Source of the DNA: Frankiaceae bacterium
GTDB taxonomy: Bacteria > Actinomycetota > Actinomycetes > BP-191
Assembly: GCA_035556555.1 (NCBI GenBank)
Contig: DATMES010000022.1
Coordinates: 7,577 to 71,576, forward strand
Direction of reading: 5' to 3'
DNA length: 64,000 nucleotides
In this document: positions 1 to 64,000 of the stretch, one piece after another
Position numbering within the stretch: the first letter of the stretch is position 1
Layout of the letters: every line of letters begins with the position of its first letter
Made by a program: the position numbers and the translations under genes
Notes under the pieces: generated by a model
What the model was told of the DNA's origin: nothing
Databases searched by the model: none
Seen by the model: only the letters and a program-made list of their open reading frames with translations

Positions 1-1
1 G

Positions 2-74
2 CTACCAGCTCCAGATCCAGGCCGCCTCCAGGACGCTCGAGCTGACGCTGCGGCACCCCTACTTCGAGGGCTGA
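2..74 (+). CDS. 3' end of an unidentified upstream CDS (partial; ...LELTLRHPYFEG*)
   Basis: Open frame running into the window with a TGA at 72-74; high GC3. Confidence 0.3.
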   Translation, partial: YQLQIQAASRTLELTLRHPYFEG

Positions 75-114
75 GCGGCGGCGTTTCGCAGGTTGCGCGC
101 GGCTTTGCCAAGAT

Positions 115-1008
115 GTGCGCATGGACAAGGCGCAGTTCGACAAGGTGCGTGAGGGCCGTGGCTTCATCGCCGCGCTCGACCAGAGCGGCGGCAGCACGCC
201 GAAGGCACTGAAGCTCTACGGGGTCGAGGAGTCGGAGTACTCCGGCGAGACCGAGATGTTCGACCGCATCCACGAGATGCGGACCCGGATCATCACGAGC
301 CCCGCGTTCACGGGCGAGCGCGTCCTCGGCGCGATCTTGTTCGAGCAGACGATGGACCGCGAGGTCGAGGGGAAGCCCACCGGCGAGTACCTCTGGTCGG
401 TCAAGCAGGTCGTGCCGTTCATCAAGATCGACAAGGGCCTGGCCGACGAGGCCGACGGCGTCCAGCTCATGAAGCCGATGCCCGAGCTCGACGCGCTGCT
501 CGCGCGCGCGGCGGCCAAGGGGATGTTCGGCACCAAGGAGCGTTCGGTCGTCAAGCTCGCCAACGACGCCGGCATCGAGGCGATCGTCGCGCAGCAGTTC
601 GAGGTCGGCCGCCAGGTGCTCGCCGCCGGGCTCGTGCCGATCCTCGAGCCCGAGGTCGACATCAAGAGCCCCGAGAAGCCGCAGGCCGAGGCCAAGCTCA
701 AGGCCGCGATCCTCCGCCACCTCGAAGACCTGTCCGGCGACCAGCAGGTGATGTTCAAGCTCACGCTGCCCGACGAGGACAACTTCTACGCCGACCTCGT
801 CGACCACCCCAGCGTCGTCAAGGTCGTCGCGCTCTCCGGCGGCTACTCGCGCGAGGAGGCCAACGCGCGCCTGTCCCGCAACAAGGGCGTCATCGCGAGC
901 TTCTCGCGCGCGCTCACCGAGGGGCTCAGCGCGCAGCAGTCCGACGAGGACTTCAACCGGACGCTCGACACCGCGATCCAGGGGATCTACGACGCGTCGG
1001 TGAGCTAG
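115..1008 (+). CDS. fda: Fructose-bisphosphate aldolase, class I (Staphylococcus Fda type)
   Basis: GTG start; near-colinear match to class I bacterial FBA, including GFIAALDQSGGSTPKAL, ILFEQTMDREVEGK and VVALSGGYSREEAN. Confidence 0.9.
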   Translation: MRMDKAQFDKVREGRGFIAALDQSGGSTPKALKLYGVEESEYSGETEMFDRIHEMRTRIITSPAFTGERVLGAILFEQTMDREVEGKPTGEYLWSVKQVVPFIKIDKGLADEADGVQLMKPMPELDALLARAAAKGMFGTKERSVVKLANDAGIEAIVAQQFEVGRQVLAAGLVPILEPEVDIKSPEKPQAEAKLKAAILRHLEDLSGDQQVMFKLTLPDEDNFYADLVDHPSVVKVVALSGGYSREEANARLSRNKGVIASFSRALTEGLSAQQSDEDFNRTLDTAIQGIYDASVS

Positions 1009-1652
1009 GACCGCGCCTCGTCGAGCAGCTCTTCCTGCTCGCGCGCGATCGCCTTGCCCGCTCGGACGTAGTGCACGACGGCGACGACGATCGACAGCAC
1101 CGTCATGAAGCCGGCGGCGGCGAGCGCGTACTTGTCGAACGACTCCGCGCGCTCGCCCAGCACGTAGCCCGCCACGGGCACGCCGACGCCCCAGAGGACG
1201 CCGCCGACGACGTTCCAGAGGAAGAACGTCCGGTAGCGCATCTCGGTGCACCCGGCGATGAGCGGCGCGAACGTCCGCACCATCGGCACCACGCGCGCGA
1301 CGACGATCGTCATGCTGCCGAAGCGGTCGTAGAACGCCGTCGCGCGTCTGAGGTTGTGCTGGTTGAGCACGCGGCCGTCGCGCTTCGCGAGGAGCGGCCG
1401 GCCGGCTCTGCGGCCGATCGTGTAGCCGACGTTGTCCCCGACGATCGCGGCGACGACGATGCCCGCGCAGAGCACGACGATGTTGGCGCGGCCGCTGGCG
1501 GCGACGATGCCCGCGGCCACCAGGAGCGTGTCGCCGGGCAGGAAGAACCCGATCAGCAGCCCGGACTCGACGAAGACGATCGTCCAGACGACGACGTACA
1601 GCGCAATGCCCGTGAACGAATTGATGTCGAAGAACTCGATGGCCTCGGGCAC
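1005..1652 (-). CDS. DedA/VTT-family inner-membrane protein
   Basis: DedA signature region GFFLPGDTLLVAAGIVAASG plus multiple TM helices; stop overlaps the fda stop (convergent). Confidence 0.85.
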   Translation of the reverse strand: MPEAIEFFDINSFTGIALYVVVWTIVFVESGLLIGFFLPGDTLLVAAGIVAASGRANIVVLCAGIVVAAIVGDNVGYTIGRRAGRPLLAKRDGRVLNQHNLRRATAFYDRFGSMTIVVARVVPMVRTFAPLIAGCTEMRYRTFFLWNVVGGVLWGVGVPVAGYVLGERAESFDKYALAAAGFMTVLSIVVAVVHYVRAGKAIAREQEELLDEARS

Positions 1653-1843
1653 CGCCCGACCCTACGTCACGCCCACCGGGTGCGTTCGACCTGATAGCCC
1701 GTCCGGCGTAACCGCTGCCTGCTGCCTGCCGGGAAGTTCCGCGCATCCGAGTGAAATCGGGCGCGGGACGTACCGTCGCGCGTTCCGCTGCCGACTTGTG
1801 GTGTGCGGCGCCGCGCAGGACGGCCCGCGCAGGGAGGGACGCC

Positions 1844-2020
1844 ATGACAGAGGACGCACGCGTGACCGTGCTGCGGGAGGCCGTGGGCGAGCTGCTCGCC
1901 GGCTACTCGGAGGTCGCCCGGCTGGTGCCCGAGCTGGCACCCGACGTCCGCGACCCGCTGCTGGCGCCGTTGCGCCGCGCGGCCGACTCCGCGGCCGCGG
2001 CACTCGCGCAGGCTTCGTAG
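1844..2020 (+). CDS. Small hypothetical protein (58 aa)
   Basis: ATG preceded by GGGAGGGA RBS at 5 nt; high GC3; no recognisable domain. Confidence 0.35.
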   Translation: MTEDARVTVLREAVGELLAGYSEVARLVPELAPDVRDPLLAPLRRAADSAAAALAQAS

Positions 2021-2153
2021 CCAGGGCGGCTCCCTCCCGTTCTGTGAAGATCAGCACGCTCAAGACCGGCGGCTGGGCTCCACAGAACGAGCGGTGGGGC
2101 CAGGCGCGGTAGCGTTCGGCAGTACCCCGCCGGACGTCTGAGAGGGACCCACC

Positions 2154-2363
2154 GTGGCCGTCATCAAGACCATCGAGCTCGTCGGCGTCAGCCCGAGCGA
2201 CTGGACCGACGCCGCCAACCGCGCGCTCGCCGAGGCCGCCAAGACGCTGCGCGGCATCGAGGGCATGGAGATCCTCGACCAGACCGCGGTCGTCAAGGAC
2301 AACGCCGTGTCCGAGTACCAGGCGACCGTACGGATCCGCTTCCGCCTCGAGGACCGCGTCTGA
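2154..2363 (+). CDS. Dodecin family flavin-binding protein
   Basis: 69 aa; matches the dodecin pattern V.K..ELVG.S......A...AL..A..TLR.....E.......V.......EYQ..V...F.LED; GAGAGGGA RBS. Confidence 0.8.
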   Translation: MAVIKTIELVGVSPSDWTDAANRALAEAAKTLRGIEGMEILDQTAVVKDNAVSEYQATVRIRFRLEDRV

Positions 2364-2388
2364 CCCGTCCCGCTGGACGTTACCGGTG

Positions 2389-2458
2389 GGTACGGACTGC
2401 CAAAGTCACCGCTTCGTGCTCGCGCCGTAGTCCGTACTCACCGGTAACAACGCGGCCC
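2389..2458. repeat. Palindromic extragenic element, copy 1 (20-bp arms GTTACCGGTGGGTACGGACT / AGTCCGTACTCACCGGTAAC, 30-nt loop)
   Basis: Near-perfect inverted repeat between convergent genes; related to the copy at 21569-21637. Confidence 0.7.
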
Positions 2459-2481
2459 CGCCCGGGGGTCCGCCGGACCCG

Positions 2482-3384
2482 CTAGAGGATCGCGATGGCG
2501 CGGGGCTCGGGGAGGCCGTTGACGAGCTCGTGCCAGCGGACGCCGTTGTCGTTGCTGACGTAGAGCGACCCGCCGGGCGCGGCGCAGACGACCTGCTCGT
2601 CCCAGGCCGACAGGCAGTACGTGTCGACGTTGCCGGCGAAGTACTCCGGCAGCCCCAGCCGTACGCGGTCGAACACCGAGTCCTCCAGCGCGCGCCGGTA
2701 CAGCGCGGCCTCCGCGCCGTCGGGCCCGGCCGACACCGACAGCACGACGTGGTCGCCGGTGACGGCGATGGCGCGGCAGTACGTGTGCGGCATGCCGCGC
2801 GACTCGACCTCCCACGTCTCGCCGGCGTCCGTCGACAGCGCCATGCCCTGCGCCGTCGCGGCGAGGACCGTCGAGGCGTAGTCGGGAACGGTCACGACCT
2901 GGTGCACGTCCCACTCGATCTCGCCGGACGGCAGCCACGTGTCGCCCGCGTCGAACGACCGCACGATGCCGCCCACGTGCACCGACGCGAACAGCGCGTC
3001 GTCCTCGTCGACGTCGAGCGACCGTACGTCCGGCGGCCCGCCCCACGGCGTGTGCCACTTGTCGCGTCCCTCGACGTCGTCGAACGCCTTCACCGGCATC
3101 AGCTCGCCGCCGCGCACCAGCCACAGGTTGGCGCCCGCGGTGCCGGCCCAGACGTCGTCGCCGTTGACGAGGACGCAGGTGATCGCGCCGCGCGTCGGCG
3201 GCAGCGTCTCGAACTCCGCGGCCCCGTCGTCGTCGACGTTCCACAACGTCCCGTCGGCCGCGAGCGCGACCGCGCCGTCGTCCGCCGCCACCACGTGCCG
3301 GAACCCGCCCTCGACGAGCTGGCGCGAGGCGCCCTCGTCGTCCACGTAGTACAGGCCGTCGTCCGTCGCCACCACGAAGCTCAT
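2482..3384 (-). CDS. BNR/Asp-box repeat protein (sialidase-like beta-propeller), cytoplasmic
   Basis: Three SxDxGxTW Asp-box motifs (SFDAGDTW, STDAGETW, SNDNGVRW); no signal peptide; ATG overlaps upstream GNAT stop (ATGA). Confidence 0.7.
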   Translation of the reverse strand: MSFVVATDDGLYYVDDEGASRQLVEGGFRHVVAADDGAVALAADGTLWNVDDDGAAEFETLPPTRGAITCVLVNGDDVWAGTAGANLWLVRGGELMPVKAFDDVEGRDKWHTPWGGPPDVRSLDVDEDDALFASVHVGGIVRSFDAGDTWLPSGEIEWDVHQVVTVPDYASTVLAATAQGMALSTDAGETWEVESRGMPHTYCRAIAVTGDHVVLSVSAGPDGAEAALYRRALEDSVFDRVRLGLPEYFAGNVDTYCLSAWDEQVVCAAPGGSLYVSNDNGVRWHELVNGLPEPRAIAIL

Positions 3385-4154
3385 GGGGCCGCATTCTGCC
3401 GTGTCGGCGGCAGATACCTCACATGCCGGTCCGCGACGCGGAAGCCGACCGACTCGTAGAGGTGCCGCGGGCCCTGGTTGGCGGGGTCGCCGACGGCGTA
3501 CACGACGGCTGTCGTCGCGCCCGCCTCGCGCAGCCGGTGGAGCGCCGCGACGCAGGCCTGGGCGCCGTACCCCTGCCTTCGATGCTCCCTGTCCGTGCCC
3601 ACGGGCTCGAGCTCGCCGCTGGCCGAGCCGGCGTCGTACCAGGCCAGCGCGTACGCCCTCCACCCGACCACGACGTCGAGGTCGCCGCGGTACGGCGGCG
3701 TCGCACGGACGGCGTCGTACGTCTCCCGCGTGAACCGCGAGCTCGTCCACGCCGCGCGGTGCAGCGCGACCCGCCGGTCGGGGTCTTGTTCTCCGGAGAC
3801 GACCCCGCTGGGGAACGGCGGCAGGTCGTCGAGGTCCCGTACGCAGTGCCACAGCCAGTCCCCCGCCTCCGTGAAGCCCGCGTCCCTCAGTGCGGCGACC
3901 TTCGGCCCCTCGGACTCCAGCGCGTAGACGCTCGCGCCCGCCTCGGCCGCCCGCGCGACGAGCTCCGGCATGGCGTCGTCACGACCGCCGAGGTGCCAGA
4001 CGTCGTCGTCGCGGAAGGCGTACGCACCCTCCACCAGAAGCGCGCGGACCAGCTCCTTGCCGAGCGACGGGTTGGCCCCCCAGGCGATGTCGCCGACGTG
4101 CTGCTCGACGTACGGGCCGTGCGTCCGCCACCGCGCGCTCGCGATCGCCTGCAT
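3381..4154 (-). CDS. GNAT family N-acetyltransferase (tandem GNAT, MshD-like architecture)
   Basis: C-terminal acetyl-CoA-binding motif RQGYGAQACVAAL..LRE.GA; start assigned at MQAIASARW ATG, an upstream GTG is possible. Confidence 0.65.
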   Translation of the reverse strand: MQAIASARWRTHGPYVEQHVGDIAWGANPSLGKELVRALLVEGAYAFRDDDVWHLGGRDDAMPELVARAAEAGASVYALESEGPKVAALRDAGFTEAGDWLWHCVRDLDDLPPFPSGVVSGEQDPDRRVALHRAAWTSSRFTRETYDAVRATPPYRGDLDVVVGWRAYALAWYDAGSASGELEPVGTDREHRRQGYGAQACVAALHRLREAGATTAVVYAVGDPANQGPRHLYESVGFRVADRHVRYLPPTRQNAAP

Positions 4155-4199
4155 CGCGGCGAGGTCCTCGGGAGAGATCACCGGCCTATCGTCTACGCC

Positions 4200-4901
4200 G
4201 TGCCCTTCCTCCTCGACGACGTCGTCGTCACGCGCGGCGAGGGGGACGACCACGTACACCCGCTGGCGGACGTGTCGTTCGCGATCGCGCCCGCCCGCGC
4301 GACCGTCGTCGTGGGGCCTTCCGGCTCCGGCAAGTCGACGCTGCTGCGCCTGCTCAACCGCATGGAGGAGCCGAGCGGCGGCCGGGTCCTGCTGCACGGC
4401 AAGCCGTTGCCGGAGTACGACGTCCTCGCGCTCCGCCGCCGTGTCGGCCTGCTCATGCAGCGGCCGACGCCGTTCCCAGGGTCGGTCATCGACAACCTGC
4501 GGACCGGCGCGCCCGCGCTGTCCGAGCCCGAGGCGCTCGCGCTGCTGGCGCGGGTGGGTCTCGCGGAGACGTTCCTCCACCGCGACACCGACGAGCTCTC
4601 CGGCGGCGAGGCTCAGCGGGTCTGCCTCGCCCGCGCGCTCGCGGTCGGGCCCGAGGTGCTGCTGCTGGACGAGGCGACGAGCGCGCTGGACCCGTTCGCG
4701 GCGCAGGTCGTGGAGGGCGTCGTACGGTCGCTCGTCGACGAGGGCCTCACCGTCGTCATGGTCTCGCACGACCTCGCCCAGGCCCGCCGCGTCGCCGACG
4801 ACCTCGTCGTCGTGCTGGAGGGCCGGGTGGTCGCCGCCGGACCCGCCGTCGAGGTGCTCGCCGACCCGGCCGCGGCGGCGTACCTGAACGGCGTCGCGTG
4901 A
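4200..4901 (+). CDS. ABC transporter ATP-binding protein, FetA/YbbL-like
   Basis: Walker A GPSGSGKST, signature LSGGEAQR, Walker B LLLDEATSALD, H-loop; start is approximate (no upstream stop in frame). Confidence 0.8.
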   Translation: MPFLLDDVVVTRGEGDDHVHPLADVSFAIAPARATVVVGPSGSGKSTLLRLLNRMEEPSGGRVLLHGKPLPEYDVLALRRRVGLLMQRPTPFPGSVIDNLRTGAPALSEPEALALLARVGLAETFLHRDTDELSGGEAQRVCLARALAVGPEVLLLDEATSALDPFAAQVVEGVVRSLVDEGLTVVMVSHDLAQARRVADDLVVVLEGRVVAAGPAVEVLADPAAAAYLNGVA

Positions 4902-5704
4902 ACGACGTCCCCGTCCCGCAGTGGTGGGGCGTCGCGCTGGCGTCGTTGCTCGTCGCGGCCACTGGCGCGGTCATCGTGCGCGAACGCCTCGGCCTCGGTC
5001 GCGACGTGGTCGAGGCCGCCGTCCGCGCCGTCGTCCAGCTCGTCGTCGTCGGCTTCGTGCTGGTGTTCCTCTTCGAGCGCGCGGGCATCCCGGGCTCGCT
5101 CGGCTGGGTCGGCGGGATGGTGCTGCTCGCGGGTCGTACGGCGGGGCGGCGCGCCCGCGGCCTGCCCGGGGGCGTACGCGCCGCCACCGTCGGCATCGCC
5201 GTCGGCGTCGCCTGCACGCTCGGCCTCGTCGTCGGCGCGGGCGTCCTCGCCGCCGAGCCGCGCGTCGTCGTCCCCGTCGGCGGCATGGTCGTCAGCGCAG
5301 CCATGCAGGGCTGCTCGATCGTGCTGCAACGCGTCGCCGACGAGGTCGCGTCGTCGCGGCCGCTCGTCGAGGCGCGGCTGGCGCTCGGGCTGCCGGGGAC
5401 GGCGGCGTTCGCGCCGCACCGGCGCCTCGCGCTGCGCGCGTCGCTCGCGCCGGCCATCGACCAGACCAAGGTCGTCGGGCTCATCGCGCTGCCCGGCACC
5501 ATGACCGGCCTCATCATCGCGGGCGTCTCGCCGCTTACCGCGATCCGCTACCAGATCGTCGTGCAGTACATGTGGCTCGGCGCCGCCGCGATCTCCGGGC
5601 TGGTCGCCGCGCGGCTCGCGTCGCGGACCGTCTTCGACGACGCGCACCGCCTCCGCCCCCTCGTTACGGCGCGCCGCCGGAAAACTGTCACACCCCGCCC
5701 CTAA
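4898..5704 (+). CDS. ABC transporter permease, FetB/YbbM (UPF0014) family
   Basis: GTG overlaps ATPase stop (GTGA); about 268 aa polytopic membrane protein with the YbbM-like GLIALPGTMTG motif. Confidence 0.75.
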   Translation: MNDVPVPQWWGVALASLLVAATGAVIVRERLGLGRDVVEAAVRAVVQLVVVGFVLVFLFERAGIPGSLGWVGGMVLLAGRTAGRRARGLPGGVRAATVGIAVGVACTLGLVVGAGVLAAEPRVVVPVGGMVVSAAMQGCSIVLQRVADEVASSRPLVEARLALGLPGTAAFAPHRRLALRASLAPAIDQTKVVGLIALPGTMTGLIIAGVSPLTAIRYQIVVQYMWLGAAAISGLVAARLASRTVFDDAHRLRPLVTARRRKTVTPRP

Positions 5705-5715
5705 CGTCCCTCCCT

Positions 5716-7599
5716 ATGGAGCGGACCGGGGGACTGCCGTACGTCCCCGCCCTGGACGGCGTGCGCGGCGTGGCCGTGCTCGCCGTGCTGCTGTTCCACG
5801 GCGGCGTCTCGTGGCTGCCCGGCGGCTTCCTCGGGGTGGACGCGTTCTTCGTGCTGTCGGGGTACCTCATCACTGGGTTGCTCCTCGCGGGCGTGCCGCT
5901 CCGGACCTTCTGGTCCCGGCGCGTGCGGCGGCTGCTGCCTGCCCTCGCCTTGCTCGTGCTCGTCGTCCTGTGTCTCGGCTCCGTGCTCAACGCCGCACCC
6001 CGCGACGCGCTGGGCGCCTTGACCTACCTCTCCAACTGGCGGTCGTACGCCACCGGCGGCGGCTACTTCGCGTCGTTCGCCGATCCGTCGGCGTTCAAGC
6101 ACACGTGGTCGCTGGCCGTGGAGGCGCAGTTCTACGTCGTCTGGCCGCTCCTCGTGGTCTGCGTCTGCCGCCGCGCGCGCGGGCCCGTGCTCGCGGCTGC
6201 AGGCGTGGGGGCGCTCGTGTCGGCGGCGGCGATGGCGGCGTCGTTCCGGCCCGGCGGCGACCCCGCGCGGGCCTACTACGGCACCGACACCCGCATCCAG
6301 GCCCTCCTCGTCGGCGCCGCGCTGGCCGTCGTGCTCGCGCGCGCAGCGGTGCCCCGCGCGATCGGCTGGTCGGGCCTCGCGGGCGTGGGGCTGACGCTGT
6401 GGGTCTGGCACACCGCGTCCGGCACCTCCGACGACCTCTACGGCGGCGGCTTCCTGCTAGCGGCCGTCGCCACCGCGGCCGTCATCGCCTCGGTCGTGCT
6501 GCTGCCGTCCGGGCCGCTGGCCCGCGCGCTGTCCGTACGCCCCCTGCGCGCGGTCGGCATCGTGTCGTATGGCGTCTACCTCTGGCACTGGCCGGTGTTC
6601 CTGCTGCTCACCGGCGCGCGCACCGGCCTGAGCGGCTTCTGGCTCCTCGCGCTGCGGTTCGCGGCGACCGCCGCCTGCACCGCCGTCTCCTGGTACGCCG
6701 TCGAGGTCCCCGCCCGCACCTGGTCGCCCCGGCTGCCGCCGCTGCACGTACGGCGGGTGGCGCTGGCGGGCGGCACGGCGTTCGCGCTGGCGGCGTTCCT
6801 CGCGCTGTCGCCCGGCACGCCGCCGGGCCCGCCATCCGCGGCGGCTGACCCGCTACCCACGGCGTCACCCACGGCCGCGCGGCGCCCCGCCCGGGCGCCC
6901 ACGACGACCGCGCCGACGACACCCGCGCCCACCCGGGCCGCCGGCGGGCCGACGCGGGTGCTGGTCCTCGGCGACTCGGTGGCGCAGACGCTCGCGGCCG
7001 GGCTGCCCGACGGCGACGGGTTCGACGTCGTCAACGCCGCCGCCCTCGGCTGCGGCCTCGTCACCGGCGGGTACCGCTACTTCGGCGGCCAGTACGACGA
7101 CCCGCCGCACTGCGTCCAGTGGCCGCAGACCTGGGGCGCGGCCGTGGCACGGCACCAGCCGGACCTCGTCGCGGTGCTCGTCGGCCGGTGGGAGGTCATG
7201 GACCGCCGCCTCGACGGGGAGTGGCGGCGGCTGGGGGACGCGGCGTTCGACGCGTACGTCACCGCCCAGCTCGACCGCGCCGTCGACGTGGTCTCCGCCG
7301 GCGGCACCAAGGTCGCGCTGGTCACGGCGCCGTACTACCTCCGCGGCGAACGCCCCGACGGCGGCCGCTTCCCCGAGGACGACCCCGCCCGCGTCGACCG
7401 CTTCAACGCCCTGCTCCGCGACGTCGCGGCGAGACGCGGCGTCGCCGTTGTGGAGCTCGGGGCGGCGCTCGCGCCGGAGGGGACGTTCACGCGGCACATC
7501 AACGGCACCCTCGTCCGCTACGACGGCGTCCACATCAGCGGCGCCGGCGCGCGCATGCTGCGCCCCTGGCTCCTCCGCCAGCTCACCGCCGCCCTCTGA
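5716..7599 (+). CDS. Acyltransferase-3 (OafA/OatA-like) membrane domain fused to a C-terminal SGNH hydrolase domain
   Basis: N-terminal 10-TM acyltransferase-3 region (FHGGVSWLPGGFLGVDAFFVLSGYLIT); Pro/Thr linker; SGNH block VLVLGDSVA. Confidence 0.85.
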   Translation: MERTGGLPYVPALDGVRGVAVLAVLLFHGGVSWLPGGFLGVDAFFVLSGYLITGLLLAGVPLRTFWSRRVRRLLPALALLVLVVLCLGSVLNAAPRDALGALTYLSNWRSYATGGGYFASFADPSAFKHTWSLAVEAQFYVVWPLLVVCVCRRARGPVLAAAGVGALVSAAAMAASFRPGGDPARAYYGTDTRIQALLVGAALAVVLARAAVPRAIGWSGLAGVGLTLWVWHTASGTSDDLYGGGFLLAAVATAAVIASVVLLPSGPLARALSVRPLRAVGIVSYGVYLWHWPVFLLLTGARTGLSGFWLLALRFAATAACTAVSWYAVEVPARTWSPRLPPLHVRRVALAGGTAFALAAFLALSPGTPPGPPSAAADPLPTASPTAARRPARAPTTTAPTTPAPTRAAGGPTRVLVLGDSVAQTLAAGLPDGDGFDVVNAAALGCGLVTGGYRYFGGQYDDPPHCVQWPQTWGAAVARHQPDLVAVLVGRWEVMDRRLDGEWRRLGDAAFDAYVTAQLDRAVDVVSAGGTKVALVTAPYYLRGERPDGGRFPEDDPARVDRFNALLRDVAARRGVAVVELGAALAPEGTFTRHINGTLVRYDGVHISGAGARMLRPWLLRQLTAAL

Positions 7600-7632
7600 C
7601 CGTCCCCCGGCCCCCCGTCGGCCCGCACCCCG

Positions 7633-7662
7633 CCCCCGTCGCACCCGCACCCGCACCCGCAC
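7633..7662. repeat. Short (GCACCC)n hexamer tandem repeat in a convergent intergenic region
   Basis: cacccgcacccgcacccgcacc read directly. Confidence 0.5.
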
Positions 7663-7672
7663 CTCTGATCAT

Positions 7673-8533
7673 TTAGCGGCGGACGCGGTCCAGGAAGTCG
7701 CGCACGACCTCGAGGTAGCGGTCCTGCTCCTCGACGAACGTCATGTGCCCGCTCCGCTCGAACACCACCAGCTCCGCCCCCGGCACCCCCTCCGCGATCG
7801 CCTCGGCGGCCTCCGGGGGGCACGTACGGTCGTGCCGACCGGCCAGAACCAGCACCGGGTGCTCGACCGAGCCCAGAGCGGCCTCGACCTCGATGCCGCC
7901 GTACGACGCCGTCGCGAAGTGCCGCAGCACGTCCGGCGACCCGGCGAGCCCGGCGGTGCGGGCGTTGTAGTCGGCGATGCGCGGGTCGCGCGGGTCGGCG
8001 AAGTGCCACGGCGCCTGGTCCGCGAGGAGGCGTTCGACCTCCTCGGCGGACGTCACCGACGCCTCGGCCTCCCACGACGCCGTCACCTGGTCGCGCAGCT
8101 CCTCCGGCTCGAACGCCGCCAGCCGGTCGCCCAGCCCGTCGAGGTAGCGGGCCGACGGCAGCCCGCTCGACACGATCGTCCCCGCCGGCTCCCCGGCGAA
8201 GTCGACGGCGTGCTGCAGGGCGACGAACGCGCCGTACGAGTGCCCGAGGACGGCGTACGGGCCGTAGCCGAGCGCGGCGCCCAGCGCCTGCACGTCGGCG
8301 GCCATCTGCTGCAGCGTCCACGTCTCGGGCGGGCACGATTCGGAACGCCCCTGCGCCCGCTGGTCCACGAGCACCAGCCGGTAGTGGTCGGTCAGCGGGT
8401 CGAGGTAGTCGGCGAACATGTGGTGGTCGAGCCCGGGGCCGCCGTGCAGCACCAGCACGGGGAACCCCTCGCCGCGCTCCACGACGTACAGCTTCGTGTC
8501 CCCCACCGAGACGTAACGCTCGTTCTGGTCCAT
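7673..8533 (-). CDS. Alpha/beta hydrolase (proline iminopeptidase-like)
   Basis: HGGPG oxyanion motif and GHSYG nucleophile elbow; 286 aa. Confidence 0.8.
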   Translation of the reverse strand: MDQNERYVSVGDTKLYVVERGEGFPVLVLHGGPGLDHHMFADYLDPLTDHYRLVLVDQRAQGRSESCPPETWTLQQMAADVQALGAALGYGPYAVLGHSYGAFVALQHAVDFAGEPAGTIVSSGLPSARYLDGLGDRLAAFEPEELRDQVTASWEAEASVTSAEEVERLLADQAPWHFADPRDPRIADYNARTAGLAGSPDVLRHFATASYGGIEVEAALGSVEHPVLVLAGRHDRTCPPEAAEAIAEGVPGAELVVFERSGHMTFVEEQDRYLEVVRDFLDRVRR

Positions 8534-8542
8534 CCGGGCATC

Positions 8543-8968
8543 ATGCCTGCCATGGACCCGACCAACCTGCTCGCCGGCCCGCCGCCGACCCTGCTGCCCG
8601 CCGACAACCCCGCCGCCGACGACGCGCTCGCCCGCGGCGACGATCCGAAGACCGTCGCGGCGGCGCACCCGACGCACCTCGCGGCGTGGGCGGCGCTGGC
8701 GGACGCGGCGTACGAGAGCGGGGAGGCCGTCGCGTCGTACGCCTACGCCCGCGTCGGCTACCACCGCGGCCTCGACGCGCTGCGGCGCAACGGCTGGAAG
8801 GGCCACGGCCCCGTGCCGTGGAGCCACGAACCCAACCGCGGCTTCCTCCGCGCCCTCCACGCGCTCGGCAGGGCGGCCGGCGCCATCGGGGAGAACGACG
8901 AGGCGGAACGGTGCGCGACGTTCCTCCGCGACTGCGACCCGGCGGCCGCGGCGGCGCTCCGGACCTAG
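8543..8968 (+). CDS. Conserved actinobacterial hypothetical protein (DUF3151-like)
   Basis: 141 aa; conserved HPTHLAAWAALADAAYESGE...YAYARVGYHRGLDALRRNGWKG region. Confidence 0.55.
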   Translation: MPAMDPTNLLAGPPPTLLPADNPAADDALARGDDPKTVAAAHPTHLAAWAALADAAYESGEAVASYAYARVGYHRGLDALRRNGWKGHGPVPWSHEPNRGFLRALHALGRAAGAIGENDEAERCATFLRDCDPAAAAALRT

Positions 8969-9357
8969 TCCGCCGCGGGTCGCGCGCGCCGGCGCCCGGA
9001 CAGCAGCGGCGCCCCGGGGAACGACGACATCCGCGTTCCCACGTCGTCGATGACGCTCATGATCCGGCCGGTGGTGGCCGCGATCGCGGCGACCTGCTTC
9101 TGGGTGTCGTTGACGCCGACGACGATCGACTGGATCTCGTCGCCCTCCAGCGTGCGGGCCAGCTTCTCCAGTCCAGGCGCGAGCTCCCGCAGTGGCTGCT
9201 CCAGGTCGTCGAGAAGGCTGTCGAGGCGACGTACGACGCGCTGCGCGTCGATCGCCAGCTCCACGACCGCGCGGACCGCGTCGGGGACGGCGAGCAGCGC
9301 CTGGGTCTGCGTGTTGAGCAGGTCGACGACGTCGGACAGGCCGGGCAGCTTGGGCAT
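8965..9357 (-). CDS. Hypothetical protein (130 aa)
   Basis: ATG start; high GC3; no recognisable domain; convergent overlap with the upstream gene. Confidence 0.45.
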
Positions 9358-9445
9358 GGCGAGGAGCGTACGGCGTCCGGTAACATCTCTCCGCAAGAGG
9401 CCTCGGCACTTGCCGGGGTCTTTCGTTTTGTCCGGAGGAGCGCGT

Positions 9446-10729
9446 ATGCCCGCCGTCGTCATCGTCGGGGCACAGTGGGGAGACGAGGGGAAGGGCAAGG
9501 CCACCGACCTGCTCGGTGACCGGCTCGACTACGTCGTCCGCTACAACGGCGGCAACAACGCCGGCCACACCGTCGTCATCGGCAGCGAGAAGTACGCGCT
9601 GCACCTGCTCCCCACCGGCATCCTCACGCCGACGCTCGTGCCGGTCATCGGCAACGGCGTCGTCGTCGACCTCGGCGTCCTCTTCGAGGAGATCGACCTG
9701 CTGGACGCGCGCGGCGTCGACACCTCGCGGCTGCTCATCAGCGCCAACGCGCACGTCATCACGCCGTACCACCGCACCATGGACAAGGTGGTCGAGAGGT
9801 TCCTCGGCAACGCCAAGCTCGGCACCACCGGCCGCGGGATCGGGCCCGCGTACGCCGACAAGATGTCCCGCGTCGGGGTGCGGGTGCAGGACCTGTTCGA
9901 CGAGAAGATCCTGCGGCAGAAGGTCGACGGCGCGCTCAAGGCCAAGAACCAGCTGCTCACCAAGGTCTACAACCGCAAGGCCATCGAGACCGACGCGGTC
10001 GTGGACGAGCTGCTGACGTACGCCGACCGCCTCCAGCCGCTCGTCGCCGACACCGCCCTGCTGCTGCACCACGCGCTGCTCGACGGCAAGAACGTCCTGC
10101 TCGAAGGCGGCCAGGCCACCATGCTCGACGTCGACCACGGGACGTATCCGTTCGTCACGTCGTCCAACCCGACCACCGGCGGCGCCTGCACCGGCTCCGG
10201 CATCGCGCCGCGGCACCTCACGCGCGCGATCGGCGTGCTCAAGGCGTACACGACGCGGGTCGGCGAGGGGCCGTTCCCGACCGAGCTGAACGACGAGTGG
10301 GGCACGCTGCTGCGCGAGAACGGCGGCGAGTTCGGCACCACCACGGGGCGGCCACGTCGGTGCGGGTGGTTCGACGCCGTCATCGCCCGCTACGCCGCGC
10401 GCATCAACGGCCTCACCGACTTCTTCCTCACCAAGCTCGACGTGCTCTCCGGCATCGAGCGCATCCCCGTCTGCGTCGGCTACCGCGTCGGCGGCACGGT
10501 CTTCGACGAGATGCCGGTGTCGCAGTCGGACTTCCACCACGCCGAGCCGGTGTACGAAGAGCTCCCCGGCTGGGACGACGACATCACCGGCGCAACGACG
10601 TTCGAGGACCTGCCGAAGAACGCTCAGGCGTACGTCAAGGCGCTGGAGGAGATGTCCGGCGCGCCCATCAGCGCCATCGGCGTCGGCCCCGGCCGTACGC
10701 AGACGGTGGTCGTCAGGGACTTGGTCTAA
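9446..10729 (+). CDS. purA: Adenylosuccinate synthetase
   Basis: GGAGGAG RBS; N-terminal [10 protein letters not shown]-loop; full-length colinear PurA. Confidence 0.95.
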
Positions 10730-12102
10730 CCGAGGTACCCGCTCTTCCGGAGCGTGTCCTCCGCTGCCTCGGTGAGCGCCTCCAGCGCCGCGGCGATGAT
10801 CTCAGTGACGAGGGCGCTGATCTTGACGCGCGCCACTGTACGTAGCGTCGGCTCGACGTCGCGTACGGCGAACTCAGCTCGGCGACCCATCCCGGCGACG
10901 AGGAATGCGGGGCAGTCGTCGTCCGTGGCGATCAGCGTGACGATGCGGATCGCCCGCCGCGCGCCCGCGGGCGGATGCGACTCCGCGTTGATCTGAACGA
11001 TGCGGGGATCCGCAACAGACGACCGGTAGCCCGGCGCATCGAACCGTCCTTGACGGACGTCCACCGTGAGCGACACACCCACCGGTAGCGACAGCGCGGC
11101 TACCTGCTCGGACACTTCTGAGTGAACTGCGTCGAGCAGGCGGTTCGCCACGGCATCAAGCTGGTCGTGGCTGAGCCCGCCAACACCCGTGACGAGGTCC
11201 CTGAGTCGCGCCAACGACCCTGCCTGGTCAGCCTGCGCGCCGGCTCGGACCGTGAGGACAGCAAGATCCACGGTCTCGATGACGCGCTCGACAACGAACG
11301 AGACGAACCTGCGTAGGTCACCGGAGTCGGCGGCCGCTAGGCAGTCGAGGTACTCGTCGCGGTCCTCGCGCAGCAGCATGAACGGCACGCGCAGCGCGCG
11401 GTACAGCGGAACCGACGCGAGCGCGCGGGAGACGCGGCCGTTCCCGTCGGCGAACGGGTGGATCGCCACGAACGAGTAATGCAGGTACGCCGCCTGCACC
11501 ACCGGATGAGCGGCGAGATACGACTCCGACGACAGCGACGCCACGAGCCGCGCCATCTCCGGCGCGACCATGTCCGGCGGCGCGTAGTGGTGGATCTGAC
11601 CCGTCGCGAGACTGGTCGGGTTGTTGGGCAGCGTCTTGTACTGCCCCTTCGGTAGCGGCTGCTCCTGCGGCCCCACCTCGGTGTGTACGACGTACGTGTC
11701 CTGGCTGCGGCAGAGCATCACGTGGAGCTCGCGAATCACGTGCTCGGTGACCGGCCGCGACTCGGCCACGAGGTCGAGCACCCACTCGTACGCCTCGATC
11801 TGGTCCTTGATGATCGCCGCGGCGTTGGGGCCTCGCTCGTTCGCCGCCGCCTCCCAGCCCGCGGCCTCGATGGCGACGGTGCGGGTGAAGCCACGATCGG
11901 TCGTGTAGAGCCCTTCGATGGCTCCGGTGTCGGTGCCCGCGTACCGCATCGCCGTCTTCACGGCGTGCTCGCGCGCCTCCTCGGTCGCCTCGGCGCGAGC
12001 CTGTTCGAGGAGCGCGGCGTACTGGTCGTACGTCGTCGGGTCGAACGGCACCGCTGTCCACGCCGAGATGTCGGGGAACGGCTGGTATCCCTCGTCCGCC
12101 AC
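10726..12102 (-). CDS. Fic/DOC-family protein, class II (N-terminal inhibitory helix), with an uncharacterised ~200-aa C-terminal domain
   Basis: Canonical Fic motif [12 protein letters not shown]; N-terminal TGAIEG matches the (S/T)xxxE(G/N) alpha-inh motif; stop overlaps purA stop. Confidence 0.85.
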
Positions 12103-12223
12103 GCGGCGCCACCTCCGCTCCCGAGTCTAGAGACGGCGAACGGCGCCGGTGCCGAAGCCGGCGCCGCTCGCGGACGTCCGTTGCGAGTGCCGGCCGAAAC
12201 GGCACCCGGGGGTGGGGCCGCGT

Positions 12224-12436
12224 CTAGCAGAAGACCGTTGTCCACATCGAGCCGCCCCAGCACAGGGGCGCCTCGACGGTGACGGGCGTGCAGCCGCCTT
12301 CCGGCCGCGGGACGCAGTCCTGGTAGAGCACGACGTTGCGGTAGCAGGCCTCGGGGGCCACGCACTCGGCGTGCGCGGCGCCGCCGAGGAACACCGCGGA
12401 CAGCAGGGCGCCGACAGCGAGCAGGCGTCTGACCAT
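12224..12436 (-). CDS. Small secreted cysteine-rich peptide (70 aa precursor; 47-aa mature peptide with 6 Cys)
   Basis: Signal peptide MVRRLLAVGALLSAVFLGGAAHA|E; GGAG RBS; GC3 near 100%. Confidence 0.45.
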   Translation of the reverse strand: MVRRLLAVGALLSAVFLGGAAHAECVAPEACYRNVVLYQDCVPRPEGGCTPVTVEAPLCWGGSMWTTVFC

Positions 12437-12483
12437 GGCTGGCTCCGTTCGGTAGGGAATGCCCGGACGTGGGCGATGGCAGG

Positions 12484-13722
12484 ATGCCGCCCGTGAGAGT
12501 TCTTGTCATCGGCAACGGCGCCCGCGAGCACGCCCTCTGCCTCGCCCTGCGCCGCGACCCCGCGGTACGCCACCTCGTCTGCGCCCCAGGCAACGCCGGC
12601 ACCGCGCAGGTCGCCGAGACCCGCCACGTCGATCCCCTCGACGGCGACGCCGTCGCCGACCTCGCCGACGCCGTGGACGCCGACCTCACGGTCATCGGCC
12701 CCGAGGCGCCGCTGGTCGCCGGCGTCGCGGATGCCGTACGCGCCCGCGGCCGCGCCTGCTTCGGCCCCTCCGCCGAGGCGGCCCAGCTGGAGGGCAGCAA
12801 GGCGTTCGCCAAGGACGTCATGGCGCGCGCCGGCGTCCCGACGGCGGGCTACGCCGTCTGCGAGACCGGCGACGAGGTGGAGGCCGCGCTGGACGAGTAC
12901 GAGCCGCCGTACGTCGTCAAGGACGACGGCCTGGCCGGCGGCAAGGGCGTCGTCGTCACCACGGACCGCGCCGCCGCCGCCGAGCACGCCCGCGGCAAGC
13001 GGGTCGTGATCGAGGAGTACCTGGACGGCCCCGAGGTGAGCCTGTTCGGTATCACGGATGGCACGACGGTGCTGCCGCTGCAGCCCGCGCAGGACTTCAA
13101 GCGCATCGGCGACGGCGACACCGGCCCGAACACCGGCGGCATGGGCGCCTACTCGCCGCTCCCCTGGGCCGACCCCGGCCTGACCGACGAGGTCACGAGA
13201 ACGGTCCTCCAGCCGACGATCGACGAGATGCGCCGCAGGGGAACGCCGTTCCAGGGCCTGCTCTACGCCGGTCTCGCGATCACGAAGAACGGCCCGAAGG
13301 TCATCGAGTTCAACGCCCGCTTCGGCGACCCCGAGACGCAGGTCGTCCTCGCCCGCCTGAAGACCCCGCTGGCGCAGCTGCTCCACCAGGCCGCCACCGG
13401 CAGCCTCGCAGGCACCACCCTGGACTGGGACGACCAGGCAGCCGTCACGGTCGTCATGGCCGCGCTCGGCTACCCGGGCAAGCCCACCACGGGCCAGCCG
13501 ATCGACGGGCTGACCGAAGCCGCCAAGGCAGCAGACGTCCTCCACGCCGGCACCCGCCTCGAGGACGGCAAGGTCCTCACGAACGGCGGCCGGGTCCTCT
13601 CGGTCACGGCCACGGGCTCCGACCTGAACACCGCAAGAACGAAGGCGTACGAGGCCGTCGGCCGGATCTCCTTCCCCGGCGCCCAGTGGCGCACGGACAT
13701 CGCGGCGACAGCCGCCGGTTAG
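12484..13722 (+). CDS. purD: Phosphoribosylamine-glycine ligase
   Basis: RVLVIGNGAREHAL N-terminus; ATP-grasp fold; colinear PurD. Confidence 0.95.
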   Translation: MPPVRVLVIGNGAREHALCLALRRDPAVRHLVCAPGNAGTAQVAETRHVDPLDGDAVADLADAVDADLTVIGPEAPLVAGVADAVRARGRACFGPSAEAAQLEGSKAFAKDVMARAGVPTAGYAVCETGDEVEAALDEYEPPYVVKDDGLAGGKGVVVTTDRAAAAEHARGKRVVIEEYLDGPEVSLFGITDGTTVLPLQPAQDFKRIGDGDTGPNTGGMGAYSPLPWADPGLTDEVTRTVLQPTIDEMRRRGTPFQGLLYAGLAITKNGPKVIEFNARFGDPETQVVLARLKTPLAQLLHQAATGSLAGTTLDWDDQAAVTVVMAALGYPGKPTTGQPIDGLTEAAKAADVLHAGTRLEDGKVLTNGGRVLSVTATGSDLNTARTKAYEAVGRISFPGAQWRTDIAATAAG

Positions 13723-13788
13723 GCGCCACGCCGACGGTGCGAGAGAATGACCCCACCGCGCCCGCGAACATCCAGGGGAGAGAACGAC

Positions 13789-14274
13789 GTGCCCGACGAG
13801 AGCCCGAAGGTCGCCATCGTCTACGGCTCGCTGAGCGACGCCAACGTGATGAACCAGGCCGGAGCGATGCTGGAACGCTTCGGCATCGCGTACGACGAGT
13901 GCTCCATCTCCGCGCACCGCGCCCCGCGCGCGCTCGCCGACTGGATGGCCGAGCTCGAGCCGCGCGGCTACGAGGTCGTCATCGCCGGCGCCGGCATGAG
14001 CGCCGCGCTGCCGGGCGTCGTTGCGGCGCACACGGTCCTGCCGGTCATCGGCGTCCCGATCAAGGGCGGCGCGCTCGACGGGCTCGACGCGCTGCTCGCC
14101 ATCAGCCAGATGCCGCCGGGCGTGCCGGTCGCCTGCGTCGGCCTGGACGCCGCGAAGAACGCCGCCGTCCTCGCCGTGCAGATCCTCGCCACCAACGACC
14201 CGGACCTGCGCGCCAAGCTCTGGAAGTTCAAGGACGACTTCGAGAGCGCCGCCACCGCCTCCCTCTCTCGATGA
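13789..14274 (+). CDS. purE: 5-(carboxyamino)imidazole ribonucleotide mutase (PurE)
   Basis: VAIVYGS.SD, SAHRAP, VIAGAGMSAALPG, PVIGVP; GGGGAGAGA RBS before the GTG. Confidence 0.85.
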   Translation: MPDESPKVAIVYGSLSDANVMNQAGAMLERFGIAYDECSISAHRAPRALADWMAELEPRGYEVVIAGAGMSAALPGVVAAHTVLPVIGVPIKGGALDGLDALLAISQMPPGVPVACVGLDAAKNAAVLAVQILATNDPDLRAKLWKFKDDFESAATASLSR

Positions 14275-15572
14275 TCGGGCGGTACACCCTCCCCGAGATG
14301 GGCCGGGTCTGGTCCGAGGCCCACAAGTACGAGCTCTGGTGCCAGGTCGAGACCCTCGTCCTGGAAGCCCACGCCGCGGCGGGCGTCGTCCCCGCCGACT
14401 GCGTCGAGCCTGTCAAGAACGCGCCGCCGCCCACCCCCGAGGCGGTCGACGAGATCGAGCAGGTGACGCAGCACGACGTCATCGCGTTCCTGTCGGCCTG
14501 GGCGGACAACACGACACCGCGCGAGGCGGCGGCGTACGTCCACTTCGGCATGACGAGCAGCGACCTGCTCGACACCGCGCTGGCGCTGCAGCTCACCGAC
14601 GCCACCGACATCCTGCTGGCCAAGGCCGACGCCCTCGTCGGCCACCTCCGCGGCCTGGGTCTCGCGCACCGTGACACGGTCAAGGTCGGCCGTACGCACG
14701 GTGTCCACGCCGAGCCCGACACGTTCGGCCACACGGTCGCGAACTTCGCGTTCGCCATGGCCCGCAGCCGCGACCGGCTCCGGCGCGCCCGCGAGGCCGT
14801 CGCTATCGCCAAGATCAGCGGCGCGGTGGGGACGTACTCCAACATCGACGACGACGTCGAGCGCCACGTCGCCGCGCAGCTCGGCCTGACCCCCGCCGAC
14901 GCCGCGACGCAGGTCGTGATCCGCGACGGCATCAGCGAGTGGGTCTCCGCGCTCGGCGTCATGGCGACGGTCTGCGAGGCCGTCGCGCTGGAGGTACGCC
15001 ACGGCCAGCGCACCGAGGTACGCGAGCTCGAGGAGCCGTTCAGGAAGGGCCAGAAGGGCTCCTCCGCGATGCCGCACAAGCGCAACCCGATCCTCTGCGA
15101 ACGCATCTGCGGTCTGGCCCGCGTCGTCCGCGCGCAGGTCGTCCCCGTCATGGAGGGCATCCCGCTCTGGCACGAGCGCGACATCAGCCACTCCTCCGTC
15201 GAGCGGATCGCGCTCCCCGACGCCGCGATCGGCACCGACTACCTGCTGCACCTCACGACCAAGCTCGTCACCGGCCTCACCGTCGACGCCGAGCGGATGC
15301 GCGCCAACCTCGACGCGACCGGCGGCCTCATCTACACGAGCGCCGTCCTGCTGGAGCTGGTGGAGGCAGGCCTCTCCCGCGAGGACGCGTACGCCGTCAC
15401 GCAGGCCGCGGCGATGGAGACGTGGCAGAGCGGGGTGCCGTTCCGCGAGACGCTGCGCAAGCACCCCGAGGCCGACGCCCTCACCGACGAACGCCTCGAC
15501 GAGGTCTGCCGCCCCGACCGCTACCTCTCGCGCCTCGGCCCGGTGTTCGACCGGCTGGCGTCGCTGGCCTGA
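14271..15572 (+). CDS. purB: Adenylosuccinate lyase
   Basis: ATGA overlap with the purE stop; fumarate-lyase signature GSSAMPHKRNP. Confidence 0.95.
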   Translation: MIGRYTLPEMGRVWSEAHKYELWCQVETLVLEAHAAAGVVPADCVEPVKNAPPPTPEAVDEIEQVTQHDVIAFLSAWADNTTPREAAAYVHFGMTSSDLLDTALALQLTDATDILLAKADALVGHLRGLGLAHRDTVKVGRTHGVHAEPDTFGHTVANFAFAMARSRDRLRRAREAVAIAKISGAVGTYSNIDDDVERHVAAQLGLTPADAATQVVIRDGISEWVSALGVMATVCEAVALEVRHGQRTEVRELEEPFRKGQKGSSAMPHKRNPILCERICGLARVVRAQVVPVMEGIPLWHERDISHSSVERIALPDAAIGTDYLLHLTTKLVTGLTVDAERMRANLDATGGLIYTSAVLLELVEAGLSREDAYAVTQAAAMETWQSGVPFRETLRKHPEADALTDERLDEVCRPDRYLSRLGPVFDRLASLA

Positions 15573-16615
15573 TGCGGACGCTCGCGGCGGCCCTGGTCCT
15601 GGTGGCCGCCGTCGCGTGCACGAACGACGGCGAACCCGAGCCCACGTCGGCGCCGACCCCCACGGCCTCGGCCACGCGCGAGCCGATCGGCGGGACGCTC
15701 GGTTTCACGACGGCCCGCCAGGTCCGGCTCGCGCTGCCCGACGGCACGGTGCGGACGCTCGCCGGCCAGGCGCCCGAGGCCGACTCGATCGCGTGGACCG
15801 GCGACGGCAGGTACGTCGGCTGGTTCCAGCAGGCGCCGGGCGGCGGGTCCGCGCTCGTCGTCCACGAGCCGGCGACCTCGCGTACCGCGACCTGGGAGGA
15901 GCCGAACCTCTCGACGGAGGGGCTTCTGGGCACCGAGACCGGTTTCGTCACGACGTACCGCCCGGCGGGGAAGCGCTCCATGCTGGTCGTCGCCGACCCG
16001 GCGAAGATGCTCGCCGGCGGCAAGCCCCGCGTCGTCCCGCTCCGGCTGCGCGCCGGCGCGCTGCTCACGGCGAGGGGCCCGGTCCTCGTGGAGGAGCCGA
16101 AGCCCGGCGCGGCGTTCGCGGGCGGCCCGTCGACCGTGTACGAGCTCACCACGGACGGCCGCGCGACGCCGTTCTTCGCCAACCCGCGCGACTACCCGGT
16201 CCACCACGCGGCCGTCACCACCGACGGGCGCCGGGTCGTGCACAGCGCGGGCGACCGCATCAACCGGGACCGCACCAGGGAGTGGGTCGTCGTCCGTGAC
16301 CTCGCCGCGAAGCGCGAGCTGCCCATCGAGTCGCCGGTACGCCGCCGCGCCGAGCCGGCCGTGCTCTCCATCGTGACCGGCGCGGACGGCCGGATCGTCG
16401 CCACCCTCGCCTACCTCGGTCCCCAGGGCGAGGACGTCGCGAGCGAGGCGTACGCGCTCGTCGACGACGGGTGGAGGCACGTCGCGGCCGACGCGCGGTG
16501 GGCGGCGAGCGGGCCGGACGAGAGGCTCGCCGTGATCACCAGGGACGACCAGCTCCAGATCGGCGGCGACGTCTTCGCCGAGGGCGTGCAGGCCGCCGCG
16601 TGGGCGCCCGCGTAG
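15572..16615 (+). CDS. Putative lipoprotein (347 aa)
   Basis: TGATG overlap with the purB stop; signal plus lipobox LVAAVAC; no recognisable domain. Confidence 0.55.
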   Translation: MRTLAAALVLVAAVACTNDGEPEPTSAPTPTASATREPIGGTLGFTTARQVRLALPDGTVRTLAGQAPEADSIAWTGDGRYVGWFQQAPGGGSALVVHEPATSRTATWEEPNLSTEGLLGTETGFVTTYRPAGKRSMLVVADPAKMLAGGKPRVVPLRLRAGALLTARGPVLVEEPKPGAAFAGGPSTVYELTTDGRATPFFANPRDYPVHHAAVTTDGRRVVHSAGDRINRDRTREWVVVRDLAAKRELPIESPVRRRAEPAVLSIVTGADGRIVATLAYLGPQGEDVASEAYALVDDGWRHVAADARWAASGPDERLAVITRDDQLQIGGDVFAEGVQAAAWAPA

Positions 16616-16632
16616 ATGAGAGACTGGCGCCC

Positions 16633-17130
16633 GTGACCCCCGAGGAGTTCCTGGCCGAGGCCGAACGCCGCCTCGCCGCGAACAAGTACGCCGTGGAGCG
16701 CATCAGCCTGCGCGGCGTGCCCGCGATCGTCGGGCGGCGCAAGCCGTTCCGCGTCCAGTGGATGCTCACGCAGCTCAAGACCAGCGTCGTAGTCTGCGCG
16801 GTGCCGGAGGTGACGCTCCAGGGGTGGCTCGACTTCGTCAACGAGGCGACGCAGGTCGCGCGCGGCTTCCCGGGCGGCCTGCCGAACGGCCTCCAGTCCG
16901 GCTTCGGCGCCGTCCCCGTCCTCGCCGCCACCACCGTGGAGCCCGGCGCCGCCGGGGTCGCCCAGGGCACCAAGCCGCCGGTCGAGTGGTTCGGCGGCGT
17001 CTGCACGCCGGGCCTCGTCGACCTGACGCAGCGCCAGGTCCACGCGTTCGGCGGCAAGCAGATGGTCGGCGCCGTGTACTTCCCGTTCCTCCGCAAGCAG
17101 CGCGACCTCGTCACCAGCATCGTCCGATAA
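16633..17130 (+). CDS. Hypothetical cytoplasmic protein (165 aa)
   Basis: GTG start 18 nt after the lipoprotein stop; high GC3. Confidence 0.45.
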   Translation: MTPEEFLAEAERRLAANKYAVERISLRGVPAIVGRRKPFRVQWMLTQLKTSVVVCAVPEVTLQGWLDFVNEATQVARGFPGGLPNGLQSGFGAVPVLAATTVEPGAAGVAQGTKPPVEWFGGVCTPGLVDLTQRQVHAFGGKQMVGAVYFPFLRKQRDLVTSIVR

Positions 17131-17139
17131 AGGAGCCCC

Positions 17140-18051
17140 ATGCCCCTCGCCGCCGAAGAGTTCGCCGGTCTCACGCACGTCGGGTCCGGCAAGGTCCGCG
17201 AGCTGTTCGCGGTGGGCGACGACGCGATCCTGCTCGTCGCCTCCGACCGGATCAGCGCGTTCGACTACGTCCTCCCCACCGAGATCCCCGACAAGGGCGC
17301 GGTGCTGACGGCGCTGAGCCTGTTCTGGTTCGACCTGCTCGCGGAGATCGTGCCGAGCCACGTCATCACGACGAAGGTGGACGAGTACCCAGCCGAGCTG
17401 AAGCCGTACACCGAGCAGCTGCGCGGGCGTTCGATGCTCTGCAAGCGGCTCGCCATGGTGCCCGTCGAGTGCGTCGCGCGCGGCTACCTCACCGGCTCCG
17501 GCCTCAAGGACTACAACGCCACCGGCGAGGTCTGCGGCATCGCGCTGCCCGCCGGCCTCGTGGACGGCTCGAAGCTGCCCGCGCCGATCTTCACGCCGGC
17601 CACCAAGGCCGAGGTCGGGCTGCACGACGAGAACATCTCCGAGGAGGCCGTCGCCGCCACCGTCGGCCGCGAGCTCACCGACGAGCTCAAGCGGCTCACC
17701 ATCGGCATCTTCGAACGCGCCTCCGTCCACGCCGGCGAGCGCGGCGTCATCCTCGCCGACACCAAGTTCGAGTTCGGCCACGACGAGAACGGCGTCCTGA
17801 CCCTCGGCGACGAGGTGCTGACGCCGGACTCGTCGCGGTTCTGGCCCGCGGACACGTACGAGCCCGGCAAGGCGCAGCCGTCGTACGACAAGCAGTACGT
17901 CCGCGACTGGCTCGTCGGCTCGGGCTGGGACAAGAACAGCGAGCCGCCCGCGCTGCCCGCCGAGGTCGTCGAGAAGACGCGCGCGAAGTACGTCGAGGCG
18001 TACGAGCGGCTCACCGGCGCGTCGTTCGACGACTACCTGCGCAACGCGTAG
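17140..18051 (+). CDS. purC: Phosphoribosylaminoimidazole-succinocarboxamide synthase
   Basis: Long-form SAICAR synthetase; GKVRELF and ILADTKFEFG motifs. Confidence 0.95.
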   Translation: MPLAAEEFAGLTHVGSGKVRELFAVGDDAILLVASDRISAFDYVLPTEIPDKGAVLTALSLFWFDLLAEIVPSHVITTKVDEYPAELKPYTEQLRGRSMLCKRLAMVPVECVARGYLTGSGLKDYNATGEVCGIALPAGLVDGSKLPAPIFTPATKAEVGLHDENISEEAVAATVGRELTDELKRLTIGIFERASVHAGERGVILADTKFEFGHDENGVLTLGDEVLTPDSSRFWPADTYEPGKAQPSYDKQYVRDWLVGSGWDKNSEPPALPAEVVEKTRAKYVEAYERLTGASFDDYLRNA

Positions 18052-18236
18052 GGCGCGTCTCACCACCCGTGATCGTCGCGAGCGGCGTCCGGGATGGGGC
18101 ATCGCAAGGCGGAGGAGGCAACGCCGCGAGGTACCGTACCGGGCGTCGCACGGCAGATCGACGGGTCGTGAGACACGCCCTCCATGTGACGTAGATCACA
18201 GGGGTACGTCGCCACGAAACGGCGAAGCATGACCTT

Positions 18237-19166
18237 GTGACACGGTGGCGCCGCCTGCACGCCGGCGCGGTCGTCCTGACCCTCGTCGGCGGCTGCGGCG
18301 CGCTCGGCCTGCGCGCGCTCTCCGACGCCAAGCCGGTGAGCGTCGACGACGCCGTGGCCCGCTTCCGCGAGGGGCAGAGCGCGACGCCGTCACCGGGGTC
18401 GCCGACGAGTCCGGCGCCCACGCCGTCCGCGACCGGCACCGCCGTCCGCGGCAGCAGCGCTCCGGCCAAGCCGGGGACGAGCGGCGCGCCCACCGCGACG
18501 GCCCGGCCAGGCGGCACCACAGCGCCCAAGCCGGGGACCGCGGGGCCGAGCCTCACCGCCGCGCCCGAGGGCGTGTACGTCTACGCCACCACCGGCCACG
18601 AGACCGGCGACGCCGGCCCGACCACGTCGCGGCACGACTACCCGTCGGAGACCACGTGGACGATCCGGCGTTCGGGCTGCGGGTCGAGCCTGCGCTGGGA
18701 GCCGGTCGAGGGCCGCTGGGACGACGTCACCGACTGCGGGGACGGCAGGACCAGCAAGATCAGGACGTACGACACGATGCACACGTTCTACGGGATCTCC
18801 GAGCGGATGACGTACCAGTGCTCGGGCGACTCGTGGCTCCGTCCGCCCTCGACCGCGGCGGGGTACACGTGGGAGTTCGACTGCGTGTCGGAGCGCGCGA
18901 AGACGCACACCGAGGCGCGCATCGTCGGGATCGAACGCGTCTCCGCCGGCGACGGCACGGTCCGCGCGCTGCACGTGCGCTTCGACACGACGCTGTCCGG
19001 CAGCTCCACGGGCACCAACCCGAGCGACTACTGGCTGGCGCTCGACGGGCCGTACATGATCCGCAAGACGGGGCGCGTGGACGCGACGGTGCGCACGGAG
19101 TTCGGGACGATCGACTACCACGAGGAGTACGACGTCCGCCTCGTCTCGCGCAAGCCGCGCACGTAG
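18237..19166 (+). CDS. Putative lipoprotein with a Pro/Thr/Ser-rich linker (309 aa)
   Basis: Lipobox LVGGC; low-complexity PT linker followed by a Cys-containing globular domain. Confidence 0.5.
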   Translation: MTRWRRLHAGAVVLTLVGGCGALGLRALSDAKPVSVDDAVARFREGQSATPSPGSPTSPAPTPSATGTAVRGSSAPAKPGTSGAPTATARPGGTTAPKPGTAGPSLTAAPEGVYVYATTGHETGDAGPTTSRHDYPSETTWTIRRSGCGSSLRWEPVEGRWDDVTDCGDGRTSKIRTYDTMHTFYGISERMTYQCSGDSWLRPPSTAAGYTWEFDCVSERAKTHTEARIVGIERVSAGDGTVRALHVRFDTTLSGSSTGTNPSDYWLALDGPYMIRKTGRVDATVRTEFGTIDYHEEYDVRLVSRKPRT

Positions 19167-19204
19167 GTAGGGTTGGGCGCACCGCCAACCGAACGGAGCC
19201 CGCC

Positions 19205-19450
19205 GTGCCGCGCGTCGTCGTCGACGTCACGCTCAAGCCCGAGATCCTCGACCCGCAGGGCCAGGCCGTCGCCAACGCCCTGCCTTCGCTCGGCTTCACC
19301 GGCGTCGAGGGGGTCCGCGTCGGGAAGCACTTCGAGATCGACCTGTCGGGCGAGGTCGACGAGCAGCGGCTCGCCGACGTCCGCACGATGGCGGAGAAGC
19401 TGCTCGCCAACCCCGTCATCGAGGACTTCACCGTCCGAGTAGAGGAATGA
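19205..19450 (+). CDS. purS: Phosphoribosylformylglycinamidine synthase subunit PurS
   Basis: 81 aa; VVVDVTLKPEILDPQGQAV...GVEGVRVGKHFEIDL. Confidence 0.9.
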   Translation: MPRVVVDVTLKPEILDPQGQAVANALPSLGFTGVEGVRVGKHFEIDLSGEVDEQRLADVRTMAEKLLANPVIEDFTVRVEE

Positions 19451-20196
19451 CGCAGACCCCTGTGCCGCAGGTCGGCCAGGGGCGTCGCCCACCCGTCAAG
19501 CGCCCGTGGCCCCGGCTCCCGCTGTGGTTCTGGGCCGGCATCGGCGTGGTGCTCACCGGGTTCGTCGCCGTCGGCATCGTCGCGATCGTCACGATGGCGT
19601 CGTTCGAGGAGCAGCCCCTCTACGAACGCCGATCGCCCCCCATGGCCGGCGAGCAGTCGCACCACGTGGGCCGGGTCGTCCTGCCGGACGCGCCGGTGCG
19701 CGACGTCGAGTGCGGCGCGATCAGCGGCCTCAAGGTGCAGGGCGGCGCGGAGACCGGCGACCTGCTCGCCGAGGCACTGCGCGGGCTCTGCCGGCGGGTC
19801 GCCGCGGTGGACACGTACGGCGTCGAGCTGGCCGAGCGTATGAAGCGCCTCGCGGAGCAGGGCGCGGTGGTGTCGTTCGCCAACTTCGGGCGCACCGGCG
19901 AGCTGACCACGACGCTGCCGGGCACGCCGCCGCGCATCCTGCTCAACGACGCGTTCATCCGCGGCGGGGGGCAGTTCAAGGGGTTCCTGCTGCCGGAGCT
20001 GGCGCACGAGCTGTGGCACGCGGGCAGCGTCGACGTCACCGCCGAGGACGAGCTGACGGCGCGGAAGGTCGAGCTGGCTGCGTGCGCGCTGACGCCGTCG
20101 AGCGAGGCGTTCCGCGGGTGCACGGACGCGAAGCGGATCGTGGCCGAGGGCGACGAGAAGGCACTCGCGGGGCTGCGCGAGGCGGGATACCCCTAG
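19447..20196 (+). CDS. Membrane-anchored protein with an HExxH motif (putative Zn-dependent hydrolase), inserted between purS and purQ
   Basis: ATGA overlap with the purS stop; one N-terminal TM helix (LWFWAGIGVVLTGFVAVGIVAIV); LPELAHELWH contains HELWH. Confidence 0.55.
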   Translation: MTQTPVPQVGQGRRPPVKRPWPRLPLWFWAGIGVVLTGFVAVGIVAIVTMASFEEQPLYERRSPPMAGEQSHHVGRVVLPDAPVRDVECGAISGLKVQGGAETGDLLAEALRGLCRRVAAVDTYGVELAERMKRLAEQGAVVSFANFGRTGELTTTLPGTPPRILLNDAFIRGGGQFKGFLLPELAHELWHAGSVDVTAEDELTARKVELAACALTPSSEAFRGCTDAKRIVAEGDEKALAGLREAGYP

Positions 20197-20726
20197 GAGG
20201 GCTTCTTGCGCTCCGGCGGGAGCGCCGTCCACGTGATGGTGGCCTTGAACGTCCCCGTACCCCCGCGGTTGACGACCGCGAACGTGTAACGGCCCATCGG
20301 AAGCTGGTTGACCCGGAAGCTCAGGTGGTACTTGGTGAAGGTTTCGCTGTCCGGAAGCGGGCAGCACCCCACGATGTCGTGGCTGCGGTAGAAGTCGCCC
20401 TTGCTGGTGTACAGCACGAGCGCGCCGGCCATCGACGCGTCGAAGACGCCGCTGACGACGAACTCGCCCTTGGTCCTGCCCTTGGGGAGTGTGAGCCGGA
20501 GGTTGCGCACGCTGCAGCTCTGCTCGGTGCAGTCCTCGAGGACCGGGTCGATCTCGCCCTCGGTCGTGCCGGTGACCGGGACGGCGGCCGCGTCGAGCGT
20601 GCCGGACCACGTCCTCGACGTCGTCCGCTTGCCGTCCAGGGTGTACGTCCCCACAGCCGTCGCCGGCGACGACGCCAGCAGCGCGCTGACGGCGGTCGCG
20701 GCGAGGAGCACCCGGCGGACGTTCAC
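20193..20726 (-). CDS. Secreted hypothetical protein (178 aa)
   Basis: GTG start with AAGGGAGAG RBS; signal peptide VNVRRVLLAATAVSALLASSPATA; convergent overlap with the upstream gene. Confidence 0.5.
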   Translation of the reverse strand: MNVRRVLLAATAVSALLASSPATAVGTYTLDGKRTTSRTWSGTLDAAAVPVTGTTEGEIDPVLEDCTEQSCSVRNLRLTLPKGRTKGEFVVSGVFDASMAGALVLYTSKGDFYRSHDIVGCCPLPDSETFTKYHLSFRVNQLPMGRYTFAVVNRGGTGTFKATITWTALPPERKKPS

Positions 20727-20857
20727 GGCTCTCCCTTGCTGGGGGGTGAGAAAGCCTATTTCTGCGCCGATTGTGGGTTCTCCTTCCTGGCGCGTAAAGA
20801 CCCCGGCCCCCAGGTACGCTGGGACCGCACCCCTCCAGACCACGTCGAGGAGCCCGC

Positions 20858-21538
20858 ATGCCCGCCCGCGTCGGCGTCGTGACGTTCCCCGGATCGCTCG
20901 ACGACCGCGACGCGCTGCGCGCCGTCGAGCTGGCCGGCGGCGAACCCGTGAGCCTGTGGCACGCCGACCCGTCGCTGCACGGCGTGGACGCCGTGATCCT
21001 GCCGGGCGGGTTCTCGTACGGCGACTACCTCCGCTGTGGCGCCATCGCCCGCTTCTCGCCGGTGATGGAGGCCGTCATCGCGCACGCGCGCTCCGGCGGC
21101 CCGGTCCTCGGCATCTGCAACGGCTTCCAGGTGCTCTGCGAGTCGCACCTGCTCCCCGGCGCGCTCATGCGCAACGGCGGCCGCCGCTTCACCTGCCTCG
21201 ACCAGCGGCTGCGGATCGAGTGCGCCAAGACCGCGTGGACGACGGCGTACGCCGAGGGCGACGAGGTCACGATCGTCCTCAAGAACGGCGAGGGCCGCTT
21301 CTACGCCGACGAGCGCACGCTCGACGCGCTCGAGGCCGAGGGGCGGGTCGTCGCGCGGTACCTCGACGGCAACCCCAACGGCTCGCTCCGCGACATCGCC
21401 GGCATCACCAACGAGGACGGCAACGTCGTCGGCCTCATGCCGCACCCCGAGCACGCGGTCGAGGCGCTGACCGGCCCCGGCACCGACGGGCTCGGCTTCT
21501 TCACGAGCGTCCTGGAGCACGTCGGCCTCAAGGCGTAG
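20858..21538 (+). CDS. purQ: Phosphoribosylformylglycinamidine synthase I (glutaminase subunit)
   Basis: Class I glutamine amidotransferase; GICNGFQ nucleophile and PHPE motif. Confidence 0.95.
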
Positions 21539-21568
21539 CTGCGGGGGCCGACATCGGCCGGCGCAGAT

Positions 21569-21637
21569 GTTACTGGTGAGTAGCGACGTCGTGGCTCACC
21601 AGTTCGTGCTGGGCCGTTGTCGCTACTCACCAGTAAC
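21569..21637. repeat. Palindromic extragenic element, copy 2 (19-bp arms GTTACTGGTGAGTAGCGAC / GTCGCTACTCACCAGTAAC, with a nested 9-bp alternative stem)
   Basis: Inverted repeat read directly; same family as 2389-2458. Confidence 0.7.
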
Positions 21638-21664
21638 CGCGGGCAGCTTCGTTAGCCTGGCGGC

Positions 21665-22459
21665 GTGCCTGGTCTGGTCGGCGCCCTGTCGGTGCTGGGC
21701 ATGGCCGTCGTCGCGCCGCTCGGGCTCCGCCGCCTGGCGACGCCGGGCGTGGCCCGCCTGGTCCCGTTCTGGCCGTTCCTCGCGCTCGTCGCGGGCTGGG
21801 GTCTGCTGCTGGAACGCGGCGCCGTCGCGGTGGCTCTCGTGCTGCCGTACGCCGTCGCCTGCGCTGCCGTCGCGGCGCTCGCTGCACTGCGGTTCCTGCG
21901 CGACCGGCGGCTCGGCACGCGCGACATGGTGGCGGGGTTCGCCTGCGCGGCGCTGTTCGTCGCGGCGACCAGCCTCGTGGCGGAGCGCGCGGGAATCGAG
22001 TTGCTCGGCTTCACCCTCGCCATCCACGGGCTGACCGTGGCGCACTTCCACTACGCGGCGTTCGCGGCGGTGCTCGTCGCGGGGCTCACCTGGCAGGCCG
22101 CGCCGAGCCGTCTCACGACCGCGGGCGCGTGGGCGGTGCCGGTCGGGACCGCGATCACGTTCGCGGGCTTCTTCACCGGCAACGCCGTCGAGCTCGTCGG
22201 CGCCACGGTGCTGACGGGCGGGCTGCTGCTGACGTCGTACGCCCTGCTTCGCCTGCGCCCCCACGCGTTCCTCGTCGTCGCCGCGCTGGCCATCCCGCTG
22301 ACGATGGCGCTGGCGCTGTGGTGGGCGGCGGGCGAGGCGTTCGGGTACGGCCACCCGACTCTGCGGCAGATGGCCGCGACCCACGGCGTCGCGAACGCGC
22401 TCGGCGTCGGCCTCTGCGGCCTGCTCGGCTGGCGTTCGGTGACGCCGCCATCGCTGTAG
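21665..22459 (+). CDS. Integral membrane protein (264 aa, about 8 TM), unknown function
   Basis: GTG start; hydrophobic throughout; lies between purQ and purL. Confidence 0.5.
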   Translation: MPGLVGALSVLGMAVVAPLGLRRLATPGVARLVPFWPFLALVAGWGLLLERGAVAVALVLPYAVACAAVAALAALRFLRDRRLGTRDMVAGFACAALFVAATSLVAERAGIELLGFTLAIHGLTVAHFHYAAFAAVLVAGLTWQAAPSRLTTAGAWAVPVGTAITFAGFFTGNAVELVGATVLTGGLLLTSYALLRLRPHAFLVVAALAIPLTMALALWWAAGEAFGYGHPTLRQMAATHGVANALGVGLCGLLGWRSVTPPSL

Positions 22460-22510
22460 AGACGGCTCCGGCGCCCACCGAAGACAGCGGGCGCCGGGGC
22501 CGTCACTGGA

Positions 22511-22753
22511 TCAGCCGTCGTACGGCGGACAGTCCCAGGTCGGCTCACCTGCGACGTAGACGTCCCCCTGCGAGGTCACCGTGACCACGCCGTAGCTGCC
22601 GGCGAGGCTGGTGAAAGCCGGGCACGCCGCCTCGTCGGCATGGCCCGACCAGCAGCGCGGGTTGCCCGGGTTGGTCAGGTGACATGCGTCTGCCGGGGTG
22701 GTGCCGTACAGCGCACCACCCGCGAGCACCGTGACGAGCAGGATCCTCCTCAT
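22511..22753 (-). CDS. Small secreted Cys-containing protein (80 aa), truncated paralog of the two downstream genes
   Basis: Signal peptide MRRILLVTVLAGGALYG; shares the N-terminal ACHLTNPGNPRC motif with the paralogs. Confidence 0.45.
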   Translation of the reverse strand: MRRILLVTVLAGGALYGTTPADACHLTNPGNPRCWSGHADEAACPAFTSLAGSYGVVTVTSQGDVYVAGEPTWDCPPYDG

Positions 22754-22755
22754 CG

Positions 22756-23208
22756 TCACGTCCCCTCGATCGCGCCGGCGACTTGTGCGGTGACGGGCCC
22801 GCCACATGGATTGCCGACAGGGGACGTCACGACGAACACGGCGGCACCCGCGCCGTCGATGTCTCCCGTAGTCGTGATGACCGCCGTGGCGCCGACACGT
22901 AGCCAGGTGAAGTTGACGTCGATCGCGCCGGTGACCGAGCCGGTTGCGCTGCCACTGATGACGCAGGTCGCGTCAGCCGGGTCGACGACGGTGTACGAAG
23001 CGCTGGCGCTCCCGAAAGCAGCCCCAACGACCGTCAGTGTGGCGGTTCCGGGACGCGGACCTGGGCAGCCGAAACAGCCGATGCTGGCTACACCAGTGAA
23101 GCCCACAGCACACCGGGGATTCAGCGGTTGGGTCCGGCAGGCGCTCGCTACGGGAGCGGCGTGCGCCACGCTGCCGGTGAGCAACGTGGCGAGCAAGAAC
23201 AGCTTCAT
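22756..23208 (-). CDS. Secreted hypothetical protein, paralog A (150 aa)
   Basis: GGAGGA RBS; signal peptide; ACRTQPLNPRC...GCFGCPGPRPGTA...ITTTGDIDGAG...TSPVGNPCGGP. Confidence 0.6.
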   Translation of the reverse strand: MKLFLLATLLTGSVAHAAPVASACRTQPLNPRCAVGFTGVASIGCFGCPGPRPGTATLTVVGAAFGSASASYTVVDPADATCVISGSATGSVTGAIDVNFTWLRVGATAVITTTGDIDGAGAAVFVVTSPVGNPCGGPVTAQVAGAIEGT

Positions 23209-23224
23209 TCATCCTCCATTGCTG

Positions 23225-23695
23225 TTAGGTACCGGCCACCGCGCCGGCGACTTGCGCAGTGATCGGGCCGCCGCAGGGGTTACCGACCGGCGACGTGATG
23301 ACGAACGTGGCGACACCCGCGCCGTTGATGTCGCCCGTGGTCGTGATGACTGCCACGGCGCCGAGGCGCACCCAGTTGAAGTTGACGTTGACGGCACCCG
23401 TCACGTTGCCCGTCGCCGTGCCGCTGATGATGCAGGTCGTGTCAGCCGGTAGGACCGCCGTGTAGTCAGCGTGGGCGCTTCCGTTGATGACGACGCCGCT
23501 CGTGACCGACAGGCTGGCGGTACCGGGCCGTGGGCCAGGGCAGCCGAAGCAACCCATCTGGGTTGTTCCGGTGAACGCAGCGGAGTGAACGTGGCACCGG
23601 GGATTCAGCGGTTGGGTGATGTGGCAGGCGCTCGCCGAGGGAGCGCCGTACGCCACGCTGCCGGCGAGCAGCGCGAGTAGAGCGACTTTGCGCAT
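23225..23695 (-). CDS. Secreted hypothetical protein, paralog B (156 aa)
   Basis: GGAGGA RBS before the internal ATG (MRKVALLALLAG); family identity with paralog A is high. Confidence 0.6.
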   Translation of the reverse strand: MRKVALLALLAGSVAYGAPSASACHITQPLNPRCHVHSAAFTGTTQMGCFGCPGPRPGTASLSVTSGVVINGSAHADYTAVLPADTTCIISGTATGNVTGAVNVNFNWVRLGAVAVITTTGDINGAGVATFVITSPVGNPCGGPITAQVAGAVAGT

Positions 23696-23805
23696 TCTTC
23701 CTCCGTGGAAAAGCAAGGCTGTCTCTCACTCCGGCTGTATGAGTGAGTCAGCGTGACTGCGCAGCGGACCGCCCCGGAAGTAGTCCCGGGGCGGCCTCGG
23801 GTGCG

Positions 23806-24405
23806 CTACGGGAAGAGACGGTCGTTGGTCTCCATGCAGTCCGTCGGCTCCTGGATCGCGACAGCGAGCGCGAACTCGACCGGGCACGCGGCGACGTCGA
23901 AGTAGCCCCAGTCGGCCCCGCCGTCACGCCAGACCTCGAGCACCGGGAGCGTGCTCGGGCCCACGTTTCCCTCGAGGAACTGGATGCTCATCGTGGTGGT
24001 GCCGGTCTTGACGCAGACAGCACTGGCCGCGAGCCCGATCGAGATCTGGACGGGTACCGGGTCGGCGACCGTGGCGAGCACGGTGGGGCAGAGCGACGCG
24101 TCGTCGTCGACGTCCACGTCGGGCAGCGTGCCGCCGGACGCGACGTCCGCGATGATCGTGAGGCCCCCGAGCGGGACCTGTACCCACGTCCACCGGACGC
24201 AGACGACGGTGCGGGTCGAGCTCTGGCTGTCGATCCAGACGCGGTCGTCGGGCTGCTCGTTGAGGCCACCAGTGAAGAGCCTGGTGGACTCCGTCGCGCG
24301 GCAGTCGTCGGACGTGGCGGCGACGGCCGTGCTGGCCGGCAGCAACGTCGTGGTCAGGACGGCGGTGGCTGCCACGGCAGCACAGCGCAGGATTGCCTTT
24401 CGCAT
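23806..24405 (-). CDS. Secreted hypothetical protein (199 aa, 6 Cys)
   Basis: AAGGGGG RBS; signal peptide MRKAILRCAAVAATAVLTTTLLPASTAVAA. Confidence 0.5.
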   Translation of the reverse strand: MRKAILRCAAVAATAVLTTTLLPASTAVAATSDDCRATESTRLFTGGLNEQPDDRVWIDSQSSTRTVVCVRWTWVQVPLGGLTIIADVASGGTLPDVDVDDDASLCPTVLATVADPVPVQISIGLAASAVCVKTGTTTMSIQFLEGNVGPSTLPVLEVWRDGGADWGYFDVAACPVEFALAVAIQEPTDCMETNDRLFP

Positions 24406-24628
24406 GGTTCCCCCTTCTGGGTGTGAGATTCCCCCGAAACGGGACGAACCGTACGGGGGACCTCACTACGGTGTACAGGTTTGCTTGCCGATGAAGTACG
24501 GAAATGTGCGAAAGTAGTCAGCCCCGCCGCGAAATGGGTGATATCTCACCCGAATGGGCGCGGGTCGCGAATTCCGCCTCGCCTGGACGGCGGGGCGCCC
24601 GCCGCTCGGCGTCGTCTAGCCTGAGCGT

Positions 24629-26839
<2,211 letters not shown>

Positions 26840-26855
26840 GGTAGCGTCCCTCGCC

Positions 26856-27641
26856 GTGCCCGTACGACTGCCCGCAGGGGCCGACGCGCTCGCCGGCGTG
26901 ACGGCGCAGTACGCCCTCGTCTCCGAGACGGTGGCGGCGCTGTCCGACGAGGCGTTCGCGCTGCCGACGAGGCTCGGTACGTGGACCGTCGCCGAGCTGG
27001 TCGCGCACCTCGCCTCGACGCTCGACGCCGTGCCGCGCGCGCTCGCCAAGCCGGCGCCGGCGGAGCCCGAGGCGGACATGCTGACGTACCTCGGAGCCAT
27101 GCGCGCGGTCTCCGACGCCGTCGCGCAACGAGCCGTCGACAACGCCGCCGGCGTCGCGCCCGCCGACCTCCGCGCGCGGGTCGCCGCGGCCGTGACTGCC
27201 ACCGAGGAGGCGCTCGACGGCGCCGACCCCGCGCGGCTCGTGCTCGTCCGGCTCGGCGCCGTACCGCTGGGGGACTTCCTCGTCACGCGCTGCGTCGAGG
27301 GCGTCGTGCACGGCCTCGACCTCGCCGCCGCGACCGGCACCCCGTGGCCGCCGGACCCGACGGCGCTCAAGGTCGTGGTGCGCGCGTTCGCGGCGCTGCT
27401 CGAGCAGGTCGCGCCGGGCCGCGCGCTGGAGGTACGCGTCCCCGGTCACGTCGCCGTCCAGTGCCTCGGCGGCCCCCGGCACACCCGCGGCACGCCCCCG
27501 AACCTCGCCGAGGCCGACCCCGTGGCGTTCGTCGAGGTGAGCGCCGGGCGGCTGAGCTGGGTCAACGCGATCGCCCGTGGCCAGATCAGGGCGTCCGGCA
27601 AGCGTTCCGACCTCACCGAGCACCTGCCGCTGATCGGATGA
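26856..27641 (+). CDS. Mycothiol-dependent maleylpyruvate isomerase-like (MDMPI N-terminal, DinB_2 fold) family protein
   Basis: WTVAELVAHL motif typical of the TIGR03083 family. Confidence 0.65.
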   Translation: MPVRLPAGADALAGVTAQYALVSETVAALSDEAFALPTRLGTWTVAELVAHLASTLDAVPRALAKPAPAEPEADMLTYLGAMRAVSDAVAQRAVDNAAGVAPADLRARVAAAVTATEEALDGADPARLVLVRLGAVPLGDFLVTRCVEGVVHGLDLAAATGTPWPPDPTALKVVVRAFAALLEQVAPGRALEVRVPGHVAVQCLGGPRHTRGTPPNLAEADPVAFVEVSAGRLSWVNAIARGQIRASGKRSDLTEHLPLIG

Positions 27642-27934
27642 CCGAGTTCGAGCGCCGCGTCGTGGAGCACGTCCGCGTCGACGCCGAGGCGCGGGCCCGC
27701 GGCAAGTTCGGCTGGCTGCGCCGCGCCCACGAACGGCCACGCGAGCTGTACACGATGACCCCAGGACCGCGCGGCGGGCGGTTCAGCAGGGCCGCGATCA
27801 TGAGCGCCGTGTCGGAGGCGGCGGAGCGCTTCTCGGAGCAGGAACGCTTCGAGTTCGACCACGACCGGACGCTGCCCAACTGGTTCTGGACGTGGGTCGA
27901 CGAACGCGCGAAGTGGTGGGACTCGGAAGTGTGA
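27638..27934 (+). CDS. Small hypothetical protein (98 aa)
   Basis: ATGA overlap with the upstream stop; high GC3. Confidence 0.45.
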   Translation: MTEFERRVVEHVRVDAEARARGKFGWLRRAHERPRELYTMTPGPRGGRFSRAAIMSAVSEAAERFSEQERFEFDHDRTLPNWFWTWVDERAKWWDSEV

Positions 27935-28007
27935 CCACCGTCCCTACCCAGGGATCGGTACACTGAACCGCACGGCTTCCCCGCCCGCGACCGACGAGGA
28001 GCGCCGA

Positions 28008-29531
28008 GTGGCCATCAGCCACCCGCCGACCGAGCCGAACATCCCCGACGAGCAGCCACCCAAGGACGCCTGCGGCGTCTTCGGGGTCTGGGCGCCCGGC
28101 GAGGACGTGGCCAAGCTGACGTACTACGGCCTCTACGCCCTGCAGCACCGCGGGCAGGAGGCGGCCGGCATCGCCGTCAGCGACTTCACGAACGTCATCG
28201 TCTACAAGGACCTCGGGCTCGTCGCCCAGGTCTTCGACGAGCCGACGCTCGCGACGCTGACCGGCAGCCTCGCCATCGGGCACACGCGCTACTCGACGAC
28301 CGGCTCGTGCACGTACGAGAACGCCCAGCCGTCGTTCAAGCAGATCCAGGGCGGCCGCGGCAGCGTCGCGCTCGGCCACAACGGCAACCTCACCAACACC
28401 CACGAGCTCGCGCGCGAGGTCGACACCGCGCAGGACGAGATGGGCGCGACGACCGACTCGGACCTCATCACGACGATGCTCGCCGCCAACCCCGACCTGT
28501 CGCTGGAGGAGGCCGCCGTCGGCGTGCTGCCGCGGCTGCGGGGGGCGTTCTCGCTGGTGTTCATGGACGAGCAGACGCTGTACGCCGCCCGCGACCGCAA
28601 CGGCGTCCGCCCGCTCGTCCTCGGCCGCCTCGAGCGCGGCTGGGTCGTCGCGAGCGAGACCGCCGCGCTGGACATCGTCGGCGCGTCGTTCGTCCGCGAG
28701 GTCGAGCCGGGCGAGCTGGTCGCGATCGACAGCAACGGCCTGCGCGCCCGTACGTGGGCGGAGCCGGAGCCCAAGGGCTGCCTGTTCGAGTACGTCTACC
28801 TGGCCCGCCCCGACACGCGCATCGCCGGACGCGGCGTCCACGCCACCCGCGTCGAGCTCGGCCGCCAGCTCGCCCGCGAGGCGCCCGCCAACGCCGACCT
28901 CGTCATCCCCGTCCCCGAGTCGGGCGGCCCGGCCGCCATCGGCTACGCCGAGCAGAGCGGGATCCCGTACGGCGAGGGGCTGGTCAAGAACCGCTACGTC
29001 GGCAGGACGTTCATCCAGCCGTCCGACACGATCCGCCAGCTCGGCATCCGGCTCAAGCTCAACCCCGTCCGCGAGGTGCTGCACGGCAAGCGGCTCGTCG
29101 TCGTCGACGACACCATCGTCCGCGGCAACACCCAGCGCGCACTCGTCCGCATGCTGCGCGAGGCCGGCGCCCTGGAGATCCACGTCCGCATCTCCGCGCC
29201 GCCGGTGAAGTGGCCGTGCTTCTACGGCATCGACTTCGCGACCAAGGCCGAGCTCATCGCCAGCGCCGCGACCGTCGACGAGATCCGCAGGCACATCGGC
29301 GCCGACTCGCTGGCGTACGTCTCGCAGGAGGGCCTCGTCGCCGCGACGACGATCCCCGCCGAACGCCTCTGCAGCGCCTGCTTCGACGGCCAGTACCCGA
29401 TCCAGCTGCCCGCCGCCGAGCAGCTCGGCAAGCACCTGCTCGAGGGCATGGGCACCCTCGGCAGCGCCGACCCCGGCCCCGACGCGATGCTGGAGGGGGT
29501 CGGCGCGGCCGACGCCCTCCTGCGCCCGTGA
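28008..29531 (+). CDS. purF: Amidophosphoribosyltransferase
   Basis: N-terminal CGVFGVW nucleophile; PRTase domain. Confidence 0.95.
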   Translation: MAISHPPTEPNIPDEQPPKDACGVFGVWAPGEDVAKLTYYGLYALQHRGQEAAGIAVSDFTNVIVYKDLGLVAQVFDEPTLATLTGSLAIGHTRYSTTGSCTYENAQPSFKQIQGGRGSVALGHNGNLTNTHELAREVDTAQDEMGATTDSDLITTMLAANPDLSLEEAAVGVLPRLRGAFSLVFMDEQTLYAARDRNGVRPLVLGRLERGWVVASETAALDIVGASFVREVEPGELVAIDSNGLRARTWAEPEPKGCLFEYVYLARPDTRIAGRGVHATRVELGRQLAREAPANADLVIPVPESGGPAAIGYAEQSGIPYGEGLVKNRYVGRTFIQPSDTIRQLGIRLKLNPVREVLHGKRLVVVDDTIVRGNTQRALVRMLREAGALEIHVRISAPPVKWPCFYGIDFATKAELIASAATVDEIRRHIGADSLAYVSQEGLVAATTIPAERLCSACFDGQYPIQLPAAEQLGKHLLEGMGTLGSADPGPDAMLEGVGAADALLRP

Positions 29532-30586
29532 CGGGGCGGGTCGAGGGCGGCAGCACGTACGCCGCCGCCGGCGTCGACATCGAGGCGGGCGAACGCGCCG
29601 TCGAGCTCATGAAGGAGAAGGTCGCGAAGGCGACCAGGCCTGAGGTCGTCGGTGACCTCGGCGGCTTCGCGGGGCTGTTCGCGCTCGACACGGCGAAGTA
29701 CCGCAAGCCGCTGCTCGCGTCGTCCACCGACGGCGTCGGCACCAAGCTCGCCGTCGCGCAGGCGATGGACAAGCACGACACCGTCGGCATCGACCTCGTC
29801 GCGATGGTCGTCGACGACCTCGTCGTCTGCGGCGCCGAGCCGCTGTTCCTCCTCGACTACATCGCCTGCGGCAAGGTCGTACCCGAGCGGATGGCCGAGA
29901 TCGTCGGCGGCATCGCCGAAGGGTGCCGGCAGGCCCGCTGCGCGCTCATCGGCGGCGAGACGGCGGAGCACCCGGGGATCATGGACGACGACGCGTACGA
30001 CCTCGCCGCGACCGGCGTGGGCGTCGTGGAGGCGGACAACGTTCTCGGGTCCGACCGCGTCCGTGACGGCGACGTCGTCGTCGCGATGGCGTCGAGCGGC
30101 CTGCACAGCAACGGCTTCGCGCTCGTACGCCACGCGATCCTCGGCGCCGCGCGCATGCGCCTGGACCGCTACGTCGACGAGCTCGAGTCAACGCTGGGCG
30201 AGGTGCTGCTGACGCCGACGAAGATCTACGCCCGCCAGGTCCTCGCGCTCATCGAGGAGGTGGAGGCGCACGCCTTCGCGCACATCACCGGCGGCGGCCT
30301 CGCCGCGAACATCTCCCGCGTCATCCCCGAGGGGCTCGACGCGGAGATCGACCGCGGGTCGTGGGCGCTGCCCGAGCTGTTCCGGTTCATCTCCGAGCGC
30401 GGCGGCGTGTCCGAGGCCGAGATGGAGCGGACGTTCAACAACGGCGTGGGCATGGTGGCGTTCGTCAACCCCGACGACGAGGACCGGGCGCTGGCGGTGC
30501 TCCAGCGGCACGGCGTGCACGCGTGGGTCGCGGGGCGCGTCGTGCCGGGGACGGGCACCGCGCGGCTGGTCGGCAAGCACCCGTAG
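29528..30586 (+). CDS. purM: Phosphoribosylformylglycinamidine cyclo-ligase (AIR synthetase)
   Basis: GTGA overlap with the purF stop; colinear PurM. Confidence 0.95.
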   Translation: MTGRVEGGSTYAAAGVDIEAGERAVELMKEKVAKATRPEVVGDLGGFAGLFALDTAKYRKPLLASSTDGVGTKLAVAQAMDKHDTVGIDLVAMVVDDLVVCGAEPLFLLDYIACGKVVPERMAEIVGGIAEGCRQARCALIGGETAEHPGIMDDDAYDLAATGVGVVEADNVLGSDRVRDGDVVVAMASSGLHSNGFALVRHAILGAARMRLDRYVDELESTLGEVLLTPTKIYARQVLALIEEVEAHAFAHITGGGLAANISRVIPEGLDAEIDRGSWALPELFRFISERGGVSEAEMERTFNNGVGMVAFVNPDDEDRALAVLQRHGVHAWVAGRVVPGTGTARLVGKHP

Positions 30587-30588
30587 CC

Positions 30589-31332
30589 GTGCGCGCGTCG
30601 GTGGCCGCCGTCGTGGCGGCAGTGGTGCTGGCGGGGTGTGGCGGCTCGTCTCCCGAGCCGGTCGCCTCCGAGACGCCGACCCCCTCGGCGACGACGAAGA
30701 AGCCGCGCCCCAAGCCGAAGCCGACCAAGACCGCCACCCCGTCACCCACGCCGACGGCCACGACGCCGCCGCCGGTCACCGGGGATCCCGTCACCACCGC
30801 CGAGTCGTTGGTGGCGCTCGTGGACCCTGGCGTGCCGCGGCAGGGCAGCGAGTGCCGGGCGCTCGTACCCGACATGGCCACGCCCGCCTGCCTCGCGGTC
30901 AAGACCGACGCGGGTCAGCTCGTCTCCGCGACCGGGCGGATAGACGGGCGCAAGGCGATCCGGCTGCTGGTCCAGACCCCCAACGGGTACGTCGCCCGCT
31001 ACGAGGGCCGCGACGACGGGCGCTCGTGGGCGCAGCTCAAGGTGTACGCGACGCCGCTCACCGGGCAGGGCCTCGACGGCGTGGTGTTCTCCGTACGGCT
31101 CACCGACGGCGCGCTGACGTACGACGTCCTGACCTGGGCCAGGGGCGGCCCGCTGGTGCTGCGCGCCCACCGCGGGCCGGTCGCGGACGGGCGCCTCGTC
31201 CCGCGCGCGGAAGGGCTGGACGAGTACGCGCAGGCCGTCGACGGCTCGTACGTCCTCCGCCGGCTGGCCTGGGACGGCCGCCGCTTCCTCATCTCGAAGG
31301 GCGTCCGCGCGACGACGGTGCCCGGCCGCTGA
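30589..31332 (+). CDS. Putative lipoprotein (247 aa) with a PT-rich linker
   Basis: GTG start 3 nt after the purM stop; lipobox LAGC. Confidence 0.5.
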   Translation: MRASVAAVVAAVVLAGCGGSSPEPVASETPTPSATTKKPRPKPKPTKTATPSPTPTATTPPPVTGDPVTTAESLVALVDPGVPRQGSECRALVPDMATPACLAVKTDAGQLVSATGRIDGRKAIRLLVQTPNGYVARYEGRDDGRSWAQLKVYATPLTGQGLDGVVFSVRLTDGALTYDVLTWARGGPLVLRAHRGPVADGRLVPRAEGLDEYAQAVDGSYVLRRLAWDGRRFLISKGVRATTVPGR

Positions 31333-31335
31333 CGT

Positions 31336-31755
31336 TCAGGGCAGCAGAACGAGCGCGCCGACGTGGCGTGGGCGTACGACCGTGAAGTGACGACGGTCCA
31401 GGGTCGCGACTTCGGCAACACCCAGGCGCTCCGCGAGCGCGATCACGGCGGCATCGGTCGTGCCGAGGGGAAGGTCCGCGTACTCCTCGACGAGGTCGGC
31501 CATGCGCCCGTAGTCCTCCACGGTCAGGTCGACCGGCTCGAAGTCGCCGTCAGCCGCCGAACGAAGGAACAGCGATTCCACCGACGGACCGGCCTCCCGC
31601 GCGAGCAGGTAGCCGACCTCCGCGGTGACCGGTGCCGGCAACAGCAGGGCACGGCCCGCTAGGTGGAGCCCCGTGAACAGGTCGACGCACGTACGGTGCG
31701 CATCGTCGTTCGACAGCGCCGCGGCCACCAGCGGCCCCGTGTCACAGAGGATCAC
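31336..31755 (-). CDS. vapC: PIN-domain ribonuclease toxin VapC
   Basis: VILCDTGPLVAAL...D N-terminus typical of PIN; 140 aa. Confidence 0.75.
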   Translation of the reverse strand: MILCDTGPLVAAALSNDDAHRTCVDLFTGLHLAGRALLLPAPVTAEVGYLLAREAGPSVESLFLRSAADGDFEPVDLTVEDYGRMADLVEEYADLPLGTTDAAVIALAERLGVAEVATLDRRHFTVVRPRHVGALVLLP

Positions 31756-31964
31756 GCGGGGCGGCCGAAGCCCTCGGCGAGCAGGTCGTCGACGTTCGCG
31801 GCAATGTCCGTACGGCGCGCGACCGCAGCGCCGAACCAGGCGGGCGGCCACGACCCCGGAGAGCGTCGGACGGCGCGGCGGCGTACGTCGGCCAGCGCGG
31901 AAGGGACCTGGTCGTCAGGCAGCTCGTCGACCAGGCGGCGCAGCTCGTCACGTTCGGCACTCAC
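31752..31964 (-). CDS. vapB: Putative VapB-type antitoxin (70 aa)
   Basis: Small gene with a 4-nt overlap onto the vapC start; the assignment rests on operon context. Confidence 0.55.
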   Translation of the reverse strand: MSAERDELRRLVDELPDDQVPSALADVRRRAVRRSPGSWPPAWFGAAVARRTDIAANVDDLLAEGFGRPA

Positions 31965-32083
31965 ACCGCAAGTCTAGGACCGCTGCCGCTGCCGGACGGC
32001 GAGCGACGCAACCGGGTCGCGGGCTACGCACGGGAAAAGCGCAGAACGCACCCCGAAGGGCGTTCGGTCACGCGGACAGGCGG

Positions 32084-32272
32084 CTACGCGTCCTCGTCGT
32101 CGTCCGCGAACGGGTCGTACTCGTCGTCGTCCTCGTCGGGCTCGCTCGACGACGTGTGCTCGGCGCCGCCGGTGAGCTCGGCGCGCAGGCGTTCGAGGTC
32201 GGTGCCCCCGCTGCTGTACTTCAGGTCGCGCGCGATCTTCTTCTGGATCGCCTTGGCACGGCCGCGCCCCAT
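32084..32272 (-). CDS. DUF3073-family small acidic protein
   Basis: MGRGRAKAIQKKIARDLKYSSGGTDLERLRAEL followed by a poly-Asp/Glu tail; GGAGG RBS. Confidence 0.75.
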   Translation of the reverse strand: MGRGRAKAIQKKIARDLKYSSGGTDLERLRAELTGGAEHTSSSEPDEDDDEYDPFADDDEDA

Positions 32273-32426
32273 GTGGCTCGACCTCCTCGAGGGACGGGCA
32301 GGCGCTACGCCCCCCGTGAACGGTCCGCTTGCTTTCGGGAAGTGTCTCATGTCGCGAGACACCCCTACGGTACCTGACCTGTCGCCCTGTCACATCTTGA
32401 TCGCGCTTTGTCCCGTTATGGGCCGA

Positions 32427-32810
32427 TCAGACGGTCAGGCCGAGCATCTCCCGTACGACGGGGAGCAGCTGGGCGAGGTCGTGCTTGCGCAGGTACCGGT
32501 CGATCGCGGGCTCGCGCGACACCTCGACCGCGAGATCGTGCGTCGTGAACAGCAGGATCCGCGACGTCGGCGCCACCCGCTTGATCATCGGCGCGAGGTC
32601 GACACCCATGATCGTGCCCTCGATGAAGTGGTCGAGGATGACGAGGTCGGGCGCCATGGCCTCGGCGAGCGGCAGGGCCTCCTCCGCGCTGGCGGCCTCG
32701 CCGTCGACCTCGATCCCCGGCTCGCCCATGAGCGTGAGCCGGATGAGTCGCCGGAAGTCGGCGTCGTCCTCGATGACGACCAGCACCTTCAGCAACGGCG
32801 CGTCCGTCAC
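32427..32810 (-). CDS. Single-domain response regulator (receiver only, CheY-like)
   Basis: LVVIEDD...DLVILD; GTGA overlap with the kinase stop. Confidence 0.8.
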   Translation of the reverse strand: MTDAPLLKVLVVIEDDADFRRLIRLTLMGEPGIEVDGEAASAEEALPLAEAMAPDLVILDHFIEGTIMGVDLAPMIKRVAPTSRILLFTTHDLAVEVSREPAIDRYLRKHDLAQLLPVVREMLGLTV

Positions 32811-34939
32811 GTCACGCTCCTCGCCCGCGGCACCGTGTAGCGCAGCGTCGTACCCGTACCGACGTGGCTCTCCACGCCGATCTCGCCACCCTGTGCCTCG
32901 ACAAGGGCACGGCAGATGTACAGGCCCAGACCGGTGCCTTTCTCTCCCCCGGACGGCGTAGCGAGGCGGGAGAACTTTCCGAACAGCCGCGGCAGGTCCT
33001 CCGGCGGGATTCCCGGACCGCGGTCGCACACGCGCACCTCGAGAAAGTCCCCCACGACGCCCACAGAGACCCGGATCGGGTACTCCGGCGGGGAGAACTT
33101 CTGCGCGTTCGAGATGAGGTTGGTCAGCACCCGCCACTGGCGGTCCTCGTCGCCGAGCGCCGTGGGGAGGTCCTCCGGTACGTCGGCGACGACGTTGCGG
33201 TCGTCGCGCGCGGCGTTCATCTCGTCCACGGTGCGGGTGACGAGCGCGCCGAGGTCGAACGGCGCGATGTCGTACGGGAAGTCGCCCGACTCGATCCGCG
33301 CGACCTGCAGCACGTCCTCGACGAGGACCGACAACCGCTTGGTGTTCTTGCTCGCGACGCCGAGGAGCTCCCGCTTCATCTCGTCCGGCAGGTCGTCCCA
33401 GCGCTGGAGCACCGTGTCGACGTAGCCGGCGATGACGGTCATCGGGGAGCGCAGGTCGTGGGCGACGACGCCGACGAACTCGTTCTTCAACGCGTCCAGC
33501 TCGCGCAGCCGCGCCGTCGTCTCGCGCTCGTACTCGAGCCGCGCCAGCGTGTAGAGCGCGCCGCCGACGACGTTGACCAGCTCGCCGACGATGACGAGGT
33601 CCTCCGGCGAGAACGTGTCCGGCTCGGTCGCCGCGAAGCTCAGCAGCGCGCGCGGCTGACCCGTGACGACGACGGGCGCCGCGACGCAGGACCGGACGCC
33701 GAGCCGGACGGCGTGCTCGCCGAACGCCGCCGCGATGTCGTTCTGCAGGAACGGCCCCCGCGCCTCGAGGATCGCGTGGAGCAAAGGGTCGTCGAGGGAG
33801 ACCTCGCTGCCGATCGGCAGGGCGGTCATGTCCTTGCCGCAGACCGCGACGACGGTCGTCACCTCGCCGTCGACGATCGACAGCGTCGCCCGGTCGAACC
33901 GCAGCACGCTCGACACCGCGCCGGAGAACGCGTCGAACCCCTCACCGAGGCTCGTCGCCGTCGCGACGGCGAGGTACGCCGCGCGCAGCACCGCGTCGCG
34001 CCCAGTGCGCCGTACGAGCACGTCCTGGAACGCCAGCCGCCGCGCCGCCTCCTCCTCCAGCTTGGCGGCGAGCCCCTCGGCGACGAGCCTGCGGCGGCGC
34101 GCGTGCTGGCCGAGCGACGTCGCGACCGCGAGCAGCGCCGAGAAGACGAGGCCGATGACGAGTACGCCGCCGGCCGCCCGGTCGAGCGAGATGGTGCGCG
34201 TGGCGTCGGTGCCGAGGTTGGTCAGCGCCTGCCAGAGCACGAGCGTCGCCGCGAGCGCGCCCACCGCCACGGGGATGGGCAGCCAGCGCGGCAGACCGTC
34301 GGTGTTGGCGAGGTTCCACGCGGTCCCGAGGTAGCCCATGGAGAGCAGCAGCAGGAGGAACGCCGTCAACGGCGCCATCGCGGTGCTGGAGCGCCACGTG
34401 TAGGCGGTCGTGACGTCGGCGGCGTACCCGAACAGCGCGACCAGCGCGAGGCCGGCCACGAGCGAGGCGGCCACGCCGACCGCGAGCGCGGCGCGGCGGG
34501 ACCGTTCGGATCGCGCGAACCAGAACGCGCTCGCGCCGAGCAGGGCGAAGCAGGCGGCGGAGTTGCCCGGCATCCGGCCCGGCGACTCGCCGGTCTTCAG
34601 CCACGGGTCGAACAGCAGCCGGTCGATGCCGAGGTCGACGCCGGCGACGTACTCCACGACGGTCGCGGCACCGGCGAACGTCACCAGCGCGATCGGCACG
34701 GTCGCGAAGCGGACCCAGCGGGACAGCGTGAGAAGCAGGCCGACGCCGAGCAGCCCGAGGCAGAGCGCGGTGTTGAACTGCATCGGCACCTGGTCGGCGC
34801 GCAGCCGCACCAGCTCGACGCGGTGCGTCAGCCAGCCGGCGAGCACCACCGCGCCGCCCAGCACCGCGACGACGGCGGCGGCCTCGGCGGGAAGGCGGGC
34901 GCTACGGGGCGGCAGCGGTGCCGACGCGACCGACGCCAC
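32807..34939 (-). CDS. Sensor histidine kinase: polytopic membrane N-domain, GAF, HisKA, HATPase_c
   Basis: H-box EFVGVVAHDLRSP; N, G1 and G2 boxes; GGGAGG RBS before the GTG. Confidence 0.8.
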   Translation of the reverse strand: MASVASAPLPPRSARLPAEAAAVVAVLGGAVVLAGWLTHRVELVRLRADQVPMQFNTALCLGLLGVGLLLTLSRWVRFATVPIALVTFAGAATVVEYVAGVDLGIDRLLFDPWLKTGESPGRMPGNSAACFALLGASAFWFARSERSRRAALAVGVAASLVAGLALVALFGYAADVTTAYTWRSSTAMAPLTAFLLLLLSMGYLGTAWNLANTDGLPRWLPIPVAVGALAATLVLWQALTNLGTDATRTISLDRAAGGVLVIGLVFSALLAVATSLGQHARRRRLVAEGLAAKLEEEAARRLAFQDVLVRRTGRDAVLRAAYLAVATATSLGEGFDAFSGAVSSVLRFDRATLSIVDGEVTTVVAVCGKDMTALPIGSEVSLDDPLLHAILEARGPFLQNDIAAAFGEHAVRLGVRSCVAAPVVVTGQPRALLSFAATEPDTFSPEDLVIVGELVNVVGGALYTLARLEYERETTARLRELDALKNEFVGVVAHDLRSPMTVIAGYVDTVLQRWDDLPDEMKRELLGVASKNTKRLSVLVEDVLQVARIESGDFPYDIAPFDLGALVTRTVDEMNAARDDRNVVADVPEDLPTALGDEDRQWRVLTNLISNAQKFSPPEYPIRVSVGVVGDFLEVRVCDRGPGIPPEDLPRLFGKFSRLATPSGGEKGTGLGLYICRALVEAQGGEIGVESHVGTGTTLRYTVPRARSVT

Positions 34940-35134
34940 AGCCACCTCCCTGGGACCCCTGGAGCCGTTGCGTGGATCTTGCCCCCCTTTGGTCTCCCGA
35001 TGCGACAGGTTGGCCGAACGTTCGCGGCGGCGCCGCGCGGCATGCGAGACTCGGCGACCACGAGCAGCAACGGCGCTGCGACCCGTCCGGCCCGCTTCCT
35101 TCCCCAGGCTGCGTACCGCATTGGAGCCCGTTGC

Positions 35135-38100
35135 ATGACCCGCACCCCGTACCACCTCGACCCCGAACGCGACGCCTGCGGCATCGGGTTCGTCGCCGAC
35201 GTGCGCGGGCGGCGTACGCACGAGCCCGTCGCCGAGGCGCTGAACGCCCTCGGCAGGGTCGAGCACAGGGGCGCGATCGCCGACGACCCGCAGGCCGGCG
35301 ATGGCGCGGGCCTGCTCGTGCCGATCGACGCGGCGTTCTACGCGGCCCGGCTGCCTGGCCTCCAGCCCGACGACGTGGAGCTGCTGGGCATCGCGATGGC
35401 GTTCCTGCCTGCCGACGTCGAGGGCGGGGAGCCGATCCAGGCCGCCGCGCGGCGCGCCTTGGAGGACGCCTGCCTGCACGAGGGCATCGGCGTCTCCGGC
35501 TGGCGGGTCGTGCCCGTCGATCCCGAGGCGCTCGGCGAGCACGCGCGCAGGCACGCGCCGCGCATCGAGCAGGCGGTCCTGCTGCGCTCGACGTCGGTGC
35601 CCGTCGACGAGGCCGAGCGGCGCGCGTTCCGCGCCCGCAAGCGCTTCGCGCGGACGGTGGCGGCGCGCGGCATCCCCGCGTACCTCGCGTCGATCTCGTT
35701 CCGCACGGTGACGTACAAGGCGCTCTGCGCGGCGGAGCAGCTCGGCGCGTTCTACGCCGACCTGACGGATCCGGAGCTGACGGGGTCGTTCGCGGTGTTC
35801 CACCAGCGGTACTCGACCAACACGACGCCGACGTGGACCCGCGCGCAGCCGTTCCGCTTCCTCTGCCACAACGGCGAGATCAACACCATCCAGGGCAACG
35901 TCAACTGGATGAGCGCCCGCGAGGGGTCGCTCGGCACCGGCGACCTCATCGAGGAGGAGCTGGTCCGCCCGGTCATCGAGCCCGACGGCTCCGACTCGGC
36001 GATGCTCGACAACGCCGTCGAGCTGCTCGTGCGCGCGGGCCGCGACATCCGGCACGTCATGGCGATGCTGGTGCCCGAGGCGTGGGAGGACGCGGGCCAC
36101 CTGCCCGCCGACGTGCGCGACTTCTACGAGTACCACGCGGGCCTGACCGAGCCGTGGGACGGCCCCGCGGGGCTGGTCTTCACCGACGGCGAGCGGGTCG
36201 GCGCCTGCCTGGACCGCAACGGCCTCCGCCCGCTCCGGTGGGCGGCGTCACAGGACGGCCTCGTCGTCTGCTCGTCCGAGGCCGGCGTCGTCAACCTCTC
36301 GGGCCGCGGCACCGTCACGCGAGGCCGCCTCGGGCCGGGCCAGATGATCTGCGTGGACCCGCGGTACGGCCTGCAGACCGACGCCGACATCAAGGGCTGG
36401 CTCGCGCGGCGGCGCCCGTACGGCGAGTGGCTGCGCAACGGCCTGCGCCGCGTCTCCGCCGGCGCGCCCGTGCGTGAAGCCGGACCGGCGCTGGCGCTGC
36501 GGCAGGTGGCGTACGGCTACACCCGCGAGGAGCTCACGACCGTCCTGCGCTCGATGGGCACGACCGGCAAGGAGCCGGTCTCGTCCATGGGCGACGACAC
36601 CGCGCTGTCGCTGCTGTCGGGGACGCGGCGGTCCGTCGCGTCGTACCTGAAGCAGCGGTTCGCGCAGGTCACGAACCCCGCGCTCGACCACCTGCGCGAG
36701 CGCACCGTCATGTCACTGCGTACGCGCCTCGGCATGCTGGAGCCGCTGCTCACCGAGCGGCCCGAGGCGGCGCGCGGCGTGGAGCTGGCGACGTTCCTGC
36801 TGACGCCGGCGGGGCTCGACGAGCTGGTCGGCGCGTCCGAGGTGCTCGGGCGCTACACGCGCCTCGACGCGACGTTCCCCGTGGCCGACGGCCCGGCGGG
36901 ACTGGAGAGCGCGCTCATCAAGCTGTCGTACGCCGCCGAGTCGGCGATCCTCGCCGGCTCGGAGCTCGTCGTGCTGGACGACTCGGCCGTCTCACCCGAC
37001 CGCGCGCCGGTGCCGATGCTGCTCGCCGTCGGCGCCGTGCACCAGCACCTCATCGACGGGCAGCTGCGCTCGCTCGCGTCGGTCGTCGTGGACTCCGGCG
37101 AGCCGCGCGAGGTGCACCACTTCGCGACGCTGCTCGGGTACGGCGCCGAGGCCGTCTGCCCGCGCCTCGCGCTGGAGACCGTGGCCGCGCTCGCCACCAA
37201 GACCGGCGGTCCCGAGGCGGCGGGGCCCGCGCAGGAGGCGTACCGGCACGCGGTCGAGGACGGCGTGCTCAAGGTGATGTCGAAGATGGGCATCTCGTGC
37301 CTCGACTCGTACCGCGGGGCGCAGATCTTCGACGCCGTGGGCCTGTCCGCGGCCGTCGTCGACCGCTGCTTCCGCGGCACGGTGTCGCCGATCGGCGGCG
37401 CGGGGTTCGCGGACCTCGCGGAGGACGTGCTGTACCGGCACCAGAAGGCGTACGACGCCAAGCCGGTCCTCGACAACCCCGGCTACGTGAAGTGGCGGCG
37501 CGGCGGCGAGTACCACCACAACAACCCCGACGTCATCCAGGCGCTCCAGTCGCTGACGGTCCCGGATGCGCCACCGGTGCCGGGCGCCGACAAGGAGCTG
37601 GCCGCGGCCCACTCGCTGCGGACGGCCGTGCAGAAGGGCGAGCGGGCGGCGTACGACCGGTTCGCCGCGCTCGTCGACGACCGGCCGCCCACCAACCCGC
37701 GCGACCTGCTGGAGGTCATCCCCGCGGCGACCCCGGTGCCGCTGGACGAGGTCGAGCCGGTGGCGTCGATCGTGAAGCGGTTCTCGACCGGCGCGATGTC
37801 GCACGGGTCCATCGGCGCGGAGGCGCACGAGACGCTGGCGCGGGCCATGAACATGCTCGGCGCCAAGAGCAACTGCGGCGAGGGCGGCGAGGACCCGGCG
37901 CGGTTCCGCAACGACCGCAACAGCAGGATCAAGCAGATCGCGTCGGGGCGGTTCGGGGTGACGCCGGAGTACGCGGCGTTCGCCGACGAATTGCAGATCA
38001 AGGTGTCGCAGGGCTCGAAGCCCGGCGAGGGCGGGCAGATCCCAGGCCACAAGGTGTCGGAGGAGATCGCGCGGCTGCGGCACACGACACCCGGCGTCGG

Positions 38101-39634
38101 TCTCATCTCCCCGCCGCCGCACCACGACATCTACTCGATCGAGGACCTCTCGCAGCTCATCTACGACCTCAAGCAGGTCAACCCGCGCGCGGACGTCTCG
38201 GTCAAGCTCGTCGCGTCGGCCGGCGTCGGGACGATCGCGGCCGGCGTGGCGAAGGCGTTCGCCGAGGTCGTGCACGTCTCGGGCACCGACGGCGGCACGG
38301 GCGCCTCCGCGCTGTCGTCCATCAAGAACGCCGGCCTCGACTGGGAGTTCGGGCTCGCGGAGGCGCAGCAGTCGCTCCTCGCCAACGGCCTCCGCTCCCG
38401 CGTGCGGCTGCGCGTCGACGGCGGCTTCAAGACGGGCCGCGACGTCATCATGGCCGCGCTGCTGGGGGCCGACGAGTACTCGTTCGGCACGGCCGCGCTG
38501 CTCGCCGAGGGCTGCATCATGGTCCGCGCCTGCCACCGCAACACCTGCCCCGTCGGCATCGCGACGCAGGACCCCGAGCTGCGGAAGAAGTTCACGGGCA
38601 CGGCCGAGCAGGTCGCCGACTACCTGCGCTTCGTGGCCGAGGAGGTGCGCGAGACGCTCGCGGTGCTGGGCTTCCGTTCGCTGGACGAGGCGATCGGGCG
38701 TACGGAGTCGCTGCGGCAGCGGCGTACCGACGACCCGCGCGCCGAGTCGCTCGACCTGCGCCCGCTGCTCGCGGTGCCCGCGGAAGGCCCTCGTCGGTTC
38801 GTGGCGCCGGTGTCGATCCAGCGCCAGCACGCGCCGCTGGGCGACCGGCTCTTCGACGTCGCGTGGCCGGTGGTCTCGACCGGCGGCACGCTCGAGGTCG
38901 ACTGGGACATCCGCAACGGCGACCGGTCGTTCGGGGCGCGGCTCGGCGGCGCGATCGGTCGCGCGTTCGGGGCGGCGGCGCCTCCCGGCGCGGTCACGGC
39001 ACGGCTGACCGGCGTAGCGGGGCAGAGCCTCGGGGCGTTCCTCACCGAGGGCATCCGCGTCGAGCTGACCGGCGAGGCCAACGACTACGTCGGCAAGTCC
39101 ATGGGCGGCGGCGTCGTCGCGATCACGCCGCCCGCCGACGACGCGGGCGACGCCGTGCTGGCCGGCAACACCGTGCTGTACGGCGCCACCGGCGGCCGCG
39201 TGTTCATCGGCGGGCGCGCCGGCGAGCGGTACGCCGTCCGCAACTCCGGCGCCGTCTCCGTCGTCGAGGGCGTGGGCGACCACCTGGCCGAGTACATGAC
39301 CGGCGGCACCGTCGTCGTCCTCGGCCCGACGGGCCGCAACGTCGGCGCGGGGATGAGCGGCGGGGAGGTCTTCGTCCACGACCTCGACCAGGCCCGCGTC
39401 AACCCCGCGATGGTGCGCGTGGACGCGCTCACCGCCGAGCAGGCGGGGCGCGTGAAGGCTCTGCTCGAGGAGCACCTCGCCGCGACCGGCTCGCGCCGCG
39501 CCGCCGCGCTGCTCGCCGACTGGGCGGTCGAGGCGGGCCGGTTCCTGCGCGTCGCGCCGACGCCGCCGGTCGTCGAGCTCGACGTCGAGGACGAGGAGAA
39601 GGTGGAGGCGTCGGCGACGGGTTCGACCGGATAA
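35135..39634 (+). CDS. gltB: Glutamate synthase large subunit
   Basis: 1499 aa; N-terminal CGIGFVA amidotransferase nucleophile; FMN, Fe-S and GXGXG domains. Confidence 0.95.
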   Translation: MTRTPYHLDPERDACGIGFVADVRGRRTHEPVAEALNALGRVEHRGAIADDPQAGDGAGLLVPIDAAFYAARLPGLQPDDVELLGIAMAFLPADVEGGEPIQAAARRALEDACLHEGIGVSGWRVVPVDPEALGEHARRHAPRIEQAVLLRSTSVPVDEAERRAFRARKRFARTVAARGIPAYLASISFRTVTYKALCAAEQLGAFYADLTDPELTGSFAVFHQRYSTNTTPTWTRAQPFRFLCHNGEINTIQGNVNWMSAREGSLGTGDLIEEELVRPVIEPDGSDSAMLDNAVELLVRAGRDIRHVMAMLVPEAWEDAGHLPADVRDFYEYHAGLTEPWDGPAGLVFTDGERVGACLDRNGLRPLRWAASQDGLVVCSSEAGVVNLSGRGTVTRGRLGPGQMICVDPRYGLQTDADIKGWLARRRPYGEWLRNGLRRVSAGAPVREAGPALALRQVAYGYTREELTTVLRSMGTTGKEPVSSMGDDTALSLLSGTRRSVASYLKQRFAQVTNPALDHLRERTVMSLRTRLGMLEPLLTERPEAARGVELATFLLTPAGLDELVGASEVLGRYTRLDATFPVADGPAGLESALIKLSYAAESAILAGSELVVLDDSAVSPDRAPVPMLLAVGAVHQHLIDGQLRSLASVVVDSGEPREVHHFATLLGYGAEAVCPRLALETVAALATKTGGPEAAGPAQEAYRHAVEDGVLKVMSKMGISCLDSYRGAQIFDAVGLSAAVVDRCFRGTVSPIGGAGFADLAEDVLYRHQKAYDAKPVLDNPGYVKWRRGGEYHHNNPDVIQALQSLTVPDAPPVPGADKELAAAHSLRTAVQKGERAAYDRFAALVDDRPPTNPRDLLEVIPAATPVPLDEVEPVASIVKRFSTGAMSHGSIGAEAHETLARAMNMLGAKSNCGEGGEDPARFRNDRNSRIKQIASGRFGVTPEYAAFADELQIKVSQGSKPGEGGQIPGHKVSEEIARLRHTTPGVGLISPPPHHDIYSIEDLSQLIYDLKQVNPRADVSVKLVASAGVGTIAAGVAKAFAEVVHVSGTDGGTGASALSSIKNAGLDWEFGLAEAQQSLLANGLRSRVRLRVDGGFKTGRDVIMAALLGADEYSFGTAALLAEGCIMVRACHRNTCPVGIATQDPELRKKFTGTAEQVADYLRFVAEEVRETLAVLGFRSLDEAIGRTESLRQRRTDDPRAESLDLRPLLAVPAEGPRRFVAPVSIQRQHAPLGDRLFDVAWPVVSTGGTLEVDWDIRNGDRSFGARLGGAIGRAFGAAAPPGAVTARLTGVAGQSLGAFLTEGIRVELTGEANDYVGKSMGGGVVAITPPADDAGDAVLAGNTVLYGATGGRVFIGGRAGERYAVRNSGAVSVVEGVGDHLAEYMTGGTVVVLGPTGRNVGAGMSGGEVFVHDLDQARVNPAMVRVDALTAEQAGRVKALLEEHLAATGSRRAAALLADWAVEAGRFLRVAPTPPVVELDVEDEEKVEASATGSTG

Positions 39635-39709
39635 CTGCCTTGCCTGCCCCTTTCGTCATCGCTACGGTGCGCATCGCGCTGGACGCCCCCTACGAATAGA
39701 GGTCTCTCA

Positions 39710-40552
39710 GTGACGCGTTCCATGCCTTTCGCAGCCGCGACTGCAGTCGTCGGCGCGGCTTTGCTGGTGGCAGTTTCGACCCCCGCCGACGCCCAGACGC
39801 CGGAGGTGACCGTATCGTCATGCGCAGCCGAGAACTCGATGGCGCATGCAGGTACGAACGTTGGATGGACGTGCGTCGAAGTCAATGTCATGGAACTCCT
39901 GCAGAGCGACCCCCTGGAAACTCCGGTTCCGGTTCCTGATCCGTTCGCAACACTCGTCGACGACGCCGAGGAGTCCGCTGACTTCGCGACCGACGAGTTG
40001 TGGAACACCGCCACCGACAATCGGGTTTACCTCGACCCGGCCAACGACGTGGACGGTGGCTGCTCGATACAAACCGACTACTGCTACCGCTCCGACATCT
40101 ACCAGTGGCGCATGGACGGCACGCTCTGGTATGGCATCGGTGAGCGGACGATCGGCAAGATCCGTCAGCAGGGACGCATCTCGTTGAACGGCCGGCAGTC
40201 GAACTTCCTGTGGTCGGCGGACCCTATCGAGGGTCCCGCGATCGACTCGATCCTCGATACGTTCTGTACAGACGGCAACGGATGGCGTAGCAGCACCTCG
40301 TGCGGGCGCAATACGGTGAAGTCGTTTGGGTATACGACCAGTTTGATCAGCATGGCGCCGTCCTATTATCACAGTGACGACAGCGACTACTACGGCCGGT
40401 TCCGCCTCATGTTCAAGTCTCAGGGAAACCCGAATCCCTCGGATCAGAGTGGTCAAGGATACTTCTACGCACCGGTGATCACGAGCCAGTACTTCGACTG
40501 CGACGACGACTTCCGCGAATCGGCCAAGTGCCGGTTCCGCGAAGCGAGCTGA
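39710..40552 (+). CDS. Secreted cysteine-rich protein (280 aa) encoded in a low-GC islet
   Basis: Signal peptide ending ADAQT; at least 10 Cys; local GC about 58-60% versus about 72% in the flanks. Confidence 0.55.
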   Translation: MTRSMPFAAATAVVGAALLVAVSTPADAQTPEVTVSSCAAENSMAHAGTNVGWTCVEVNVMELLQSDPLETPVPVPDPFATLVDDAEESADFATDELWNTATDNRVYLDPANDVDGGCSIQTDYCYRSDIYQWRMDGTLWYGIGERTIGKIRQQGRISLNGRQSNFLWSADPIEGPAIDSILDTFCTDGNGWRSSTSCGRNTVKSFGYTTSLISMAPSYYHSDDSDYYGRFRLMFKSQGNPNPSDQSGQGYFYAPVITSQYFDCDDDFRESAKCRFREAS

Positions 40553-40554
40553 CG

Positions 40555-40857
40555 ATGACCGGTGCGGACCGGGTCGTGTACATAGCCGAGCGACTCGCCG
40601 AGGACGCTCACCTCGGGTGGCCTGCTACGACGCGACTCTACGGCCACTGCGAGAAGCGGCAGCCCCTGCCGAGAGTCGTCGAGGCTGGCCCGGGTTGGGA
40701 CAGTGCCGAGGACGCGATCGAGTGGGCCCGAGCCCGCGCGGCCGTCGTCATGCTTCGACTTGGCTCGACAGTTCCACAGGTGACCTACTCCGCCGGATCG
40801 GTCCATCCCGACCAGGATCTGCCGCTGTGGCCCGCCTCCGTGAGGGAGCAACAGTAG
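40555..40857 (+). CDS. Small cytoplasmic hypothetical protein (100 aa), downstream partner of the secreted protein
   Basis: ATG 3 nt after the upstream stop; GC about 64%. Confidence 0.4.
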   Translation: MTGADRVVYIAERLAEDAHLGWPATTRLYGHCEKRQPLPRVVEAGPGWDSAEDAIEWARARAAVVMLRLGSTVPQVTYSAGSVHPDQDLPLWPASVREQQ

Positions 40858-40999
40858 GTCTGCTGGAGAAGCGTTGTCCCTTGCGACGTAGCGCGCGGTG
40901 GCGCTCCGGCGCGTGGCACGACCTGGTGACGTACTCGCGGCTGCGGGGCGACTGAGCGTACGGTCTGCCGGTCACGCCCCCTACACCGGAGGAACCCCT

Positions 41000-41242
41000 A
41001 TGCGCCTGCGCCTCCTCGCGGCCGGCCTCGCCGCCGCCGCGTCGCTCGCCGTGCCTGCCGCGGCAGACCCGCTGTACTTCGAGCGCGAGTGCTCGGGGCC
41101 GGTCGACGCGGCCTGCTACCACGACTTCTGCGGGATCTACGACTGCATCAGGTCCGACTGCCTCGCGTACACCGGGCTGCTCGGCGAGGGCAACGCCGGC
41201 CTCTGCGTCGGCAAGGCGCGCCCGCGCGACCCCATCTCATAG
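41000..41242 (+). CDS. Small secreted cysteine-rich peptide (80 aa precursor; mature peptide with 6 Cys)
   Basis: GGAGGA RBS 7 nt before the ATG; signal peptide MRLRLLAAGLAAAASLAVPAAA|DPLY. Confidence 0.5.
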   Translation: MRLRLLAAGLAAAASLAVPAAADPLYFERECSGPVDAACYHDFCGIYDCIRSDCLAYTGLLGEGNAGLCVGKARPRDPIS

Positions 41243-41329
41243 GGGGCCTGTGGACGGCGGTCTCGGCGCCGTCCACAGATTGCGCCCGGCTGGTGGTCTC
41301 CGGGCTCGCGCGTCCCTAGCGTCGTACGG

Positions 41330-41770
41330 GTGGGACAGCCAGCCGGCCTCGACGTCGTCGAGGGGACCGTACGCCGCGAGCTCGACGCGCAGGAACGCCG
41401 CGTCGACGCGGCGGACTCCCACGCGCGCCTCGTCATGGCGACCGCCGGCGTCTTCGTGACCCTGGCCGACGGCGGCTGGCTACCGCTGCTGCTGACGTCG
41501 CGGCTGATGGCGGGGCTCGCCGCACTGGCGGCGTTGGTGGCCCTCGCACCCAGTACGCGCGCGGCATTCGACGCGCGCGTACTGGGCGGGTACCTCGACG
41601 CCGACCCGGCCGACGTGCGTCTGGAGCTGCTGGCCGGCGACATCCGGGCGTCCGACCGCCTGGAGGCGCGTCTGACGGTCAAGGTGGCGCGTCTGCGCCT
41701 CGCGTCCAGGCTGATCATGGCGTCGGTGGCGTTCGCCACGCTCGCCGCTATCGTCGACGGTGTGACGTGA
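41330..41770 (+). CDS. Small membrane protein (146 aa; 2-3 TM after an N-terminal helical segment)
   Basis: GTG start; hydrophobic helices; no recognisable domain. Confidence 0.4.
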   Translation: MGQPAGLDVVEGTVRRELDAQERRVDAADSHARLVMATAGVFVTLADGGWLPLLLTSRLMAGLAALAALVALAPSTRAAFDARVLGGYLDADPADVRLELLAGDIRASDRLEARLTVKVARLRLASRLIMASVAFATLAAIVDGVT

Positions 41771-41783
41771 CGGGAGGTACCCC

Positions 41784-42017
41784 GTGAAGTGTGTGTGCGA
41801 CGAGGACGGGAAGTTCGACTTCGACCTGATCGAGCCCCTCCGCGGGGTGCGGTACCTCCTCGGGGAGAAGCAGCAGTGGCTCCGCATGCAGGACGAGATG
41901 ATCGCCCGCATCCGCGCCAGGAGAGCCGAGATCGCGGCCAACAGGCGGGTGCCGTGCACGTGCGAGGCGAACTTCCGCCTCCTGTCGACCGGCACGCGCG
42001 AGCGGCCGGCCTCCTAG
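41784..42017 (+). CDS. Small protein with two CxC pairs (77 aa; possible zinc ribbon)
   Basis: GGGAGG RBS before the GTG; KCVCD...PCTCE. Confidence 0.45.
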   Translation: MKCVCDEDGKFDFDLIEPLRGVRYLLGEKQQWLRMQDEMIARIRARRAEIAANRRVPCTCEANFRLLSTGTRERPAS

Positions 42018-43457
42018 CTACGACCAGGCGATGAACGCCGCCGGGTCGGCCAGGCAGCGCGCCACGTCCGCGAGGAACTGCGACCCGAGCTGGCCGTCCA
42101 CCATCCGGTGGTCGAACGACAGCGCCAGCTGCGTCACCTGCCGGATCGCGATCTGCCCCTCGTGCACCCACGGCATCTCGCGGACGGCGCCGAAGCAGAG
42201 GATCGCCGCCTCGCCGGGGTTGATGATCGGCGTGCCGTTGTCGACGCCGAACACCCCGACGTTCGTGATCGTGATCGTCCCGCCGGTGAGGTCGGCCGGC
42301 GGCGTCTTGCCCTCGCGGGCGACGGCGGTGAGGTCGTTGAGCGCGCCGACCAGCTCGGGCAGCGACAGGGCGTCGGCGTCCTTGATGTTCGGGACCATGA
42401 GGCCGCGCGGGGTGGCGGCGGCGATGCCGAGGTTGACGTAGTTCTTGACGACGATCTCCTGCGCCGCCTCGTCCCACGACGCGTTGATCTCGGGGTTGCG
42501 CTTGACGGCGAGCAGCAGCGCGCGGGCGACGAGGGCGAGCGGCGTGATCTTCAGCCCGTCGAACTCCGGCAGCGCGCCGAGCGACTTCCGCAGCTCCATC
42601 ATCGGCGTCACGTCGACGGTGATGAACTCCGTGACGTGCGGCGCCGTGAACGCCGACTCCACCATCGCCGCCGCGGTCAGCTTGCGGACGCCCTTGATCG
42701 GCACCCGCGTCTCGCGCTCGCCCGAACGGACGGGCCGCGCGGCGCGTGCCGGGGCCTCGGACGGAGCGCCGTTGGACGACACCGCGGCCTGGACGTCGTC
42801 ACGGGTGATGACGCCGTCGGGGCCGGTGCCGTGCAGCAGCGCGAGGTCGACGCCGAGGTCCTTGGCGAGCTTGCGGACGGGCGGCTTCGCCTTGGCGCGG
42901 CCACCCGCGGGGGCTACGACGGCCGCGTGCTCGGCGACGGTCGCGGCGGACACCCGCGCGGGCGGGGTCGGCTTCGACGGCGTCGTGGGCGCGGCGGGGG
43001 CGCGGCGGGGGCGGCGTTCGGCGGTCGTCTCCTTGATGCCGTAGCCGACGAGGACGGCGGTACGGCCGGTGGACGTCTTGCCGCCGATCTTGCCCTCCTC
43101 GACCTCGTCCTCGGCGGGCGGTGCGCCGGCGGCGCCGGACAGCTCGGCCTGGACGGCGGCCCTGGCCTCGGAGACCGGGTCGGCGGACTCCGCGGGCAGG
43201 TCGCCGGCAGAAGGGTCGGTGTCGACGGCGATGATCGGCTGGCCGACGTCGACCGTCGTGCCCTCCTCGTAGAACAGCTTGGTCACGACACCGGTGAACG
43301 GGCACGGCACCTCGACGGCCGCCTTCGCCGTCTCGACCTCGACGATCGGCTGGCCGTCCTTGACCTCGTCGCCGGGGGCGACGAGCCACTTGAGGATCTC
43401 GCCCTCGGTGAGCCCCTCGCCGAGGTCGGGGAGCTTGAACTCGCGGATACGAGACAT
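42018..43457 (-). CDS. bkdC: Dihydrolipoamide acyltransferase, E2 of the branched-chain/pyruvate 2-oxoacid dehydrogenase complex
   Basis: N-terminal lipoyl domain (EVETAKAAVEVP), E3-binding domain, and C-terminal catalytic DHRMVDG. Confidence 0.9.
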   Translation of the reverse strand: MSRIREFKLPDLGEGLTEGEILKWLVAPGDEVKDGQPIVEVETAKAAVEVPCPFTGVVTKLFYEEGTTVDVGQPIIAVDTDPSAGDLPAESADPVSEARAAVQAELSGAAGAPPAEDEVEEGKIGGKTSTGRTAVLVGYGIKETTAERRPRRAPAAPTTPSKPTPPARVSAATVAEHAAVVAPAGGRAKAKPPVRKLAKDLGVDLALLHGTGPDGVITRDDVQAAVSSNGAPSEAPARAARPVRSGERETRVPIKGVRKLTAAAMVESAFTAPHVTEFITVDVTPMMELRKSLGALPEFDGLKITPLALVARALLLAVKRNPEINASWDEAAQEIVVKNYVNLGIAAATPRGLMVPNIKDADALSLPELVGALNDLTAVAREGKTPPADLTGGTITITNVGVFGVDNGTPIINPGEAAILCFGAVREMPWVHEGQIAIRQVTQLALSFDHRMVDGQLGSQFLADVARCLADPAAFIAWS

Positions 43458-43468
43458 GAGCGGGCTCC

Positions 43469-44446
43469 CTAGTACGAGAAGGTCTTGTCGACGGCGTCGA
43501 GCAGCCGGTCCAGGTCGGGGAGGTACTCCTCCTCGAGCCTGCTCGGCGGGTACGGGATGTCGAAGCCGGTGACCCGGCCGACCGGCGCCTCGAGGGCGTA
43601 GAACGCCCGCTCGGCGATCTCCGCGGCCAGCTCTGAGGCGATGGAGCCCTCGCGCGGCGCCTCGGTGACGACGACGGCGCGGCCCGTCTTCTCGACCGAC
43701 GCGAGGACCGGCGGCAGGTCGAGCGGCGACAGCGAGCGCAGGTCGATGACCTCGATCGAACGCCCGTCGGACTTCTGCGCGGCGGTCGCGGCATCGAGCG
43801 CCACGCGGACCATCGGCCCGTACGCCAGCACGGTCACGTCGCTGCCCTCCCGCACGACGCGCGAGGCGAACAGCGGGTCGGGCGTGATGGACGTGTCGAG
43901 CTCGGCCTTCTCCCAGTAGCGCCGCTTCGGCTCGAAGAAGACGACCGGGTCGTCGCACGCGACGGCCTGCTGGATCATGAAGTACGCGTCGACCGGGTTG
44001 GAGCACGCGACGACCCGCAGGCCGGCGGTGTGCGCGAAGTACGCCTCGGGCGACTCGCTGTGGTGCTCGACCGCGCCGATGCCGCCGCCGAACGGGATGC
44101 GGATCGTGATCGGCATCTTCACGTCGCCCTGCGAGCGGTAGTGCAGCTTGGCGACCTGGCTGACGATCTGGTCGAAGCCCGGGTAGACGAAGCCGTCGAA
44201 CTGGATCTCGCAGACGGGCCGGTAGCCGCGCATCGCGAGGCCTACGGCGGTGCCGATGATGCCGGACTCGGCGAGCGGCGTGTCGATGACGCGGTCCTCG
44301 CCGAAGTCCTTCTGCAGGCCGTCGGTGATGCGGAACACGCCGCCGAGCTTGCCGACGTCCTCGCCCATGACGAGGACCTTGGGGTCGTTCTCCATCGCCT
44401 TGCGCAGGCCCTCGTTGAGCGCCTTGCCGAGCGTTACCTGAGCCAT
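43469..44446 (-). CDS. bkdB: 2-oxoacid dehydrogenase E1 component, beta subunit
   Basis: Transketolase-like pyrimidine-binding and C-terminal domains. Confidence 0.95.
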   Translation of the reverse strand: MAQVTLGKALNEGLRKAMENDPKVLVMGEDVGKLGGVFRITDGLQKDFGEDRVIDTPLAESGIIGTAVGLAMRGYRPVCEIQFDGFVYPGFDQIVSQVAKLHYRSQGDVKMPITIRIPFGGGIGAVEHHSESPEAYFAHTAGLRVVACSNPVDAYFMIQQAVACDDPVVFFEPKRRYWEKAELDTSITPDPLFASRVVREGSDVTVLAYGPMVRVALDAATAAQKSDGRSIEVIDLRSLSPLDLPPVLASVEKTGRAVVVTEAPREGSIASELAAEIAERAFYALEAPVGRVTGFDIPYPPSRLEEEYLPDLDRLLDAVDKTFSY

Positions 44447-45519
44447 CAGTGACCACCCTCGAAACCCGCGATGTACGACGCGAACTCCTCACGCTGCTCC
44501 AGCAGGCGGGGCGTCGGCTCGGTGTAGACGTTGTCGAACAGCTCCATCGGCTCGGGGCTCGGCATCGACCGGCACCCCTCGCGCAGGTAGACGGCGAGGT
44601 CCTCGGCCTCCTTGTCGAGCGCCTCGAACCAGTCCTTCTCCGCGAGCTGGTTGCGGACGAGGAACGACCGCATGCGCTCGAGCGGGTCCTTGAGCTTCCA
44701 CGCCTCGAGGTCGCTGGAGAGGCGGTAGCGCGTCGGGTCGTCGGAGGTCGTGTGCGCGCCCATCCGGTACGTGAACGCCTCGATGAGCGTGGGGCCGTTG
44801 CCCTCGCGCGCGTAGTCGAGGGCCGAACGCGTCACCGCGAGCGTCGCGAGGACGTCGTTGCCGTCGACACGGACCCCAGGAAAACCGAAGCCCTGCGCGC
44901 GGCGGTACAGCGGGATGCGGGTCTGGCGCTCCAGCGGCTCGGAGATGGCCCACTGGTTGTTCTGGCAGAAGAAGACGATCGGCGCGTTGAAGACCGCCGA
45001 CCAGACGAACGCCTCGTTGACGTCGCCCTGGCTCGACGCGCCGTCGCCGAAGTACGCGATGACGGCCTGGTCGCCGCCGTCCTTCGCGATGCCCATGGCG
45101 TAGCCGGTGGCGTGCAGCGTCTGGGAGCCGATGACGATCGTGTAGAGCGCGAAGTTCTTCTCGTTGGGGTCCCAGCCGCCGTGCGAGGCGCCGCGGAACA
45201 GCGCCAGCAGCTTGAGCGGGTCGACGTCGCGGGTCAGCGCGACGCCGTGCTCGCGGTACGTCGGGAACGCGAAGTCGTCGCGCCGCAGCGCCCGGCCCGA
45301 GCCGACCTGCGCGGCCTCCTGGCCGAGCAGCGAGGCCCAGATGCCGAGCTCGCCCTGCCGCTGCAGGGCCGTCGCCTCGACGTCGATGCGGCGGGTCAGG
45401 ACGAGGTCGCGGTAGAGCCCGCGGTACTCCTCGTCGCTGAGCGAGATGTCGTACTCGGGGTGGCTGACGCGCTCACCCTCGGGCGTGAGCAGCTGTACGA
45501 GCTCCGCGCCGTCGTCCAT
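44446..45519 (-). CDS. bkdA: 2-oxoacid dehydrogenase E1 component, alpha subunit
   Basis: TPP-binding motif YFGDGASSQGDVNE; ATGA overlap with E1-beta. Confidence 0.95.
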   Translation of the reverse strand: MDDGAELVQLLTPEGERVSHPEYDISLSDEEYRGLYRDLVLTRRIDVEATALQRQGELGIWASLLGQEAAQVGSGRALRRDDFAFPTYREHGVALTRDVDPLKLLALFRGASHGGWDPNEKNFALYTIVIGSQTLHATGYAMGIAKDGGDQAVIAYFGDGASSQGDVNEAFVWSAVFNAPIVFFCQNNQWAISEPLERQTRIPLYRRAQGFGFPGVRVDGNDVLATLAVTRSALDYAREGNGPTLIEAFTYRMGAHTTSDDPTRYRLSSDLEAWKLKDPLERMRSFLVRNQLAEKDWFEALDKEAEDLAVYLREGCRSMPSPEPMELFDNVYTEPTPRLLEQREEFASYIAGFEGGH

Positions 45520-45736
45520 GCGTCCGTCGTCTCCTTCGCGAACGCGCCAGGTCGTACGGGTTGTCCGCGACCGGGCGCTGGGACCGCGCGGGACCGCCCC
45601 GGCCGGAGGGACGGCCGGATCGCCACGCGCGGGTGTTGCTGCGGCTCCGCGCGCGGGTCTTCGCGGCGGGAGCCGTCATTGTGACGCATGAGCCGTCGCG
45701 CGCACTAGCCGGGGCCGTCTGGCCCGGGGGCAGCCC

Positions 45737-46438
45737 CTACTTGCGGCCGGACTTGCCGCGGTTCTTCTTCGCCTTGGTCTCGGAGTACGACGGGGCGGAC
45801 GACTCGGACTCGTACGACTGGTAGCTCGTCGTCGAGTAGCCGGACGGGGTGGCCGAGGCGTCGGCGGCGCGCGGGCAGCGGGGCTTGCGGCCGGTGCCGC
45901 AGGTCGGCGCGGGGCTCGGGGCCTGCGTCGTGGACGTCGGGGCCGGCGTCGTCGGCTTCACCGTGGGCGACGGGCTCGTCGTCTTCTTCGGCGGCGCGGT
46001 GGTGGCCGGCGCCTTGGTGGGGGCCTTGGTCGCGGTGGGCTGCGTGCCGGGGTTGCTGACGGACGTCGTGGACGTACGGACCGGGTCGGGCGTGCGGGCG
46101 TTCGTCGTCTCGTCCGGGCCCTGCGTCGGCGCGTCGGTGGGCGCGGACGAGCCGGGGCCGGAGGTCGGGCGGACGGACGCGGGCGCGTCCGTGGCGGGGT
46201 TCTCGGTGACCTGGACGTTGCGCGACTCCTGGTCGTCGCCGCCGAACGTCGACGGGATGACGGACTCGGGCAGCGTCTGGAATCCGACGACGACGAGCAG
46301 CCCGGTCGCGGCGGTCGCGAGCATGACCATGAACACGCTGGACAGCAGCGGACCACGCTGCGCCTTCTTGCTGGTCACCGTGGCCACCTCCCCGGAAGGG
46401 CTCTCGGTGCGGATGCTTTCCGCAGTTCTCTTCGGCAC
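45737..46438 (-). CDS. Membrane-anchored Pro/Thr/Ser-rich low-complexity protein (233 aa)
   Basis: Single TM helix (LLSSVFMVMLATAATGLLVVV) followed by a PT-rich repeat region. Confidence 0.45.
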   Translation of the reverse strand: MPKRTAESIRTESPSGEVATVTSKKAQRGPLLSSVFMVMLATAATGLLVVVGFQTLPESVIPSTFGGDDQESRNVQVTENPATDAPASVRPTSGPGSSAPTDAPTQGPDETTNARTPDPVRTSTTSVSNPGTQPTATKAPTKAPATTAPPKKTTSPSPTVKPTTPAPTSTTQAPSPAPTCGTGRKPRCPRAADASATPSGYSTTSYQSYESESSAPSYSETKAKKNRGKSGRK

Positions 46439-46526
46439 GTTCTTCCACTGACTGTACCCGCGTAGTCACGCTGTGTCACTAACAGTAGCACGTCGGGACG
46501 AACTGGACACGGGCCCTACGGCAGGG

Positions 46527-46748
46527 TCAGAGGTTGTAGCCCTCGGCGACGAACGTCGCCACGGCCCACGTCGTCGCGACGAAGCCCACGACGACCAGCG
46601 CGACGAGCCGGCCCTGGGACGGCGTCCGGGCGGCCCCGGCGGGCGGGCCCTCGCGGCGCAGGCGCACCAGCGCGAGGCCGTACGCCACGACCATCGCCAG
46701 CCCGATGGCCGCGATGAACTCGATGAGGATGACCGGGAGCGGGATCAC
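46527..46748 (-). CDS. Small 2-TM membrane protein (73 aa)
   Basis: GTG start; two hydrophobic helices; a weak call. Confidence 0.3.
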   Translation of the reverse strand: MIPLPVILIEFIAAIGLAMVVAYGLALVRLRREGPPAGAARTPSQGRLVALVVVGFVATTWAVATFVAEGYNL

Positions 46749-46815
46749 GCCGTCGATCGTGCCATGTGACGCGGGTCACGCCCGTCCAGCGTAGAAACCG
46801 ACCGGTCGGTCTGAT

Positions 46816-47418
46816 ATGGTGCCGGACGTGGCCAAGGGAGCGCAGACCCGCGAGCGGATCGTCGAGCTGGCGGCGGGCGTGTTCAGCGAGCGGGGGTTCT
46901 TCGGGACCTCGATGACGGACCTGCTCGCGGTCACCGGCCTGCAGAAGGGCGGCCTCTACAACCACTTCGCCGGCAAGGAGCAGCTCGCGCTGGAGTCGTT
47001 CGACTGGTCGGTGGGGCTGGTCGAGGCGCGGTACGCCGCGGCGCTCGACGGCGTCGACGGCAGCGTCGACAGGCTGCTCGCCATCGTCGACGTCATCCGC
47101 GGCCTCTGCGCGGACCGCGCGCTGCCCGGCGGCTGCCCGATCCTCACCACGGCGATCGAGGCCGACGACACGATGCCCGCGCTGCGCGACCGGGCCCGCG
47201 AGGCCATGACCCGCTGGCAGCGGCTCATCGGCGGCACCGTCAAGGCCGGCGTCGCGCGCGGCGAGCTGCGGCCGGACGCCGACCCGTACGAGGTCGCCAC
47301 GATCGTCACCGCGACGCTCGAGGGCGCGGTGTTCCTCTCGAAGCTGTACGACGACGACGTGCACATGCTGCGCGCCGTCGACCACGTTGCCGCCTACGTA
47401 CGGGGACTGACCCGATGA
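46816..47418 (+). CDS. TetR/AcrR family transcriptional regulator
   Basis: N-terminal HTH region FGTSMTDLLAVTGLQKGGLYNHF. Confidence 0.85.
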   Translation: MVPDVAKGAQTRERIVELAAGVFSERGFFGTSMTDLLAVTGLQKGGLYNHFAGKEQLALESFDWSVGLVEARYAAALDGVDGSVDRLLAIVDVIRGLCADRALPGGCPILTTAIEADDTMPALRDRAREAMTRWQRLIGGTVKAGVARGELRPDADPYEVATIVTATLEGAVFLSKLYDDDVHMLRAVDHVAAYVRGLTR

Positions 47419-47912
47419 CCACCATGACGACGACCGCGCCCGCGCTGCGGATCCTCCAGCCGAGCGACGACGTACGGCTCGAGCGCCTGTTCTACCGGCT
47501 CTCTCCGGAGTCGGTGTACCGGCGGTTCTTCACGCTCTACACGACCCCGCCGTGCGGGGTCCTGCGCAGGCTGACCGAGCTCGACCACGACTCCCGCGAC
47601 GCCATGGTGGCGGTCGTGGACGACGAGATCGTGGCCGTCGCGCGGTACGGCGCCGTCGGCCCGCACGAGGCCGAGGTCGCCGTGCTCGTGGAGGACGCGT
47701 GGCAGGGGCACGGCCTCGGCCCGCGGCTGCTCACCTGCATCGCGGCGCTGGCCCGCGTGCACGGCTACACGACGCTGACGGCGACCGTTCTCTCCGAGAA
47801 CCGCCCCGCCATCGCCATGCTCCGCGCCGTCTTCCCCGACGGGGAGTGGACCCCCGACGGCACCGAGTACGCGTGGCGCGTCGCGCTCGCGCCCGAGAGG
47901 AAGACAGCATGA
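47415..47912 (+). CDS. GNAT family N-acetyltransferase
   Basis: Acetyl-CoA-binding motif WQGHGLGPRLL; overlaps the TetR stop. Confidence 0.8.
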   Translation: MTTMTTTAPALRILQPSDDVRLERLFYRLSPESVYRRFFTLYTTPPCGVLRRLTELDHDSRDAMVAVVDDEIVAVARYGAVGPHEAEVAVLVEDAWQGHGLGPRLLTCIAALARVHGYTTLTATVLSENRPAIAMLRAVFPDGEWTPDGTEYAWRVALAPERKTA

Positions 47913-48358
47913 CCATCGACTACGCCGCGCTGCCGCAGCTGTTCGCGGCGGCGGTGCCGTTCGCGGGGTTCCTCGGGATCACGTACGACGCGGTCTCACC
48001 CGGCTCGGCCGTGCTGCGGCTCGCCGACGACCCGGCCAAGCACAACCACATCGGGACGCTGCACGCGGGGGCGCTGTTCTCGCTGGCGGAGTCGGCGTCG
48101 GGGCTCTGCATGATGGCGACCGTCGCCGAACGCCTCGCCGGCGTGACGCCGCTCGCGGCCCGGGCGGAGATCACGTACAGGAAGGTCGCGCGCGGGGACG
48201 TCACCGCGACCGCGAGGGTCGACGCGCCGGTCGAGGAGATCCTCGCGACGCTCGACTCCGCCGGGAAGGTCCGTTTCGCCGTCGAGGTCGAGCTGGCCGA
48301 CAGCAGCGGCGAGGTCTGCGCGGAGGTCACCGTGGACTGGCACCTCAGGCGCGCCTGA
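47909..48358 (+). CDS. Hotdog-fold (PaaI-like) thioesterase
   Basis: ATGA overlap with the GNAT stop; HNHIGTLHAGALFSLAESA motif. Confidence 0.7.
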   Translation: MTIDYAALPQLFAAAVPFAGFLGITYDAVSPGSAVLRLADDPAKHNHIGTLHAGALFSLAESASGLCMMATVAERLAGVTPLAARAEITYRKVARGDVTATARVDAPVEEILATLDSAGKVRFAVEVELADSSGEVCAEVTVDWHLRRA

Positions 48359-48445
48359 CGTTCACCCCTTCGGGACTTTGGTACGTCCGCACGTCACCCG
48401 AACGGGGTAACCCGCGACCCCGTCTCAGCCACGATCCTTGCCGGT

Positions 48446-48868
48446 ATGGACGACGTGCGTACTCGCGACGAGGGCTTCTCGCTGGTGGAGCTGCTCGTGG
48501 TCATGGTGATCATCGGCATTCTCAGCGGCATCGCGATCCCCGCGCTGGCCGCGCAGACCAAGAAGGCGAAGATCGCCGCGCTGAAGTCGCAGCTCAAGGC
48601 CGCCGCGCTCGCGCAGGAGGAACGCCTCACCGACGGGCTGCCGTACGCCGTCCCTGGTCCGGTCGGCCTCGCGCACCTCGCCGAGCAGGGCTTCGTGCTC
48701 AGCAGCGGTGTCGTCATGACGATCGTCGACGACGACATGGTCGCCGGCGGCCGCGGCTTCTGCCTCCGCGCGCACCACGAGACGCTGACCGCCGCCGACG
48801 ACTGGTACTACGCGAGCACCGGCCCGAACGCAGGCCGACCCACCGCGACCGCCTGCGTGGCGTCGTAG
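48446..48868 (+). CDS. Type IV pilin-like protein (prepilin-type N-terminal cleavage/methylation domain)
   Basis: Class III leader MDDVRTRDEG|FSLVELLVVMVIIGILSGIA, with Glu at +5. Confidence 0.75.
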   Translation: MDDVRTRDEGFSLVELLVVMVIIGILSGIAIPALAAQTKKAKIAALKSQLKAAALAQEERLTDGLPYAVPGPVGLAHLAEQGFVLSSGVVMTIVDDDMVAGGRGFCLRAHHETLTAADDWYYASTGPNAGRPTATACVAS

Positions 48869-48869
48869 C

Positions 48870-49529
48870 TCAGAACAGCCGCAGGCCGCTCGGCTCGTAG
48901 CCGCGCAGCTCGTCGTAGTCCACCGTCACGCAGCTCAAGCCCCTGTCGGCCGCGAGCACCTTCGCTTGCGGCTTGATCTCCTGCGCCGCGAAGACGCCCC
49001 GCACCGGCGCGAGCAACGGGTCGCGGCCCAGCAGCTCGACGTAGCGCGTCAGCTGCTCCACCCCGTCGATCTCGCCGCGCCGCTTCACCTCGACCGCGAC
49101 GCAACCGCCCTCGGGGTCCCGGAACAGGATGTCGACGGGCCCGATCGCGGTCGGGTACTCGCGGCGTACGAGCGTCAGGCCCTCGCCGAAGCACTCCGGG
49201 TGGTCGGCCAGCAGCTCCTGCAGGTGCGCCTCGACGCCGTCCTTGACCAGCCCCGGGTCGAGCCCGAGCTCGTGGGTGAGGTCGTGCAGCACCTCCTCGA
49301 TGGAGATGACGAGCTGCTCGCCGGTCTTGTTGGTCACCCGCCAGACTCCGGGCGCCTCCTCGAGGAAGCACGGCGGGCTCATCCAGTTCAGCGGCTTGTA
49401 CGCCCTGTCGTCGGCGTGCACCGACACGCTGCCGTCGGCCTTGACCAGCAGCAGGCGGGTGGCCGTGGGCAGGTGCGCGGTCAGCCGGCCGACGTAGTCG
49501 ACCGAGCACTTCGCGATGACGAGCCGCAC
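48870..49529 (-). CDS. nucS: Endonuclease NucS (EndoMS mismatch-specific endonuclease)
   Basis: Colinear NucS, including the catalytic region DILFRD...VEVKRRGE. Confidence 0.9.
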
Positions 49530-49623
49530 GCCCGGACGATACTTCCCCCTTGCCGTCCGCGAGGCAGCGGGCCCTCGGCCGTTCCTCGATGTGTCAGGTC
49601 ACCCCTACGCCGAGGGGTCACTC

Positions 49624-49785
49624 ATGAGCAAGGTTCTCCTCGCTGGTGTCGTCGCCGCGCTGGCCCTCGTGCCGGCGTCCGCGCACGCCGACCCCCTCCC
49701 CGCCGCGTGCGTCGTCGTGACGCCGGCGCACGTCCAGGCCGGCTACGCGCCGAACGGGCCGAGCGACTGCGTCGTCCTGGCGTAG
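49624..49785 (+). CDS. Small secreted peptide (53 aa precursor; 31-aa mature peptide with 2 Cys)
   Basis: GAGGGG RBS; signal peptide MSKVLLAGVVAALALVPASAHA|DPLP; high GC3. Confidence 0.4.
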   Translation: MSKVLLAGVVAALALVPASAHADPLPAACVVVTPAHVQAGYAPNGPSDCVVLA

Positions 49786-49794
49786 CAGCGCGCC

Positions 49795-51783
49795 TTACGC
49801 CGCGAGCTGCGGCGGCAGCGGCTCGTCGTGGACCACCGTGAGAGACGTGACGGCGCGGGTGAGGACGACGTAGAGCCTTCTGAGCCCGCGCGGCTCGGCC
49901 GCGGCGATGGCGGCGGGCTCGACGACGACCACGTGGTCGTACTCCAGGCCCTTCGCCAGCGTCGCCGGCACCAGCTCGACGCGGACGTCGTGCGCCTCGG
50001 TGTCGGCGCCGAGCAGCCGCGCCTCGACCTGGGCAGCGGCCAGCGCGGCGTGGAGGGCAGGCGCGGCGGCGTCGGCGACGATGACGCCGACCGAGCCCTC
50101 CCGCTGGAGAGCCGCGGTCACGGCTGACACGGGGTCTCCGCTCGTGAGGGCGAGCGAGCCGGCGCCGCGGCGTACGGAGGTCGCGGGGTCCACCCCGGCC
50201 GCGATCGTCGGGAGCAGCCGGTTGGCGAAGTCGAGGACCTCCTGCGGTACGCGGTAGCCGCGGGTCAGCGCCTGCACGCGGCCGTCGGGCTTGCCGAGGT
50301 GGGCGAGCGTCGTATGCCAGTCCCCCGTCGCCCACGGCGTCGTGCCCTGGGCGACGTCGCCGAGCAGCGTCGCGGAGCCGGTCGAGCAGCGGCGGCCCAC
50401 CGCGCGGCACTGCATCGGGGAGAGGTCCTGCGCCTCGTCGAGGATGACGTGGCCGTAGCTGGGGGTGCGTTCCAGCAGGTCCGCGACCTCGTCGGCGAGG
50501 AACGCGTCCGCCCGCGTCCACGGCGCGCTCCTCGGGCTCCGGGGCGTCTCCCGCCAGAGCAGCGCGGCCTGCTCGTCGCCGGTGAGGACGCCGTCGGCGG
50601 CCTTGGCCAGGGTGGTCGCGTCGGTGAACAGCGCGTACAGCAGGCCCGCGGGGTCCGTCGCCGGCCAGTGCTCGTCGACGTACGCCCGCACGTCGGGGCT
50701 GCCCGCGATCCGCTGCACCGCGCCGTCCGTCGGCGTCGAGCCCTCCGCCTCGAGCTCGCGGCGGACGTGCTCGGCGACGTGGGTACGGAGGCGCTCGCGC
50801 GCGGTGGCGTACCGGACGTCGGCCTGGAGCAGGTCGCGCACCAGCCCGCGCAGTACCTCGGTGTCGAGGCGCCGTCTCCGGCCGCCGGCCTCCAGGACGA
50901 GAGGCGTGGCGGGGCGGCGGATGCGGGCGTACAGCGCCTTCTTCAGCACCGCCGCCATCCGCGCGTCGCCCTTCAGCGTCGCGACGTCCGGGGGCTCCGT
51001 GGCTTTGACCGGAACGGCGGTGGCGAGGTCGTCGACCGTCTGCTGCGTGACGTCGATCTCGCCGAGCGCGGGGAGGACGTCGCCGATGTAGGAGAGGAAC
51101 GCCTTGTTCGGGCCGAGGATGAGCACGCCGCCGCGGCGGAGGCGGTCGCGGTAGGTGTAGAGCAGGTACGCCGCGCGGTGCAGGCCCACCGCGGTCTTGC
51201 CGGTGCCGGGGGCACCCTGGACGCAGATCGTCTCGGCGAGGTCGGCGCGGACCAGCTCGTCCTGGTCGGGCTGGATCGTGGCGACGATGTCGCGCATCGG
51301 GCCGACGCGGGGACGTTCGATCTCCTCGGTGAGGATGCGGCTGGTGATGCCGAGCGCCTCGCCGCGGGTCAGCGCCTCGTCCTCGAAGGACGTCAGAACG
51401 CCGTGCGAGAAGCCGAAGCGGCGGCGGCGTTCGACGCCCATCGGCTCCAGCGCCGTAGCCCGGTAGAACGGCAGCGCGATCGGCGCGCGCCAGTCGACGA
51501 CCATCGGGTCGCCGCGGGTGTCGAGGATGTGCCGGCGGCCGATGTGGAACGTCTCGTCGGTATCCGCCTGGTCGACGCGGCCGAAGAACAGCGGCGTCGT
51601 ACCGTCGTCGACCAGGGCCTTGAGGCGCTGTGCGCGCGCCTTGCCGAGCGCCTCGGACGCCAGCGCGTCGACGGCGAAGTCGCCGATGGCCTCCGCGCGC
51701 TCGCGCATGTGCCGCAGGGCGGTACGGCTGGCGGCCATGTGCGCGCGCTCGGCGTCGAGCTCGGCGCGGACGTCCGTCGTCAT
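49795..51783 (-). CDS. helD: HelD-family (UvrD-like, RNA polymerase-associated) helicase
   Basis: Walker A GAPGTGKT; N-terminal HelD-specific domain; DEAQD motif. Confidence 0.85.
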   Translation of the reverse strand: MTTDVRAELDAERAHMAASRTALRHMRERAEAIGDFAVDALASEALGKARAQRLKALVDDGTTPLFFGRVDQADTDETFHIGRRHILDTRGDPMVVDWRAPIALPFYRATALEPMGVERRRRFGFSHGVLTSFEDEALTRGEALGITSRILTEEIERPRVGPMRDIVATIQPDQDELVRADLAETICVQGAPGTGKTAVGLHRAAYLLYTYRDRLRRGGVLILGPNKAFLSYIGDVLPALGEIDVTQQTVDDLATAVPVKATEPPDVATLKGDARMAAVLKKALYARIRRPATPLVLEAGGRRRRLDTEVLRGLVRDLLQADVRYATARERLRTHVAEHVRRELEAEGSTPTDGAVQRIAGSPDVRAYVDEHWPATDPAGLLYALFTDATTLAKAADGVLTGDEQAALLWRETPRSPRSAPWTRADAFLADEVADLLERTPSYGHVILDEAQDLSPMQCRAVGRRCSTGSATLLGDVAQGTTPWATGDWHTTLAHLGKPDGRVQALTRGYRVPQEVLDFANRLLPTIAAGVDPATSVRRGAGSLALTSGDPVSAVTAALQREGSVGVIVADAAAPALHAALAAAQVEARLLGADTEAHDVRVELVPATLAKGLEYDHVVVVEPAAIAAAEPRGLRRLYVVLTRAVTSLTVVHDEPLPPQLAA

Positions 51784-51903
51784 CGTGTCCCCGGGTCGCG
51801 GTGGGTGCCCACTGCCCTCGACCGTACGGCCTGGCTCGACGGGGCGCGGGTGTTCCGCGCGAGCGGGGGAGGCTACTGGCCTTCCGCTTCCCGCGCCAGC
51901 GGT

Positions 51904-52203
51904 TCAGGCCCCGAGCATCCGCGCCTCGACGGCGAGGTACTCGGCGGCGGCGCGCTCGTACAGCGCCTCGAAGTCCGGTCCGAGCCGATGCGCGCGCCGC
52001 CCGAACCGCAGGCGTACGACGCTCCCGCAGAGCAGCCGCGCCAGCCGCCACGGCACGCCCGGGTCGAAGTGGTCGGCCTCGTCCACGAAGACCACGACCT
52101 CGGCGCCGCGCGGCACGTCCACCACCGCGAGGTCGACGTCCCACTCGGTCAGCAGCCCGTCGCCGCGTACCGGGTCGAGGCGGACCTCGTACTCGGCGCT
52201 CAC
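51904..52203 (-). CDS. Hypothetical protein (about 100 aa) located immediately downstream of dnaB
   Basis: GTGA overlap with the dnaB stop; high GC3. Confidence 0.45.
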   Translation of the reverse strand: MSAEYEVRLDPVRGDGLLTEWDVDLAVVDVPRGAEVVVFVDEADHFDPGVPWRLARLLCGSVVRLRFGRRAHRLGPDFEALYERAAAEYLAVEARMLGA

Positions 52204-54791
52204 CCTGCGGGAGTCATGTCGATGAAGCGGGAGTAGTGGCCCTGGAACGCCACCGTGATCGTGCCCGTGGGGCCGTTGCGGTGCTTGGCGACGATGAAGT
52301 CGGCCTCGCCGGCGCGGGGCGACTCCTTCTCGAACGCATCCTCGCGGTACAGCAGGATCACCATGTCGGCGTCCTGCTCCAGCGAGCCCGACTCGCGCAG
52401 GTCGGACAGCTGCGGCTTCTTGTCGGTGCGGGACTCGGGGCCGCGGTTCAGCTGGCTGATCGCGACGACGGGGACCTCGAGCTCCTTGGCCAGCAGCTTC
52501 ATGGACCGGGAGATCTCGGAGACCTCCTGCTGTCGGTTCTCGACCTTGCGCGGCGAGCTCATGAGCTGCATGTAGTCGACGACGATCAGCTCGAGGTTCT
52601 GCCGCTGCTTGAGCCGCCGCGCCTTGGCGCGGATCTCCATCATCGTGAGGTTGGGGCTGTCGTCGATGAACAGCGGCGCGTTGGCGACCTCGCCCATCCG
52701 GCGCGCCAGCCGCGACCAGTCGTCGTCGGTCATGCGGCCGGTGCGCATGTTCTGCAGCGAGACCCGCGCCTCGGCGGAGAGCAGGCGCATGGTGATCTCG
52801 TGCTTGCTCATTTCGAGCGAGAAGATCACTGAGGTCTTGCCTGCCTTGATCGACGCCGCGCGGGAGAAGTCGAGCCCCAGCGTGGAGTTGTGCGTCGGGA
52901 TCATCGAACGCGTCGCGAGGTAGAGGTGCTCGTCGTTGCCGACCTCGACGCAACGCACGGGAACGCTCGGGATCGGTCGCACCGCGACGATGAGCCGCGA
53001 CCGGTTGCGCGCGTCGCCCTTGGCGCCGCGCCGGTCCTTGTGCACGAGCCGCTTGCGCTCCAGGCGGAACACGTCGTCGGAGGTCGTGAAGTTGAGGATG
53101 TACGCGATCGACGACTCCGGCGTACGGCCCCGCACGGCCTTGGTACACACCGAGACGCGATAGCCGAGGCTGGTGACGAGCTCGCGGACGTCCTCGGCCA
53201 GCCGGCGCGACGTGACGCAGAACTGCAGCTGCCCCCTCGGCGTCACGGTGCCGTCAGTGTCCATGAGCCCGGCGAGCAGCGCGCGCCGCTGTGCCTCCGA
53301 CGCGCGGAGGTACGCGGCCGGGATGTGCTTGGCACCGAGGACGCCGAGCGTGCGCAGGATGCCCTGCACGGTGCCGTGCGCGTCGTGGCACTCCTGGCAG
53401 CGCAGCAGACCGGTGGACGGACGGCCGCAGTCGGGGCAGGTCGGCGCGGGGACGGGAGCGGACACGAAGCGGGCACGGCCGCCGCAGGACTGCCCGCAGG
53501 TGCGGACGTGGGCGAGCGGGTTGACGAACTCGGTGCCGCAGACGGCGCAGGCGCGCGGCGCGGGCGGCGGCGGCTCGGGGAGCCGGATCGTGAACGTCAG
53601 GCCGTTCGACGCGCTCGGAACGACGCGGTATCCCTCGTCCTCCAGGTACAGCACCATCTCCGGATCGGCCGTCGTGATGCGCGCGGCGGCGGAGTGGCCG
53701 TCGCCGAGCCAGGCACCGAGGACGTACGGCGACAGGGGCAGGACGGCGGCGGGCAGGTCGAGCGGGGCGGCGTTGGGGACGGAGTGGTTGAGGCGCCGGT
53801 CCGCCGTCTCGCAGCGCAGGGTCGCGGCGATCTCCGCCGTGGTCCTGACCGAAGCCACAGCACGGCCGCTCGACCGTCGTGACGCGCGGGTGTCGGTGAG
53901 CCACTGGTGCTCGGCGTCGGCGACGACGACGGTGCCGTCGGCGAACTCCACCTCGTAGCACGACCGATCGGTCATGACCTCGGTCGCCGCGACGACGGGC
54001 GTCGGACGGCCCGAACGGTCGAGCAGCAGGTCGCCGACCGCGACCTCGCCCATCGTCGTCCACCCCGTGGGCGTGGGCAGCGGGGTGTCGAGCGCCAGCG
54101 CCTTGCCGATGGCGGGACGCGCGGCGACGATGACGAGCTGGCCGGGGTGGAGGCCGTTGGTCAGGGCGTCGAGGTCCTTGAAGCCCGTGGGAACGCCGTG
54201 CAGGTCGCCGTCGCGGGAACCGATCGCCTCGATCTCGTCCAGCGTCGGCTGCAGCAGGTCCTCGAGGCGGATGTAGTCCTCGGACGTACGCCGCTCGGTG
54301 ACGTCGAAGATCGCCTGCTGCGCCCGGTCGACGATGTCGTCGACCTCGCCGCCGCGGCCGCCGTAGCCGAGCTGGACGATCCGGGTGCCGGCCTCGACGA
54401 GGCGGCGCAGGATCGCCTGCTCGGCGACGATCTTGGCGTAGTAGCCGGCGCTGGCGGCGGTGGGGACGGCGGACGCGAGGTCGATGAGGTACGTCGCCCC
54501 GCCGATCCGCCCGATCTCCCCCGTGCGGGTGAGCTCGGCGGCGACGGTGATCTGGTCGACGGGCTCGCCGCGGCCGTAGAGGTCGACGGCGGCCTCGTAG
54601 ATGACCTGGTGCGCGGGCCGGTAGAAGTCGCCGGGGCGGAGCACCTCGACGACGTCGGCGATGGCGTCCTTGGACAGCAGCATCCCGCCGAGCACGCTCT
54701 GCTCGGCCTCGATGTTCTGCGGCGGCGTGCGGTCGAACTCACGATGCTCGACGGGCGGCGCTGCGCGCTGCGGGAACTCGACTGCGGTCAC
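52200..54791 (-). CDS. dnaB: Replicative DNA helicase DnaB, interrupted by an intein in the Walker A motif
   Basis: N-terminus aligns with actinobacterial DnaB (QNIEAEQSVLGGMLLSKDAIADV); Walker A is split as AARPAIGK|[intein]|STLGLDF. Confidence 0.9.
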   Translation of the reverse strand: MTAVEFPQRAAPPVEHREFDRTPPQNIEAEQSVLGGMLLSKDAIADVVEVLRPGDFYRPAHQVIYEAAVDLYGRGEPVDQITVAAELTRTGEIGRIGGATYLIDLASAVPTAASAGYYAKIVAEQAILRRLVEAGTRIVQLGYGGRGGEVDDIVDRAQQAIFDVTERRTSEDYIRLEDLLQPTLDEIEAIGSRDGDLHGVPTGFKDLDALTNGLHPGQLVIVAARPAIGKALALDTPLPTPTGWTTMGEVAVGDLLLDRSGRPTPVVAATEVMTDRSCYEVEFADGTVVVADAEHQWLTDTRASRRSSGRAVASVRTTAEIAATLRCETADRRLNHSVPNAAPLDLPAAVLPLSPYVLGAWLGDGHSAAARITTADPEMVLYLEDEGYRVVPSASNGLTFTIRLPEPPPPAPRACAVCGTEFVNPLAHVRTCGQSCGGRARFVSAPVPAPTCPDCGRPSTGLLRCQECHDAHGTVQGILRTLGVLGAKHIPAAYLRASEAQRRALLAGLMDTDGTVTPRGQLQFCVTSRRLAEDVRELVTSLGYRVSVCTKAVRGRTPESSIAYILNFTTSDDVFRLERKRLVHKDRRGAKGDARNRSRLIVAVRPIPSVPVRCVEVGNDEHLYLATRSMIPTHNSTLGLDFSRAASIKAGKTSVIFSLEMSKHEITMRLLSAEARVSLQNMRTGRMTDDDWSRLARRMGEVANAPLFIDDSPNLTMMEIRAKARRLKQRQNLELIVVDYMQLMSSPRKVENRQQEVSEISRSMKLLAKELEVPVVAISQLNRGPESRTDKKPQLSDLRESGSLEQDADMVILLYREDAFEKESPRAGEADFIVAKHRNGPTGTITVAFQGHYSRFIDMTPAG
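52887..54101 (-). mobile_element. DnaB P-loop intein, class 3-like (N-terminal Ala, internal Trp and Cys, C-terminal THN) with a LAGLIDADG homing endonuclease domain and a Cys-rich insert
   Basis: Begins ALALDTP and ends SMIPTHN, followed by extein Ser; LGAWLGDGH and LLAGLMDTDG motifs; block F VRCVEV; boundaries are approximate. Confidence 0.8.
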
Positions 54792-55197
54792 TCGGGCGGA
54801 TCCGTTTCGGGTGGGTGAGCCGAGCATCGGAGGGGGGTGTGACAGAAAGTTATCCACAGGTAGTGAACAGGCTGTGGATGGGGGCTCGGGGCCAAAGGGG
54901 ACGCTAGGCGACCAGCCGACGCGACGTAACCCACGCACCCGAACCCGCCCTGTGCACAGCCGGTGAACGTCGCGGCGTGGCGTTGTGGACGGGCTGGGGA
55001 CGAACGCGGGGAACGACCGCCGCTGAGCACGAATCCGTCCACACGGGGTGTGCGCAAAGAAACGTGCGGGGTGTGTGGAACGCCGGTCGCGCACTCGCGC
55101 GTGTCGCCTTACCTAACGCGCCTCACCCGGTGCGGAGACGCCGAACGGCCCGGTGCCGCGCGGGCGCGGGCCGGGCCGTTCGGTGGATAACCAACTG
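54792..55197. promoter_or_regulatory. rplI-dnaB intergenic region with a cluster of DnaA-box-like 9-mers and the dnaB 5' leader
   Basis: TTATCCACA (54850-54858), TGTGGATGG, TTGTGGACG, CGTCCACAC, GTGGATAAC (55183-55191), plus the palindrome TGTGCACA. Confidence 0.4.
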
Positions 55198-55644
55198 CTA
55201 CTGCGCGACTACCTCGATGGAGATGGTCGCGTCGACCTCGGGGTGGACCTTGACGGTCACCGAGTGGGTGCCGAGCGCCTTGATGGGCGCGTTGAGCACG
55301 ACGCGGCGCTTGTCGAGCTTCGGCCCGCCGGCGCGGGTCACCGCCTCGACGACGTCGCCGGCGGTCACCGAGCCGAACAGCCGGCCTCCCTCGCCGGCGC
55401 GGGCCGGCAGGGTGACGGTCAGCGCGCCGAGCTCGGAGGCCATCGTCTTGGCCGAGCCGAGGTCACGGACCTCGCGCACCTCGCGAGCGCGGCGGATCGC
55501 CGCGATCTGCTTCTCGGCGCCCTTGGTCGCGAGCATCGCCTTGCCCTGCGGGAGCAGGTAGTTGCGGCCGAACCCGTCCGCGACCTCGACCATGTCGCCG
55601 GGGCCACCGAGGCCGGTGACCTCCTGCTTGAGGATGAGCTTCAT
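55198..55644 (-). CDS. rplI: 50S ribosomal protein L9
   Basis: [13 protein letters not shown]; colinear L9. Confidence 0.95.
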
Positions 55645-55653
55645 CGCCGCCCC

Positions 55654-55890
55654 CTACCGCGCGGTGCTGGTGTAGGGCAGCAGCGCCATCTCACGGCTGT
55701 TCTTGACGGCCGTGGCGACGTCGCGCTGGTGCTGCGAGCAGTTGCCGCTGACGCGGCGGGCGCGGATCTTGCCGCGGTCGGAGATGAACTTCCGCAGCAG
55801 GCCCGTGTCCTTGTAGTCGACGTAGGTGATCTTGTCCTTGCAGAAGACGCAGACCTTCTTCTTCGGCTTCCGCGCCGGAGGCTTAGCCAT
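55654..55890 (-). CDS. rpsR: 30S ribosomal protein S18
   Basis: 78 aa; [10 protein letters not shown]...[20 protein letters not shown]. Confidence 0.9.
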
Positions 55891-55924
55891 GTCTTTAGGG
55901 TCTCTTTCGTGTTCGGGGAAGTAG

Positions 55925-56401
55925 CTAGAAAGGGGGCTCGTCGGTCGCCGCGCCCACCCGCGCGGGAGCCGGGCTGCCCCACGGGTCGTCCGCGGGAGCG
56001 CCGCCGCCGAAGCCGCCGCCGCCACCCGCGCCGGAGCGCTGGACCTTGTTGACCTTGGCGGTGGCGTACTTGAGGGAGGGGCCGATCTCGTCGACCTCGA
56101 CCTCGTAGACCGTGCGCTTCTCGCCTTCCTTGGTCTCGTACGACCGCTGCTTGAGCCGCCCGGAGACGATGACGCGCGCGCCGCGGGTGAGCGACTCGGC
56201 GACGTTCTCCGCCGCCTGGCGCCAGATCGAGCAGCGCAGGAACAGCGCGTCGCCGTCCTTCCACTCGTTGGTCGTCTTGTCGAGGAACCGCGGGGTGGAC
56301 GCGACGGTGAAGTTGGCGACGGCCGCGCCGTTCGGCGTGTACCGCAGCTCGGGGTCGTCGGTGAGGTTGCCGATGATCGTGATGGTCGTGTCGCCTGCCA
56401 T
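55925..56401 (-). CDS. ssb: Single-stranded DNA-binding protein
   Basis: OB fold ([27 protein letters not shown]); Gly-rich tail ending DEPPF. Confidence 0.95.
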
Positions 56402-56486
56402 GTGCGTTCGCCCTTCCGCGAGCGGGACTGACTACGGGTGACTGCCGCGGGCGCGGGAGCCGGTGTGGGGAAGGGAGGTGCCGGTC

Positions 56487-56777
56487 CTAGTGCATGTCCG
56501 GACGCAGGACCTTGGTGCGCATGACGGCCTCGGAGAGGTTGAGCTGACGGTCCAGCTCCTTCACCGTGGCGGGTTCGGCAACGAGGTCGACGACCGCGTA
56601 GATGCCTTCCCAGCGCTTCTGGATCTCGTACGACAGCCGGCGGCGACCCCAGATGTCGACCTTCTCGACCGTGCCGCCGCCGTCACGGATGACGCCGAGG
56701 AACTGGTCGAGCTGCGGTCCTACCGACTTCTCTTCGAGGTCGGGGTTCAGGATCACCATGAGCTCGTAGTGACGCAT
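56487..56777 (-). CDS. rpsF: 30S ribosomal protein S6
   Basis: [16 protein letters not shown]; colinear S6. Confidence 0.95.
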
Positions 56778-56921
56778 GGAAGTGCCTCACCTCCTGTGGG
56801 CTAGGCGGCCACGGTCTCTCCGTGGCAGGAGGGCATTCGCGTCAACGAATCCACGGAACGGTAGCAGACCACCTCCACCCGCTCGAACCGGACTCCCTTG
56901 CTTCCCTGCCCGACACGCTAG

Positions 56922-56988
56922 GACGGGGGTGTGACAGAAACGAGGGGGCGGCGCGGATCTGTGGACGGCGCGCCGACGATCTGTGGAC
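56922..56988. promoter_or_regulatory. rpsF-operon upstream region with the 16-mer GGGGGTGTGACAGAAA and two direct GATCTGTGGAC (DnaA-box-like) repeats
   Basis: Exact 16-mer also found at 54833-54848; direct repeats at 56955-56965 and 56978-56988. Confidence 0.4.
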
Positions 56989-57113
56989 AGCCGCGCGGCT
57001 AGTGGCGCTCCGGGCGGCGGTGGTCGTTCTGTGCAGCCGGTACGCCGGTCTCGAGCGTGTTGATCTTCACAGAACGGGCAGCGGGCGCGGCGGGGCAGGG
57101 ATGCACCCCGCGG

Positions 57114-57863
57114 CTACGGCGACGGCGGGGCGCTGGCGAGCAGCGCGCGCAGCTCGGCCGAGCCGACGCCGCCGATGAGCAGCAGCGCGAGCATGACCGG
57201 CAGGCCCTTCTCGCGGCCGGTGGCCGGCTGCGGCGTCAGCCCGCCCGCCCCGAGGAACGTCTCCTTCGGCGTCTCGGGGTCCGGCGCGACGCTGGGCAGC
57301 AGCGGCGTCGAGGTCGCCGACGGCGGCGCCACGGAGCCGCTGGGGATGGCCGGGGACGCGGTGCCCGAGGACGGGGTCGGCGACGGCGTCTCCGACACGG
57401 TCTCCGACGGGCGCGGCGAGGAGGTCGCGGTCCGCGTGGTCGTCGGGCGCGGCGACGACGTCCTGGTCTTCGTCGGCGACGGCTTGACCGTCCCCTCGAC
57501 GATGACGGTGCCCTTCATGCCGACGTCCTCGTGCGTGGTGCAGACGTAGCGGTACGTCCCCGCGCGCGAGAACGTCGCCTCCGTCGTGAAGTTCAGCAGC
57601 GCGGGCGGGCCGACGGGGTCGCTCTTGTCCCAGTTGGCGCTGGACGACGTGACGTTGTGACCCGAGCCACCGGCGTACTGCCACGTCACGGTGTCGCCGG
57701 GCTTGATGCGCACGGTCGCGGGGGTGAAGCGGTTCTCGTTGTTCTGGCCGACCGCGACCGTCTGGTCCTCCGCGGTGGCCGGCGTCATGAACGCGGGCAC
57801 GACGAGGAACGCCGACGCGCCGAGGGCGGCGACGGCGCGCAGGACGCGGAACGCGGGGCGCAC
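57114..57863 (-). CDS. Secreted/membrane-anchored cupredoxin (type-1 blue copper) protein with a PT-rich linker and C-terminal TM anchor
   Basis: Signal peptide; copper ligands GHNV...YVCTTHEDVGM (His, Cys, His, Met). Confidence 0.7.
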   Translation of the reverse strand: MRPAFRVLRAVAALGASAFLVVPAFMTPATAEDQTVAVGQNNENRFTPATVRIKPGDTVTWQYAGGSGHNVTSSSANWDKSDPVGPPALLNFTTEATFSRAGTYRYVCTTHEDVGMKGTVIVEGTVKPSPTKTRTSSPRPTTTRTATSSPRPSETVSETPSPTPSSGTASPAIPSGSVAPPSATSTPLLPSVAPDPETPKETFLGAGGLTPQPATGREKGLPVMLALLLIGGVGSAELRALLASAPPSP

Positions 57864-57919
57864 CGATCCAGTGTCGCACCCGGGCTGGCAGGGTGTCCGC
57901 CCAAGGCGTACAAACCTGG

Positions 57920-59426
57920 CATGGCCGAGAACGCGCGCGAGCTCCGCATGCTCATCGACGGCGAGCTGACCGGCGCCGCCGACGGGCGGACGTACGAGTC
58001 GATCAACCCGTCCACCGGCGAGGTCTCCTGCGTCGTCCCCGACGCGGGCACGGAGGACGTCGAGCGCGCGCTCGCGGCGGCGCGGAAGGCGTTCGACACG
58101 AGCGACTGGGCCACGCAGGGGCGGGAGAGCCGCGTCCGCACGGTGAAGGCGTTCGTCGAGGGGATCACCGCGCGGCTGCCGGAGTTCATCGAGTACGAGG
58201 TCGCCGACGCCGGCCACACGAGCCGCCTGGCCAACCTCTTCACGGTGCCGCTCGCGGTGGAGCACAGCAGGCAGGCGATAGAGCTGTACGAGCAGCGCCG
58301 CGACGTCGAGCCGCTGCCGCAGATCACGACGCCGGCGCTGTCGGCCAACTACGTCCGCCGCGAGCCGGTCGGCGTCTGCTCGCTCATCAGCCCGTTCAAC
58401 TTCCCGATCCTCATCGCGATGTGGAAGGTCGCGCCGGCGCTGGTCACCGGCTGCACGGCCGTGCTCAAGCCGAGCCCGCTGACGCCGGCGACGGCGCTGC
58501 TGCTCGGCGAGGTCGCGGCCGAGCTGCTGCCGCCCGGCGTCCTCAACGTCGTCACGCCGAGCGGCATCGGCCCCGCGGAGGTGCTGACGACGAGCCCGCT
58601 GCCGGACAAGGTGTCGTTCACCGGGTCGACCGACACAGGGCGAAGGATCATGCGCGGCGCGGCGGACACGTTGAAGGACCTGACGCTGGAGCTCGGCGGC
58701 AAGGGGCCGGCGATCTTCCTCGACGACGTGGACCTCGAGGCGGCGGTGCCGGGGGCGCTGTTCGGCTTCCTCATGCACCAGGGGCAGGCCTGCGAGTCCA
58801 CGACGCGGCTGCTCGTGCCGCGACGCCGGTACGACGAGACGCTCGAGGCGCTGAAGGCCGCGACGGAGGCGCTCGTGGTCGGGCCGGCCGACGACTTCGG
58901 GTCCGACCTCGGGCCGCTCATCTCCGCGGGCCAGCTCGACCGCGTGCAGCGGTACGTCAAGCTCGGCCTCGACCAGGGCGCGCGCCTGCTCACGGGCGGC
59001 GAGCCGATCGAGATCGGCGGCGGGTTCTTCCACCAGCCGACGATCTTCGCGGACGCCACCAACGACATGACGATCGCCCAGGAGGAGATCTTCGGGCCCG
59101 TGCTGACGGTGATCCCGTACGACACCGAGGGCGAGGCCGTCGCGATCGCCAACGACACCGTCTTCGGCCTGTCGGCGTCGGTCTGGTCGCGCGACGTGCC
59201 GCGCGCGGCGGGCGTCGCGCACCGCGTCCGCGCCGGCACCGTCTGGATCAACGACGTGCACCTGCTCAACGGGTACGCGCCGTTCGGCGGCTACAAGCAG
59301 TCCGGCGTCGGCCGCGAGCTCGGCCCGCAGGTGCTGGACGCGTACCTCGAGACGAAGCACGTGCACGTCGACCTGTCGCCGTCGCTGGCGCAGAAGTACT
59401 GGTACGGCACCATCGGGCTCGGCTAG
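57920..59426 (+). CDS. NAD(P)-dependent aldehyde dehydrogenase
   Basis: ALDH Glu and Cys active-site motifs: LELGGKGP and FLMHQGQACESTTR. Confidence 0.9.
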
Positions 59427-60526
59427 TCCACGACCACCTTGTGGGTCTCGGTGGCCCACTGGCGGTCCTCGCCGTCGCAGCCTGTCGAGGAGAAGGTCAG
59501 CGTGACCGTGCGCGCGCCCGCCGAGGCGTACTCGTGCGCCGCCTCGTCGGCGAACCTCGTGTTGGGGTAGCGCGCGCCGTCGCCGTCGTCGCACTCGCGG
59601 CTCCCGCGGAACCGCTCGGGCTCGGAGCCGTCGCCCCAGTCGACGAGGACGGACGAGACGTAGCCGTCGGTGTCGCGCAGCGTCCACTCCAGCGTGACCG
59701 TCCGGTAGAACTCGTCGTCGCCATAGAGGTGGCCGACGTGGTCGGCGAACGGCGAGGCGGGGCCGTTGGAGACGACCTTGCCCGGGCGGATCTCGATGGG
59801 AAGGCGGACCGTCTGGCGCTCCTGCTCGACGCCCTCGTCGCAGTAGTCAAACGAGACGACGGTGACGAGCACGGTGTACGTCCCCGGGTTGCGCCAGGCG
59901 TGGGTGAACGACTCGCGCAGCGACCCTGGGTCCTTCTCGTCGGGGCCGTCGGACGGCACGCAGGAGCCGCCGGCGCTGACGGCGCCCTTGGGCTCGCCCT
60001 CGCCCCAGTCGATCACCGGCATCGCGGGCTGGCCGTCGTCGTCCTCGGCCTCGACGGTGAGCGTCACCGACGTCGCCGTGGGCGCGCCGCCCTTCGCCAG
60101 CGTCGCGACGACGCGCAGGCCGCTCTCGCCACCGGCCGACCCGGTGACTGGGCCGGGGTCGGTCGGTGACGGCGTCGCCGGCGGCGCGGTCGTGGCCGTC
60201 GGCTGGTCGCTCGGCGGCGGCGCGCCGGTCCGGGTCGAGTACGGCGTCGGGACGCTCGTCGGGCTCGTGGTCGGCACCAGCTCCTCGGACGGCGTCGCGC
60301 TGGGCGTGTCGACGGCGAGGACGCCGACGGTGCTCTTGTCGCCGCGGTCGAGCGTCGCGACGCCGGTGCCGGCGATCGCGGCGGCGAGGACAGCCGTACC
60401 CGCGATCATCGTCTGGCGGGCACGCTGCCTGCGGGCCATCCGCGCCCCGAGACCAGCGCGCGGGTCGAGGTCGGGCGTGGCCGCGGCGTACGCGGACAGG
60501 GCGCGGCGGACGTCGTCGTCACTCAT
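59423..60526 (-). CDS. ECF-sigma-associated membrane protein with extracytoplasmic PKD-like repeats (putative anti-sigma factor)
   Basis: 8-nt overlap with the upstream ECF sigma stop; short cytoplasmic N-terminus, one TM, PT linker; IDWGEGEP and VDWGDGSEP PKD-like motifs. Confidence 0.6.
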   Translation of the reverse strand: MSDDDVRRALSAYAAATPDLDPRAGLGARMARRQRARQTMIAGTAVLAAAIAGTGVATLDRGDKSTVGVLAVDTPSATPSEELVPTTSPTSVPTPYSTRTGAPPPSDQPTATTAPPATPSPTDPGPVTGSAGGESGLRVVATLAKGGAPTATSVTLTVEAEDDDGQPAMPVIDWGEGEPKGAVSAGGSCVPSDGPDEKDPGSLRESFTHAWRNPGTYTVLVTVVSFDYCDEGVEQERQTVRLPIEIRPGKVVSNGPASPFADHVGHLYGDDEFYRTVTLEWTLRDTDGYVSSVLVDWGDGSEPERFRGSRECDDGDGARYPNTRFADEAAHEYASAGARTVTLTFSSTGCDGEDRQWATETHKVVVD

Positions 60527-61016
60527 GAGCCAGGTCTCCAATGGGAAGCGCGGCGCGCAGCGTCGCGAGCGCGCGGGACGTCGTGCTCTTCACGGTGCCG
60601 ACGGAGCAGCCCATGGCTCGCGCGACCTCGGTCTCGGGCAGGTCCTCGTAGAACCGCAGGACCACCGTGGCGCGCTGGCGGGGCGTGAGCGTGGCGAGCG
60701 CGCGGCCGATCTGGTCGCGCTGGTGCACGGCGTCGTACGCGTCGGCCGCCGCCGGCTCCGGCAGCTCGCCGGTGGGCACCTCGGCGCGCCAGCGCCGCCG
60801 CCACCACGCGACGGACGTCGACGCCATGACGCTGCGGACGTACGCCGGTGCCGACCCCTCGTCGCGCAGGGTGGGCCAGCGCGACCAGGTCTTCACGAGC
60901 GCGGTCTGCAGGAGGTCGTGCGCGAGGTGGGCGTCACCGGTCAGCAGAAATGCCGTCCGCAGCAACGCCCTGCCGTGCGCGTCGACCATGGCGTCGAACG
61001 CCTCCCGCCGTGCCAC
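60519..61016 (-). CDS. ECF (group IV) RNA polymerase sigma factor, copy 1
   Basis: Region 2 (LLQTALVKTW) and region 4 (VVLRFYEDLPETEVARAMGCSVGTVKS); GGAGGGGG RBS before the GTG. Confidence 0.85.
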   Translation of the reverse strand: MARREAFDAMVDAHGRALLRTAFLLTGDAHLAHDLLQTALVKTWSRWPTLRDEGSAPAYVRSVMASTSVAWWRRRWRAEVPTGELPEPAAADAYDAVHQRDQIGRALATLTPRQRATVVLRFYEDLPETEVARAMGCSVGTVKSTTSRALATLRAALPIGDLAHE

Positions 61017-61127
61017 CTGTGTAGCCCCCTCCGTCACCGGCTTCGATGCCCCAGGGTGGCGGAAAGGTTGTGAGCACGTGCGAACGCCCCCGCCGGGGGG
61101 GTGGCAGGGGCGTTCGCGGCTCGCGTA

Positions 61128-62189
61128 CTAGACGGTGATCGTGAGGGTGATGCTCTTGGTCTGGCCCTGGCCGGCGTCGCAGTTCACCGACATCACGGTG
61201 ACCGTGACGGTGTACGTGCCCGGCTCGGCGTAGGAGCGGCCCGCGCCGGTGTTCCACTGGGAGCCCTGGCCGTCGACGCAGGAGTCGAGCGAGCGCGGGC
61301 CGACGTACGACTCCGGCGAGCCGTCGCCCCAGTCGATGTAGAACTTCTTCACGAACCCGTCCGCGTCGGCGCCGGACAGCGAGATCCCGGTCGCGGTCTG
61401 CTTCGCGGAGACCGTCGGCTGCGCGGGGCCGTTGCCGGTCCCCTCGGCGATGACCTTGACGCTCGTCGAGACCGACTTCGTCTCGGTCTCCGCGCCGCAG
61501 CCACCGGTCGTGACCGTCGCCTTGCCGGTGTACGTCCCGGCCTTGGCGTACGTGTGCGAGAAGAACTGCTTGACGCTGGTGCCGTAGCCGCAGGCCTCGC
61601 TCGGCTCGTACACCTTCGACTGCCCGTCGCCGAACTGCACCTCGATCCGCAGCAGGCGGCCCGCGCCGTCGTACGCCTTGACCTTCCAGTCCATCGACTG
61701 GCCGGCGACGGCGTCGGTGTACGGCCAGAACTCGACCTGCAGCGGGTCGCCGGTGACCGTCGGCTTGGACTCCGTCGGCTTCGGCTCGTCCGGGTCCTTC
61801 GTGTACGTCGGCTCGGGCTTGTCCGGCTCGTCGTACGTCGGCTTCGGCTCGTCGGGCGCGTACGTCGGCTTCGGCTTCTCCGTCTTCTTCGCCGTGGGCT
61901 TCGGCTTCGGCGTCGTCGTCGGGTCCGCCTTGGGCGTCTTGACCGCGACCGGCTTGGGGCTCTTCGTCGGCTCCACGATGAGCGAGTCGGATCCGGCGGG
62001 CGTCGTGCTGATGACCTGCGTCGCGCCGAACGCGACCGACGCGACGAGGAACGCCGAGAGCGTGGCCTGCGTGGCGACGCGGCGGCGGGTGTGCACTCGT
62101 TCGATGCGCCTCATGACTGCTCCCCTTCGACCGATGGTGGTGGGGGGCGTGCCTACGAGGTCGTCGAGTGCCCTGCGGATGTCGTTCAC
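61128..62189 (-). CDS. ECF-sigma-associated membrane protein with PKD-like repeats (putative anti-sigma factor), paralog 2
   Basis: GTGA overlap with the sigma stop; same architecture as copy 1; VQFGDGQSK and IDWGDGSPES motifs. Confidence 0.6.
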   Translation of the reverse strand: MNDIRRALDDLVGTPPTTIGRRGAVMRRIERVHTRRRVATQATLSAFLVASVAFGATQVISTTPAGSDSLIVEPTKSPKPVAVKTPKADPTTTPKPKPTAKKTEKPKPTYAPDEPKPTYDEPDKPEPTYTKDPDEPKPTESKPTVTGDPLQVEFWPYTDAVAGQSMDWKVKAYDGAGRLLRIEVQFGDGQSKVYEPSEACGYGTSVKQFFSHTYAKAGTYTGKATVTTGGCGAETETKSVSTSVKVIAEGTGNGPAQPTVSAKQTATGISLSGADADGFVKKFYIDWGDGSPESYVGPRSLDSCVDGQGSQWNTGAGRSYAEPGTYTVTVTVMSVNCDAGQGQTKSITLTITV

Positions 62190-62731
62190 GCCGGCTGCTC
62201 CCTTCGCTCCACGCCCCGCTGGACGGGCAGGACGGAGGCGCCGGGGACGTCCCCGACGAGGCCACGGAGCCGGACGAGCGCCCGCGACGCGGTGCTCTTG
62301 ACGGTCCCGACGCTGCACCCGAGGAGCGATGCGACCTGCGCCTCCGAGAGGTCCTCGTAGAACCGGAGGACCACGATGGCGCGCTGGCGGGGCGGCAGCT
62401 CCGCGAGCGCGCGGCGGAGAGCGTGCCGCGAGTCGACGTCGGCGTACGCGTCGCGAGCGGGGACGTCGGGGAGCTCACCCGTCGCCAGCTCGCCACGCCA
62501 CTTCCGGCGCCACCACGTGGCGTACGTGCGCGCCATGACCTGACGCACGTACGACTCCGCGGCGTCCTTGTCGCGCAGCCTGTCCCACCGGAACCAGGTC
62601 TTGACCAGTGCCGTCTGCAGCAGGTCCTCGGCCAGTCCCCAGTCGCCCGTGAGCAGGTACGCCGTCCGCAGCAGGCTCGCGGCACGGACGTCGACCAGAG
62701 CGTCGAACGCCTCCCGGTCTTCCGTGTCCAC
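62186..62731 (-). CDS. ECF (group IV) RNA polymerase sigma factor, copy 2 (paralog of 60519-61016)
   Basis: REAFDALVD...LLRTAYLLTGD...LLQTALVKTW; strong GGAGAGAGAGGAGGG RBS. Confidence 0.85.
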   Translation of the reverse strand: MDTEDREAFDALVDVRAASLLRTAYLLTGDWGLAEDLLQTALVKTWFRWDRLRDKDAAESYVRQVMARTYATWWRRKWRGELATGELPDVPARDAYADVDSRHALRRALAELPPRQRAIVVLRFYEDLSEAQVASLLGCSVGTVKSTASRALVRLRGLVGDVPGASVLPVQRGVERREQPA

Positions 62732-62967
62732 GAGCCCTCCTCTCTCTCCGTTGGCGTCTAGGACTACCTGGGTACGTGGTTAGGTTGAGCCGTCGTCACT
62801 CTCAGTGATCGGGTATTTCTGAGGACGGGTCGTACGCCCGTCCGGGCTACTCCGGTCGTGGCGCGCGGCTCTTCGTGATCTTGGCCGCATCCGTGTCGCC
62901 CGGGCAGCACAGACGCAACCAAGATCACGTCCATCGGAACGTCGGGCGCGTCGTTAGGCTGGGCAGC

Positions 62968-63732
62968 ATGCAGATCGGGGCGCACGTCGACCGCCAGGAC
63001 CCCGTCGCCGAGGCGAAGGCGCGCGAGGCGGACCTCGTGCAGTTCTTCCTCAGCGACCCGCAGGGGTGGAAGAAGCCGGAGCCGCGCGAGGACGCCACCG
63101 CGCTGCGGGCCAGCGGCGTGACGCTCTACGTGCACGCGCCGTACATCGTCAACGTCGCGTCGCTCAACAACAAGATCCGCATCCCGTCGCGCAAGATCCT
63201 CGCCGACCAGTGCGCCGCGGCGGCCGAGATCGGGGCCACCGCCGTCATCGTTCACGGCGGGCACGTCGGCTCCGAGGACGAGGTCGAGGCGGGGTACGAG
63301 AACTGGCGCAAGACGTTCGAGCGCCTGGAGTCGCCGGTGCCGGTGCTCATCGAGAACACCGCCGGCGGCGACCACGCGATGGCCCGCCGCTTCGACCGGC
63401 TGGCGCGGCTCTGGGACGCCCTCGACGGCTACGACGTCGGCTTCTGCCTCGACACCTGCCACGCCCACGCGGGCGGCGAGGAGCTCGTCGGGATCGTCGA
63501 GCGCGTGCTGTCGATCACCGGCCGCATCGACCTCGTGCACGCCAACGACTCCAAGGACCCGGCCGGCTGCGGCCGCGACCGGCACGAGAACTTCGGCTCC
63601 GGCCAGATCGACCCCGAGGTGCTCGTGGCGGTGGTCGCGGCGGCAGGCGCGCCGGTCGTCTGCGAGACGCCGGGCGGCGCAGAGGGCCAGGCGAACGACA
63701 TCGCGTTCCTCCGCGACCGCCTGCCGCGCTGA
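62968..63732 (+). CDS. nfo: Endonuclease IV (AP endonuclease, xylose-isomerase-like TIM barrel)
   Basis: Colinear with the mycobacterial End / E. coli Nfo family, including [25 protein letters not shown] and CLDTCHA. Confidence 0.85.
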
Positions 63733-63822
63733 GTTTTTCCGGACATTTCCGGCGCGTACCTTCCCGGGGGTCGGCGGCGTTAGTAGGGTTCCGCGCACGC
63801 TCGACCGTGGGGGGATCCACGT

Positions 63823-64000
63823 ATGCAGTACCGCCGCCCAGCCCGGCTCGTTCTTGCCTTGTCACTGCTCGCCGTCGGCTTCGCCGTTCCCGCGACGTCG
63901 TCGGCCGCGCCGTTCTCCTTCGCGCGCGTCGCCGTCGGCTCGCTGACCGCACCGCTGACGCGGACGTTCGCCGTGCCCTCCGGCGCGGTGCTCGCCGGCG
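63823..64000 (+). CDS. 5' end of a secreted protein gene (partial; signal peptide MQYRRPARLVLALSLLAVGFAVPATSSAA)
   Basis: ATG with a signal peptide; the ORF runs off the end of the window. Confidence 0.4.
   Translation, partial: MQYRRPARLVLALSLLAVGFAVPATSSAAPFSFARVAVGSLTAPLTRTFAVPSGAVLAG

Follow-up and report, generated by a model that had tools for sequence, protein, structure and literature searches.

Dispersed intergenic palindromic repeats, probably of the REP/REPIN kind, in Frankiaceae-like soil actinobacteria

Two hairpins in a window of 64,000 nucleotides of Frankiaceae DNA (the whole stretch that was analysed) belong to a previously undescribed family of palindromic repeats, the element type being ordinary and the host unusual. 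The family comprises at least 133 copies (132 distinct sequences, the window's two included), drawn from two Frankiaceae MAGs, several metagenomes and relatives' contigs; the copies were found by pattern scans and their count is a lower bound. We read the hairpins, at a probability of about 0.6, as members of a dispersed, non-coding, intergenic repeat family of the REP/REPIN kind that is propagated in trans. Among the options offered by an earlier note on this DNA, a REP/MITE-like element fits best.

Two hairpins in the window

Both window hairpins are real and lie far beyond chance. The two palindromes that the earlier note had described are present in the sequence (Table 1, where element orientation is set by the internal TCACC unit); copy 2 had been placed correctly, whereas the range given for copy 1 (2389-2458) was 10 bases too high, and the loop of copy 2 had been transcribed with one wrong base, its true sequence being TTCGTGCTGGGCCGTT, with one G fewer. 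Each copy consists of a 19-20 bp stem and a 30-31 nt loop. Copy 1 is laid out as GTTACCGGTGGGTACGGACT, 30 nt and AGTCCGTACTCACCGGTAAC, with one G.T in its 20-nt arms, and its middle unit (M) shares one base with the left arm (L), namely the last base of L. In copy 2, M begins at base 21588, which also adds a G.U to the stem in the RNA fold.

The 14-mer GTTACYGGTGRGTA occurs four times in the window without mismatch, once per arm, against an expected count of 0.26 even with two mismatches tolerated, and the loop core TCACCNNTTCGTGCT, common to both copies, is exact at 2406-2420 and 21596-21610. Predicted RNA folds reach -42.2 kcal/mol for copy 1 and -46.8 kcal/mol for copy 2 (z = -7.5 and -8.5 relative to shuffles), and the corresponding DNA folds have z-scores of -5.9 and -7.9. 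A shorter hairpin between L and M, folded as DNA, attains -9 kcal/mol (z -3.2) in copy 2 and is weak in copy 1 (-5 kcal/mol, z 0).

The gene context agrees with the earlier description, copy 1 lying between convergent genes and copy 2 between purQ and a membrane-protein gene. The true start of the BNR-repeat ORF is probably near 3384, because its homologues are ~300 aa long. In relatives, the YndJ-like gene starts 6-10 nt past purQ.

Table 1. Coordinates of the two elements, their units and the neighbouring genes in the window
Feature	Position	Strand	Remarks
Copy 1, subfamily B (ACCGGTGGGTACGGAC type), whole 70-bp element	2379..2448	+	covariance model 69.7 bits, E 2.5e-14
Copy 1 left arm (L)	2379..2398	+	20 nt, 95% complementary to 2429-2448
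Copy 1 middle unit (M), TGCCAAAGTCACCGCT	2398..2413	+	degenerate direct copy of right arm
Copy 1 loop core TTCGTGCTCG	2413..2422	+	inverted relative to other B-type copies
Copy 1 right arm (R)	2429..2448	+	pairs with left arm
Copy 2, subfamily A (ACTGGTGAGTAGCGAC type), whole 69-bp element	21569..21637	+	covariance model 87.7 bits, E 1.2e-18
Copy 2 left arm (L)	21569..21588	+	19 nt, 100% complementary to 21619-21637
Copy 2 middle unit (M), GTCGTGGCTCACCAGT	21588..21603	+	abuts L, L-M palindrome
Copy 2 right arm (R)	21619..21637	+	19 nt, pairs with left arm
Dodecin gene	2154..2363	+	PF07311, E 5e-22; ends 15 nt before copy 1
BNR-repeat protein ORF	2482..3852	-	convergent on copy 1, stop at 2482
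purQ	20858..21538	+	ends 30 nt before copy 2
YndJ-like membrane protein gene	21665..22459	+	starts 27 nt after copy 2

Family size and distribution

A search of public collections for further copies, whose absence the earlier note had named among the grounds for rejecting the family, returned at least 131 outside the window, so that its term "two-copy" holds within the window only. Subfamilies A and B each have many near-identical members in a closely related metagenome population, and the left arm of copy 2 recurs in at least 42 copies elsewhere. Matches in other phyla, of which the genome scan gave 6, were rejected, as they lay on one strand only and had no paired stem; in all, 38 pattern-scan candidates were discarded. 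The clade in which the family resides, made up of uncultured Frankiaceae-like soil actinobacteria, has about one copy every 30-50 kb. Among the matches listed, 128 of 133 (96%) are intergenic, and the neighbours of copies are housekeeping genes (rsgA, rpe, def, ilvC/serA, pfkA). Tandem clusters also occur, with three copies in L014 and an A beside a B in L075.

Element anatomy and covariation

Every element contains three related 16-nt units: L, an abutting inverted M, and then R. L and M make up a short palindrome with a 3x3 internal mismatch, ~18 variable bases lie between M and R, and R pairs with the whole of L to form the long stem. In the entropy profile the arms are invariant and an 8-nt stretch ahead of R is hypervariable; in each arm the outer 14 bp are nearly invariant, as is TCACC in M. 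What had been taken for a general conserved loop is better described otherwise: TCACC repeats the arm a third time in degenerate form, and copy 1, with its TTCGTGCTCG core, departs from the rule in subfamily B, whose other copies carry the reverse complement of that core, GAGCACG.

Compensatory stem changes within a repeated family, as proposed earlier, are evident. In the long stem of 51 copies, 8 of 20 pairs have changed on both sides, 93.8% of cells are paired and 38 cells are double changes, values reached by at most 1 in 500 shuffles; the L-M stem is likewise paired in 93.8%, with 20 double-change cells. The inner stem halves of the window's copies do differ while remaining complementary within each, but they do not represent compensatory change in place, since the two copies come from two old subfamilies, A and B, with many members each. 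Across subfamilies the inner segments of L, M and R switch together (GCGAC/GTCGC/GTCGC, GCGGC/GCCGC/GCCGC, CGTGC/GCACG). The arms of subfamily D are small palindromes in their own right (GCTAC-N6-GTAGC) and contain GTAG/CTAC. These tetranucleotides stand at inner and outer positions in A and D, GTAC is found inside in B and C, and the outer tetranucleotide of the window's genome type is GTAA.

Genome-specific termini and replacement at orthologous sites

In every copy TA occupies positions 3-4 and the mirror positions, and outside it lie two bases that differ from genome to genome. These terminal two base pairs are genome-specific and common to the subfamilies that coexist in one genome: in Ga0190268 and the window, A (34/40) as well as B (10/12) is bounded by GTT..AAC, the B-like copies of JAVEEC are bounded by GCT..AGC (9/10), and copies in Ga0190267 by CCT..AGG (17/20).

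Orthologous sites, moreover, bear each genome's own subtype. Among the matches listed there are 17 orthologous pairs between genome groups, 2 of them flipped in orientation, and Ga0190267 has C-type elements where other genomes have A/D-type or B-type. Upstream of serA, an element lies 9 nt from a common TGTGGACAA motif in three genomes, and the same site is used in a fourth; in all four it is of the genome's own subtype, with different bases outside the TA (GC, GT, CC). On one side of this copy lies a DnaA-box-like motif, on the other the -10 element of the serA promoter. As for the window's own sites, the closest relative (L054) has a copy at a site identical to that of copy 1, the site of copy 2 is empty in L002-L004, and a contig at ~93% nucleotide identity has neither site occupied and a family copy of its own elsewhere. 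Gene conversion between copies, with no dedicated enzyme, could be an alternative source of the replacement at orthologous sites.

Search for a mobilising enzyme and rival explanations

No RAYT and no IS200-type or Y1 transposase was found in 1.17 Mb of loci, mostly copy flanks from fragmentary MAGs and contigs, using IS608 TnpA, IS200 TnpA and E. coli RayT as queries (validated as Y1_Tnp and REP_Tyr_transpos). The same loci held no repeated protein gene of any kind and, bar two partial duplications, no long element, distant arm pairs or solo arms, and the flanking ORFs scanned against Pfam contained no recombinase domain.

These results bear first on the possibility that the family consists of MITEs, deletion derivatives of a DDE transposon, e.g., of the IS630/Tc1-mariner type, which we regard as unlikely. 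The element proper would then be CYGGTGRGTA...TACYCACCRG, flanked by a duplicated TA within palindromic hexamer targets (GTTAAC, GCTAGC, CCTAGG). TA-duplicating transposases (IS630, piggyBac) classically target CTAG and TTAA cores such as these; the arms make perfect terminal inverted repeats of 19-20 bp, and the constant TA with genome-variable bases outside it, as well as the presence/absence polymorphism between relatives, would also be expected of MITEs. However, no clear target-site duplication was seen: the TA at both ends could be a duplication yet belongs to the palindrome itself, no clean pair of empty and filled sites was obtained, and there are no direct repeats beyond the palindrome, the flanks being otherwise unrelated between copies. 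At serA the orthologous element keeps its position while the supposed target bases differ, leaving no fixed target. Add to this the lack of a long parent element, solo-arm pairs or transposase in the loci searched, and the co-variation of the inner stem and M without sequence conservation, which transposase binding to terminal repeats does not require.

Slightly less likely again is an RNA element selected by the host, whether as a factor-dependent terminator working in both directions or as a hairpin for 3'-end stabilisation or processing; its spread would be secondary. Such a role would suit the very stable hairpins, the median distance of 26 nt from the upstream stop codon to the copy, and gene contexts in which convergent pairs somewhat outnumber divergent ones (tandem 25, convergent 17, divergent 11; all among the matches listed). 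Relatives without the element also carry other inverted repeats at copy 1's convergent junction, yet these are no stabler than shuffled sequence. The 11 copies between divergent genes and the serA copy inside a promoter region argue against an RNA role, as do the lack of orientation bias among the matches listed (40 sense vs 48 antisense downstream of gene ends, 35 vs 41 upstream of gene starts) and of any G.U-vs-A.C asymmetry (28 vs 41). Actinobacterial terminators often have no U-tract, so a missing one is tolerable; still, neither window copy is followed by a U-tract or T-run, no terminator-like site was seen at copy 1, and no Rfam family reached its gathering threshold in the window, such matches as did appear being to miRNA precursors, below threshold and of a generic hairpin kind. 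RNA stability also does not explain why genome-specific termini are common to subfamilies. The terminator or strand-specific RNA reading put forward in the earlier note is not supported, in view of divergent-promoter copies, random orientation, the missing T-run and the lack of a G.U-over-A.C excess; all but the last of these led us to reject an intrinsic (Rho-independent) terminator.

We give still less credence to arrays of double-stranded DNA binding sites for a genome-specific protein (nucleoid-associated or a global regulator), with L, M and R as half-sites and M and R about three helical turns apart. Protein binding could account for the near-invariant outer arms and TCACC, the concerted changes of L, M and R, the genome-specific termini across subfamilies and the copies in promoter regions. 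The inner stems of coexisting subfamilies nevertheless differ (GCGAC vs CGGAC) and stay complementary, which points to base pairing and not to sequence read-out. In addition, tandem clusters, turnover in close relatives and orthologous flips are repeat-like, not operator-like, and no candidate protein was found.

Integron attC sites (RYYYAAC...GTTRRRY) were rejected as well, the ends GTTAC...GTAAC being reversed, the copies mostly scattered singly among housekeeping genes and the scanned flanking ORFs free of recombinase domains. Finally, a chance pair of hairpins, favoured by nothing except that the window holds only two copies, is refuted by the further copies in related genomes and by an arm motif far above shuffle expectation, and its probability is negligible.

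Proposed mechanism

Under the preferred reading, a REP/REPIN-like family, a trans-acting activity would copy, replace or homogenise elements within a genome, recognising a folded single strand together with the terminal bases, so that a single-stranded DNA hairpin may be the intermediate. The single-copy RAYT-type HUH/Y1 transposase, which acts on such hairpins, offers a precedent. The hairpin is probably needed for propagation by this putative factor: if only elements with pairing arms could spread, the compensatory changes seen between subfamilies would follow, and if the factor were genome-specific, this would explain both the terminal bases common to all subfamilies of a genome and the overwriting of old sites with the genome's own type. 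When it is transcribed, the hairpin (-42 to -47 kcal/mol) probably stops 3' exonucleases or makes polymerase pause, whichever way it is oriented; any such RNA effect (terminator, mRNA stabilisation) would be a side effect and not the reason for the family's existence.

More speculatively, the family may represent REPIN-like replicators in Actinomycetota whose enzyme is either not a RAYT or a very divergent or unlinked one, with the two exclusive hairpins of L-M-R serving copying or replacement. If so, more than one evolutionary origin would have to be assumed for the hairpin-guided, site-conserving overwriting of intergenic repeats.

Comparison with known systems

In known systems a RAYT is flanked by its REPINs, and GTAG at the 5' side is typical of REPs. 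The present family differs on both counts, with no RAYT or Y1 gene found near any sampled copy and GTAG not constant (present in A and D, GTAC or GTAA in the others). In REPINs, two conserved ends in inverted orientation enclose a spacer of lower conservation and the whole folds into a hairpin, with compensatory changes common and 71 bp between the end motifs (PMC3116915); at orthologous positions they are reported to take on the type prevailing in each genome (10.1101/2024.10.14.618302). Ours is likewise a short extragenic repeat of tens to hundreds of copies with inverted conserved ends, a less conserved spacer, one long ~70 bp hairpin and compensatory stem changes, and it too shows clusters and tandems, distinct subfamilies in one genome and orthologous copies of the genome's prevailing type. 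REPINs with RAYT transposases are described in Pseudomonas, E. coli and Neisseria, whereas the present host is an actinobacterium, a phylum unmentioned in the main text of the three papers (PMC3116915; 10.1101/2021.07.10.451892; 10.1101/2024.10.14.618302). A further difference is the extra M, which gives a second, mutually exclusive hairpin with L and has no counterpart in the published scheme.

Enterobacterial REP/BIME and Stenotrophomonas SMAG-type GTAG repeats are imperfect intergenic palindromes that occur as singles, pairs and clusters. The same is true of the present family, in which the D arms are small GTAG/CTAC palindromes; its unit, however, is the whole 69-70 bp hairpin and not a 20-40 bp REP, and copies are also found in divergent promoter regions.

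The Correia elements (CREE) of Neisseria are MITEs: small, non-coding, with inverted-repeat ends, located beside genes and able to affect the transcripts with which they are co-transcribed. Our elements are also small, non-coding, bounded by inverted repeats, scattered beside genes and furnished with TA at both ends, but they have no clear target duplication or parent insertion sequence, and covariation reaches the inner stem and the third internal unit.

PATEs are miniature derivatives of IS200/IS605 elements, whose ends form two separate subterminal hairpins in the same orientation. The present family has instead one long hairpin with an alternative L-M hairpin, and no TnpA or TnpB was found near its copies. 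Like PATEs (for the IS200/IS605 family context, see PMC6006769), it is hairpin-based, shows no clear target-site duplication and carries a tetranucleotide (TTAC or CTAC) immediately 5' of the fold.

The palindromes form a large, dispersed family

Both palindromes described in the earlier note are present in the window; copy 2 lies where it had been placed, but copy 1 starts 10 bases to the left of the claimed position, and re-reading of the sequence showed one spurious G in the former transcript of the copy 2 loop. The neighbours are as claimed: copy 1 lies between a dodecin gene and a convergent BNR-repeat gene, copy 2 between purQ and the gene of a YndJ-like membrane protein. A repeat finder gave arms of 20 nt (95% complementary) for copy 1 and 19 nt (100%) for copy 2, spaced by 30-31 nt. 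The arm motif GTTACYGGTGRGTA occurs exactly four times in the window, once per arm, where 0.26 occurrences are expected even allowing two mismatches, and the loop string TCACCNNTTCGTGCT, common to both copies, occurs exactly twice. RNA folds of both strands of both copies reached -41 to -47 kcal/mol (z -6.9 to -8.8), and DNA folds of the plus strands of copies 1 and 2 gave z scores of -5.9 and -7.9.

Rfam returned no match in the window at gathering thresholds, and only generic hairpin matches to miRNA precursors at relaxed ones. The full-outer-arm pattern (GTTACNGGTGNGTA...TACNCACCNGTAAC) had no match in public genome contigs or viral contigs; its two outermost bases vary from genome to genome, and the collection lacks the source genome. 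An exact search with the window's purQ had no match either. By its purQ homologues, the window belongs to an uncultured Mycobacteriales/Frankiaceae lineage, and we then fetched contigs of relatives (L001, the closest, and further loci numbered likewise). Since the element on the closest contig ends in CCTAC...GTAGG, the outermost bases had to be variable, and the pattern was relaxed. In a public genome scan, the relaxed pattern matched the Frankiaceae MAGs CBQZLL01 and JAVEEC01 at 41 loci (six matches in other phyla, on one strand only, were dismissed as chance), and in metagenomes it matched at least 117 stretches. Keeping only high-G+C matches whose stem is paired left at least 133 copies, 132 of them distinct among the matches listed; as these include the window's two, at least 131 are new, and the family can no longer be called two-copy. 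A covariance model built from 51 copies added no further copy to the window's two and detected a single one in the closest contig. The density is ~1 per 32 kb in the window, while for the metagenome population Ga0190268, ~2.65 Mb of contigs hold 52 copies or more. Plasmid and phage collections contained no match to the element, and no relevant paper emerged from queries of the searchable literature, either on Frankia REP elements or with the arm sequence.

Anatomy and subfamilies

Oriented alignments revealed a constant plan: left arm (L), middle unit (M), core, hypervariable stretch and right arm (R). As M complements the inner segment of L and continues with TCACC[AG]GT, the two units make up a tight palindrome, interrupted by a 3x3 mismatch of GTA and CGT; M is also a direct repeat of R with slight changes. 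The inner segment distinguishes four main subfamilies, with L, M and R altered together. Copy 2 is of type A and copy 1 of type B, and the Ga0190268 population holds A and B together, with GTTAC...GTAAC ends like those of the window.

Parts, subfamilies and terminal base pairs of the element (subfamily counts are copies with such an L, among the matches listed)
Item	Sequence or character	Basis or count
L (left arm)	G[CT]TAC[CT]GGTG[AG]GTA + 5-6 nt inner segment	oriented alignments
M (middle unit)	abuts L; inner segment complement, then TCACC[AG]GT	oriented alignments
Core	often TTCGTGCTC	between M and hypervariable stretch
Hypervariable stretch	~8 bases, before R	entropy profile
R (right arm)	complementary to entire L	
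Subfamily A	L ACTGGTGAGTAGCGAC, M GTCGCCGTTCACCAGT, R GTCGCTACTCACCAGT	42
Subfamily D	L ...GCGGC, M GCCGC..., R GCCGC...	33
Subfamily C	L ACTGGTGGGTACGTGC, M GCACGCGACCACCAGT, R GGACGTACCCACCAGT	20
Subfamily B	L ACCGGTGGGTACGGAC, M degenerate, R GTCCGTACTCACCGGT	9, plus 3 of close variant ACCGGTGAGTACGGAC
Ga0190268 ends	GTT..AAC	type A 34/40, type B 10/12 (among the matches listed); window's two copies alike
JAVEEC ends	GCT..AGC	B-like 9/10; also A/D-like copies
CBQZLL ends	GCT..AGC	28/32
Ga0190267 (metagenome) ends	CCT..AGG	17/20 (among the matches listed); likewise closest contig's sole copy

The loop previously described as conserved is so only in part: TCACCNNTTCGTGCT is indeed shared, but a portion of the loop is the M unit, and TTCGTGCTCG of copy 1 is atypical among type B copies, the others having its reverse complement, GAGCACG, instead. 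Along the same lines, the 9-nt core of copy 1, TCGTGCTCG, is the exact reverse complement of CGAGCACGA at the same place in a B-type copy of locus L084, which suggests a small in-place inversion (by quasi-palindrome template switching) or recombination with an A-type loop.

Across 51 copies, 93.8% of the cells in the long stem are paired and 8 of its 20 pairs show double-sided changes (38 cells), values reached by at most one of 500 shuffles; the L-M stem is likewise 93.8% paired, with 20 double-change cells. In the 133 copies among the matches listed, L-M and L-R pairing both exceeded all 300 shuffles. Many of the changes counted are inherited within subfamilies, hence independent events are few, the distinct inner stems with full complementarity numbering at least four.

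Genome-specific ends and turnover at orthologous sites

The two terminal base pairs track the genome and not the subfamily. Among the matches listed, we found 17 orthologous pairs between genome groups, with flanks 73-97% identical, 15 in the same orientation and 2 flipped. In three genomes, the element upstream of serA is separated by 9 nt from a shared TGTGGACAA motif, and a fourth has it at the same site, every time as the genome's own subtype, and Ga0190267 has type C where other genomes hold type A/D or type B. Orthologous sites bearing each genome's own subtype imply that sites keep their elements, which are overwritten or homogenised genome by genome, with free drift in the short hypervariable stretch. 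Of note, the serA element is exactly 9 nt away from a DnaA-box-like motif, ATCTGTGGACAA, in three genomes, and a similar TCTGTGGACA adjoins a copy of another repeat (family 3) in the window.

Turnover is also evident near the window's own copies. In relatives at 92-93% PurQ identity, yndJ follows purQ without an element, and the closest contig (97% PurQ identity, ~93% nucleotide identity) has no family copy at the purQ site and carries its own, with the CCTAC...GTAGG ends, between a DinB-like gene and purF; none of the three sites compared is common to the window and this contig. Copy 1 is also found in L054, a relative at 99% identity. Copy 2 widens the purQ-yndJ gap inside the purine operon to 126 nt, compared to 6-10 nt in relatives, making a local effect on expression plausible.

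Comparisons with empty sites (purQ-yndJ in L002 and L004, DinB-like gene-purF in L001 versus the window, and dodecin-BNR in L052 and L055) yielded no clean 69-bp indel, so that element boundaries and any TA duplication are not fixed by these three comparisons. A MITE with a TA duplication is a possible identity of the element, but one that fits the orthologous-site data poorly.

At the site orthologous to copy 1, relatives at 90% protein identity (L055, L056 and L057) have a hairpin with unrelated arms, CAACTTTGCATG / CCTGCAAAGTTG, whose loop, CCCCAGCGCCCCGCTCGTGCTCGCGG, agrees with that of copy 1 at ~20 of 27 positions, reflecting coincidence or an ancestral core, common to both, whose arms were replaced. 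The idea this raised, of a mobile conserved loop between arbitrary arms (here enclosing CCGCTCGTGCTCGCG), was dropped: only this case and an unrelated repeat (family 2) emerged when TTCGTGCTC was sought between inverted repeats.

Genomic distribution

Among the matches listed, 128 of 133 copies are intergenic (GC3-based gene call), beside ordinary genes such as pfkA, ilvC, serA, rsgA, rpe, rsmB, def and ychF. Within the same set, contexts with both neighbours within 300 bp were convergent (17), divergent (11) or tandem (25), orientation was 40 sense and 48 antisense relative to the gene ending beside the element and 35 and 41 relative to the gene starting there, and G.T mismatches in the stem numbered 28 on one strand and 41 on the other, with no strand excess. 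No T-run follows either window copy, and a terminator scan gave no match. No direct repeats were found in the flanks, and flank complementarity is not general; a weak extension (CCGTT left, AACGG right) is common. Copies also cluster in tandem, with three in L014 and an A copy beside a B copy in L075. Insertion into pre-existing palindromes was considered and rejected: flank pairing over 51 copies averaged 1.10 bp, barely above the 0.59 bp of the shuffled control; one copy (L005) has 14 bp of extra complementarity.

Random orientation, mixed contexts, the missing T-run and the flanks speak against a strand-specific role in RNA as the family's reason to exist, and fit a DNA-level dispersed repeat. 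Co-transcribed copies would be bound to form very stable hairpins, but orientation and context do not agree with a terminator or RNA element as the primary explanation.

Search for a mobilising gene

We searched six-frame ORFs from 1.17 Mb of loci with IS608 TnpA, IS200 TnpA, a two-sequence profile of both and E. coli RayT; the query sequences were validated with Pfam (Y1_Tnp, E 1e-42 and 3e-38) and NCBIfam (REP_Tyr_transpos, E 5e-53). In these loci, mostly flanks of family copies, from metagenomes, two fragmentary MAGs and contigs of relatives, nothing scored better than E = 4. All-against-all comparison of the called proteins revealed no repeated gene, only orthologues between genomes, and no distant arm pairs in the fetched loci suggest a long parent element. 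A REPtron-like arrangement was likewise discarded, as the genes bracketed by two copies (rsgA, an aquaporin/arsC pair, rpe-rsmB-def and similar) include no transposase.

The only non-housekeeping gene seen bracketed on both sides encodes a 304-aa protein between ilvC and serA (L038; orthologues in L025 and L163), with a weak match, below the family cut-off, to a DUF559/Vsr-like endonuclease (PF18741, E 6e-5) and none in NCBIfam and PDB sequence searches. The gene has family copies on both sides in both MAGs (CBQZLL and JAVEEC), whereas Ga0190268 showed only the copy on the serA side and a matching flank.

Other repeats and features of the pur cluster

Two further repeat families were noticed. 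Family 2, an unrelated palindrome of ~57 nt (TCGTGATCTTGGCGACGTTCGTGC...GCACGAACGTCGCCAAGATCACGA) with conserved ends and genome-specific inner stems, occurs at least 13 times in the loci fetched for the first family (also in L012, L018, L025, L037, L041, L055, L075, L101, L115, L137 and L151); in the closest relative it sits at the post-purQ site, where the window has copy 2, and folds at -61.5 kcal/mol (z -8.8). Family 3, an intergenic repeat of ~55 nt (CCCGTTCTKTGAAGATCACCACGCKCGAGACCGGCG...GCAGAGAACGAG) ending in an 8-nt inverted repeat (GTTCTGTG/CACAGAAC), has ~16 more copies in other loci; one window copy directly precedes the dodecin gene and is ~290 bp to the left of copy 1.

Just upstream of purF, four genomes share a 50-nt stretch, TACACTGAACCGCACGGCTTCCCCGCCCGCGACCGACGAGGAGCGCCGAGTG, in almost invariant form amid unalignable intergenic DNA; it has no Rfam match at gathering thresholds and may be a conserved purF promoter and leader. 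The yndJ-purL gap of the window (~2.1 kb) holds two ORFs without a Pfam match; purL directly follows yndJ in L002-L004, and the closest relative lacks yndJ. By this comparison, the yndJ-purL part of the cluster is a hotspot for small rearrangements.

Coordinates of the features (strand in brackets)
Feature	Locus	Position
Copy 1 (type B, 70 bp)	window	2379-2448
Copy 1 core, TCGTGCTCG	window	2413-2422
B-type copy with CGAGCACGA	L084	11467-11535
Copy 2 (type A, 69 bp)	window	21569-21637
Hairpin with unrelated arms	L055 (also L056, L057)	1325-1413
Orthologous stretch	window	2364-2481
304-aa gene	L038	1133-2047 (-)
ATCTGTGGACAA	L038 (also L163, L025)	2095-2110
TCTGTGGACA	window	56980-56990
Family 2	window	62874-62929
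Family 2	L001	10704-10763
Family 3	window	2036-2091 (+)
Family 3	window	57022-57078 (-)
Family 3, examples	L043; L076; L115	4607; 4887; 3138 and 3250
yndJ-purL gap	window	22460-24628
ORFs in gap	window	22640-23452 (+); 23806-24405 (-)
TACACTGAACCGCACGGCTTCCCCGCCCGCGACCGACGAGGAGCGCCGAGTG	window	~27956-28010
purF start (GTG)	window	28008

Relation to REP/REPIN elements

Taken together, the palindromes are best interpreted as members of a new REP/REPIN-like family of Frankiaceae-like actinobacteria. Nearly all work on REP/REPIN-type repeats concerns proteobacteria, where the repeats are tied to domesticated RAYT transposases and seen as long-lived, vertically inherited intragenomic replicators. 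The present family displays that population behaviour in uncultured high-G+C actinobacteria, with coexisting subfamilies, compensatory stems, genome-specific ends and overwriting at conserved sites. Such repeats break metagenome assemblies and can be mistaken for regulatory RNAs or terminators, and one copy has split the purQ-yndJ junction inside the purine operon.

The defining partner of REPINs, a RAYT, was not found in the 1.17 Mb of loci, and membership in the REPIN-RAYT system proper is therefore unproven. Should a RAYT turn up, the system would extend to a new phylum; should none exist, the family would point to a hairpin-recognising activity of a new kind. In every respect that sequence can test, the family appears to behave like a REPIN. 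It shares the anatomy laid out in the founding REPIN paper, i.e., two inverted conserved ends (71 bp between end motifs there) and a spacer forming one hairpin, with compensatory changes common (PMC3116915). Moreover, position-conserved REPIN copies shift to match the genome's predominant RAYT, as reported in the REPORTH preprint (10.1101/2024.10.14.618302), and position-conserved copies of our family similarly take the genome's prevailing type.

Follow-up and report, generated by a model that had tools for sequence, protein, structure and literature searches.

A Fic-family gene convergent with purA

The 64,000-nucleotide stretch of Frankiaceae DNA analyzed here (the window) carries a complete Fic-family gene on its reverse strand (positions 10726 to 12102), which encodes 458 residues and a stop codon and begins with a GTG start preceded at ~9 nt by a GGAGG-like Shine-Dalgarno sequence. 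Its product, listed by NCBI as a 'Fic family protein' from a Frankiaceae MAG (HWL35958.1), matches the Pfam profile of the Fic/Fido superfamily (PF02661) at 63 bits against a cutoff of 24 (E = 4.9e-17), has the Fic fold, and has more than 1000 homologs, the majority of them full length at ~460 residues. In comparison with the nearest relative, L082, dN/dS in the N-terminal half of the gene is ~0.04–0.15, and because this indicates purifying selection, the reading frame is neither a chance ORF nor a pseudogene. The gene ends in a convergent overlap with purA (positions 10726 to 10729), in which the Fic TAG (10726 to 10728) and the purA TAA (10727 to 10729), on opposite strands, share 2 nt, as an earlier note on this DNA had described. 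The two stops overlap by 4 nt in L082 and abut in L081.

The same note's claim that the canonical active-site motif is intact also holds. The catalytic motif (H215 to R226; positions 11425 to 11460, reverse strand), read directly off the sequence, runs H215-PFADGNGR-223 followed by VSR and conforms to the HxFx(D/E)GN(G/K)R signature. Across 70 full-length homologs, its residues vary little or not at all, with H215, P216, F217, D219, G220, G222 and R223 strictly invariant, and the mean column entropy of the motif across the family is 0.21 bits. Beta-hairpin flaps are the usual target-docking elements of Fic enzymes, and one is predicted here at residues 136 to 149 (positions 11656 to 11697, reverse strand; DSSP strands 136–141 and 144–149; model pLDDT 94.5), where Y137, V139, T141, G144 and Q146 are conserved in the family alignment.

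N-terminal to the Fic core, in the same polypeptide and 152 residues before H215, lies the motif T59-G-A-I-E63-G64 (residues 59 to 64; positions 11911 to 11928, reverse strand), which has the (S/T)xxxE(G/N) form that defines the inhibitory motif (PMC3667792). T59, A61, I62 and E63 are invariant among the 70 full-length homologs, and G60 and G64 are >90% conserved. In the AF2 model, the N-terminal helices span residues 23–38 and 41–62, the second closed by TGAIEG, an order that matches the dimerization-helix then inhibitory-helix layout of SoFic. Motif conservation and predicted helix position thus both bear out the class II signature that had been proposed for TGAIEG. Class II Fic structures superpose on the model over 246–267 residues, a stretch that must include the N-terminal helices. 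In class II enzymes as classified by Engel and Goepfert, the inhibitory Glu occupies the ATP gamma-phosphate site in contact with the second Arg of the catalytic motif, and its replacement by Gly relieves inhibition of (auto-)AMPylation. In PDB profile searches, the alignments stopped short of the inhibitory helix, so E63 has no residue-level alignment to FICD E234 or SoFic E73; by analogy with those enzymes, Glu63 would be placed over the ATP site.

Together, the N-terminal helices, inhibitory helix, flap and catalytic motif make up a conserved N module (residues 1 to 228; positions 11419 to 12102, reverse strand). Judging from these sequence features, the gene is real and intact, and its putative built-in brake is the inhibitory motif carried in cis. 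We read the product as a cytoplasmic, stand-alone class II Fic enzyme with predicted AMPylation activity. The protein lacks the N-terminal membrane anchor and TPR repeats of human FICD/HYPE, having no Pfam match beyond Fic and an N-terminus of short helices only, and unlike FICD it has a C-terminal domain. It likewise differs from BT_2513 (3cuc), which is essentially a Fic domain alone.

A C-terminal domain found only in this Fic architecture

The region downstream of the Fic core is predicted to form a domain of its own (about residues 288 to 458; positions 10729 to 11241, reverse strand), modeled as two helices, a 5–6-stranded antiparallel sheet and a long C-terminal helix. The earlier note had called this domain unknown, and searches of Pfam, NCBIfam and PDB sequences with the C-terminal 170–200 residues indeed returned no matches; the fold is confidently predicted yet has no known relative. 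Among the closest known systems are the alpha+beta two-layer sandwiches of the frataxin/CyaY-like and FP (Fbxo7, PI31) domains. Neither this Fic subfamily nor the M. marinum Fic structure 7cb8 turned up in literature searches.

An HMM search of 1.84 billion representative sequences recovered the domain in the Fic architecture only, in a family of 728 clusters at 50% identity for which Pfam has no entry. Short matches of 149–330 residues, considered as possible stand-alone domains, begin within the Fic domain or the linker and are for that reason read as fragments. A Nitro_FeMo-Co Pfam match within the domain (E 0.014–0.033), below cutoff and seen in one of 50 members, was rejected as chance. 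We also considered an auto-AMPylation or pseudo-substrate site in the C-terminal 'GY' tail or the 'GGL(S/T)H' loop and dropped the idea because the Ser/Thr and the tail Tyr vary across the family. The beta-sheet surface of the domain is hypervariable, with column entropies in the strands of up to 3.0–3.3 bits versus 0.2–1.5 bits in the Fic core.

A recombination breakpoint just after the catalytic motif

Comparison with L082 revealed that the two halves of the gene have different histories. Codons 1–228 share 95% amino acid identity and 0.80 third-position identity with L082, whereas the remainder, an exchangeable C module (residues 229 to 458; positions 10729 to 11418, reverse strand) that comprises the last Fic helices and the C-terminal domain, shares 35–59% amino acid identity and 0.30 third-position identity, between flanks that are 89–93% identical at the nucleotide level. 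The dS values follow the same division: 0.18–0.32 in the flanks, 0.30–0.34 in Fic codons 1–200 and at least 1 or saturated beyond codon 230, so that dS in the N module is the same as in the flanking purA, purD and purE. Where fourfold-degenerate codons specify the same amino acid, identity at the third position falls from 0.76 in the N module to 0.35 in the C module (p = 1e-5), and GC3 is 0.81 in the C module versus 0.95–0.98 in neighboring genes. A maximum chi-square analysis of third positions placed the breakpoint at about codon 228 (positions 11416 to 11421), just 3' of the catalytic motif, with a value of 116.5 that was reached in none of 1000 permutations, and a sliding window revealed the same abrupt drop in similarity. 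Nucleotide similarity to L082 restarts at window position 10728 (blastn), and the right-hand edge of the swapped segment is the Fic/purA stop overlap. Among the 25 closest homologs, similarity in the N module shows almost no correlation with that in the C module (Spearman 0.17), and each module has different nearest neighbors. The gene is thus a mosaic, the C-terminal half of which closely related bacteria have exchanged through recombination. This mosaic, which the earlier note does not mention, is the most informative feature of the gene.

The C module would fit a specificity or sensor element of a conflict or defense protein, although the high variability of the C-terminal domain could also reflect weak constraint on a scaffold or dimerization domain together with ordinary recombination. 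The second possibility belongs to a broader alternative, in which the protein is a FICD-like bifunctional housekeeping AMPylase/deAMPylase that tunes a conserved endogenous protein such as a chaperone, a translation factor or gyrase, its C-terminal domain is a weakly constrained dimerization or scaffold element, and the mosaic arose as diverged strains recombined in the ordinary way, without selection for diversity. We consider this account possible but doubtful. The break lies at exactly one point inside the gene, with flank dS of about 0.2–0.3 beside a saturated C module; across 25 relatives, the phylogeny of the N module disagrees with that of the C module; and the GC3 of the C module is atypical. 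It also fits poorly with the distribution of the gene, which is not universal and has copies on a phage and an AICE-like element as well as beside toxin-antitoxin and restriction-modification genes.

A facultative Cys-rich peptide neighbor

A second gene on the same strand, located 121 nt upstream of the Fic start (positions 12224 to 12436), encodes a 70-residue peptide with an AXA-type Sec signal peptide and six Cys in its mature part, which matches the small secreted Cys-rich peptide gene that the earlier note had placed about 120 bp upstream. The nine clusters of the peptide family, at 64–77% identity, share six invariant Cys as well as the conserved motif APLCWGGSMW. Relative to L081, L082 and L083, the gene sits in a 345-bp insertion (positions 12130 to 12474; blastn).

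Could Fic and the peptide form a toxin-antitoxin-like pair? The proximity of the two genes, the same-family peptides that adjoin Fic homologs in L090/L091 and L092/L093, and the small antitoxic neighbor reported for EcSofic (PMC12249575), a 47-residue protein designated AS1, would all be in line with such a pair. However, the peptide gene is absent from L081 and L082, the two closest relatives, and this absence largely refutes the idea, which we now regard as the least probable of those considered. Across L090–L094, the peptide genes vary in position (upstream or downstream of Fic), copy number varies (0, 1 or 3), and in L094 a peptide gene lies beside purA without Fic; distant Fic homologs have no such neighbor. 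The two genes co-occur on some contigs and not in the closest relatives, and the peptide gene is a facultative neighbor of Fic. Its product has a Sec-type signal, which Fic lacks, and with this signal and its six conserved Cys it is expected to be exported and disulfide-bonded. In class I systems such as VbhT/VbhA, a separate adjacent antitoxin supplies the inhibitory helix, whereas here the inhibitory motif is already in cis and the peptide, the only small neighbor, lacks an (S/T)xxxE(G/N) motif.

Genomic contexts of the Fic family

The order purD / Fic / purA is kept in the window, in L081, L082 and L083, and in the partial contigs L090–L092. This conservation, together with the stop overlap, could be explained if Fic were a purine-linked regulator that AMPylates or senses enzymes or nucleotides of the purine pathway, but several observations make such a role very improbable. 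None of about 20 more distant full-length homologs has purA or purD within 6 kb. Even within the clade, the purD–purA gap also holds variable peptide genes or, in L094, other cargo without Fic, and conservation is much higher in the flanking pur genes than in Fic itself. Promoter, terminator and Rfam scans of 10.0–13.0 kb returned no matches, the last of these including no riboswitch or other RNA motif. Adjacency to purA is thus lineage-specific synteny and not a functional link.

Outside the Frankiaceae clade, homologs are scattered and sometimes mobile. Serine recombinases accompany the gene in L085, an AICE-type RepSA and recombinase in L086, VapBC in L087, a Type ISP restriction enzyme in L015 and AbiEii in L020. 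Mycobacteriophage WST1 carries an oppositely oriented Fic copy for which no counterpart is cited in a related phage, and further copies lie on one provirus and one plasmid. Against a role in genetic conflict count the rarity of viral and plasmid copies (one phage record, one IMG/VR contig and one plasmid), the unrelated housekeeping genes that make up about two thirds of the other contexts examined, and the position of the gene in its own clade between housekeeping purine genes, with no defense island.

Discussion

Our analysis favors a reading, to which we assign a probability of roughly 0.45, in which this protein is a conflict effector similar to SoFic and its exchangeable module serves for sensing or specificity. 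By this reading, the N module would supply the complete AMP-transferase site. By analogy with FICD and SoFic, E63 on the N-terminal helix would keep ATP in a non-productive pose and would also catalyze deAMPylation, and an enzyme with such a brake is expected, at rest, to be inactive or to work as a deAMPylase. The C module behaves like an exchangeable cassette, with anciently diverged alleles swapped via homologous recombination between one crossover in conserved sequence right after the catalytic motif and another at the purA end. Its family-specific alpha/beta sandwich may act as the specificity or sensor element, such that the glutamate brake would be lifted when a variable protein ligand binds or when the domain brings about an oligomeric change. 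Once released, the enzyme would be free to AMPylate a conserved cellular target that docks on the invariant flap, a logic in which sensor and effector are fused, as in SoFic-type abortive-infection or toxin systems.

Two known systems bear on this model. In CapRel(SJ46)-type sensors, a conserved toxic enzyme at the N-terminus is fused to a highly variable regulatory domain at the C-terminus, through which a phage protein is sensed. We propose the same fused logic for the window protein, in which sensing would likewise fall to the C-terminal domain. The enzymes are unrelated (a RelA/SpoT-like pyrophosphokinase versus Fic), and the brake would be the N-terminal glutamate helix here, whereas in CapRel(SJ46) it is the C-terminal domain. 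The closer comparison is with SoFic and EcSofic (Shewanella oneidensis SO_4266 and its E. coli homolog), the 'SoFic' anti-phage system of PADLOC. SoFic is reported to be a toxic, dimerization-dependent anti-phage AMPylase whose toxicity is controlled by its C-terminal domain (PMC12249575); it is further reported to AMPylate EF-Tu and to carry out deAMPylation by means of its inhibitory Glu (bioRxiv 10.64898/2026.07.09.737422). Nonetheless, the window protein is not a SoFic equivalog: its match to NCBIfam NF046030 reaches 35.7 bits against a cutoff of 550 and covers residues 199–287 only, which counts against the reading. The C-terminal domain of SoFic is a DNA-binding wHTH (IPR048770), which the window Fic lacks; its own is an alpha/beta sandwich with no relation to that wHTH, and the two proteins superpose over 267 residues only. 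We know of no report of a recombining hypervariable C module in SoFic.

A more specific and rather unlikely version of this model is that the protein is a newly recognized single-protein immune or conflict sensor. In that case, the hypervariable sheet attached to a constant Fic 'warhead' would directly recognize proteins of phages or mobile elements, ligand binding would free the cis glutamate brake and lead to AMPylation of a core host factor, and the swap point would be a built-in recombination joint that shuffles specificities. If true, it would be the first case of a Fic system whose specificity modules are polymorphic and recombine.

To our knowledge, how the glutamate brake is relieved in bacterial class II Fic enzymes is incompletely understood. 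This subfamily offers a natural experiment on that problem, with hundreds of alleles that combine one catalytic module with an exchangeable, structurally well-defined C-terminal domain. Were the domain a neutral scaffold, it would still define a family missing from Pfam. If instead the trigger or target is determined by the domain, exchanging it between natural alleles would open the activation mechanism to direct tests and might uncover a novel type of sensor domain in Actinomycetota and other soil phyla, whose defense systems are poorly charted.

Results

The Fic gene is an uninterrupted 458-aa ORF on the reverse strand (window 10726–12102), with a GTG start and a GGAGG-like ribosome-binding site about 9 nt 5′ of it. 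Its TAG stop (10726–10728) shares two bases with the TAA stop of purA (10727–10729), which runs towards it from the opposite strand. The two genes meet without a spacer and no terminator could be recognised between them, so transcription may run on from either gene into its partner. A 70-aa signal-peptide ORF with six cysteines lies 121 nt upstream of Fic on the same strand (12224–12436). The stop overlap and the upstream Cys-rich peptide gene, together with the Fic motif and an N-terminal TGAIEG, had been read from the sequence in an earlier note, and all of them were found in place. The NCBI annotation is limited to "Fic family protein" (HWL35958.1) for the gene and "hypothetical" for the upstream peptide (HWL35959.1). 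The surrounding purine-biosynthesis cluster of purA, purD, purE and purB spans window 9476–15572, and in related loci it continues with SAICAR synthase and purS.

By sequence, the protein belongs to the Fic superfamily and has the hallmarks of class II. The Pfam Fic model matches at 63 bits (cutoff 24), and the PADLOC model for SoFic, the class II Fic of Shewanella oneidensis, matches residues 36–289 (5.6e-28). Among proteins of solved structure, human FICD (9e-20) and BT_2513 come closest in sequence; identity as a FICD orthologue was rejected. Membership of the NCBIfam SoFic equivalog was also rejected, on both the score (35.7 bits, far from the 550 needed) and the absence of the wHTH domain. 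Among 70 full-length homologues (38–70% identical), T59, A61, I62 and E63 of TGAIEG (residues 59–64) and H215, P216, F217, D219, G220, G222 and R223 of the Fic motif (residues 215–226) are invariant, and G60, G64 and N221 are more than 90% conserved. The intact Fic motif and the conserved TGAIEG thus support the class II reading of the earlier note; the inhibitory motif of this class is defined as (S/T)xxxE(G/N), and mutation of its glutamate to glycine relieves inhibition (PMC3667792). In an AlphaFold2 model built from the 70-homologue alignment (mean pLDDT 94.5), TGAIEG sits at the C-terminal end of a predicted helix (residues 41–62) that is preceded by another (23–38). The same order of helices is found in SoFic, where a dimerisation helix (L28–L50) precedes an inhibitory helix (Q54–E73) with SSEIEN at 69–74 (bioRxiv 10.64898/2026.07.09.737422). 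We infer that E63 contacts the active site. The N module (residues 1–228) is under strong purifying selection, with dN/dS of about 0.04–0.15.

The C-terminal domain (about residues 288–458) was described in the earlier note as lacking any recognisable motif, and our searches bear this out. Modelled alone from a 50-sequence alignment, it gave a confident fold (pLDDT 96.6, pTM 0.88) of two helices, a 5–6-stranded antiparallel sheet and a 33-residue C-terminal helix. Foldseek against the PDB returned no match at E ≤ 0.001 (best TM about 0.3), and when a sequence profile of the domain was compared with every PDB sequence, no match was better than E 0.1. Neither Pfam nor NCBIfam holds a model for the domain, and members of its alignment share no consistent Pfam family match. 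The profile matched 728 of 1.84 billion representative proteins; in all those inspected the domain was C-terminal in a Fic protein of about 460–490 aa or belonged to a fragment of one, so it appears to be restricted to this branch of Fic proteins. Members of the subfamily are common across Actinomycetota and also occur in Acidobacteriota, Chloroflexota, Dormibacterota and Solirubrobacterales; in the literature that could be searched, we found the subfamily, the domain and the mosaic nowhere described. Within the domain only G309, E314, D316, R321, P357, Y359, R360, R414 and P418 are conserved, and column entropy reaches 3.0–3.3 bits in the beta strands, compared with 0.2–1.5 bits in the Fic core.

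Fic is a mosaic gene. The order purD, Fic, purA is common to the window and three related metagenomic loci (L081, L082 and L083), of which L082 is the nearest and served as the reference. The flanks are 89–93% identical to L082 in nucleotides, and protein identity is 98.6% for PurA, 95% for PurE and 89% for PurD, but only 67% for Fic. Codons 1–228 of Fic (95% amino-acid identity, third-position identity 0.80, dS 0.30–0.34 over codons 1–200) resemble the flanking genes (89–98.6%, dS 0.18–0.32; third-position identity not computed), whereas codons 229–458 have 35–59% amino-acid identity, a third-position identity of 0.30 and a dS that is at least 1 or saturated. A maximum chi-square scan placed the breakpoint at codon 228, two codons past the catalytic motif (116.5; reached in none of 1000 permutations), and nucleotide similarity returns at window 10728, in the purA stop. 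The third-position drop is not a by-product of amino-acid change, which was excluded by considering only fourfold-degenerate codons for the same amino acid: identity at these falls from 0.76 (N module) to 0.35 (C module), with a Fisher p of 1e-5. Acceleration in situ alone was rejected because it cannot saturate synonymous sites. With saturated synonymous sites in the C module beside a closely matching N module and flanks, the divergence of the C-module alleles must long predate that of the genomes, and recombination imported them.

Comparisons with four further loci (L081, L083, L090 and L092) gave an effect in the same direction. Among the 25 closest homologues, nearest neighbours in the N module (80–95% identical) are 32–74% identical in the C module (32–58% except for one pair). 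For most of these homologues the nearest neighbours in the two modules are not the same sequence, and similarities in the two modules are nearly uncorrelated (Spearman 0.17). GC3 is 0.98 in purA, 0.95 in purD, 0.92 in the N module and 0.81 in the C module. In most of the distant loci compared (L001, L002, L004, L005, L008, L012, L013 and L014, with Fic ORFs at about 6001–7380), GC3 of Fic is clearly below that of its neighbours, as in L001 (0.78 versus 0.95–0.97), which suggests horizontal acquisition or low expression across the family.

The order purA, Fic, purD, purE, purB is confined to a Frankiaceae-like clade, within which the gap between purD and purA (window 10729–12474; L081–L083, L090–L094) behaves as a variable cargo site. 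In the window, one 6-Cys peptide gene lies upstream of Fic within a 345-bp insertion relative to relatives. L090 has three upstream (214–507, 537–788 and 932–1150), L092 has one downstream (1637–1861), and L081 and L082 have none. In L094 the gap holds, in place of Fic, a hypothetical 299-aa protein, a ribbon-helix-helix protein and a 6-Cys peptide (3076–3294). The pairing of Fic with the peptide raised in the earlier note therefore holds for the window, L090 and L092, and breaks down in L081 and L082 (Fic alone) and L094 (peptide without Fic); a model with the peptide as antitoxin to Fic is very improbable. The 6-Cys family comprises nine clusters, all from Frankiaceae-like metagenomes, of 70–97-aa Sec-signal peptides with six invariant cysteines and a conserved APLCWGGSMW; its genes occur in 0–3 copies per gap, on either side of Fic and once without it, and had no match in Pfam, NCBIfam or PADLOC. 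L083 carries six tandem genes (7414–8696) between Fic and purA, downstream of Fic, for 62–74-aa peptides that each have an AXA-type signal peptide and four cysteines with a common spacing. They make up a second family of small secreted Cys-rich peptides, amplified in the same gap.

No purA or purD was found within 6 kb of any of about 20 more distant full-length Fic homologues, and a role for the protein as a purine regulator is likewise very hard to credit. Neighbours of these homologues include serine recombinases (L085), a recombinase with AICE-type RepSA (L086), VapBC (L087), a Type ISP restriction enzyme (L015) and AbiEii (L020); others adjoin unrelated housekeeping genes (dnaG, PEPCK, scpA and an aminotransferase), and no conserved partner gene was found across the loci examined. 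Mobile copies occur in one provirus, one plasmid and Mycobacterium phage WST1, whose full-length homologue is 42.6% identical over residues 2–432. In the 8-kb stretch examined, WST1 Fic is the sole opposite-strand gene among 15 annotated genes; according to the record notes, its neighbours are mostly 91–100% identical to a related phage, and its own best matches are bacterial. The phage apparently acquired this gene recently from an actinobacterial host. WST1 Fic (L095; PV574450.2 35961–37343) is annotated as 360 aa (L095 1078–2160), and the tblastn match of the window protein starts at L095 778, 300 nt upstream of the annotated start, which may mean that the deposited start lies too far downstream.

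Discussion

The most economical reading of these results, to which we give a probability of about 0.45, is that the variable C-terminal domain acts as a sensor that triggers a constant AMPylating effector. It draws on several observations: the AMP-transferase site is intact and conserved, a glutamate motif lies in cis, the C-terminal domain is family-specific and predicted to fold well, the C module is hypervariable and recombines, the flap is constant, and the genomic contexts are scattered and in part mobile. By what is established for Fic enzymes, the resting protein would be inhibited for AMPylation, and the same glutamate may confer deAMPylase activity, as it does in FICD and SoFic. The sandwich domain, itself variable, would either recognise a variable protein ligand or determine how the enzyme oligomerises; this would lift the glutamate brake and allow the constant module to AMPylate a conserved target. 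We favor this reading because there is a precedent: SoFic and its E. coli counterpart EcSofic are stand-alone class II Fic proteins reported to act as toxic anti-phage effectors, with activity that depends on oligomeric state and the C-terminal domain (PMC12249575). The target of SoFic is EF-Tu (bioRxiv 10.64898/2026.07.09.737422). SoFic is the closest system in its predicted working, although the C-terminal domain of the window protein differs from that of SoFic and is exchangeable.

The main rival is a housekeeping AMPylase/deAMPylase in which the C-terminal domain serves for dimerisation, as a scaffold under weak constraint, an explanation that we consider possible but rather unlikely. The main interest of the family is its architecture, in which a fixed joint connects the conserved catalytic module of Fic with a hypervariable domain that recombines and has no recognised fold family.

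Follow-up and report, generated by a model that had tools for sequence, protein, structure and literature searches.

The gap between fic and purD in the 64,000-nt stretch of DNA analysed here (the window) holds an open reading frame (ORF) of 70 codons. The locus raises three questions: whether this ORF is a gene, what kind of product it encodes and whether it belongs functionally to the fic gene beside it. An earlier note on this DNA had read it as a gene for a small secreted peptide, placed between fic and purD in the orientation of fic. The placement is as described: fic begins 121 nt downstream on the shared strand, while purD, recognised by its GARS_N, GARS_A and GARS_C domains, is divergent and lies 45-54 nt upstream. 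No second copy (paralogue) of the peptide gene was found in the window. The best explanation as a whole, to which we give about equal measures of confidence and reserve, is that a gene standing on its own encodes a small exported, disulfide-braced protein. The features discussed below are collected in Table 1.

Table 1. Sequence features of the peptide gene, its flanks and the neighbouring fic gene (positions in the window)
Feature	Position	Strand	Remarks
fic, class II, SoFic-like	10726..12102	-	Pfam PF02661 Fic 4.9e-17; PADLOC SoFic 5.6e-28
fic ribosome-binding site GGAGGTGG	12109-12116	-	Conserved; precedes fic GTG
fic box CTAGACTCGG (-10-like TAGACT)	12121-12130	-	Conserved in fic-containing loci; 3' of the hairpins
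Hairpin 2 GGCGCCGG-CTTCGGCA-CCGGCGCC	12142..12165	-	Second G+C-rich stem-loop, 3' region
Hairpin 1 GGTGCCGTTTCGGCCGGCACT	12186..12206	-	Begins 18 nt past the stop; terminator-like 3' element of the peptide gene
Peptide precursor CDS (complete)	12224..12436	-	From the ORF list; ATG start, 70 codons, stop TAG at 12224-12226
Mature 47-aa domain	12227..12367	-	Six Cys, acidic; APLCWGGSMW block essentially fixed
Sec-type signal peptide MVRRLLAVGALLSAVFLGGAAHA	12368..12436	-	Codons 1-23; tripartite layout; predicted signal peptidase I cut after AHA
Shine-Dalgarno GGAG	12443-12446	-	Read from the sequence; 6-nt spacer to ATG, centre ~8 nt upstream
Missing promoter-like box	12463..12482	-	24-nt deletion relative to L011, junction near 12462/12463

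The ORF is a real coding gene. Its translation, MVRRLLAVGALLSAVFLGGAAHAECVAPEACYRNVVLYQDCVPRPEGGCTPVTVEAPLCWGGSMWTTVFC, matches at 100% identity an NCBI entry, the hypothetical protein VNQ77_07175 from a Frankiaceae metagenome-assembled genome (MAG). The G+C content at the first, second and third codon positions is 0.68, 0.55 and 0.94, respectively; nine orthologues are alike in this respect, and the pattern picks the true frame out from the many chance ORFs of high-GC DNA. Homologues exist, and in a 50-sequence alignment the six Cys are invariant down to ~30% identity; the only other invariant columns are the start Met and one Ala of the A-x-A motif. Most related loci have GGAG at the equivalent site; L002 and L007 have variants of it. 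Thus the earlier arguments that the ORF is coding rather than spurious and that a GGAG ribosome-binding site sits about 8 nt upstream both hold. That note had named absence of the ORF from close relatives as the finding that would speak against it; all the related loci recovered contain it.

A search with the single sequence returned eight relatives with 64-77% identity, and a profile search returned 17 close homologues along with one distant member. On two related contigs the peptide gene is accompanied by extra tandem genes of ~80 aa, paralogues that share its Cys frame, and a profile that included them raised the family to ~50 members. An exhaustive HMM search against 1.84 billion cluster representatives produced 113 matches at E<=1e-3 (40 at E<=1e-10). 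The frame common to the family can be written as a Sec signal followed by C-9-C-(9-13)-C-7-C-(9-12)-C-x-C. Two candidates were discarded: P0092, a repetitive protein of 1415 aa from the profile search, was a spurious match, and L023, from a metagenome scan, was a false positive with 54% GC that encodes a TolC-like protein. Further metagenome scans for more loci gave two alignments too divergent for use, and one scan was empty.

All family members are metagenomic, the only named sources being the Frankiaceae MAG and an Actinomycetota MAG. The GTDB set with one representative genome per species contained no true match (an 18-aa match in a Nitrospirota genome was due to chance), and no member was found on viral contigs. 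The hosts are probably uncultured soil actinobacteria, with the family as a whole mostly actinobacterial. The window peptide has no match in Pfam, NCBIfam, PADLOC or PHROGs; Pfam and NCBIfam searches with 46 diverse family members gave nothing significant; a profile search of all PDB sequences gave nothing at E<=10; and fold searches of the PDB revealed neither a similar solved structure nor a knottin. The family is undescribed and resembles no described family and no solved fold.

The precursor carries the marks of export. In the window copy R3 and R4 precede a 13-residue hydrophobic core, LLAVGALLSAVFL, and A-H-A occupies positions -3 to -1. These features, read in the earlier note as a Sec signal peptide with an AHA/E cleavage site, are conserved family-wide: A-x-A lies <=9 residues before the first Cys in 144 of 152 members, and 146 of 153 have K or R among their first 8 residues. 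Judged by its sequence, the product is Sec-exported and a substrate of signal peptidase I, with cleavage predicted at AHA/E. The twin Arg of the window copy (V-R-R-L-L-A) brings Tat export to mind, but RR is present in only 34 of 132 members and the Tat motif S/T-R-R-x-F-L-K is not conserved; moreover, a protein with six Cys is expected to fold once exported, which also disfavours Tat. A lipoprotein was rejected as well: there is no lipobox (L-[AS]-[GA]-C), the first Cys is preceded by AHAE, and the distance from A-x-A to this Cys varies in the family.

The predicted mature peptide is, as noted earlier, a 47-residue chain with six Cys, at positions 2, 8, 18, 26, 36 and 47 (spacing C-5-C-9-C-7-C-9-C-10-C). 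Among 151 mature domains of the family, six Cys were counted in 132, eight in 15, ten in one and seven in three. An even number in 148 of the 151 points to Cys paired in disulfides, not to free thiols or metal ligands, and contradicts the idea of a metal-binding thiol protein.

For the full-length precursor AlphaFold gave a poor model (pLDDT 64). With an alignment of the mature domain, AlphaFold2 reached a pLDDT of 78 (~90 at residues 11-30, and 62-68 in the terminal parts); this model shows a long beta-hairpin and a short third strand (strands 8-20, 26-38 and 43-46) and no helix. The loop lengths of the six-Cys members point to a hairpin independently of this model: the C3-C4 loop is seven residues long in 118 of 132, and the lengths of the C2-C3 (8-20 residues) and C4-C5 (9-26 residues) segments covary with a Spearman rho of 0.88 over the 132 members, a value inflated by shared ancestry. 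Together, the modelled hairpin, the fixed C3-C4 loop and the covarying arms favour a nested ladder of cystines (C1-C6, C2-C5 and C3-C4) on the beta-hairpin over a knot, and such a ladder is probably the arrangement that the modelled fold contains. The earlier suggestion of a 'disulfide-knotted' fold is therefore less well suited to the data. For the knottin pattern itself (C1-C4, C2-C5 and C3-C6, with one bond threaded through the ring that the other two make), what we saw was the hairpin model and the covariation of the arms, from which the connectivity is read indirectly.

If the ladder is correct, the acidic chain of 47 residues would be oxidised outside the cytoplasm after export and cleavage, and would form a three-stranded beta-sheet built round the long hairpin. 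The C3-C4 bridge would close a tip loop of fixed length (seven residues), C2-C5 would clamp the base of the hairpin and C1-C6 would tie the ends of the chain.

Whether the gene belongs with fic can be judged from its neighbours in related loci. In the following gene orders the peptide gene is set on the plus strand and written as PEP, with its length in aa where a number is given. The order purD(-), PEP, fic, purA(-) is that of the window, of L015/16 and of L011, which ends inside fic. The composite of two overlapping contigs L002/3 has purD, PEP83, PEP83, PEP72, fic, purA, and L007 has purD, PEP84, PEP80, fic and then a 112-aa gene. In L013/14 the order is fic, PEP74, purA, with fic upstream of the peptide gene. 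There is no fic in L008-10 (purD, PEP84, PEP72, purA), in L001 (an RHH gene ... PEP72, purA) or in L012 (PEP73, a 328-aa gene, purA); L006 has a different context. The purD-purA gap of the relatives contains one to three tandem copies of the peptide gene, with fic downstream, upstream or absent. Away from this gap, one distant member has leuS, an acetyltransferase gene and comEA as neighbours, and another lies among genes for ABC and RND transporters. The regular occupant of the purD-purA gap is thus the peptide gene; fic accompanies it variably. Next to a SoFic-like fic, where the earlier note had proposed to look for homologous peptides, the peptide gene stands in the window as well as in five further, distinct types of locus; several loci lack fic.

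This adjacency is what favours a reading of the peptide as a partner of Fic, that is, an antitoxin or regulator comparable with VbhA (class I) or AS1; for EcSofic, neutralisation by a small protein encoded next to it is documented (PMC12249575). An export signal and six Cys are, however, ill-suited to a cytoplasmic antitoxin. The peptide is without the inhibitory motif (S/T)xxxE(G/N), while the translation of the window fic carries its own, TGAIEG, along with HPFADGNGR. Peptide genes also do without fic, both at the fic-less loci listed above and in the distant members, which are far from any fic.

Signals around the two genes bear on the same question. In 12 related loci a promoter-like box, TTGACG-N17/18-GACAGT, with at most one mismatch, precedes the ATG by ~45 nt; the box of L013 has fic on one side and the peptide gene on the other. 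On the 3' side, the 21-nt G+C-rich motif of hairpin 1, GGTGCCGATTCGGCCGGCACC, follows the gene of the 72-74-aa type in the window and in 11 other loci (L001 and L006 lack it), both where fic comes next and where the convergent purA does. Hairpin 2 is kept in seven of seven aligned loci; it is not followed by a U-tract, which is why a simple terminator scan does not report it. The 136-nt spacer downstream of the peptide gene has a folding z-score of -3.8, and the 3' hairpins appear in its consensus fold; their stems are mostly invariant and show so little covariation that the covariation test is uninformative. Scans for consensus promoters and terminators and an Rfam search around the locus found nothing, and a search of 10600-12700 for sigma-70 consensus sites was negative. 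With a promoter-like box and 3' hairpins on the side of the peptide gene and the fic box and ribosome-binding site on the other, we infer that the two genes are separate transcription units. Loci in which fic is missing or lies on the opposite side, together with these separate elements, indicate that the peptide gene is independent of fic. A functional tie between the two is not supported. The peptide gene would form its own transcription unit and would need no partner for modification, immunity or transport.

In the window the promoter-like box has been lost by the 24-nt deletion, and expression of this allele is therefore uncertain; either a lower level or the use of another promoter is conceivable. 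The missing box and the absence of any consensus promoter are also the points on which one could argue that the ORF is a silenced relic in the window genome or, given how abundant long chance ORFs are in high-GC DNA, altogether spurious. We find this improbable. The third-position G+C content is frame-specific, the ribosome-binding site is conserved, the ORF is intact with every family-invariant residue kept, and the family is clearly coding. Furthermore, among all peptide pairs the lowest dN/dS (0.39 overall, 0.31 in the mature part) is that between the window copy and its closest relative, L011. The window copy is not a decayed pseudogene.

Rates of change set the peptide gene apart from both of its neighbours. 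In comparisons with the window allele by the NG86 method, in which the extreme GC3 biases the ratios upward, the dN/dS of the peptide was 0.39-1.04 for the whole gene (dS 0.27-0.48) and 0.31-1.05 for the mature part (dS 0.24-0.50); purA from the same genome pairs gave 0.13-0.27 (dS 0.23-0.37), and fic gave 0.34-0.40 (dS 0.73-0.93), with the near-identical partial Fic pair of L011 omitted (dN/dS 0.11, dS 0.17). Over all 45 pairs among ten sequences the median dN/dS of the peptide was 0.64. The comparison with purA indicates that the amino acid sequence of the peptide changes several times faster than that of its housekeeping neighbour. The divergence of fic exceeds that of both flanks, in keeping with exchangeable cargo, and the dS of fic is well above that of the peptide, so the histories of the two genes are uncoupled. 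Exported, devoid of the motif, not obligately paired with fic and flanked by promoter- and terminator-like elements of its own, the peptide was rejected as a Fic antitoxin; we regard a partnership with Fic as the least credible of the readings weighed here.

Within the window subfamily the variable mature positions are 21 and 23 (hairpin tip), 27, 30 and 32 (one face of strand 2) and 44-46; positions 29, 31 and 33-42 (APLCWGGSMW) are essentially fixed. On the modelled fold, one face of the hairpin (V29, V31 and A33) and the APLCWGGSMW block would be held constant, and the tip loop and the opposite face would be free to vary fast.

A rigid hairpin, a variable tip loop of fixed length, an exposed face that varies and tandem duplication are traits typical of canonical protease inhibitors (Bowman-Birk, SFTI and Kazal). 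Our leading guess, put forward tentatively, is that the product acts as an extracellular protease inhibitor or binder: a protease-resistant module outside the cell could block an extracellular protease, foreign or the cell's own, through its exposed variable loop, and tandem paralogues would give different specificities. Neighbours at some loci point the same way. The 112-aa gene of L007, in the purD-purA gap, matches Inhibitor_I36 (SMPI family) at 4.1e-5, above the Pfam cutoff. Genes with a BsuPI domain stand directly upstream of peptide genes in L005 and L006 (1.5e-10 and 1.4e-9; mutual identity 40%). In L020-22 a distant member is divergently paired with a gene for an S1 serine protease (TAAHC, DFALIEL and GDSGAP). 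These are single anecdotes, which hint at inhibition. The window has no such protease or inhibitor neighbour, and no significant similarity in sequence or fold was detected to known peptidase-inhibitor families (MEROPS families in Pfam, such as I16 SSI, I36 SMPI, Kazal and BBI).

The charge of the mature peptide is relevant for a different reading, in which it is a bacteriocin or antimicrobial mini-protein that kills competitors, like the defensin-like actifensins or laterosporulin. Such a role would suit a small, secreted, fast-evolving protein with three disulfides, tandem paralogues and variable copy number, whose gene adjoins a defence-type fic within a variable islet, and bacterial three-disulfide defensins do exist (PMC11561630). 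However, the window peptide has a pI of 4.25 and a net charge of -3; the median pI of the family is 4.1, and 92% of its members are below 6. None of the purD-purA loci recovered has an immunity, ABC-transporter or modification gene. The linked immunity or transporter genes that are hallmarks of class II bacteriocins, peptides that are usually cationic, were sought, and the flanks proved to be purine-biosynthesis genes, fic or unrelated genes. The peptide is not a CS-alpha-beta defensin either, since the spacing 5/9/7/9/10 leaves neither CxxxC, which in that fold lies in a helix, nor CxC, its disulfide partner in a strand, and the model has no helix, and it matches no solved bacteriocin in sequence or fold. 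The acidic pI, the lack of immunity and transport genes and the lack of defensin motifs make a classical bacteriocin or a RiPP unlikely. The RiPP precursor was rejected outright: no modifying enzyme (such as a radical SAM protein, LanM or a cyclodehydratase) is encoded at the recovered loci, and in place of a leader peptide the N-terminus is a classical Sec signal. We consider an antimicrobial function a minority option, about half as credible as inhibition of a protease.

On a par with it we place a mini-protein of the cell surface or matrix, one that binds carbohydrate or cell wall or serves in a surface-active coat (a role like that of CBM1 or of hydrophobins and chaplins). The mature peptide is mildly hydrophobic (GRAVY +0.23), conserved aromatics (Y9, W37, W42 and an aromatic C-terminus) would sit on a disulfide-braced three-stranded sheet, copies occur in tandem, and the strong consensus-like promoter of the relatives suggests high expression. 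Against this, W37 and W42 are specific to the window subfamily and not kept in the wider family, no similarity to CBM, chaplin, rodlin or hydrophobin sequences was found, and rapid change of exposed residues fits the target of an arms race better.

Small size, secretion and variable residues that differ by lineage could also be those of a peptide for signalling outside the cell, such as a pheromone or quorum-type cue. We think this rather far-fetched: no locus has a linked gene for a receptor kinase, a transporter or processing; the pheromones known from Gram-positive bacteria are much smaller than a three-disulfide chain of 47-60 aa; and tandem divergent paralogues without cognate receptors would be atypical. 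A further idea, more speculative than protease inhibition by a wide margin, is that the purD-purA gap is a 'conflict islet', in which the secreted mini-proteins would be an extracellular arm co-selected with the intracellular SoFic-like gene for abortive infection. If that were true, the mini-proteins could block proteases of phages or competitors or mask receptors, and an unfamiliar bacterial disulfide-rich effector fold would have a part in defence.

Much is known of small, disulfide-rich secreted proteins from fungi, plants and animals, whereas few have been catalogued from bacteria. The family described here is a new and narrowly distributed bacterial addition to that familiar category; nothing in it overturns expectations, and any function assigned to it is putative. 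If the ladder hairpin and a role as inhibitor or antagonist are confirmed, the family would offer a compact, gene-encoded and modification-free scaffold for protease inhibition or peptide engineering, and would show that housekeeping purine operons can host a hotspot of fast-evolving secreted proteins. For annotation, the peptide gene is separable from the adjacent Fic defence gene and should not be labelled a Fic antitoxin.

Several known systems invite comparison. One of them is AS1, a 47-aa protein encoded beside E. coli SoFic that acts as an antitoxin (PMC12249575). With AS1 and VbhA the window peptide shares a short gene adjoining fic and, with AS1, even its length; in contrast to both it is exported, Cys-rich, devoid of the inhibitory motif, also found without fic and transcriptionally separate.

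The bacterial cis-defensins (actifensins and xanthusin) are ribosomal, unmodified proteins in which six Cys form three disulfides; Actinomycetota are among their sources, and many of them carry a signal peptide (PMC11561630). The window peptide resembles them as an unmodified bacterial mini-protein with six Cys, but it is acidic where they are cationic, its Cys spacing is different and there is no match in sequence or fold.

The predicted nesting of disulfides across an antiparallel hairpin has its counterparts in animals. Theta-defensins, protegrin and tachyplesin are cationic peptides of 16-18 residues with cystine-ladder beta-hairpins. The bacterial family differs from them in its length (47-60 residues), acidity, third strand and predicted C1-C6 clasp.

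Bowman-Birk inhibitors and SFTI-1 have a beta-hairpin with a disulfide-closed tip loop (seven residues between the Cys), hypervariability of this loop and tandem units. The peptide family has the same seven residues between the Cys of a predicted hairpin tip, a variable loop and duplicated units. The plant proteins are non-homologous, however, and their canonical T-P1-S-x-P-P-Q is not matched by the peptide loop, which reads VPRPEGG in the window, VPLPDGG in relatives and VY.GS.T in the wider family. Finally, the Streptomyces proteins SSI (I16), SMPI (I36) and tendamistat are, like the family described here, actinobacterial, Sec-exported, all-beta and disulfide-stabilised products of stand-alone genes, and in SMPI the likeness extends to the locus, through the I36-family gene that occupies the same purD-purA gap in L007.

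The interval between purD and purA behaves like a small variable hotspot in relatives of the window (L001, L006, L007, L008 and L012). It holds one to three paralogues of the six-cysteine peptide gene, fic is present or absent, and among the additional cargo are an RHH_1 (CopG/FitA-like) gene (L001), unknown genes of 299 aa and 328 aa (L001 and L012), and a crystallin-like protein (see the table below). In L008, the adenylosuccinate lyase gene at 4945-6230 (-) is split into two ORF calls, Lyase_1 (287 aa) and ADSL_C (148 aa), perhaps through a frameshift or a mistake in the assembly.

The Fic enzyme of the window (PADLOC SoFic match, 5.6e-28) carries the inhibitory motif TGAIEG and the active site HPFADGNGR, and its gene has a conserved TAGACT box and an RBS of its own, GGAGGTGG. 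Compared with its orthologues, fic has a dS of 0.73-0.93, which exceeds the dS of flanking purA by a factor of 2-3 and suggests that fic is exchangeable defence cargo and not vertically inherited.

A promoter-like box, TTGACG-N17-GACAGT, lies upstream of the peptide genes and is kept in 12 related loci. In the window allele, a stretch of 24 nt containing this box is missing (window 12437-12490 compared with 584-712 of L011, its closest relative), and because of this no more than 45-54 nt separate the divergent start codons of the peptide gene and purD. For purD, the mechanical ORF list gives GTG 12469 (+) as the start. When relatives are aligned, the start codon conserved in frame seems to be ATG 12482 (MPPVRVLVIGNG) or GTG 12491 on the same strand.

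Protease or protease-inhibitor genes are found beside a few relatives of the peptide gene. The BsuPI proteins of loci L005 and L006 share 40% identity, and the peptide genes downstream of them belong to two different subfamilies. P0127, a distant family member whose source is probably a Gram-negative organism, is encoded beside a serine protease with a lipobox and the motifs TAAHC, DFALIEL and GDSGAP. In L021 and L022 the protease gene is followed by one for an ABC ATPase, and in L020 the peptide gene is flanked on its opposite side by an RND membrane-fusion gene.

Features in the window and beside related peptide genes
Feature	Location	Strand	Remark
BsuPI-domain gene (proteinase-inhibitor family PF12690)	L005 2-517	same as peptide gene	directly upstream
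BsuPI-domain gene (PF12690)	L006 2-592	same as peptide gene	directly upstream
S1 serine protease gene	L020 314-1099	-	adjoins P0127 gene divergently; also in L021, L022
I36/beta-gamma-crystallin-like secreted protein	L007 9236-9574		cargo of purD-purA gap
fic plus upstream elements	window 10726-12130	-	class II, SoFic-like enzyme
Two G+C-rich hairpins, TTCGG-containing loops	window 12142-12206	-	3' of peptide stop codon

No Rfam family matches the two hairpins. Their sequence is nearly invariant among loci sharing just 64-77% protein identity, a degree of conservation that is unusually high for a plain terminator.

Follow-up and report, generated by a model that had tools for sequence, protein, structure and literature searches.

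Directly downstream of purS, within the purine operon of uncultured Actinomycetota, lies a gene (here called X) for a predicted single-pass membrane protein with a zincin-like domain. X is ancestral at this position and fixed there, and is not a recent insertion. In the clade of the DNA studied here the predicted domain appears to carry a complete gluzincin-type metal site, and we consider it reasonably likely that X is an exported, membrane-tethered zinc peptidase that is expressed with the pur operon, and that its convergent neighbor orf177 is a separate and later addition. The address of X is unusually rigid, and few biosynthetic operons are as conserved as the one that contains it.

Gene organization and coding evidence

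The window, i.e., the whole stretch of 64,000 nucleotides that was analyzed, belongs to an uncultured Frankia-related soil bacterium. The purS–purQ region holds the following features:

19205-19450, + strand: purS, FGAM synthase small subunit, 81 aa (start GTG at 19205, stop TGA at 19450)
19447-20196, + strand: X, 249-aa protein predicted to cross the membrane once, its C-terminal domain zincin-like (start ATG at 19447, stop TAG at 20194-20196)
19447-19521, + strand: residues 1-25 of X, a basic tail predicted to lie in the cytoplasm, with the conserved motif RPWPRLPxW (charge bias, alignment A1)
19522-19599, + strand: predicted transmembrane helix of X, approximately residues 26-51 (AF2 helix 26-51, Kyte-Doolittle peak)
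19615-20193, + strand: residues 57-249 of X, the zincin-like domain, predicted to lie outside the cytoplasm (for the most part at pLDDT 85-97)
20005-20019, + strand: HELWH, the HExxH motif (H187, E188, H191), residues 187-191, at the end of helix 178-191
20050-20052, + strand: E202, which may supply the third zinc ligand (HExxH-x10-E) from the first turn of helix 199-213
20193-20726, − strand: orf177, 177-aa protein predicted to be secreted, its beta-sandwich resembling PPC / collagen-binding domains, convergent on X
20727-20857, no strand assigned: divergent intergenic region between orf177 and purQ (7-locus alignment)
20858-21538, + strand: purQ, FGAM synthase glutaminase subunit, 226 aa (NCBIfam PurQ equivalog NF002957, PF13507)

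The purS product matches PF02700 (7.7e-30) and the NCBIfam PurS equivalog NF004630 (3.7e-31), and the purQ product matches NF002957 (2.2e-96) and PF13507 (1.1e-33). The genes, order, and strand of the canonical purS-purQ-purL trio (B. subtilis pur operon, M. tuberculosis Rv0787A-Rv0788) are all retained in the window, but here an extra gene for a membrane protein stands between purS and purQ, which are adjacent in both of those species.

A preliminary description of this DNA had noted that purS is coupled through ATGA to a 249-aa reading frame with one N-terminal transmembrane helix and a HELWH motif. The overlap of the purS stop with the X start (ATG at 19447) confirms the coupling, which is moreover conserved throughout the family rather than unique to the window genome, and hydropathy and the AF2 model agree with the helix and the motif. 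The protein on the opposite strand is convergent and predicted to be secreted, as had been described, and its stop codon (the complement of 20193-20195) overlaps that of X in the common tetranucleotide CTAG (20193-20196); its length, given as 178 aa, is 177 aa plus the stop. Both X and orf177 are real coding genes. Their GC3 of 0.96 is like that of the flanking pur genes (0.94–0.99) and above that of the overlapping alternative frames (0.56–0.66), which argues against chance open frames in GC-rich DNA. The reading of either gene as a spurious ORF was ruled out by GC3, conserved homologues, and model confidence.

The X protein family

All 96 homologues of X are labelled hypothetical and derive from metagenomes or MAGs, and the family amounts to only 74 clusters (50 % identity) among 1.84 billion representative proteins. 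Judged from these sequences, X belongs to a previously undescribed family of predicted single-pass membrane proteins of approximately 250 aa, so far found only in uncultured Actinomycetota. The window protein gave no Pfam or NCBIfam match at E up to 0.1, and these scans revealed no homology to any pur protein family. None of 35 family members is matched by a Pfam or NCBIfam model; in the Pfam scan of these members the matches were scattered and below threshold, with none to a peptidase family being significant and the best being YgjP-like (0.055) and Aspzincin_M35 (0.17) in one member each. A sequence-profile search of the PDB with X returned insignificant matches only (a transmembrane segment of cytochrome bd at E 0.035 and M48 at E 0.73), and a Foldseek search of the PDB found no match with E <0.1. 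The family of X is without a database model and is marked by a predicted zincin fold with the short signature HExxH-x10-E, by a membrane anchor, and by what are probably paired disulfides. Even should its place at purS be a frozen accident, annotators would have reason to drop the label “hypothetical” for these genes.

Membrane topology and cysteines

Only one segment of X is strongly hydrophobic: the Kyte-Doolittle maximum over 19 residues reaches 2.55 at residues 30-48, and the second peak is 0.80. The N-terminal flank of the transmembrane helix holds five Lys/Arg and no Asp/Glu, the C-terminal flank two Lys/Arg and three Asp/Glu, a bias that predicts a cytoplasmic tail and an extracytoplasmic C-terminal domain. 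Alignment A1 shows no variation in the tail motif at P20, W21, P22, L24, P25, and W27. An invariant arginine pair (R61, R62), which speaks against this orientation, follows just C-terminal to the helix. In the degenerate subfamily of X the N-in/C-out topology is less secure, because there the flanking-charge bias is weak or reversed. Four cysteines of the predicted ectodomain are invariant; none occurs in a CxxC pair and they are split between two sub-regions (C89/C115 and C213/C225), so that a structural four-Cys zinc site is judged less likely and two disulfides are the more probable arrangement. X would accordingly be arranged with its basic tail in the cytoplasm, a single helix across the membrane, and a compact zincin-fold domain, probably stabilized by the two disulfides, facing the cell envelope.

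Predicted fold and candidate metal site

In the AF2 model of X (pLDDT 89, pTM 0.79), a mixed beta-sheet leads into the putative active-site helix and a second helix, which is the predicted zincin fold. Besides the HExxH motif, which is modelled within helix 178-191 at pLDDT >90, the domain carries an ERR motif (R61, R62), H72, and the cysteines C89, C115, C213, and C225. The part of X that holds the motif noted in the preliminary description is structured, zincin-like, and modelled with confidence, and E202 provides a plausible third ligand. HELWH is invariant in the 29 sequences of clades A and B (alignment A1), as are, residue by residue, H187, E188, H191, E202, and H72 (each 29/29, at identities as low as 35 %), and the motif is intact in 29 of the 30 loci of these clades. 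In a wider alignment of 35 members, E202 is kept in all 19 with an intact HExxH and is missing in 12 of the 16 without it; this co-variation, together with spacing, makes roles for E202 and H72 at the putative metal site plausible. In the clade of the window the site would be a complete one of gluzincin type (H187, E188, and H191 with E202; H72 co-conserved), and X would most likely be a zinc metallopeptidase, tethered to the membrane, that cleaves peptides or proteins of the envelope or ones that are secreted.

According to the alignments, HExxH is not universal in the family and appears to have been lost in about half of the divergent subfamilies: it is missing in 16 of 35 divergent representatives and in 33 of 34 loci of the LPRWF subfamily, most of which are also without E202 and H72. 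Across the 34 degenerate-subfamily loci, HExxH is intact in one, E202 in six, and H72 in seven; the four cysteines are present in 31 and the Arg-Arg pair in 33. Members without HExxH retain, in addition, the length, the transmembrane helix, and the position at purS. These observations could point to a family of non-catalytic pseudo-proteases or binding scaffolds, possibly including the window copy, whose ectodomain would bind an envelope ligand or partner as a receptor, regulator, or chaperone-like module and in which the metal site would be an ancestral relic that persists in some clades. Zincin folds with substituted catalytic sites are on record for the CLCA family (PMC3650047) and the FtsHi pseudo-proteases (PMC8197885). 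Both resemble the LPRWF subfamily of X in that HExxH is kept in some members of one family and replaced in others that are still conserved; they are, however, unrelated families from eukaryotes and organelles, and X loses E202 and H72 in concert and keeps its purS address. The invariant site of clades A and B and the motif conserved in all but one of their loci indicate purifying selection, which is unexpected for a relic, and we regard a pseudo-protease as unlikely, if still deserving of some weight.

Comparison with known zincins

X, here read as a zinc peptidase, was compared with the minimal zincins, namely Wss1/WLM (PDB 5xbn, 5ln5), the minigluzincins selecase, proabylysin, and projannalysin (4qhf, 4jiu, 4jix), and Acel_2062 (3e11; PMC3890501). 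They and the modelled X domain share a compact module of approximately 100-130 residues in which a small beta-sheet and an HExxH helix are followed by a ligand-bearing helix, but there is no relationship at the sequence level (no Pfam match; PDB profile E >0.03). Unlike these proteins, X has a predicted N-terminal membrane anchor, an additional N-terminal segment that is conserved (ERR...SH), and four conserved cysteines, and its candidate Glu ligand stands 10 residues after the second His. The further ligand of Wss1 is a His located five residues after the second His of HExxH.

Gluzincins such as the M1 aminopeptidases, LTA4 hydrolase, thermolysin-type enzymes, and the botulinum and anthrax lethal factor light chains also combine the HExxH helix with a Glu on the next helix, the presumed ligand in X. 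The gluzincins named are, in contrast to X, large, multi-domain, and mostly soluble, and the match is limited to core helices and sheet at 5-14 % identity. In M1 and thermolysin the spacer is at least 18 residues long, compared to 10 in X. As to the zincins of the envelope, HtpX and BlaR1 are multi-pass proteins, whereas X is predicted to have a single signal-anchor helix, and we know of no M48 or M56 envelope zincin that is a fixed member of a purine operon. X gave no HMM match to either family, represented by HtpX/BepA (M48; PDB 6sar, 3c37) and BlaR1 (M56; 8exp).

Conserved position next to purS

At X identities ranging from 23 to 100 %, purS is located directly upstream of X in 67 of the 69 loci that are informative, and uncultured Actinomycetota are the source of every one. 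This total combines 33 of 34 informative loci with 34 of 35 loci from an independent metagenome scan, for which the degenerate-subfamily alignment alone was used, as the full alignment of distant members was too divergent. Among 70 purS-X junctions, 26 overlap (23 by 4 nt) and 38 have gaps of 0-30 nt, together 64 of 70. X is on the same strand as the pur genes, contiguous with them, and conserved beside them, as expected of a purine-operon member. One locus (L035) is a tight operon of 11 genes, purA-purD-purE-purB-purC-purS-X-purQ-purL-purF-purM, i.e., a classical pur operon surrounding the purS, purQ, and purL genes. The gene after X is usually purQ, although other genes sometimes intervene or purQ lies more than 2.5 kb away (L053, L071). 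Searches of the literature brought up no relevant account of an actinobacterial gene located between purS and purQ.

As X is fixed in the operon directly after purS, often with a 4-nt stop/start overlap, it would be made whenever purS is made. We infer that the link to purS is one of expression, in which X rides on a growth-coupled essential operon, and not one of catalysis in purine synthesis. Peptidase activity as such cannot be what keeps X beside purS, because the position is kept in the half of the divergent family in which the metal site is gone.

X might alternatively be a dedicated accessory of FGAM synthase in a large, uncultured radiation of actinobacteria, produced in a fixed ratio with PurS, that tethers or regulates PurS/PurQ/PurL or couples envelope status to purine synthesis via its tail. 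Such a role, which we find improbable, would explain why X stays at purS even where the zinc site has decayed. In the form in which X binds PurS, PurQ, or PurL through the juxtamembrane tail, or through a cytoplasmic C-terminal domain if the topology is reversed, and thereby tethers or regulates the complex, we find it quite improbable. A physical partnership is suggested by the near-absolute position between purS and purQ and the frequent overlaps with the purS stop among members that are only 23-35 % identical, by the persistence of that position after loss of catalytic residues, by the strong conservation of the tail motif (RPWPRLPxW / LPRWF), and by the ambiguous charge bias in distant clades. 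However, the four invariant, unclustered cysteines and the charge bias in the window clade point to an exported domain, the X family is tiny whereas purS, purQ, and purL are widespread, purS and purQ adjoin each other in M. tuberculosis, and other genes or a longer distance can come between X and purQ. A functional link to purS would point to a new connection of purine synthesis, or its growth-coupled expression, with the envelope in uncultured soil Actinomycetota. If the link is a frozen accident, X would be a clean example of a gene that an essential operon has retained for a very long time even as the active site decayed in half of the lineages, and its position would still serve as a synteny marker of that actinobacterial radiation.

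The preliminary description had taken the convergent pair for an accessory insertion, and X and orf177 could on that view be recent, horizontally acquired cargo in the window genome and its near relatives, as the adjacency of purS and purQ in M. tuberculosis and B. subtilis, the different genes that the X-purQ slot takes in different clades, and the scarcity of orf177 homologues might suggest; but the synteny comparison, named beforehand as the one to refute that claim, finds X at the same position across the whole family, GC and GC3 are like those of the flanks, and the idea fits orf177 alone, which is itself common to loci with divergent X proteins, so that we hold it to be highly improbable. 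Mobile-element cargo was rejected on the basis of a normal GC content (0.68-0.75, like the flanks and without compositional anomaly), the absence of flanking repeats beyond short, imperfect, chance-level ones, and a search for plasmid relatives that gave no matches.

orf177 and the gap before purQ

X is found in all related loci, and what is clade-restricted is orf177 only. It is confined to the window and to loci L002, L003, and L005-L009, and is shared by loci whose X proteins are only 45-50 % identical; elsewhere the slot holds no gene, a PF00144 gene, or a PAS-GGDEF gene. orf177 alone is a lineage-specific later addition and one of at least three different genes that occupy this position by clade. 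Its best start, GTG at 20726, yields 177 aa and fits database homologues of 176-184 aa; only 10 homologues were retrieved. A signal peptide of classical type forms the N-terminus (MNVRRVLLAATAVSALLASSPATA/VG), and a single domain follows in what is a free-standing protein with the predicted PPC / collagen-binding beta-sandwich fold.

Pfam and NCBIfam scans of orf177 gave nothing, Pfam scans of 14 members gave scattered sub-threshold matches only, and PF04151 was not matched in these 14 homologues at E up to 5. The closest known counterparts of orf177 are found in secreted proteases, as their PPC (bacterial pre-peptidase C-terminal) and collagen-binding domains (PDB 5sv5, 1nqd, 5iku, 3jqw; Tk-SP C-terminal domain 3afg). 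PPC domains are a C-terminal appendage of the protease, whereas orf177 is a standalone secreted protein without a PF04151 match that is encoded on the strand opposite to the neighboring zincin-like gene. With X as a membrane-tethered peptidase, orf177 would be a separately transcribed, secreted PPC-type beta-sandwich protein that a single sub-clade gained at a later stage in the space before purQ, next to X, and it may act as a binding module for X while standing outside the conserved unit.

A scan of 18.0–21.7 kb for sigma-70 and terminator consensus sequences found no match, and transcription units were therefore inferred from spacing only; a search of 14-26 kb against Rfam (E up to 1) gave no riboswitch or other RNA. 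The conserved GATTGTG block ahead of purQ was considered as a regulon motif and rejected, as the window holds a single copy, which is the chance level, and its spacing is fixed in few loci only. In the clade of the window the convergent orf177 separates X from purQ, and purQ therefore probably needs a promoter of its own. The intergenic region between orf177 and purQ is a candidate for this putative independent promoter: in the 7-locus alignment it contains the invariant blocks GATTGT (20769-20774), CGTAAAG (20793-20799), and the TAnnnT-like TACGCT (20815-20820), the last of which is located 37 nt upstream of the purQ ATG.

Gene layout of the pur cluster

The gene considered here, X, follows purS and encodes a 249-aa membrane protein with an HELWH motif, and orf177 is a convergent gene for a 177-aa secreted protein, a beta-sandwich resembling PPC and collagen-binding domains. 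Both purS and purQ are recognized by Pfam and NCBIfam equivalog models, and the surrounding genes are arranged as follows:

12469, purD
13747, purE
17140-18051, purC
18237-19166, plus strand, 309-aa exported protein
19205-19450, purS
19447-20196, X, 249-aa ORF
20193-20726, minus strand, orf177, 177-aa ORF
20858-21538, purQ
24629-26839, purL
28008, purF

The cluster is loose, with several exported or membrane proteins scattered among the pur genes. What the preliminary description had observed is confirmed as a whole: the X ATG lies over the purS stop as ATGA, and the X and orf177 stops overlap in a common CTAG; its interpretation, an accessory convergent pair inserted between purS and purQ, is supported in part. 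Since X and orf177 each have a GC3 of 0.96, in the range of the pur genes (0.94-0.99) and above that of long overlapping alternative frames (0.56-0.66), both are genuine genes.

X is a fixed neighbour of purS

X lies directly after purS in all three relatives looked up first (71 %, 50 % and 37 % identity), and still more distant members share the arrangement. Among loci L001-L037, which carry the X family, purS is immediately 5' of X in 33 of the 34 with enough flank and purQ is 3' in 27 of 30; in the remaining three the flank is too short and is taken up by an intervening gene. An independent metagenome scan seeded with a degenerate subfamily added 40 loci, with purS directly 5' in 34 of 35 informative cases and purQ 3' in 22 of 32 (not within 2.5 kb of X in L053 and L071). 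The purS-X junctions (n=70) comprise 26 overlaps, 23 of them by 4 nt, 38 gaps of 0-30 nt and 6 longer ones; in several close relatives -4 is the sole possible X start, with the codon varying between ATG, TTG and GTG. L035 has a tight operon, purA-purD-purE-purB-purC-purS-X-purQ-purL-purF-purM, where X overlaps purS by 4 nt. PurS and PurQ of these loci are 52-70 % and 53-73 % identical to the window proteins, so the arrangement is old. X therefore belongs to the operon as a fixed companion of purS in a radiation of uncultured actinobacteria, and it did not enter this genome as an accessory insertion. In keeping with that, the GC content of X/orf177 is not anomalous, and it has neither flanking repeats nor plasmid relatives.

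The two informative loci without purS directly 5' are L074, where X is partial at a contig end, and L032 (X at 4678-5547), where a minus-strand GATase/C26 gene precedes X and purQ is still 17 nt 3'; in the L032 product (P0168, 289 aa) the N-terminal region is unrelated and only two of the four cysteines are present. A 341-aa protein of the representative library, P0163, appears to join a PurS-like N-terminus (PF02700, 4.1e-10) to the C-terminal part of an X-family protein. Its junction looks frameshifted, so an error of assembly or gene calling probably produced the fusion, which independently confirms that purS and X are adjacent.

A variable slot ahead of purQ

The slot between X and purQ varies among loci and is empty in L010, L011, L032-L035 and L037. 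The supposed inserted pair is therefore an old gene with a younger neighbour, and the idea of a later arrival stands for orf177 and falls for X. In clade B (HExxH is largely intact in clades A and B) the slot holds a plus-strand gene for a PF00144 beta-lactamase-family serine hydrolase, which carries an SVTK motif but lacks a signal peptide; in many cases this gene and the X stop overlap by 4 nt. In L027, where purQ is 2.6 kb 3' of X, it holds a diguanylate cyclase gene:

L004 4898-5758, same strand, PF00144 gene between X and purQ; equivalent position in L012-L019, L021-L026, L028 and L029
L027 4753-6081, minus strand, PAS-GGDEF diguanylate cyclase gene between X and purQ

PPC domains are usually found as parts of secreted proteases, which suggests, speculatively, that the orf177 product may be a binding partner of the zincin-like X. 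As orf177 converges on X without a spacer, read-through from purS-X would be antisense to it. In the window, purQ is probably transcribed from a promoter of its own. The spacer of 131 nt between orf177 and purQ (20727-20857) contains blocks conserved across the seven loci with a convergent PPC-like gene:

20769-20774, GATTGT
20793-20799, CGTAAAG
20815-20820, TACGCT, TAnnnT-like, 37 nt before the purQ ATG

This spacer is a candidate promoter or operator, either independent for purQ or divergent; a generic sigma-70 scan found nothing in it.

A new zincin-like family from uncultured hosts

The X product of the window matches [quoted passage not shown] at 100 % identity. A 5.8-billion-protein index gave 96 matches, each of metagenome or MAG origin and each annotated as hypothetical, and a profile search of 1.84 billion representatives recovered no more than 74 clusters; the distant members looked up came again only from uncultured "Actinomycetota bacterium". 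Scanning 185,579 species-representative genomes yielded 27 loci, all in MAGs labelled Frankiaceae, Mycobacteriales, Actinomycetes, Actinomycetota or plain "bacterium". Neither X nor any of 35 diverse relatives matched Pfam or NCBIfam, and because every curated family model fails on it, X is best classed as a new family inside the zincin superfamily. Searches of the literature turned up nothing on an actinobacterial gene lying between purS and purQ.

The X protein begins with a basic tail, has a single membrane helix, which is strongly hydrophobic (residues 26-51), and ends in a domain of about 190 residues. The AlphaFold2 model (29-sequence alignment; pLDDT 89, pTM 0.79) has a zincin-class fold, closest in shape to Wss1/WLM, minigluzincins, the M1-type gluzincin core and M48, and X may be likened to a minimal or membrane-tethered zincin. 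Mini-zincins are a known precedent (PMC3890501), and zincin families with substituted sites are another (PMC3650047, PMC8197885).

In the window's clade the helix is flanked N-terminally by 5 Lys/Arg and no acidic residues and C-terminally by 2 Lys/Arg and 3 acidic residues, which, with four invariant non-CxxC cysteines, favours an N-in/C-out orientation with the domain exported and disulfide-bonded, even though R61 and R62, both invariant, are found immediately outside the helix and the degenerate subfamily has a weak or even opposite local charge bias. Export of the N-tails of that subfamily is unlikely, judging from their length and high charge.

The putative metal site and its decay

Across clades A and B (29 sequences, to 35 % identity), the HExxH residues H187, E188 and H191 are invariant, as are E202, E209, H72, R61, R62 and the cysteines C89, C115, C213 and C225; in the window's clade the H-E-H-E(-H) set is conserved as a coherent whole. 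When 35 representatives are aligned more widely, 19 retain HExxH, all with E202; the 16 others have lost E202 in 12 cases and H72 in 10 and still keep the four cysteines and Arg-Arg. In the degenerate "LPRWF" subfamily (34 loci), the HExxH position reads HDxT[LF] or similar and is intact in one, while E202 is found in 6, H72 in 7, the cysteine quartet in 31 and Arg-Arg in 33. Because E202 and H72 are gained or lost in concert with HExxH, this is the best available evidence for E202 as candidate third zinc ligand (HExxH-x10-E), which the preliminary description had proposed to look for, and for H72 as part of the site.

The same pattern of concerted loss shows a large part of the family to be pseudo-zincins. 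A non-catalytic role conserved across the whole family, the chief alternative, is supported by these subfamilies but sits poorly with the strict conservation of the site in the window's clade, and we consider it unlikely.

Proposed working of X

X is a real and conserved gene whose place after purS is fixed and whose start frequently overlaps the purS stop. Our preferred reading is that the two genes are transcribed together and in many cases coupled in translation, and that X would so be made with the growth-linked pur operon; its domain would be exported and bind zinc, acting as a membrane-tethered metallopeptidase in the envelope. Taken as a whole, this is reasonably probable. A direct role alongside FGAM synthase, the PurS/PurQ/PurL complex, would account for the rigid purS linkage but is at odds with the export signals of X, and is improbable. 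The simplest explanation of the linkage is historical, X being a gene that has no promoter of its own and is locked within an essential operon. All hosts are uncultured.

Other passengers of the pur cluster

The 309-aa protein between purC and purS (18237-19166, plus strand) is exported or lipoprotein-like, with an N-terminal hydrophobic segment ending in LVGGCG, a Pro/Thr/Ser-rich linker and a weak, sub-threshold DUF3108 match (E 1.4e-4). Its homologues occupy the same position in L001, L006 and L007 and are absent there in most other loci; L032 also has a DUF3108 protein near X. Directly 3' of purQ is a YndJ-like multi-pass membrane protein (21665-22459, plus strand; PF14158, 7.4e-54), found after purQ also in L006 and L007. 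Between purQ and purL, the minus-strand stretches 22511-23716 and 23806-24405 encode tandem paralogous small Cys-rich secreted proteins of 98, 150 and 163 aa, followed by a 199-aa secreted protein, none with a Pfam match; the paralogues have a common N-terminal motif, C-H/R-x-T-x-P-x-N-P-R-C, and two share a long C-terminal region ending in PVGNPCGGP[VI]TAQVAGA. Directly 3' of purL, an MDMPI_N/SCP_3 (DinB-like) protein in the window (26856-27641, plus strand) and in L002 (7274-8074) is another conserved non-pur passenger.
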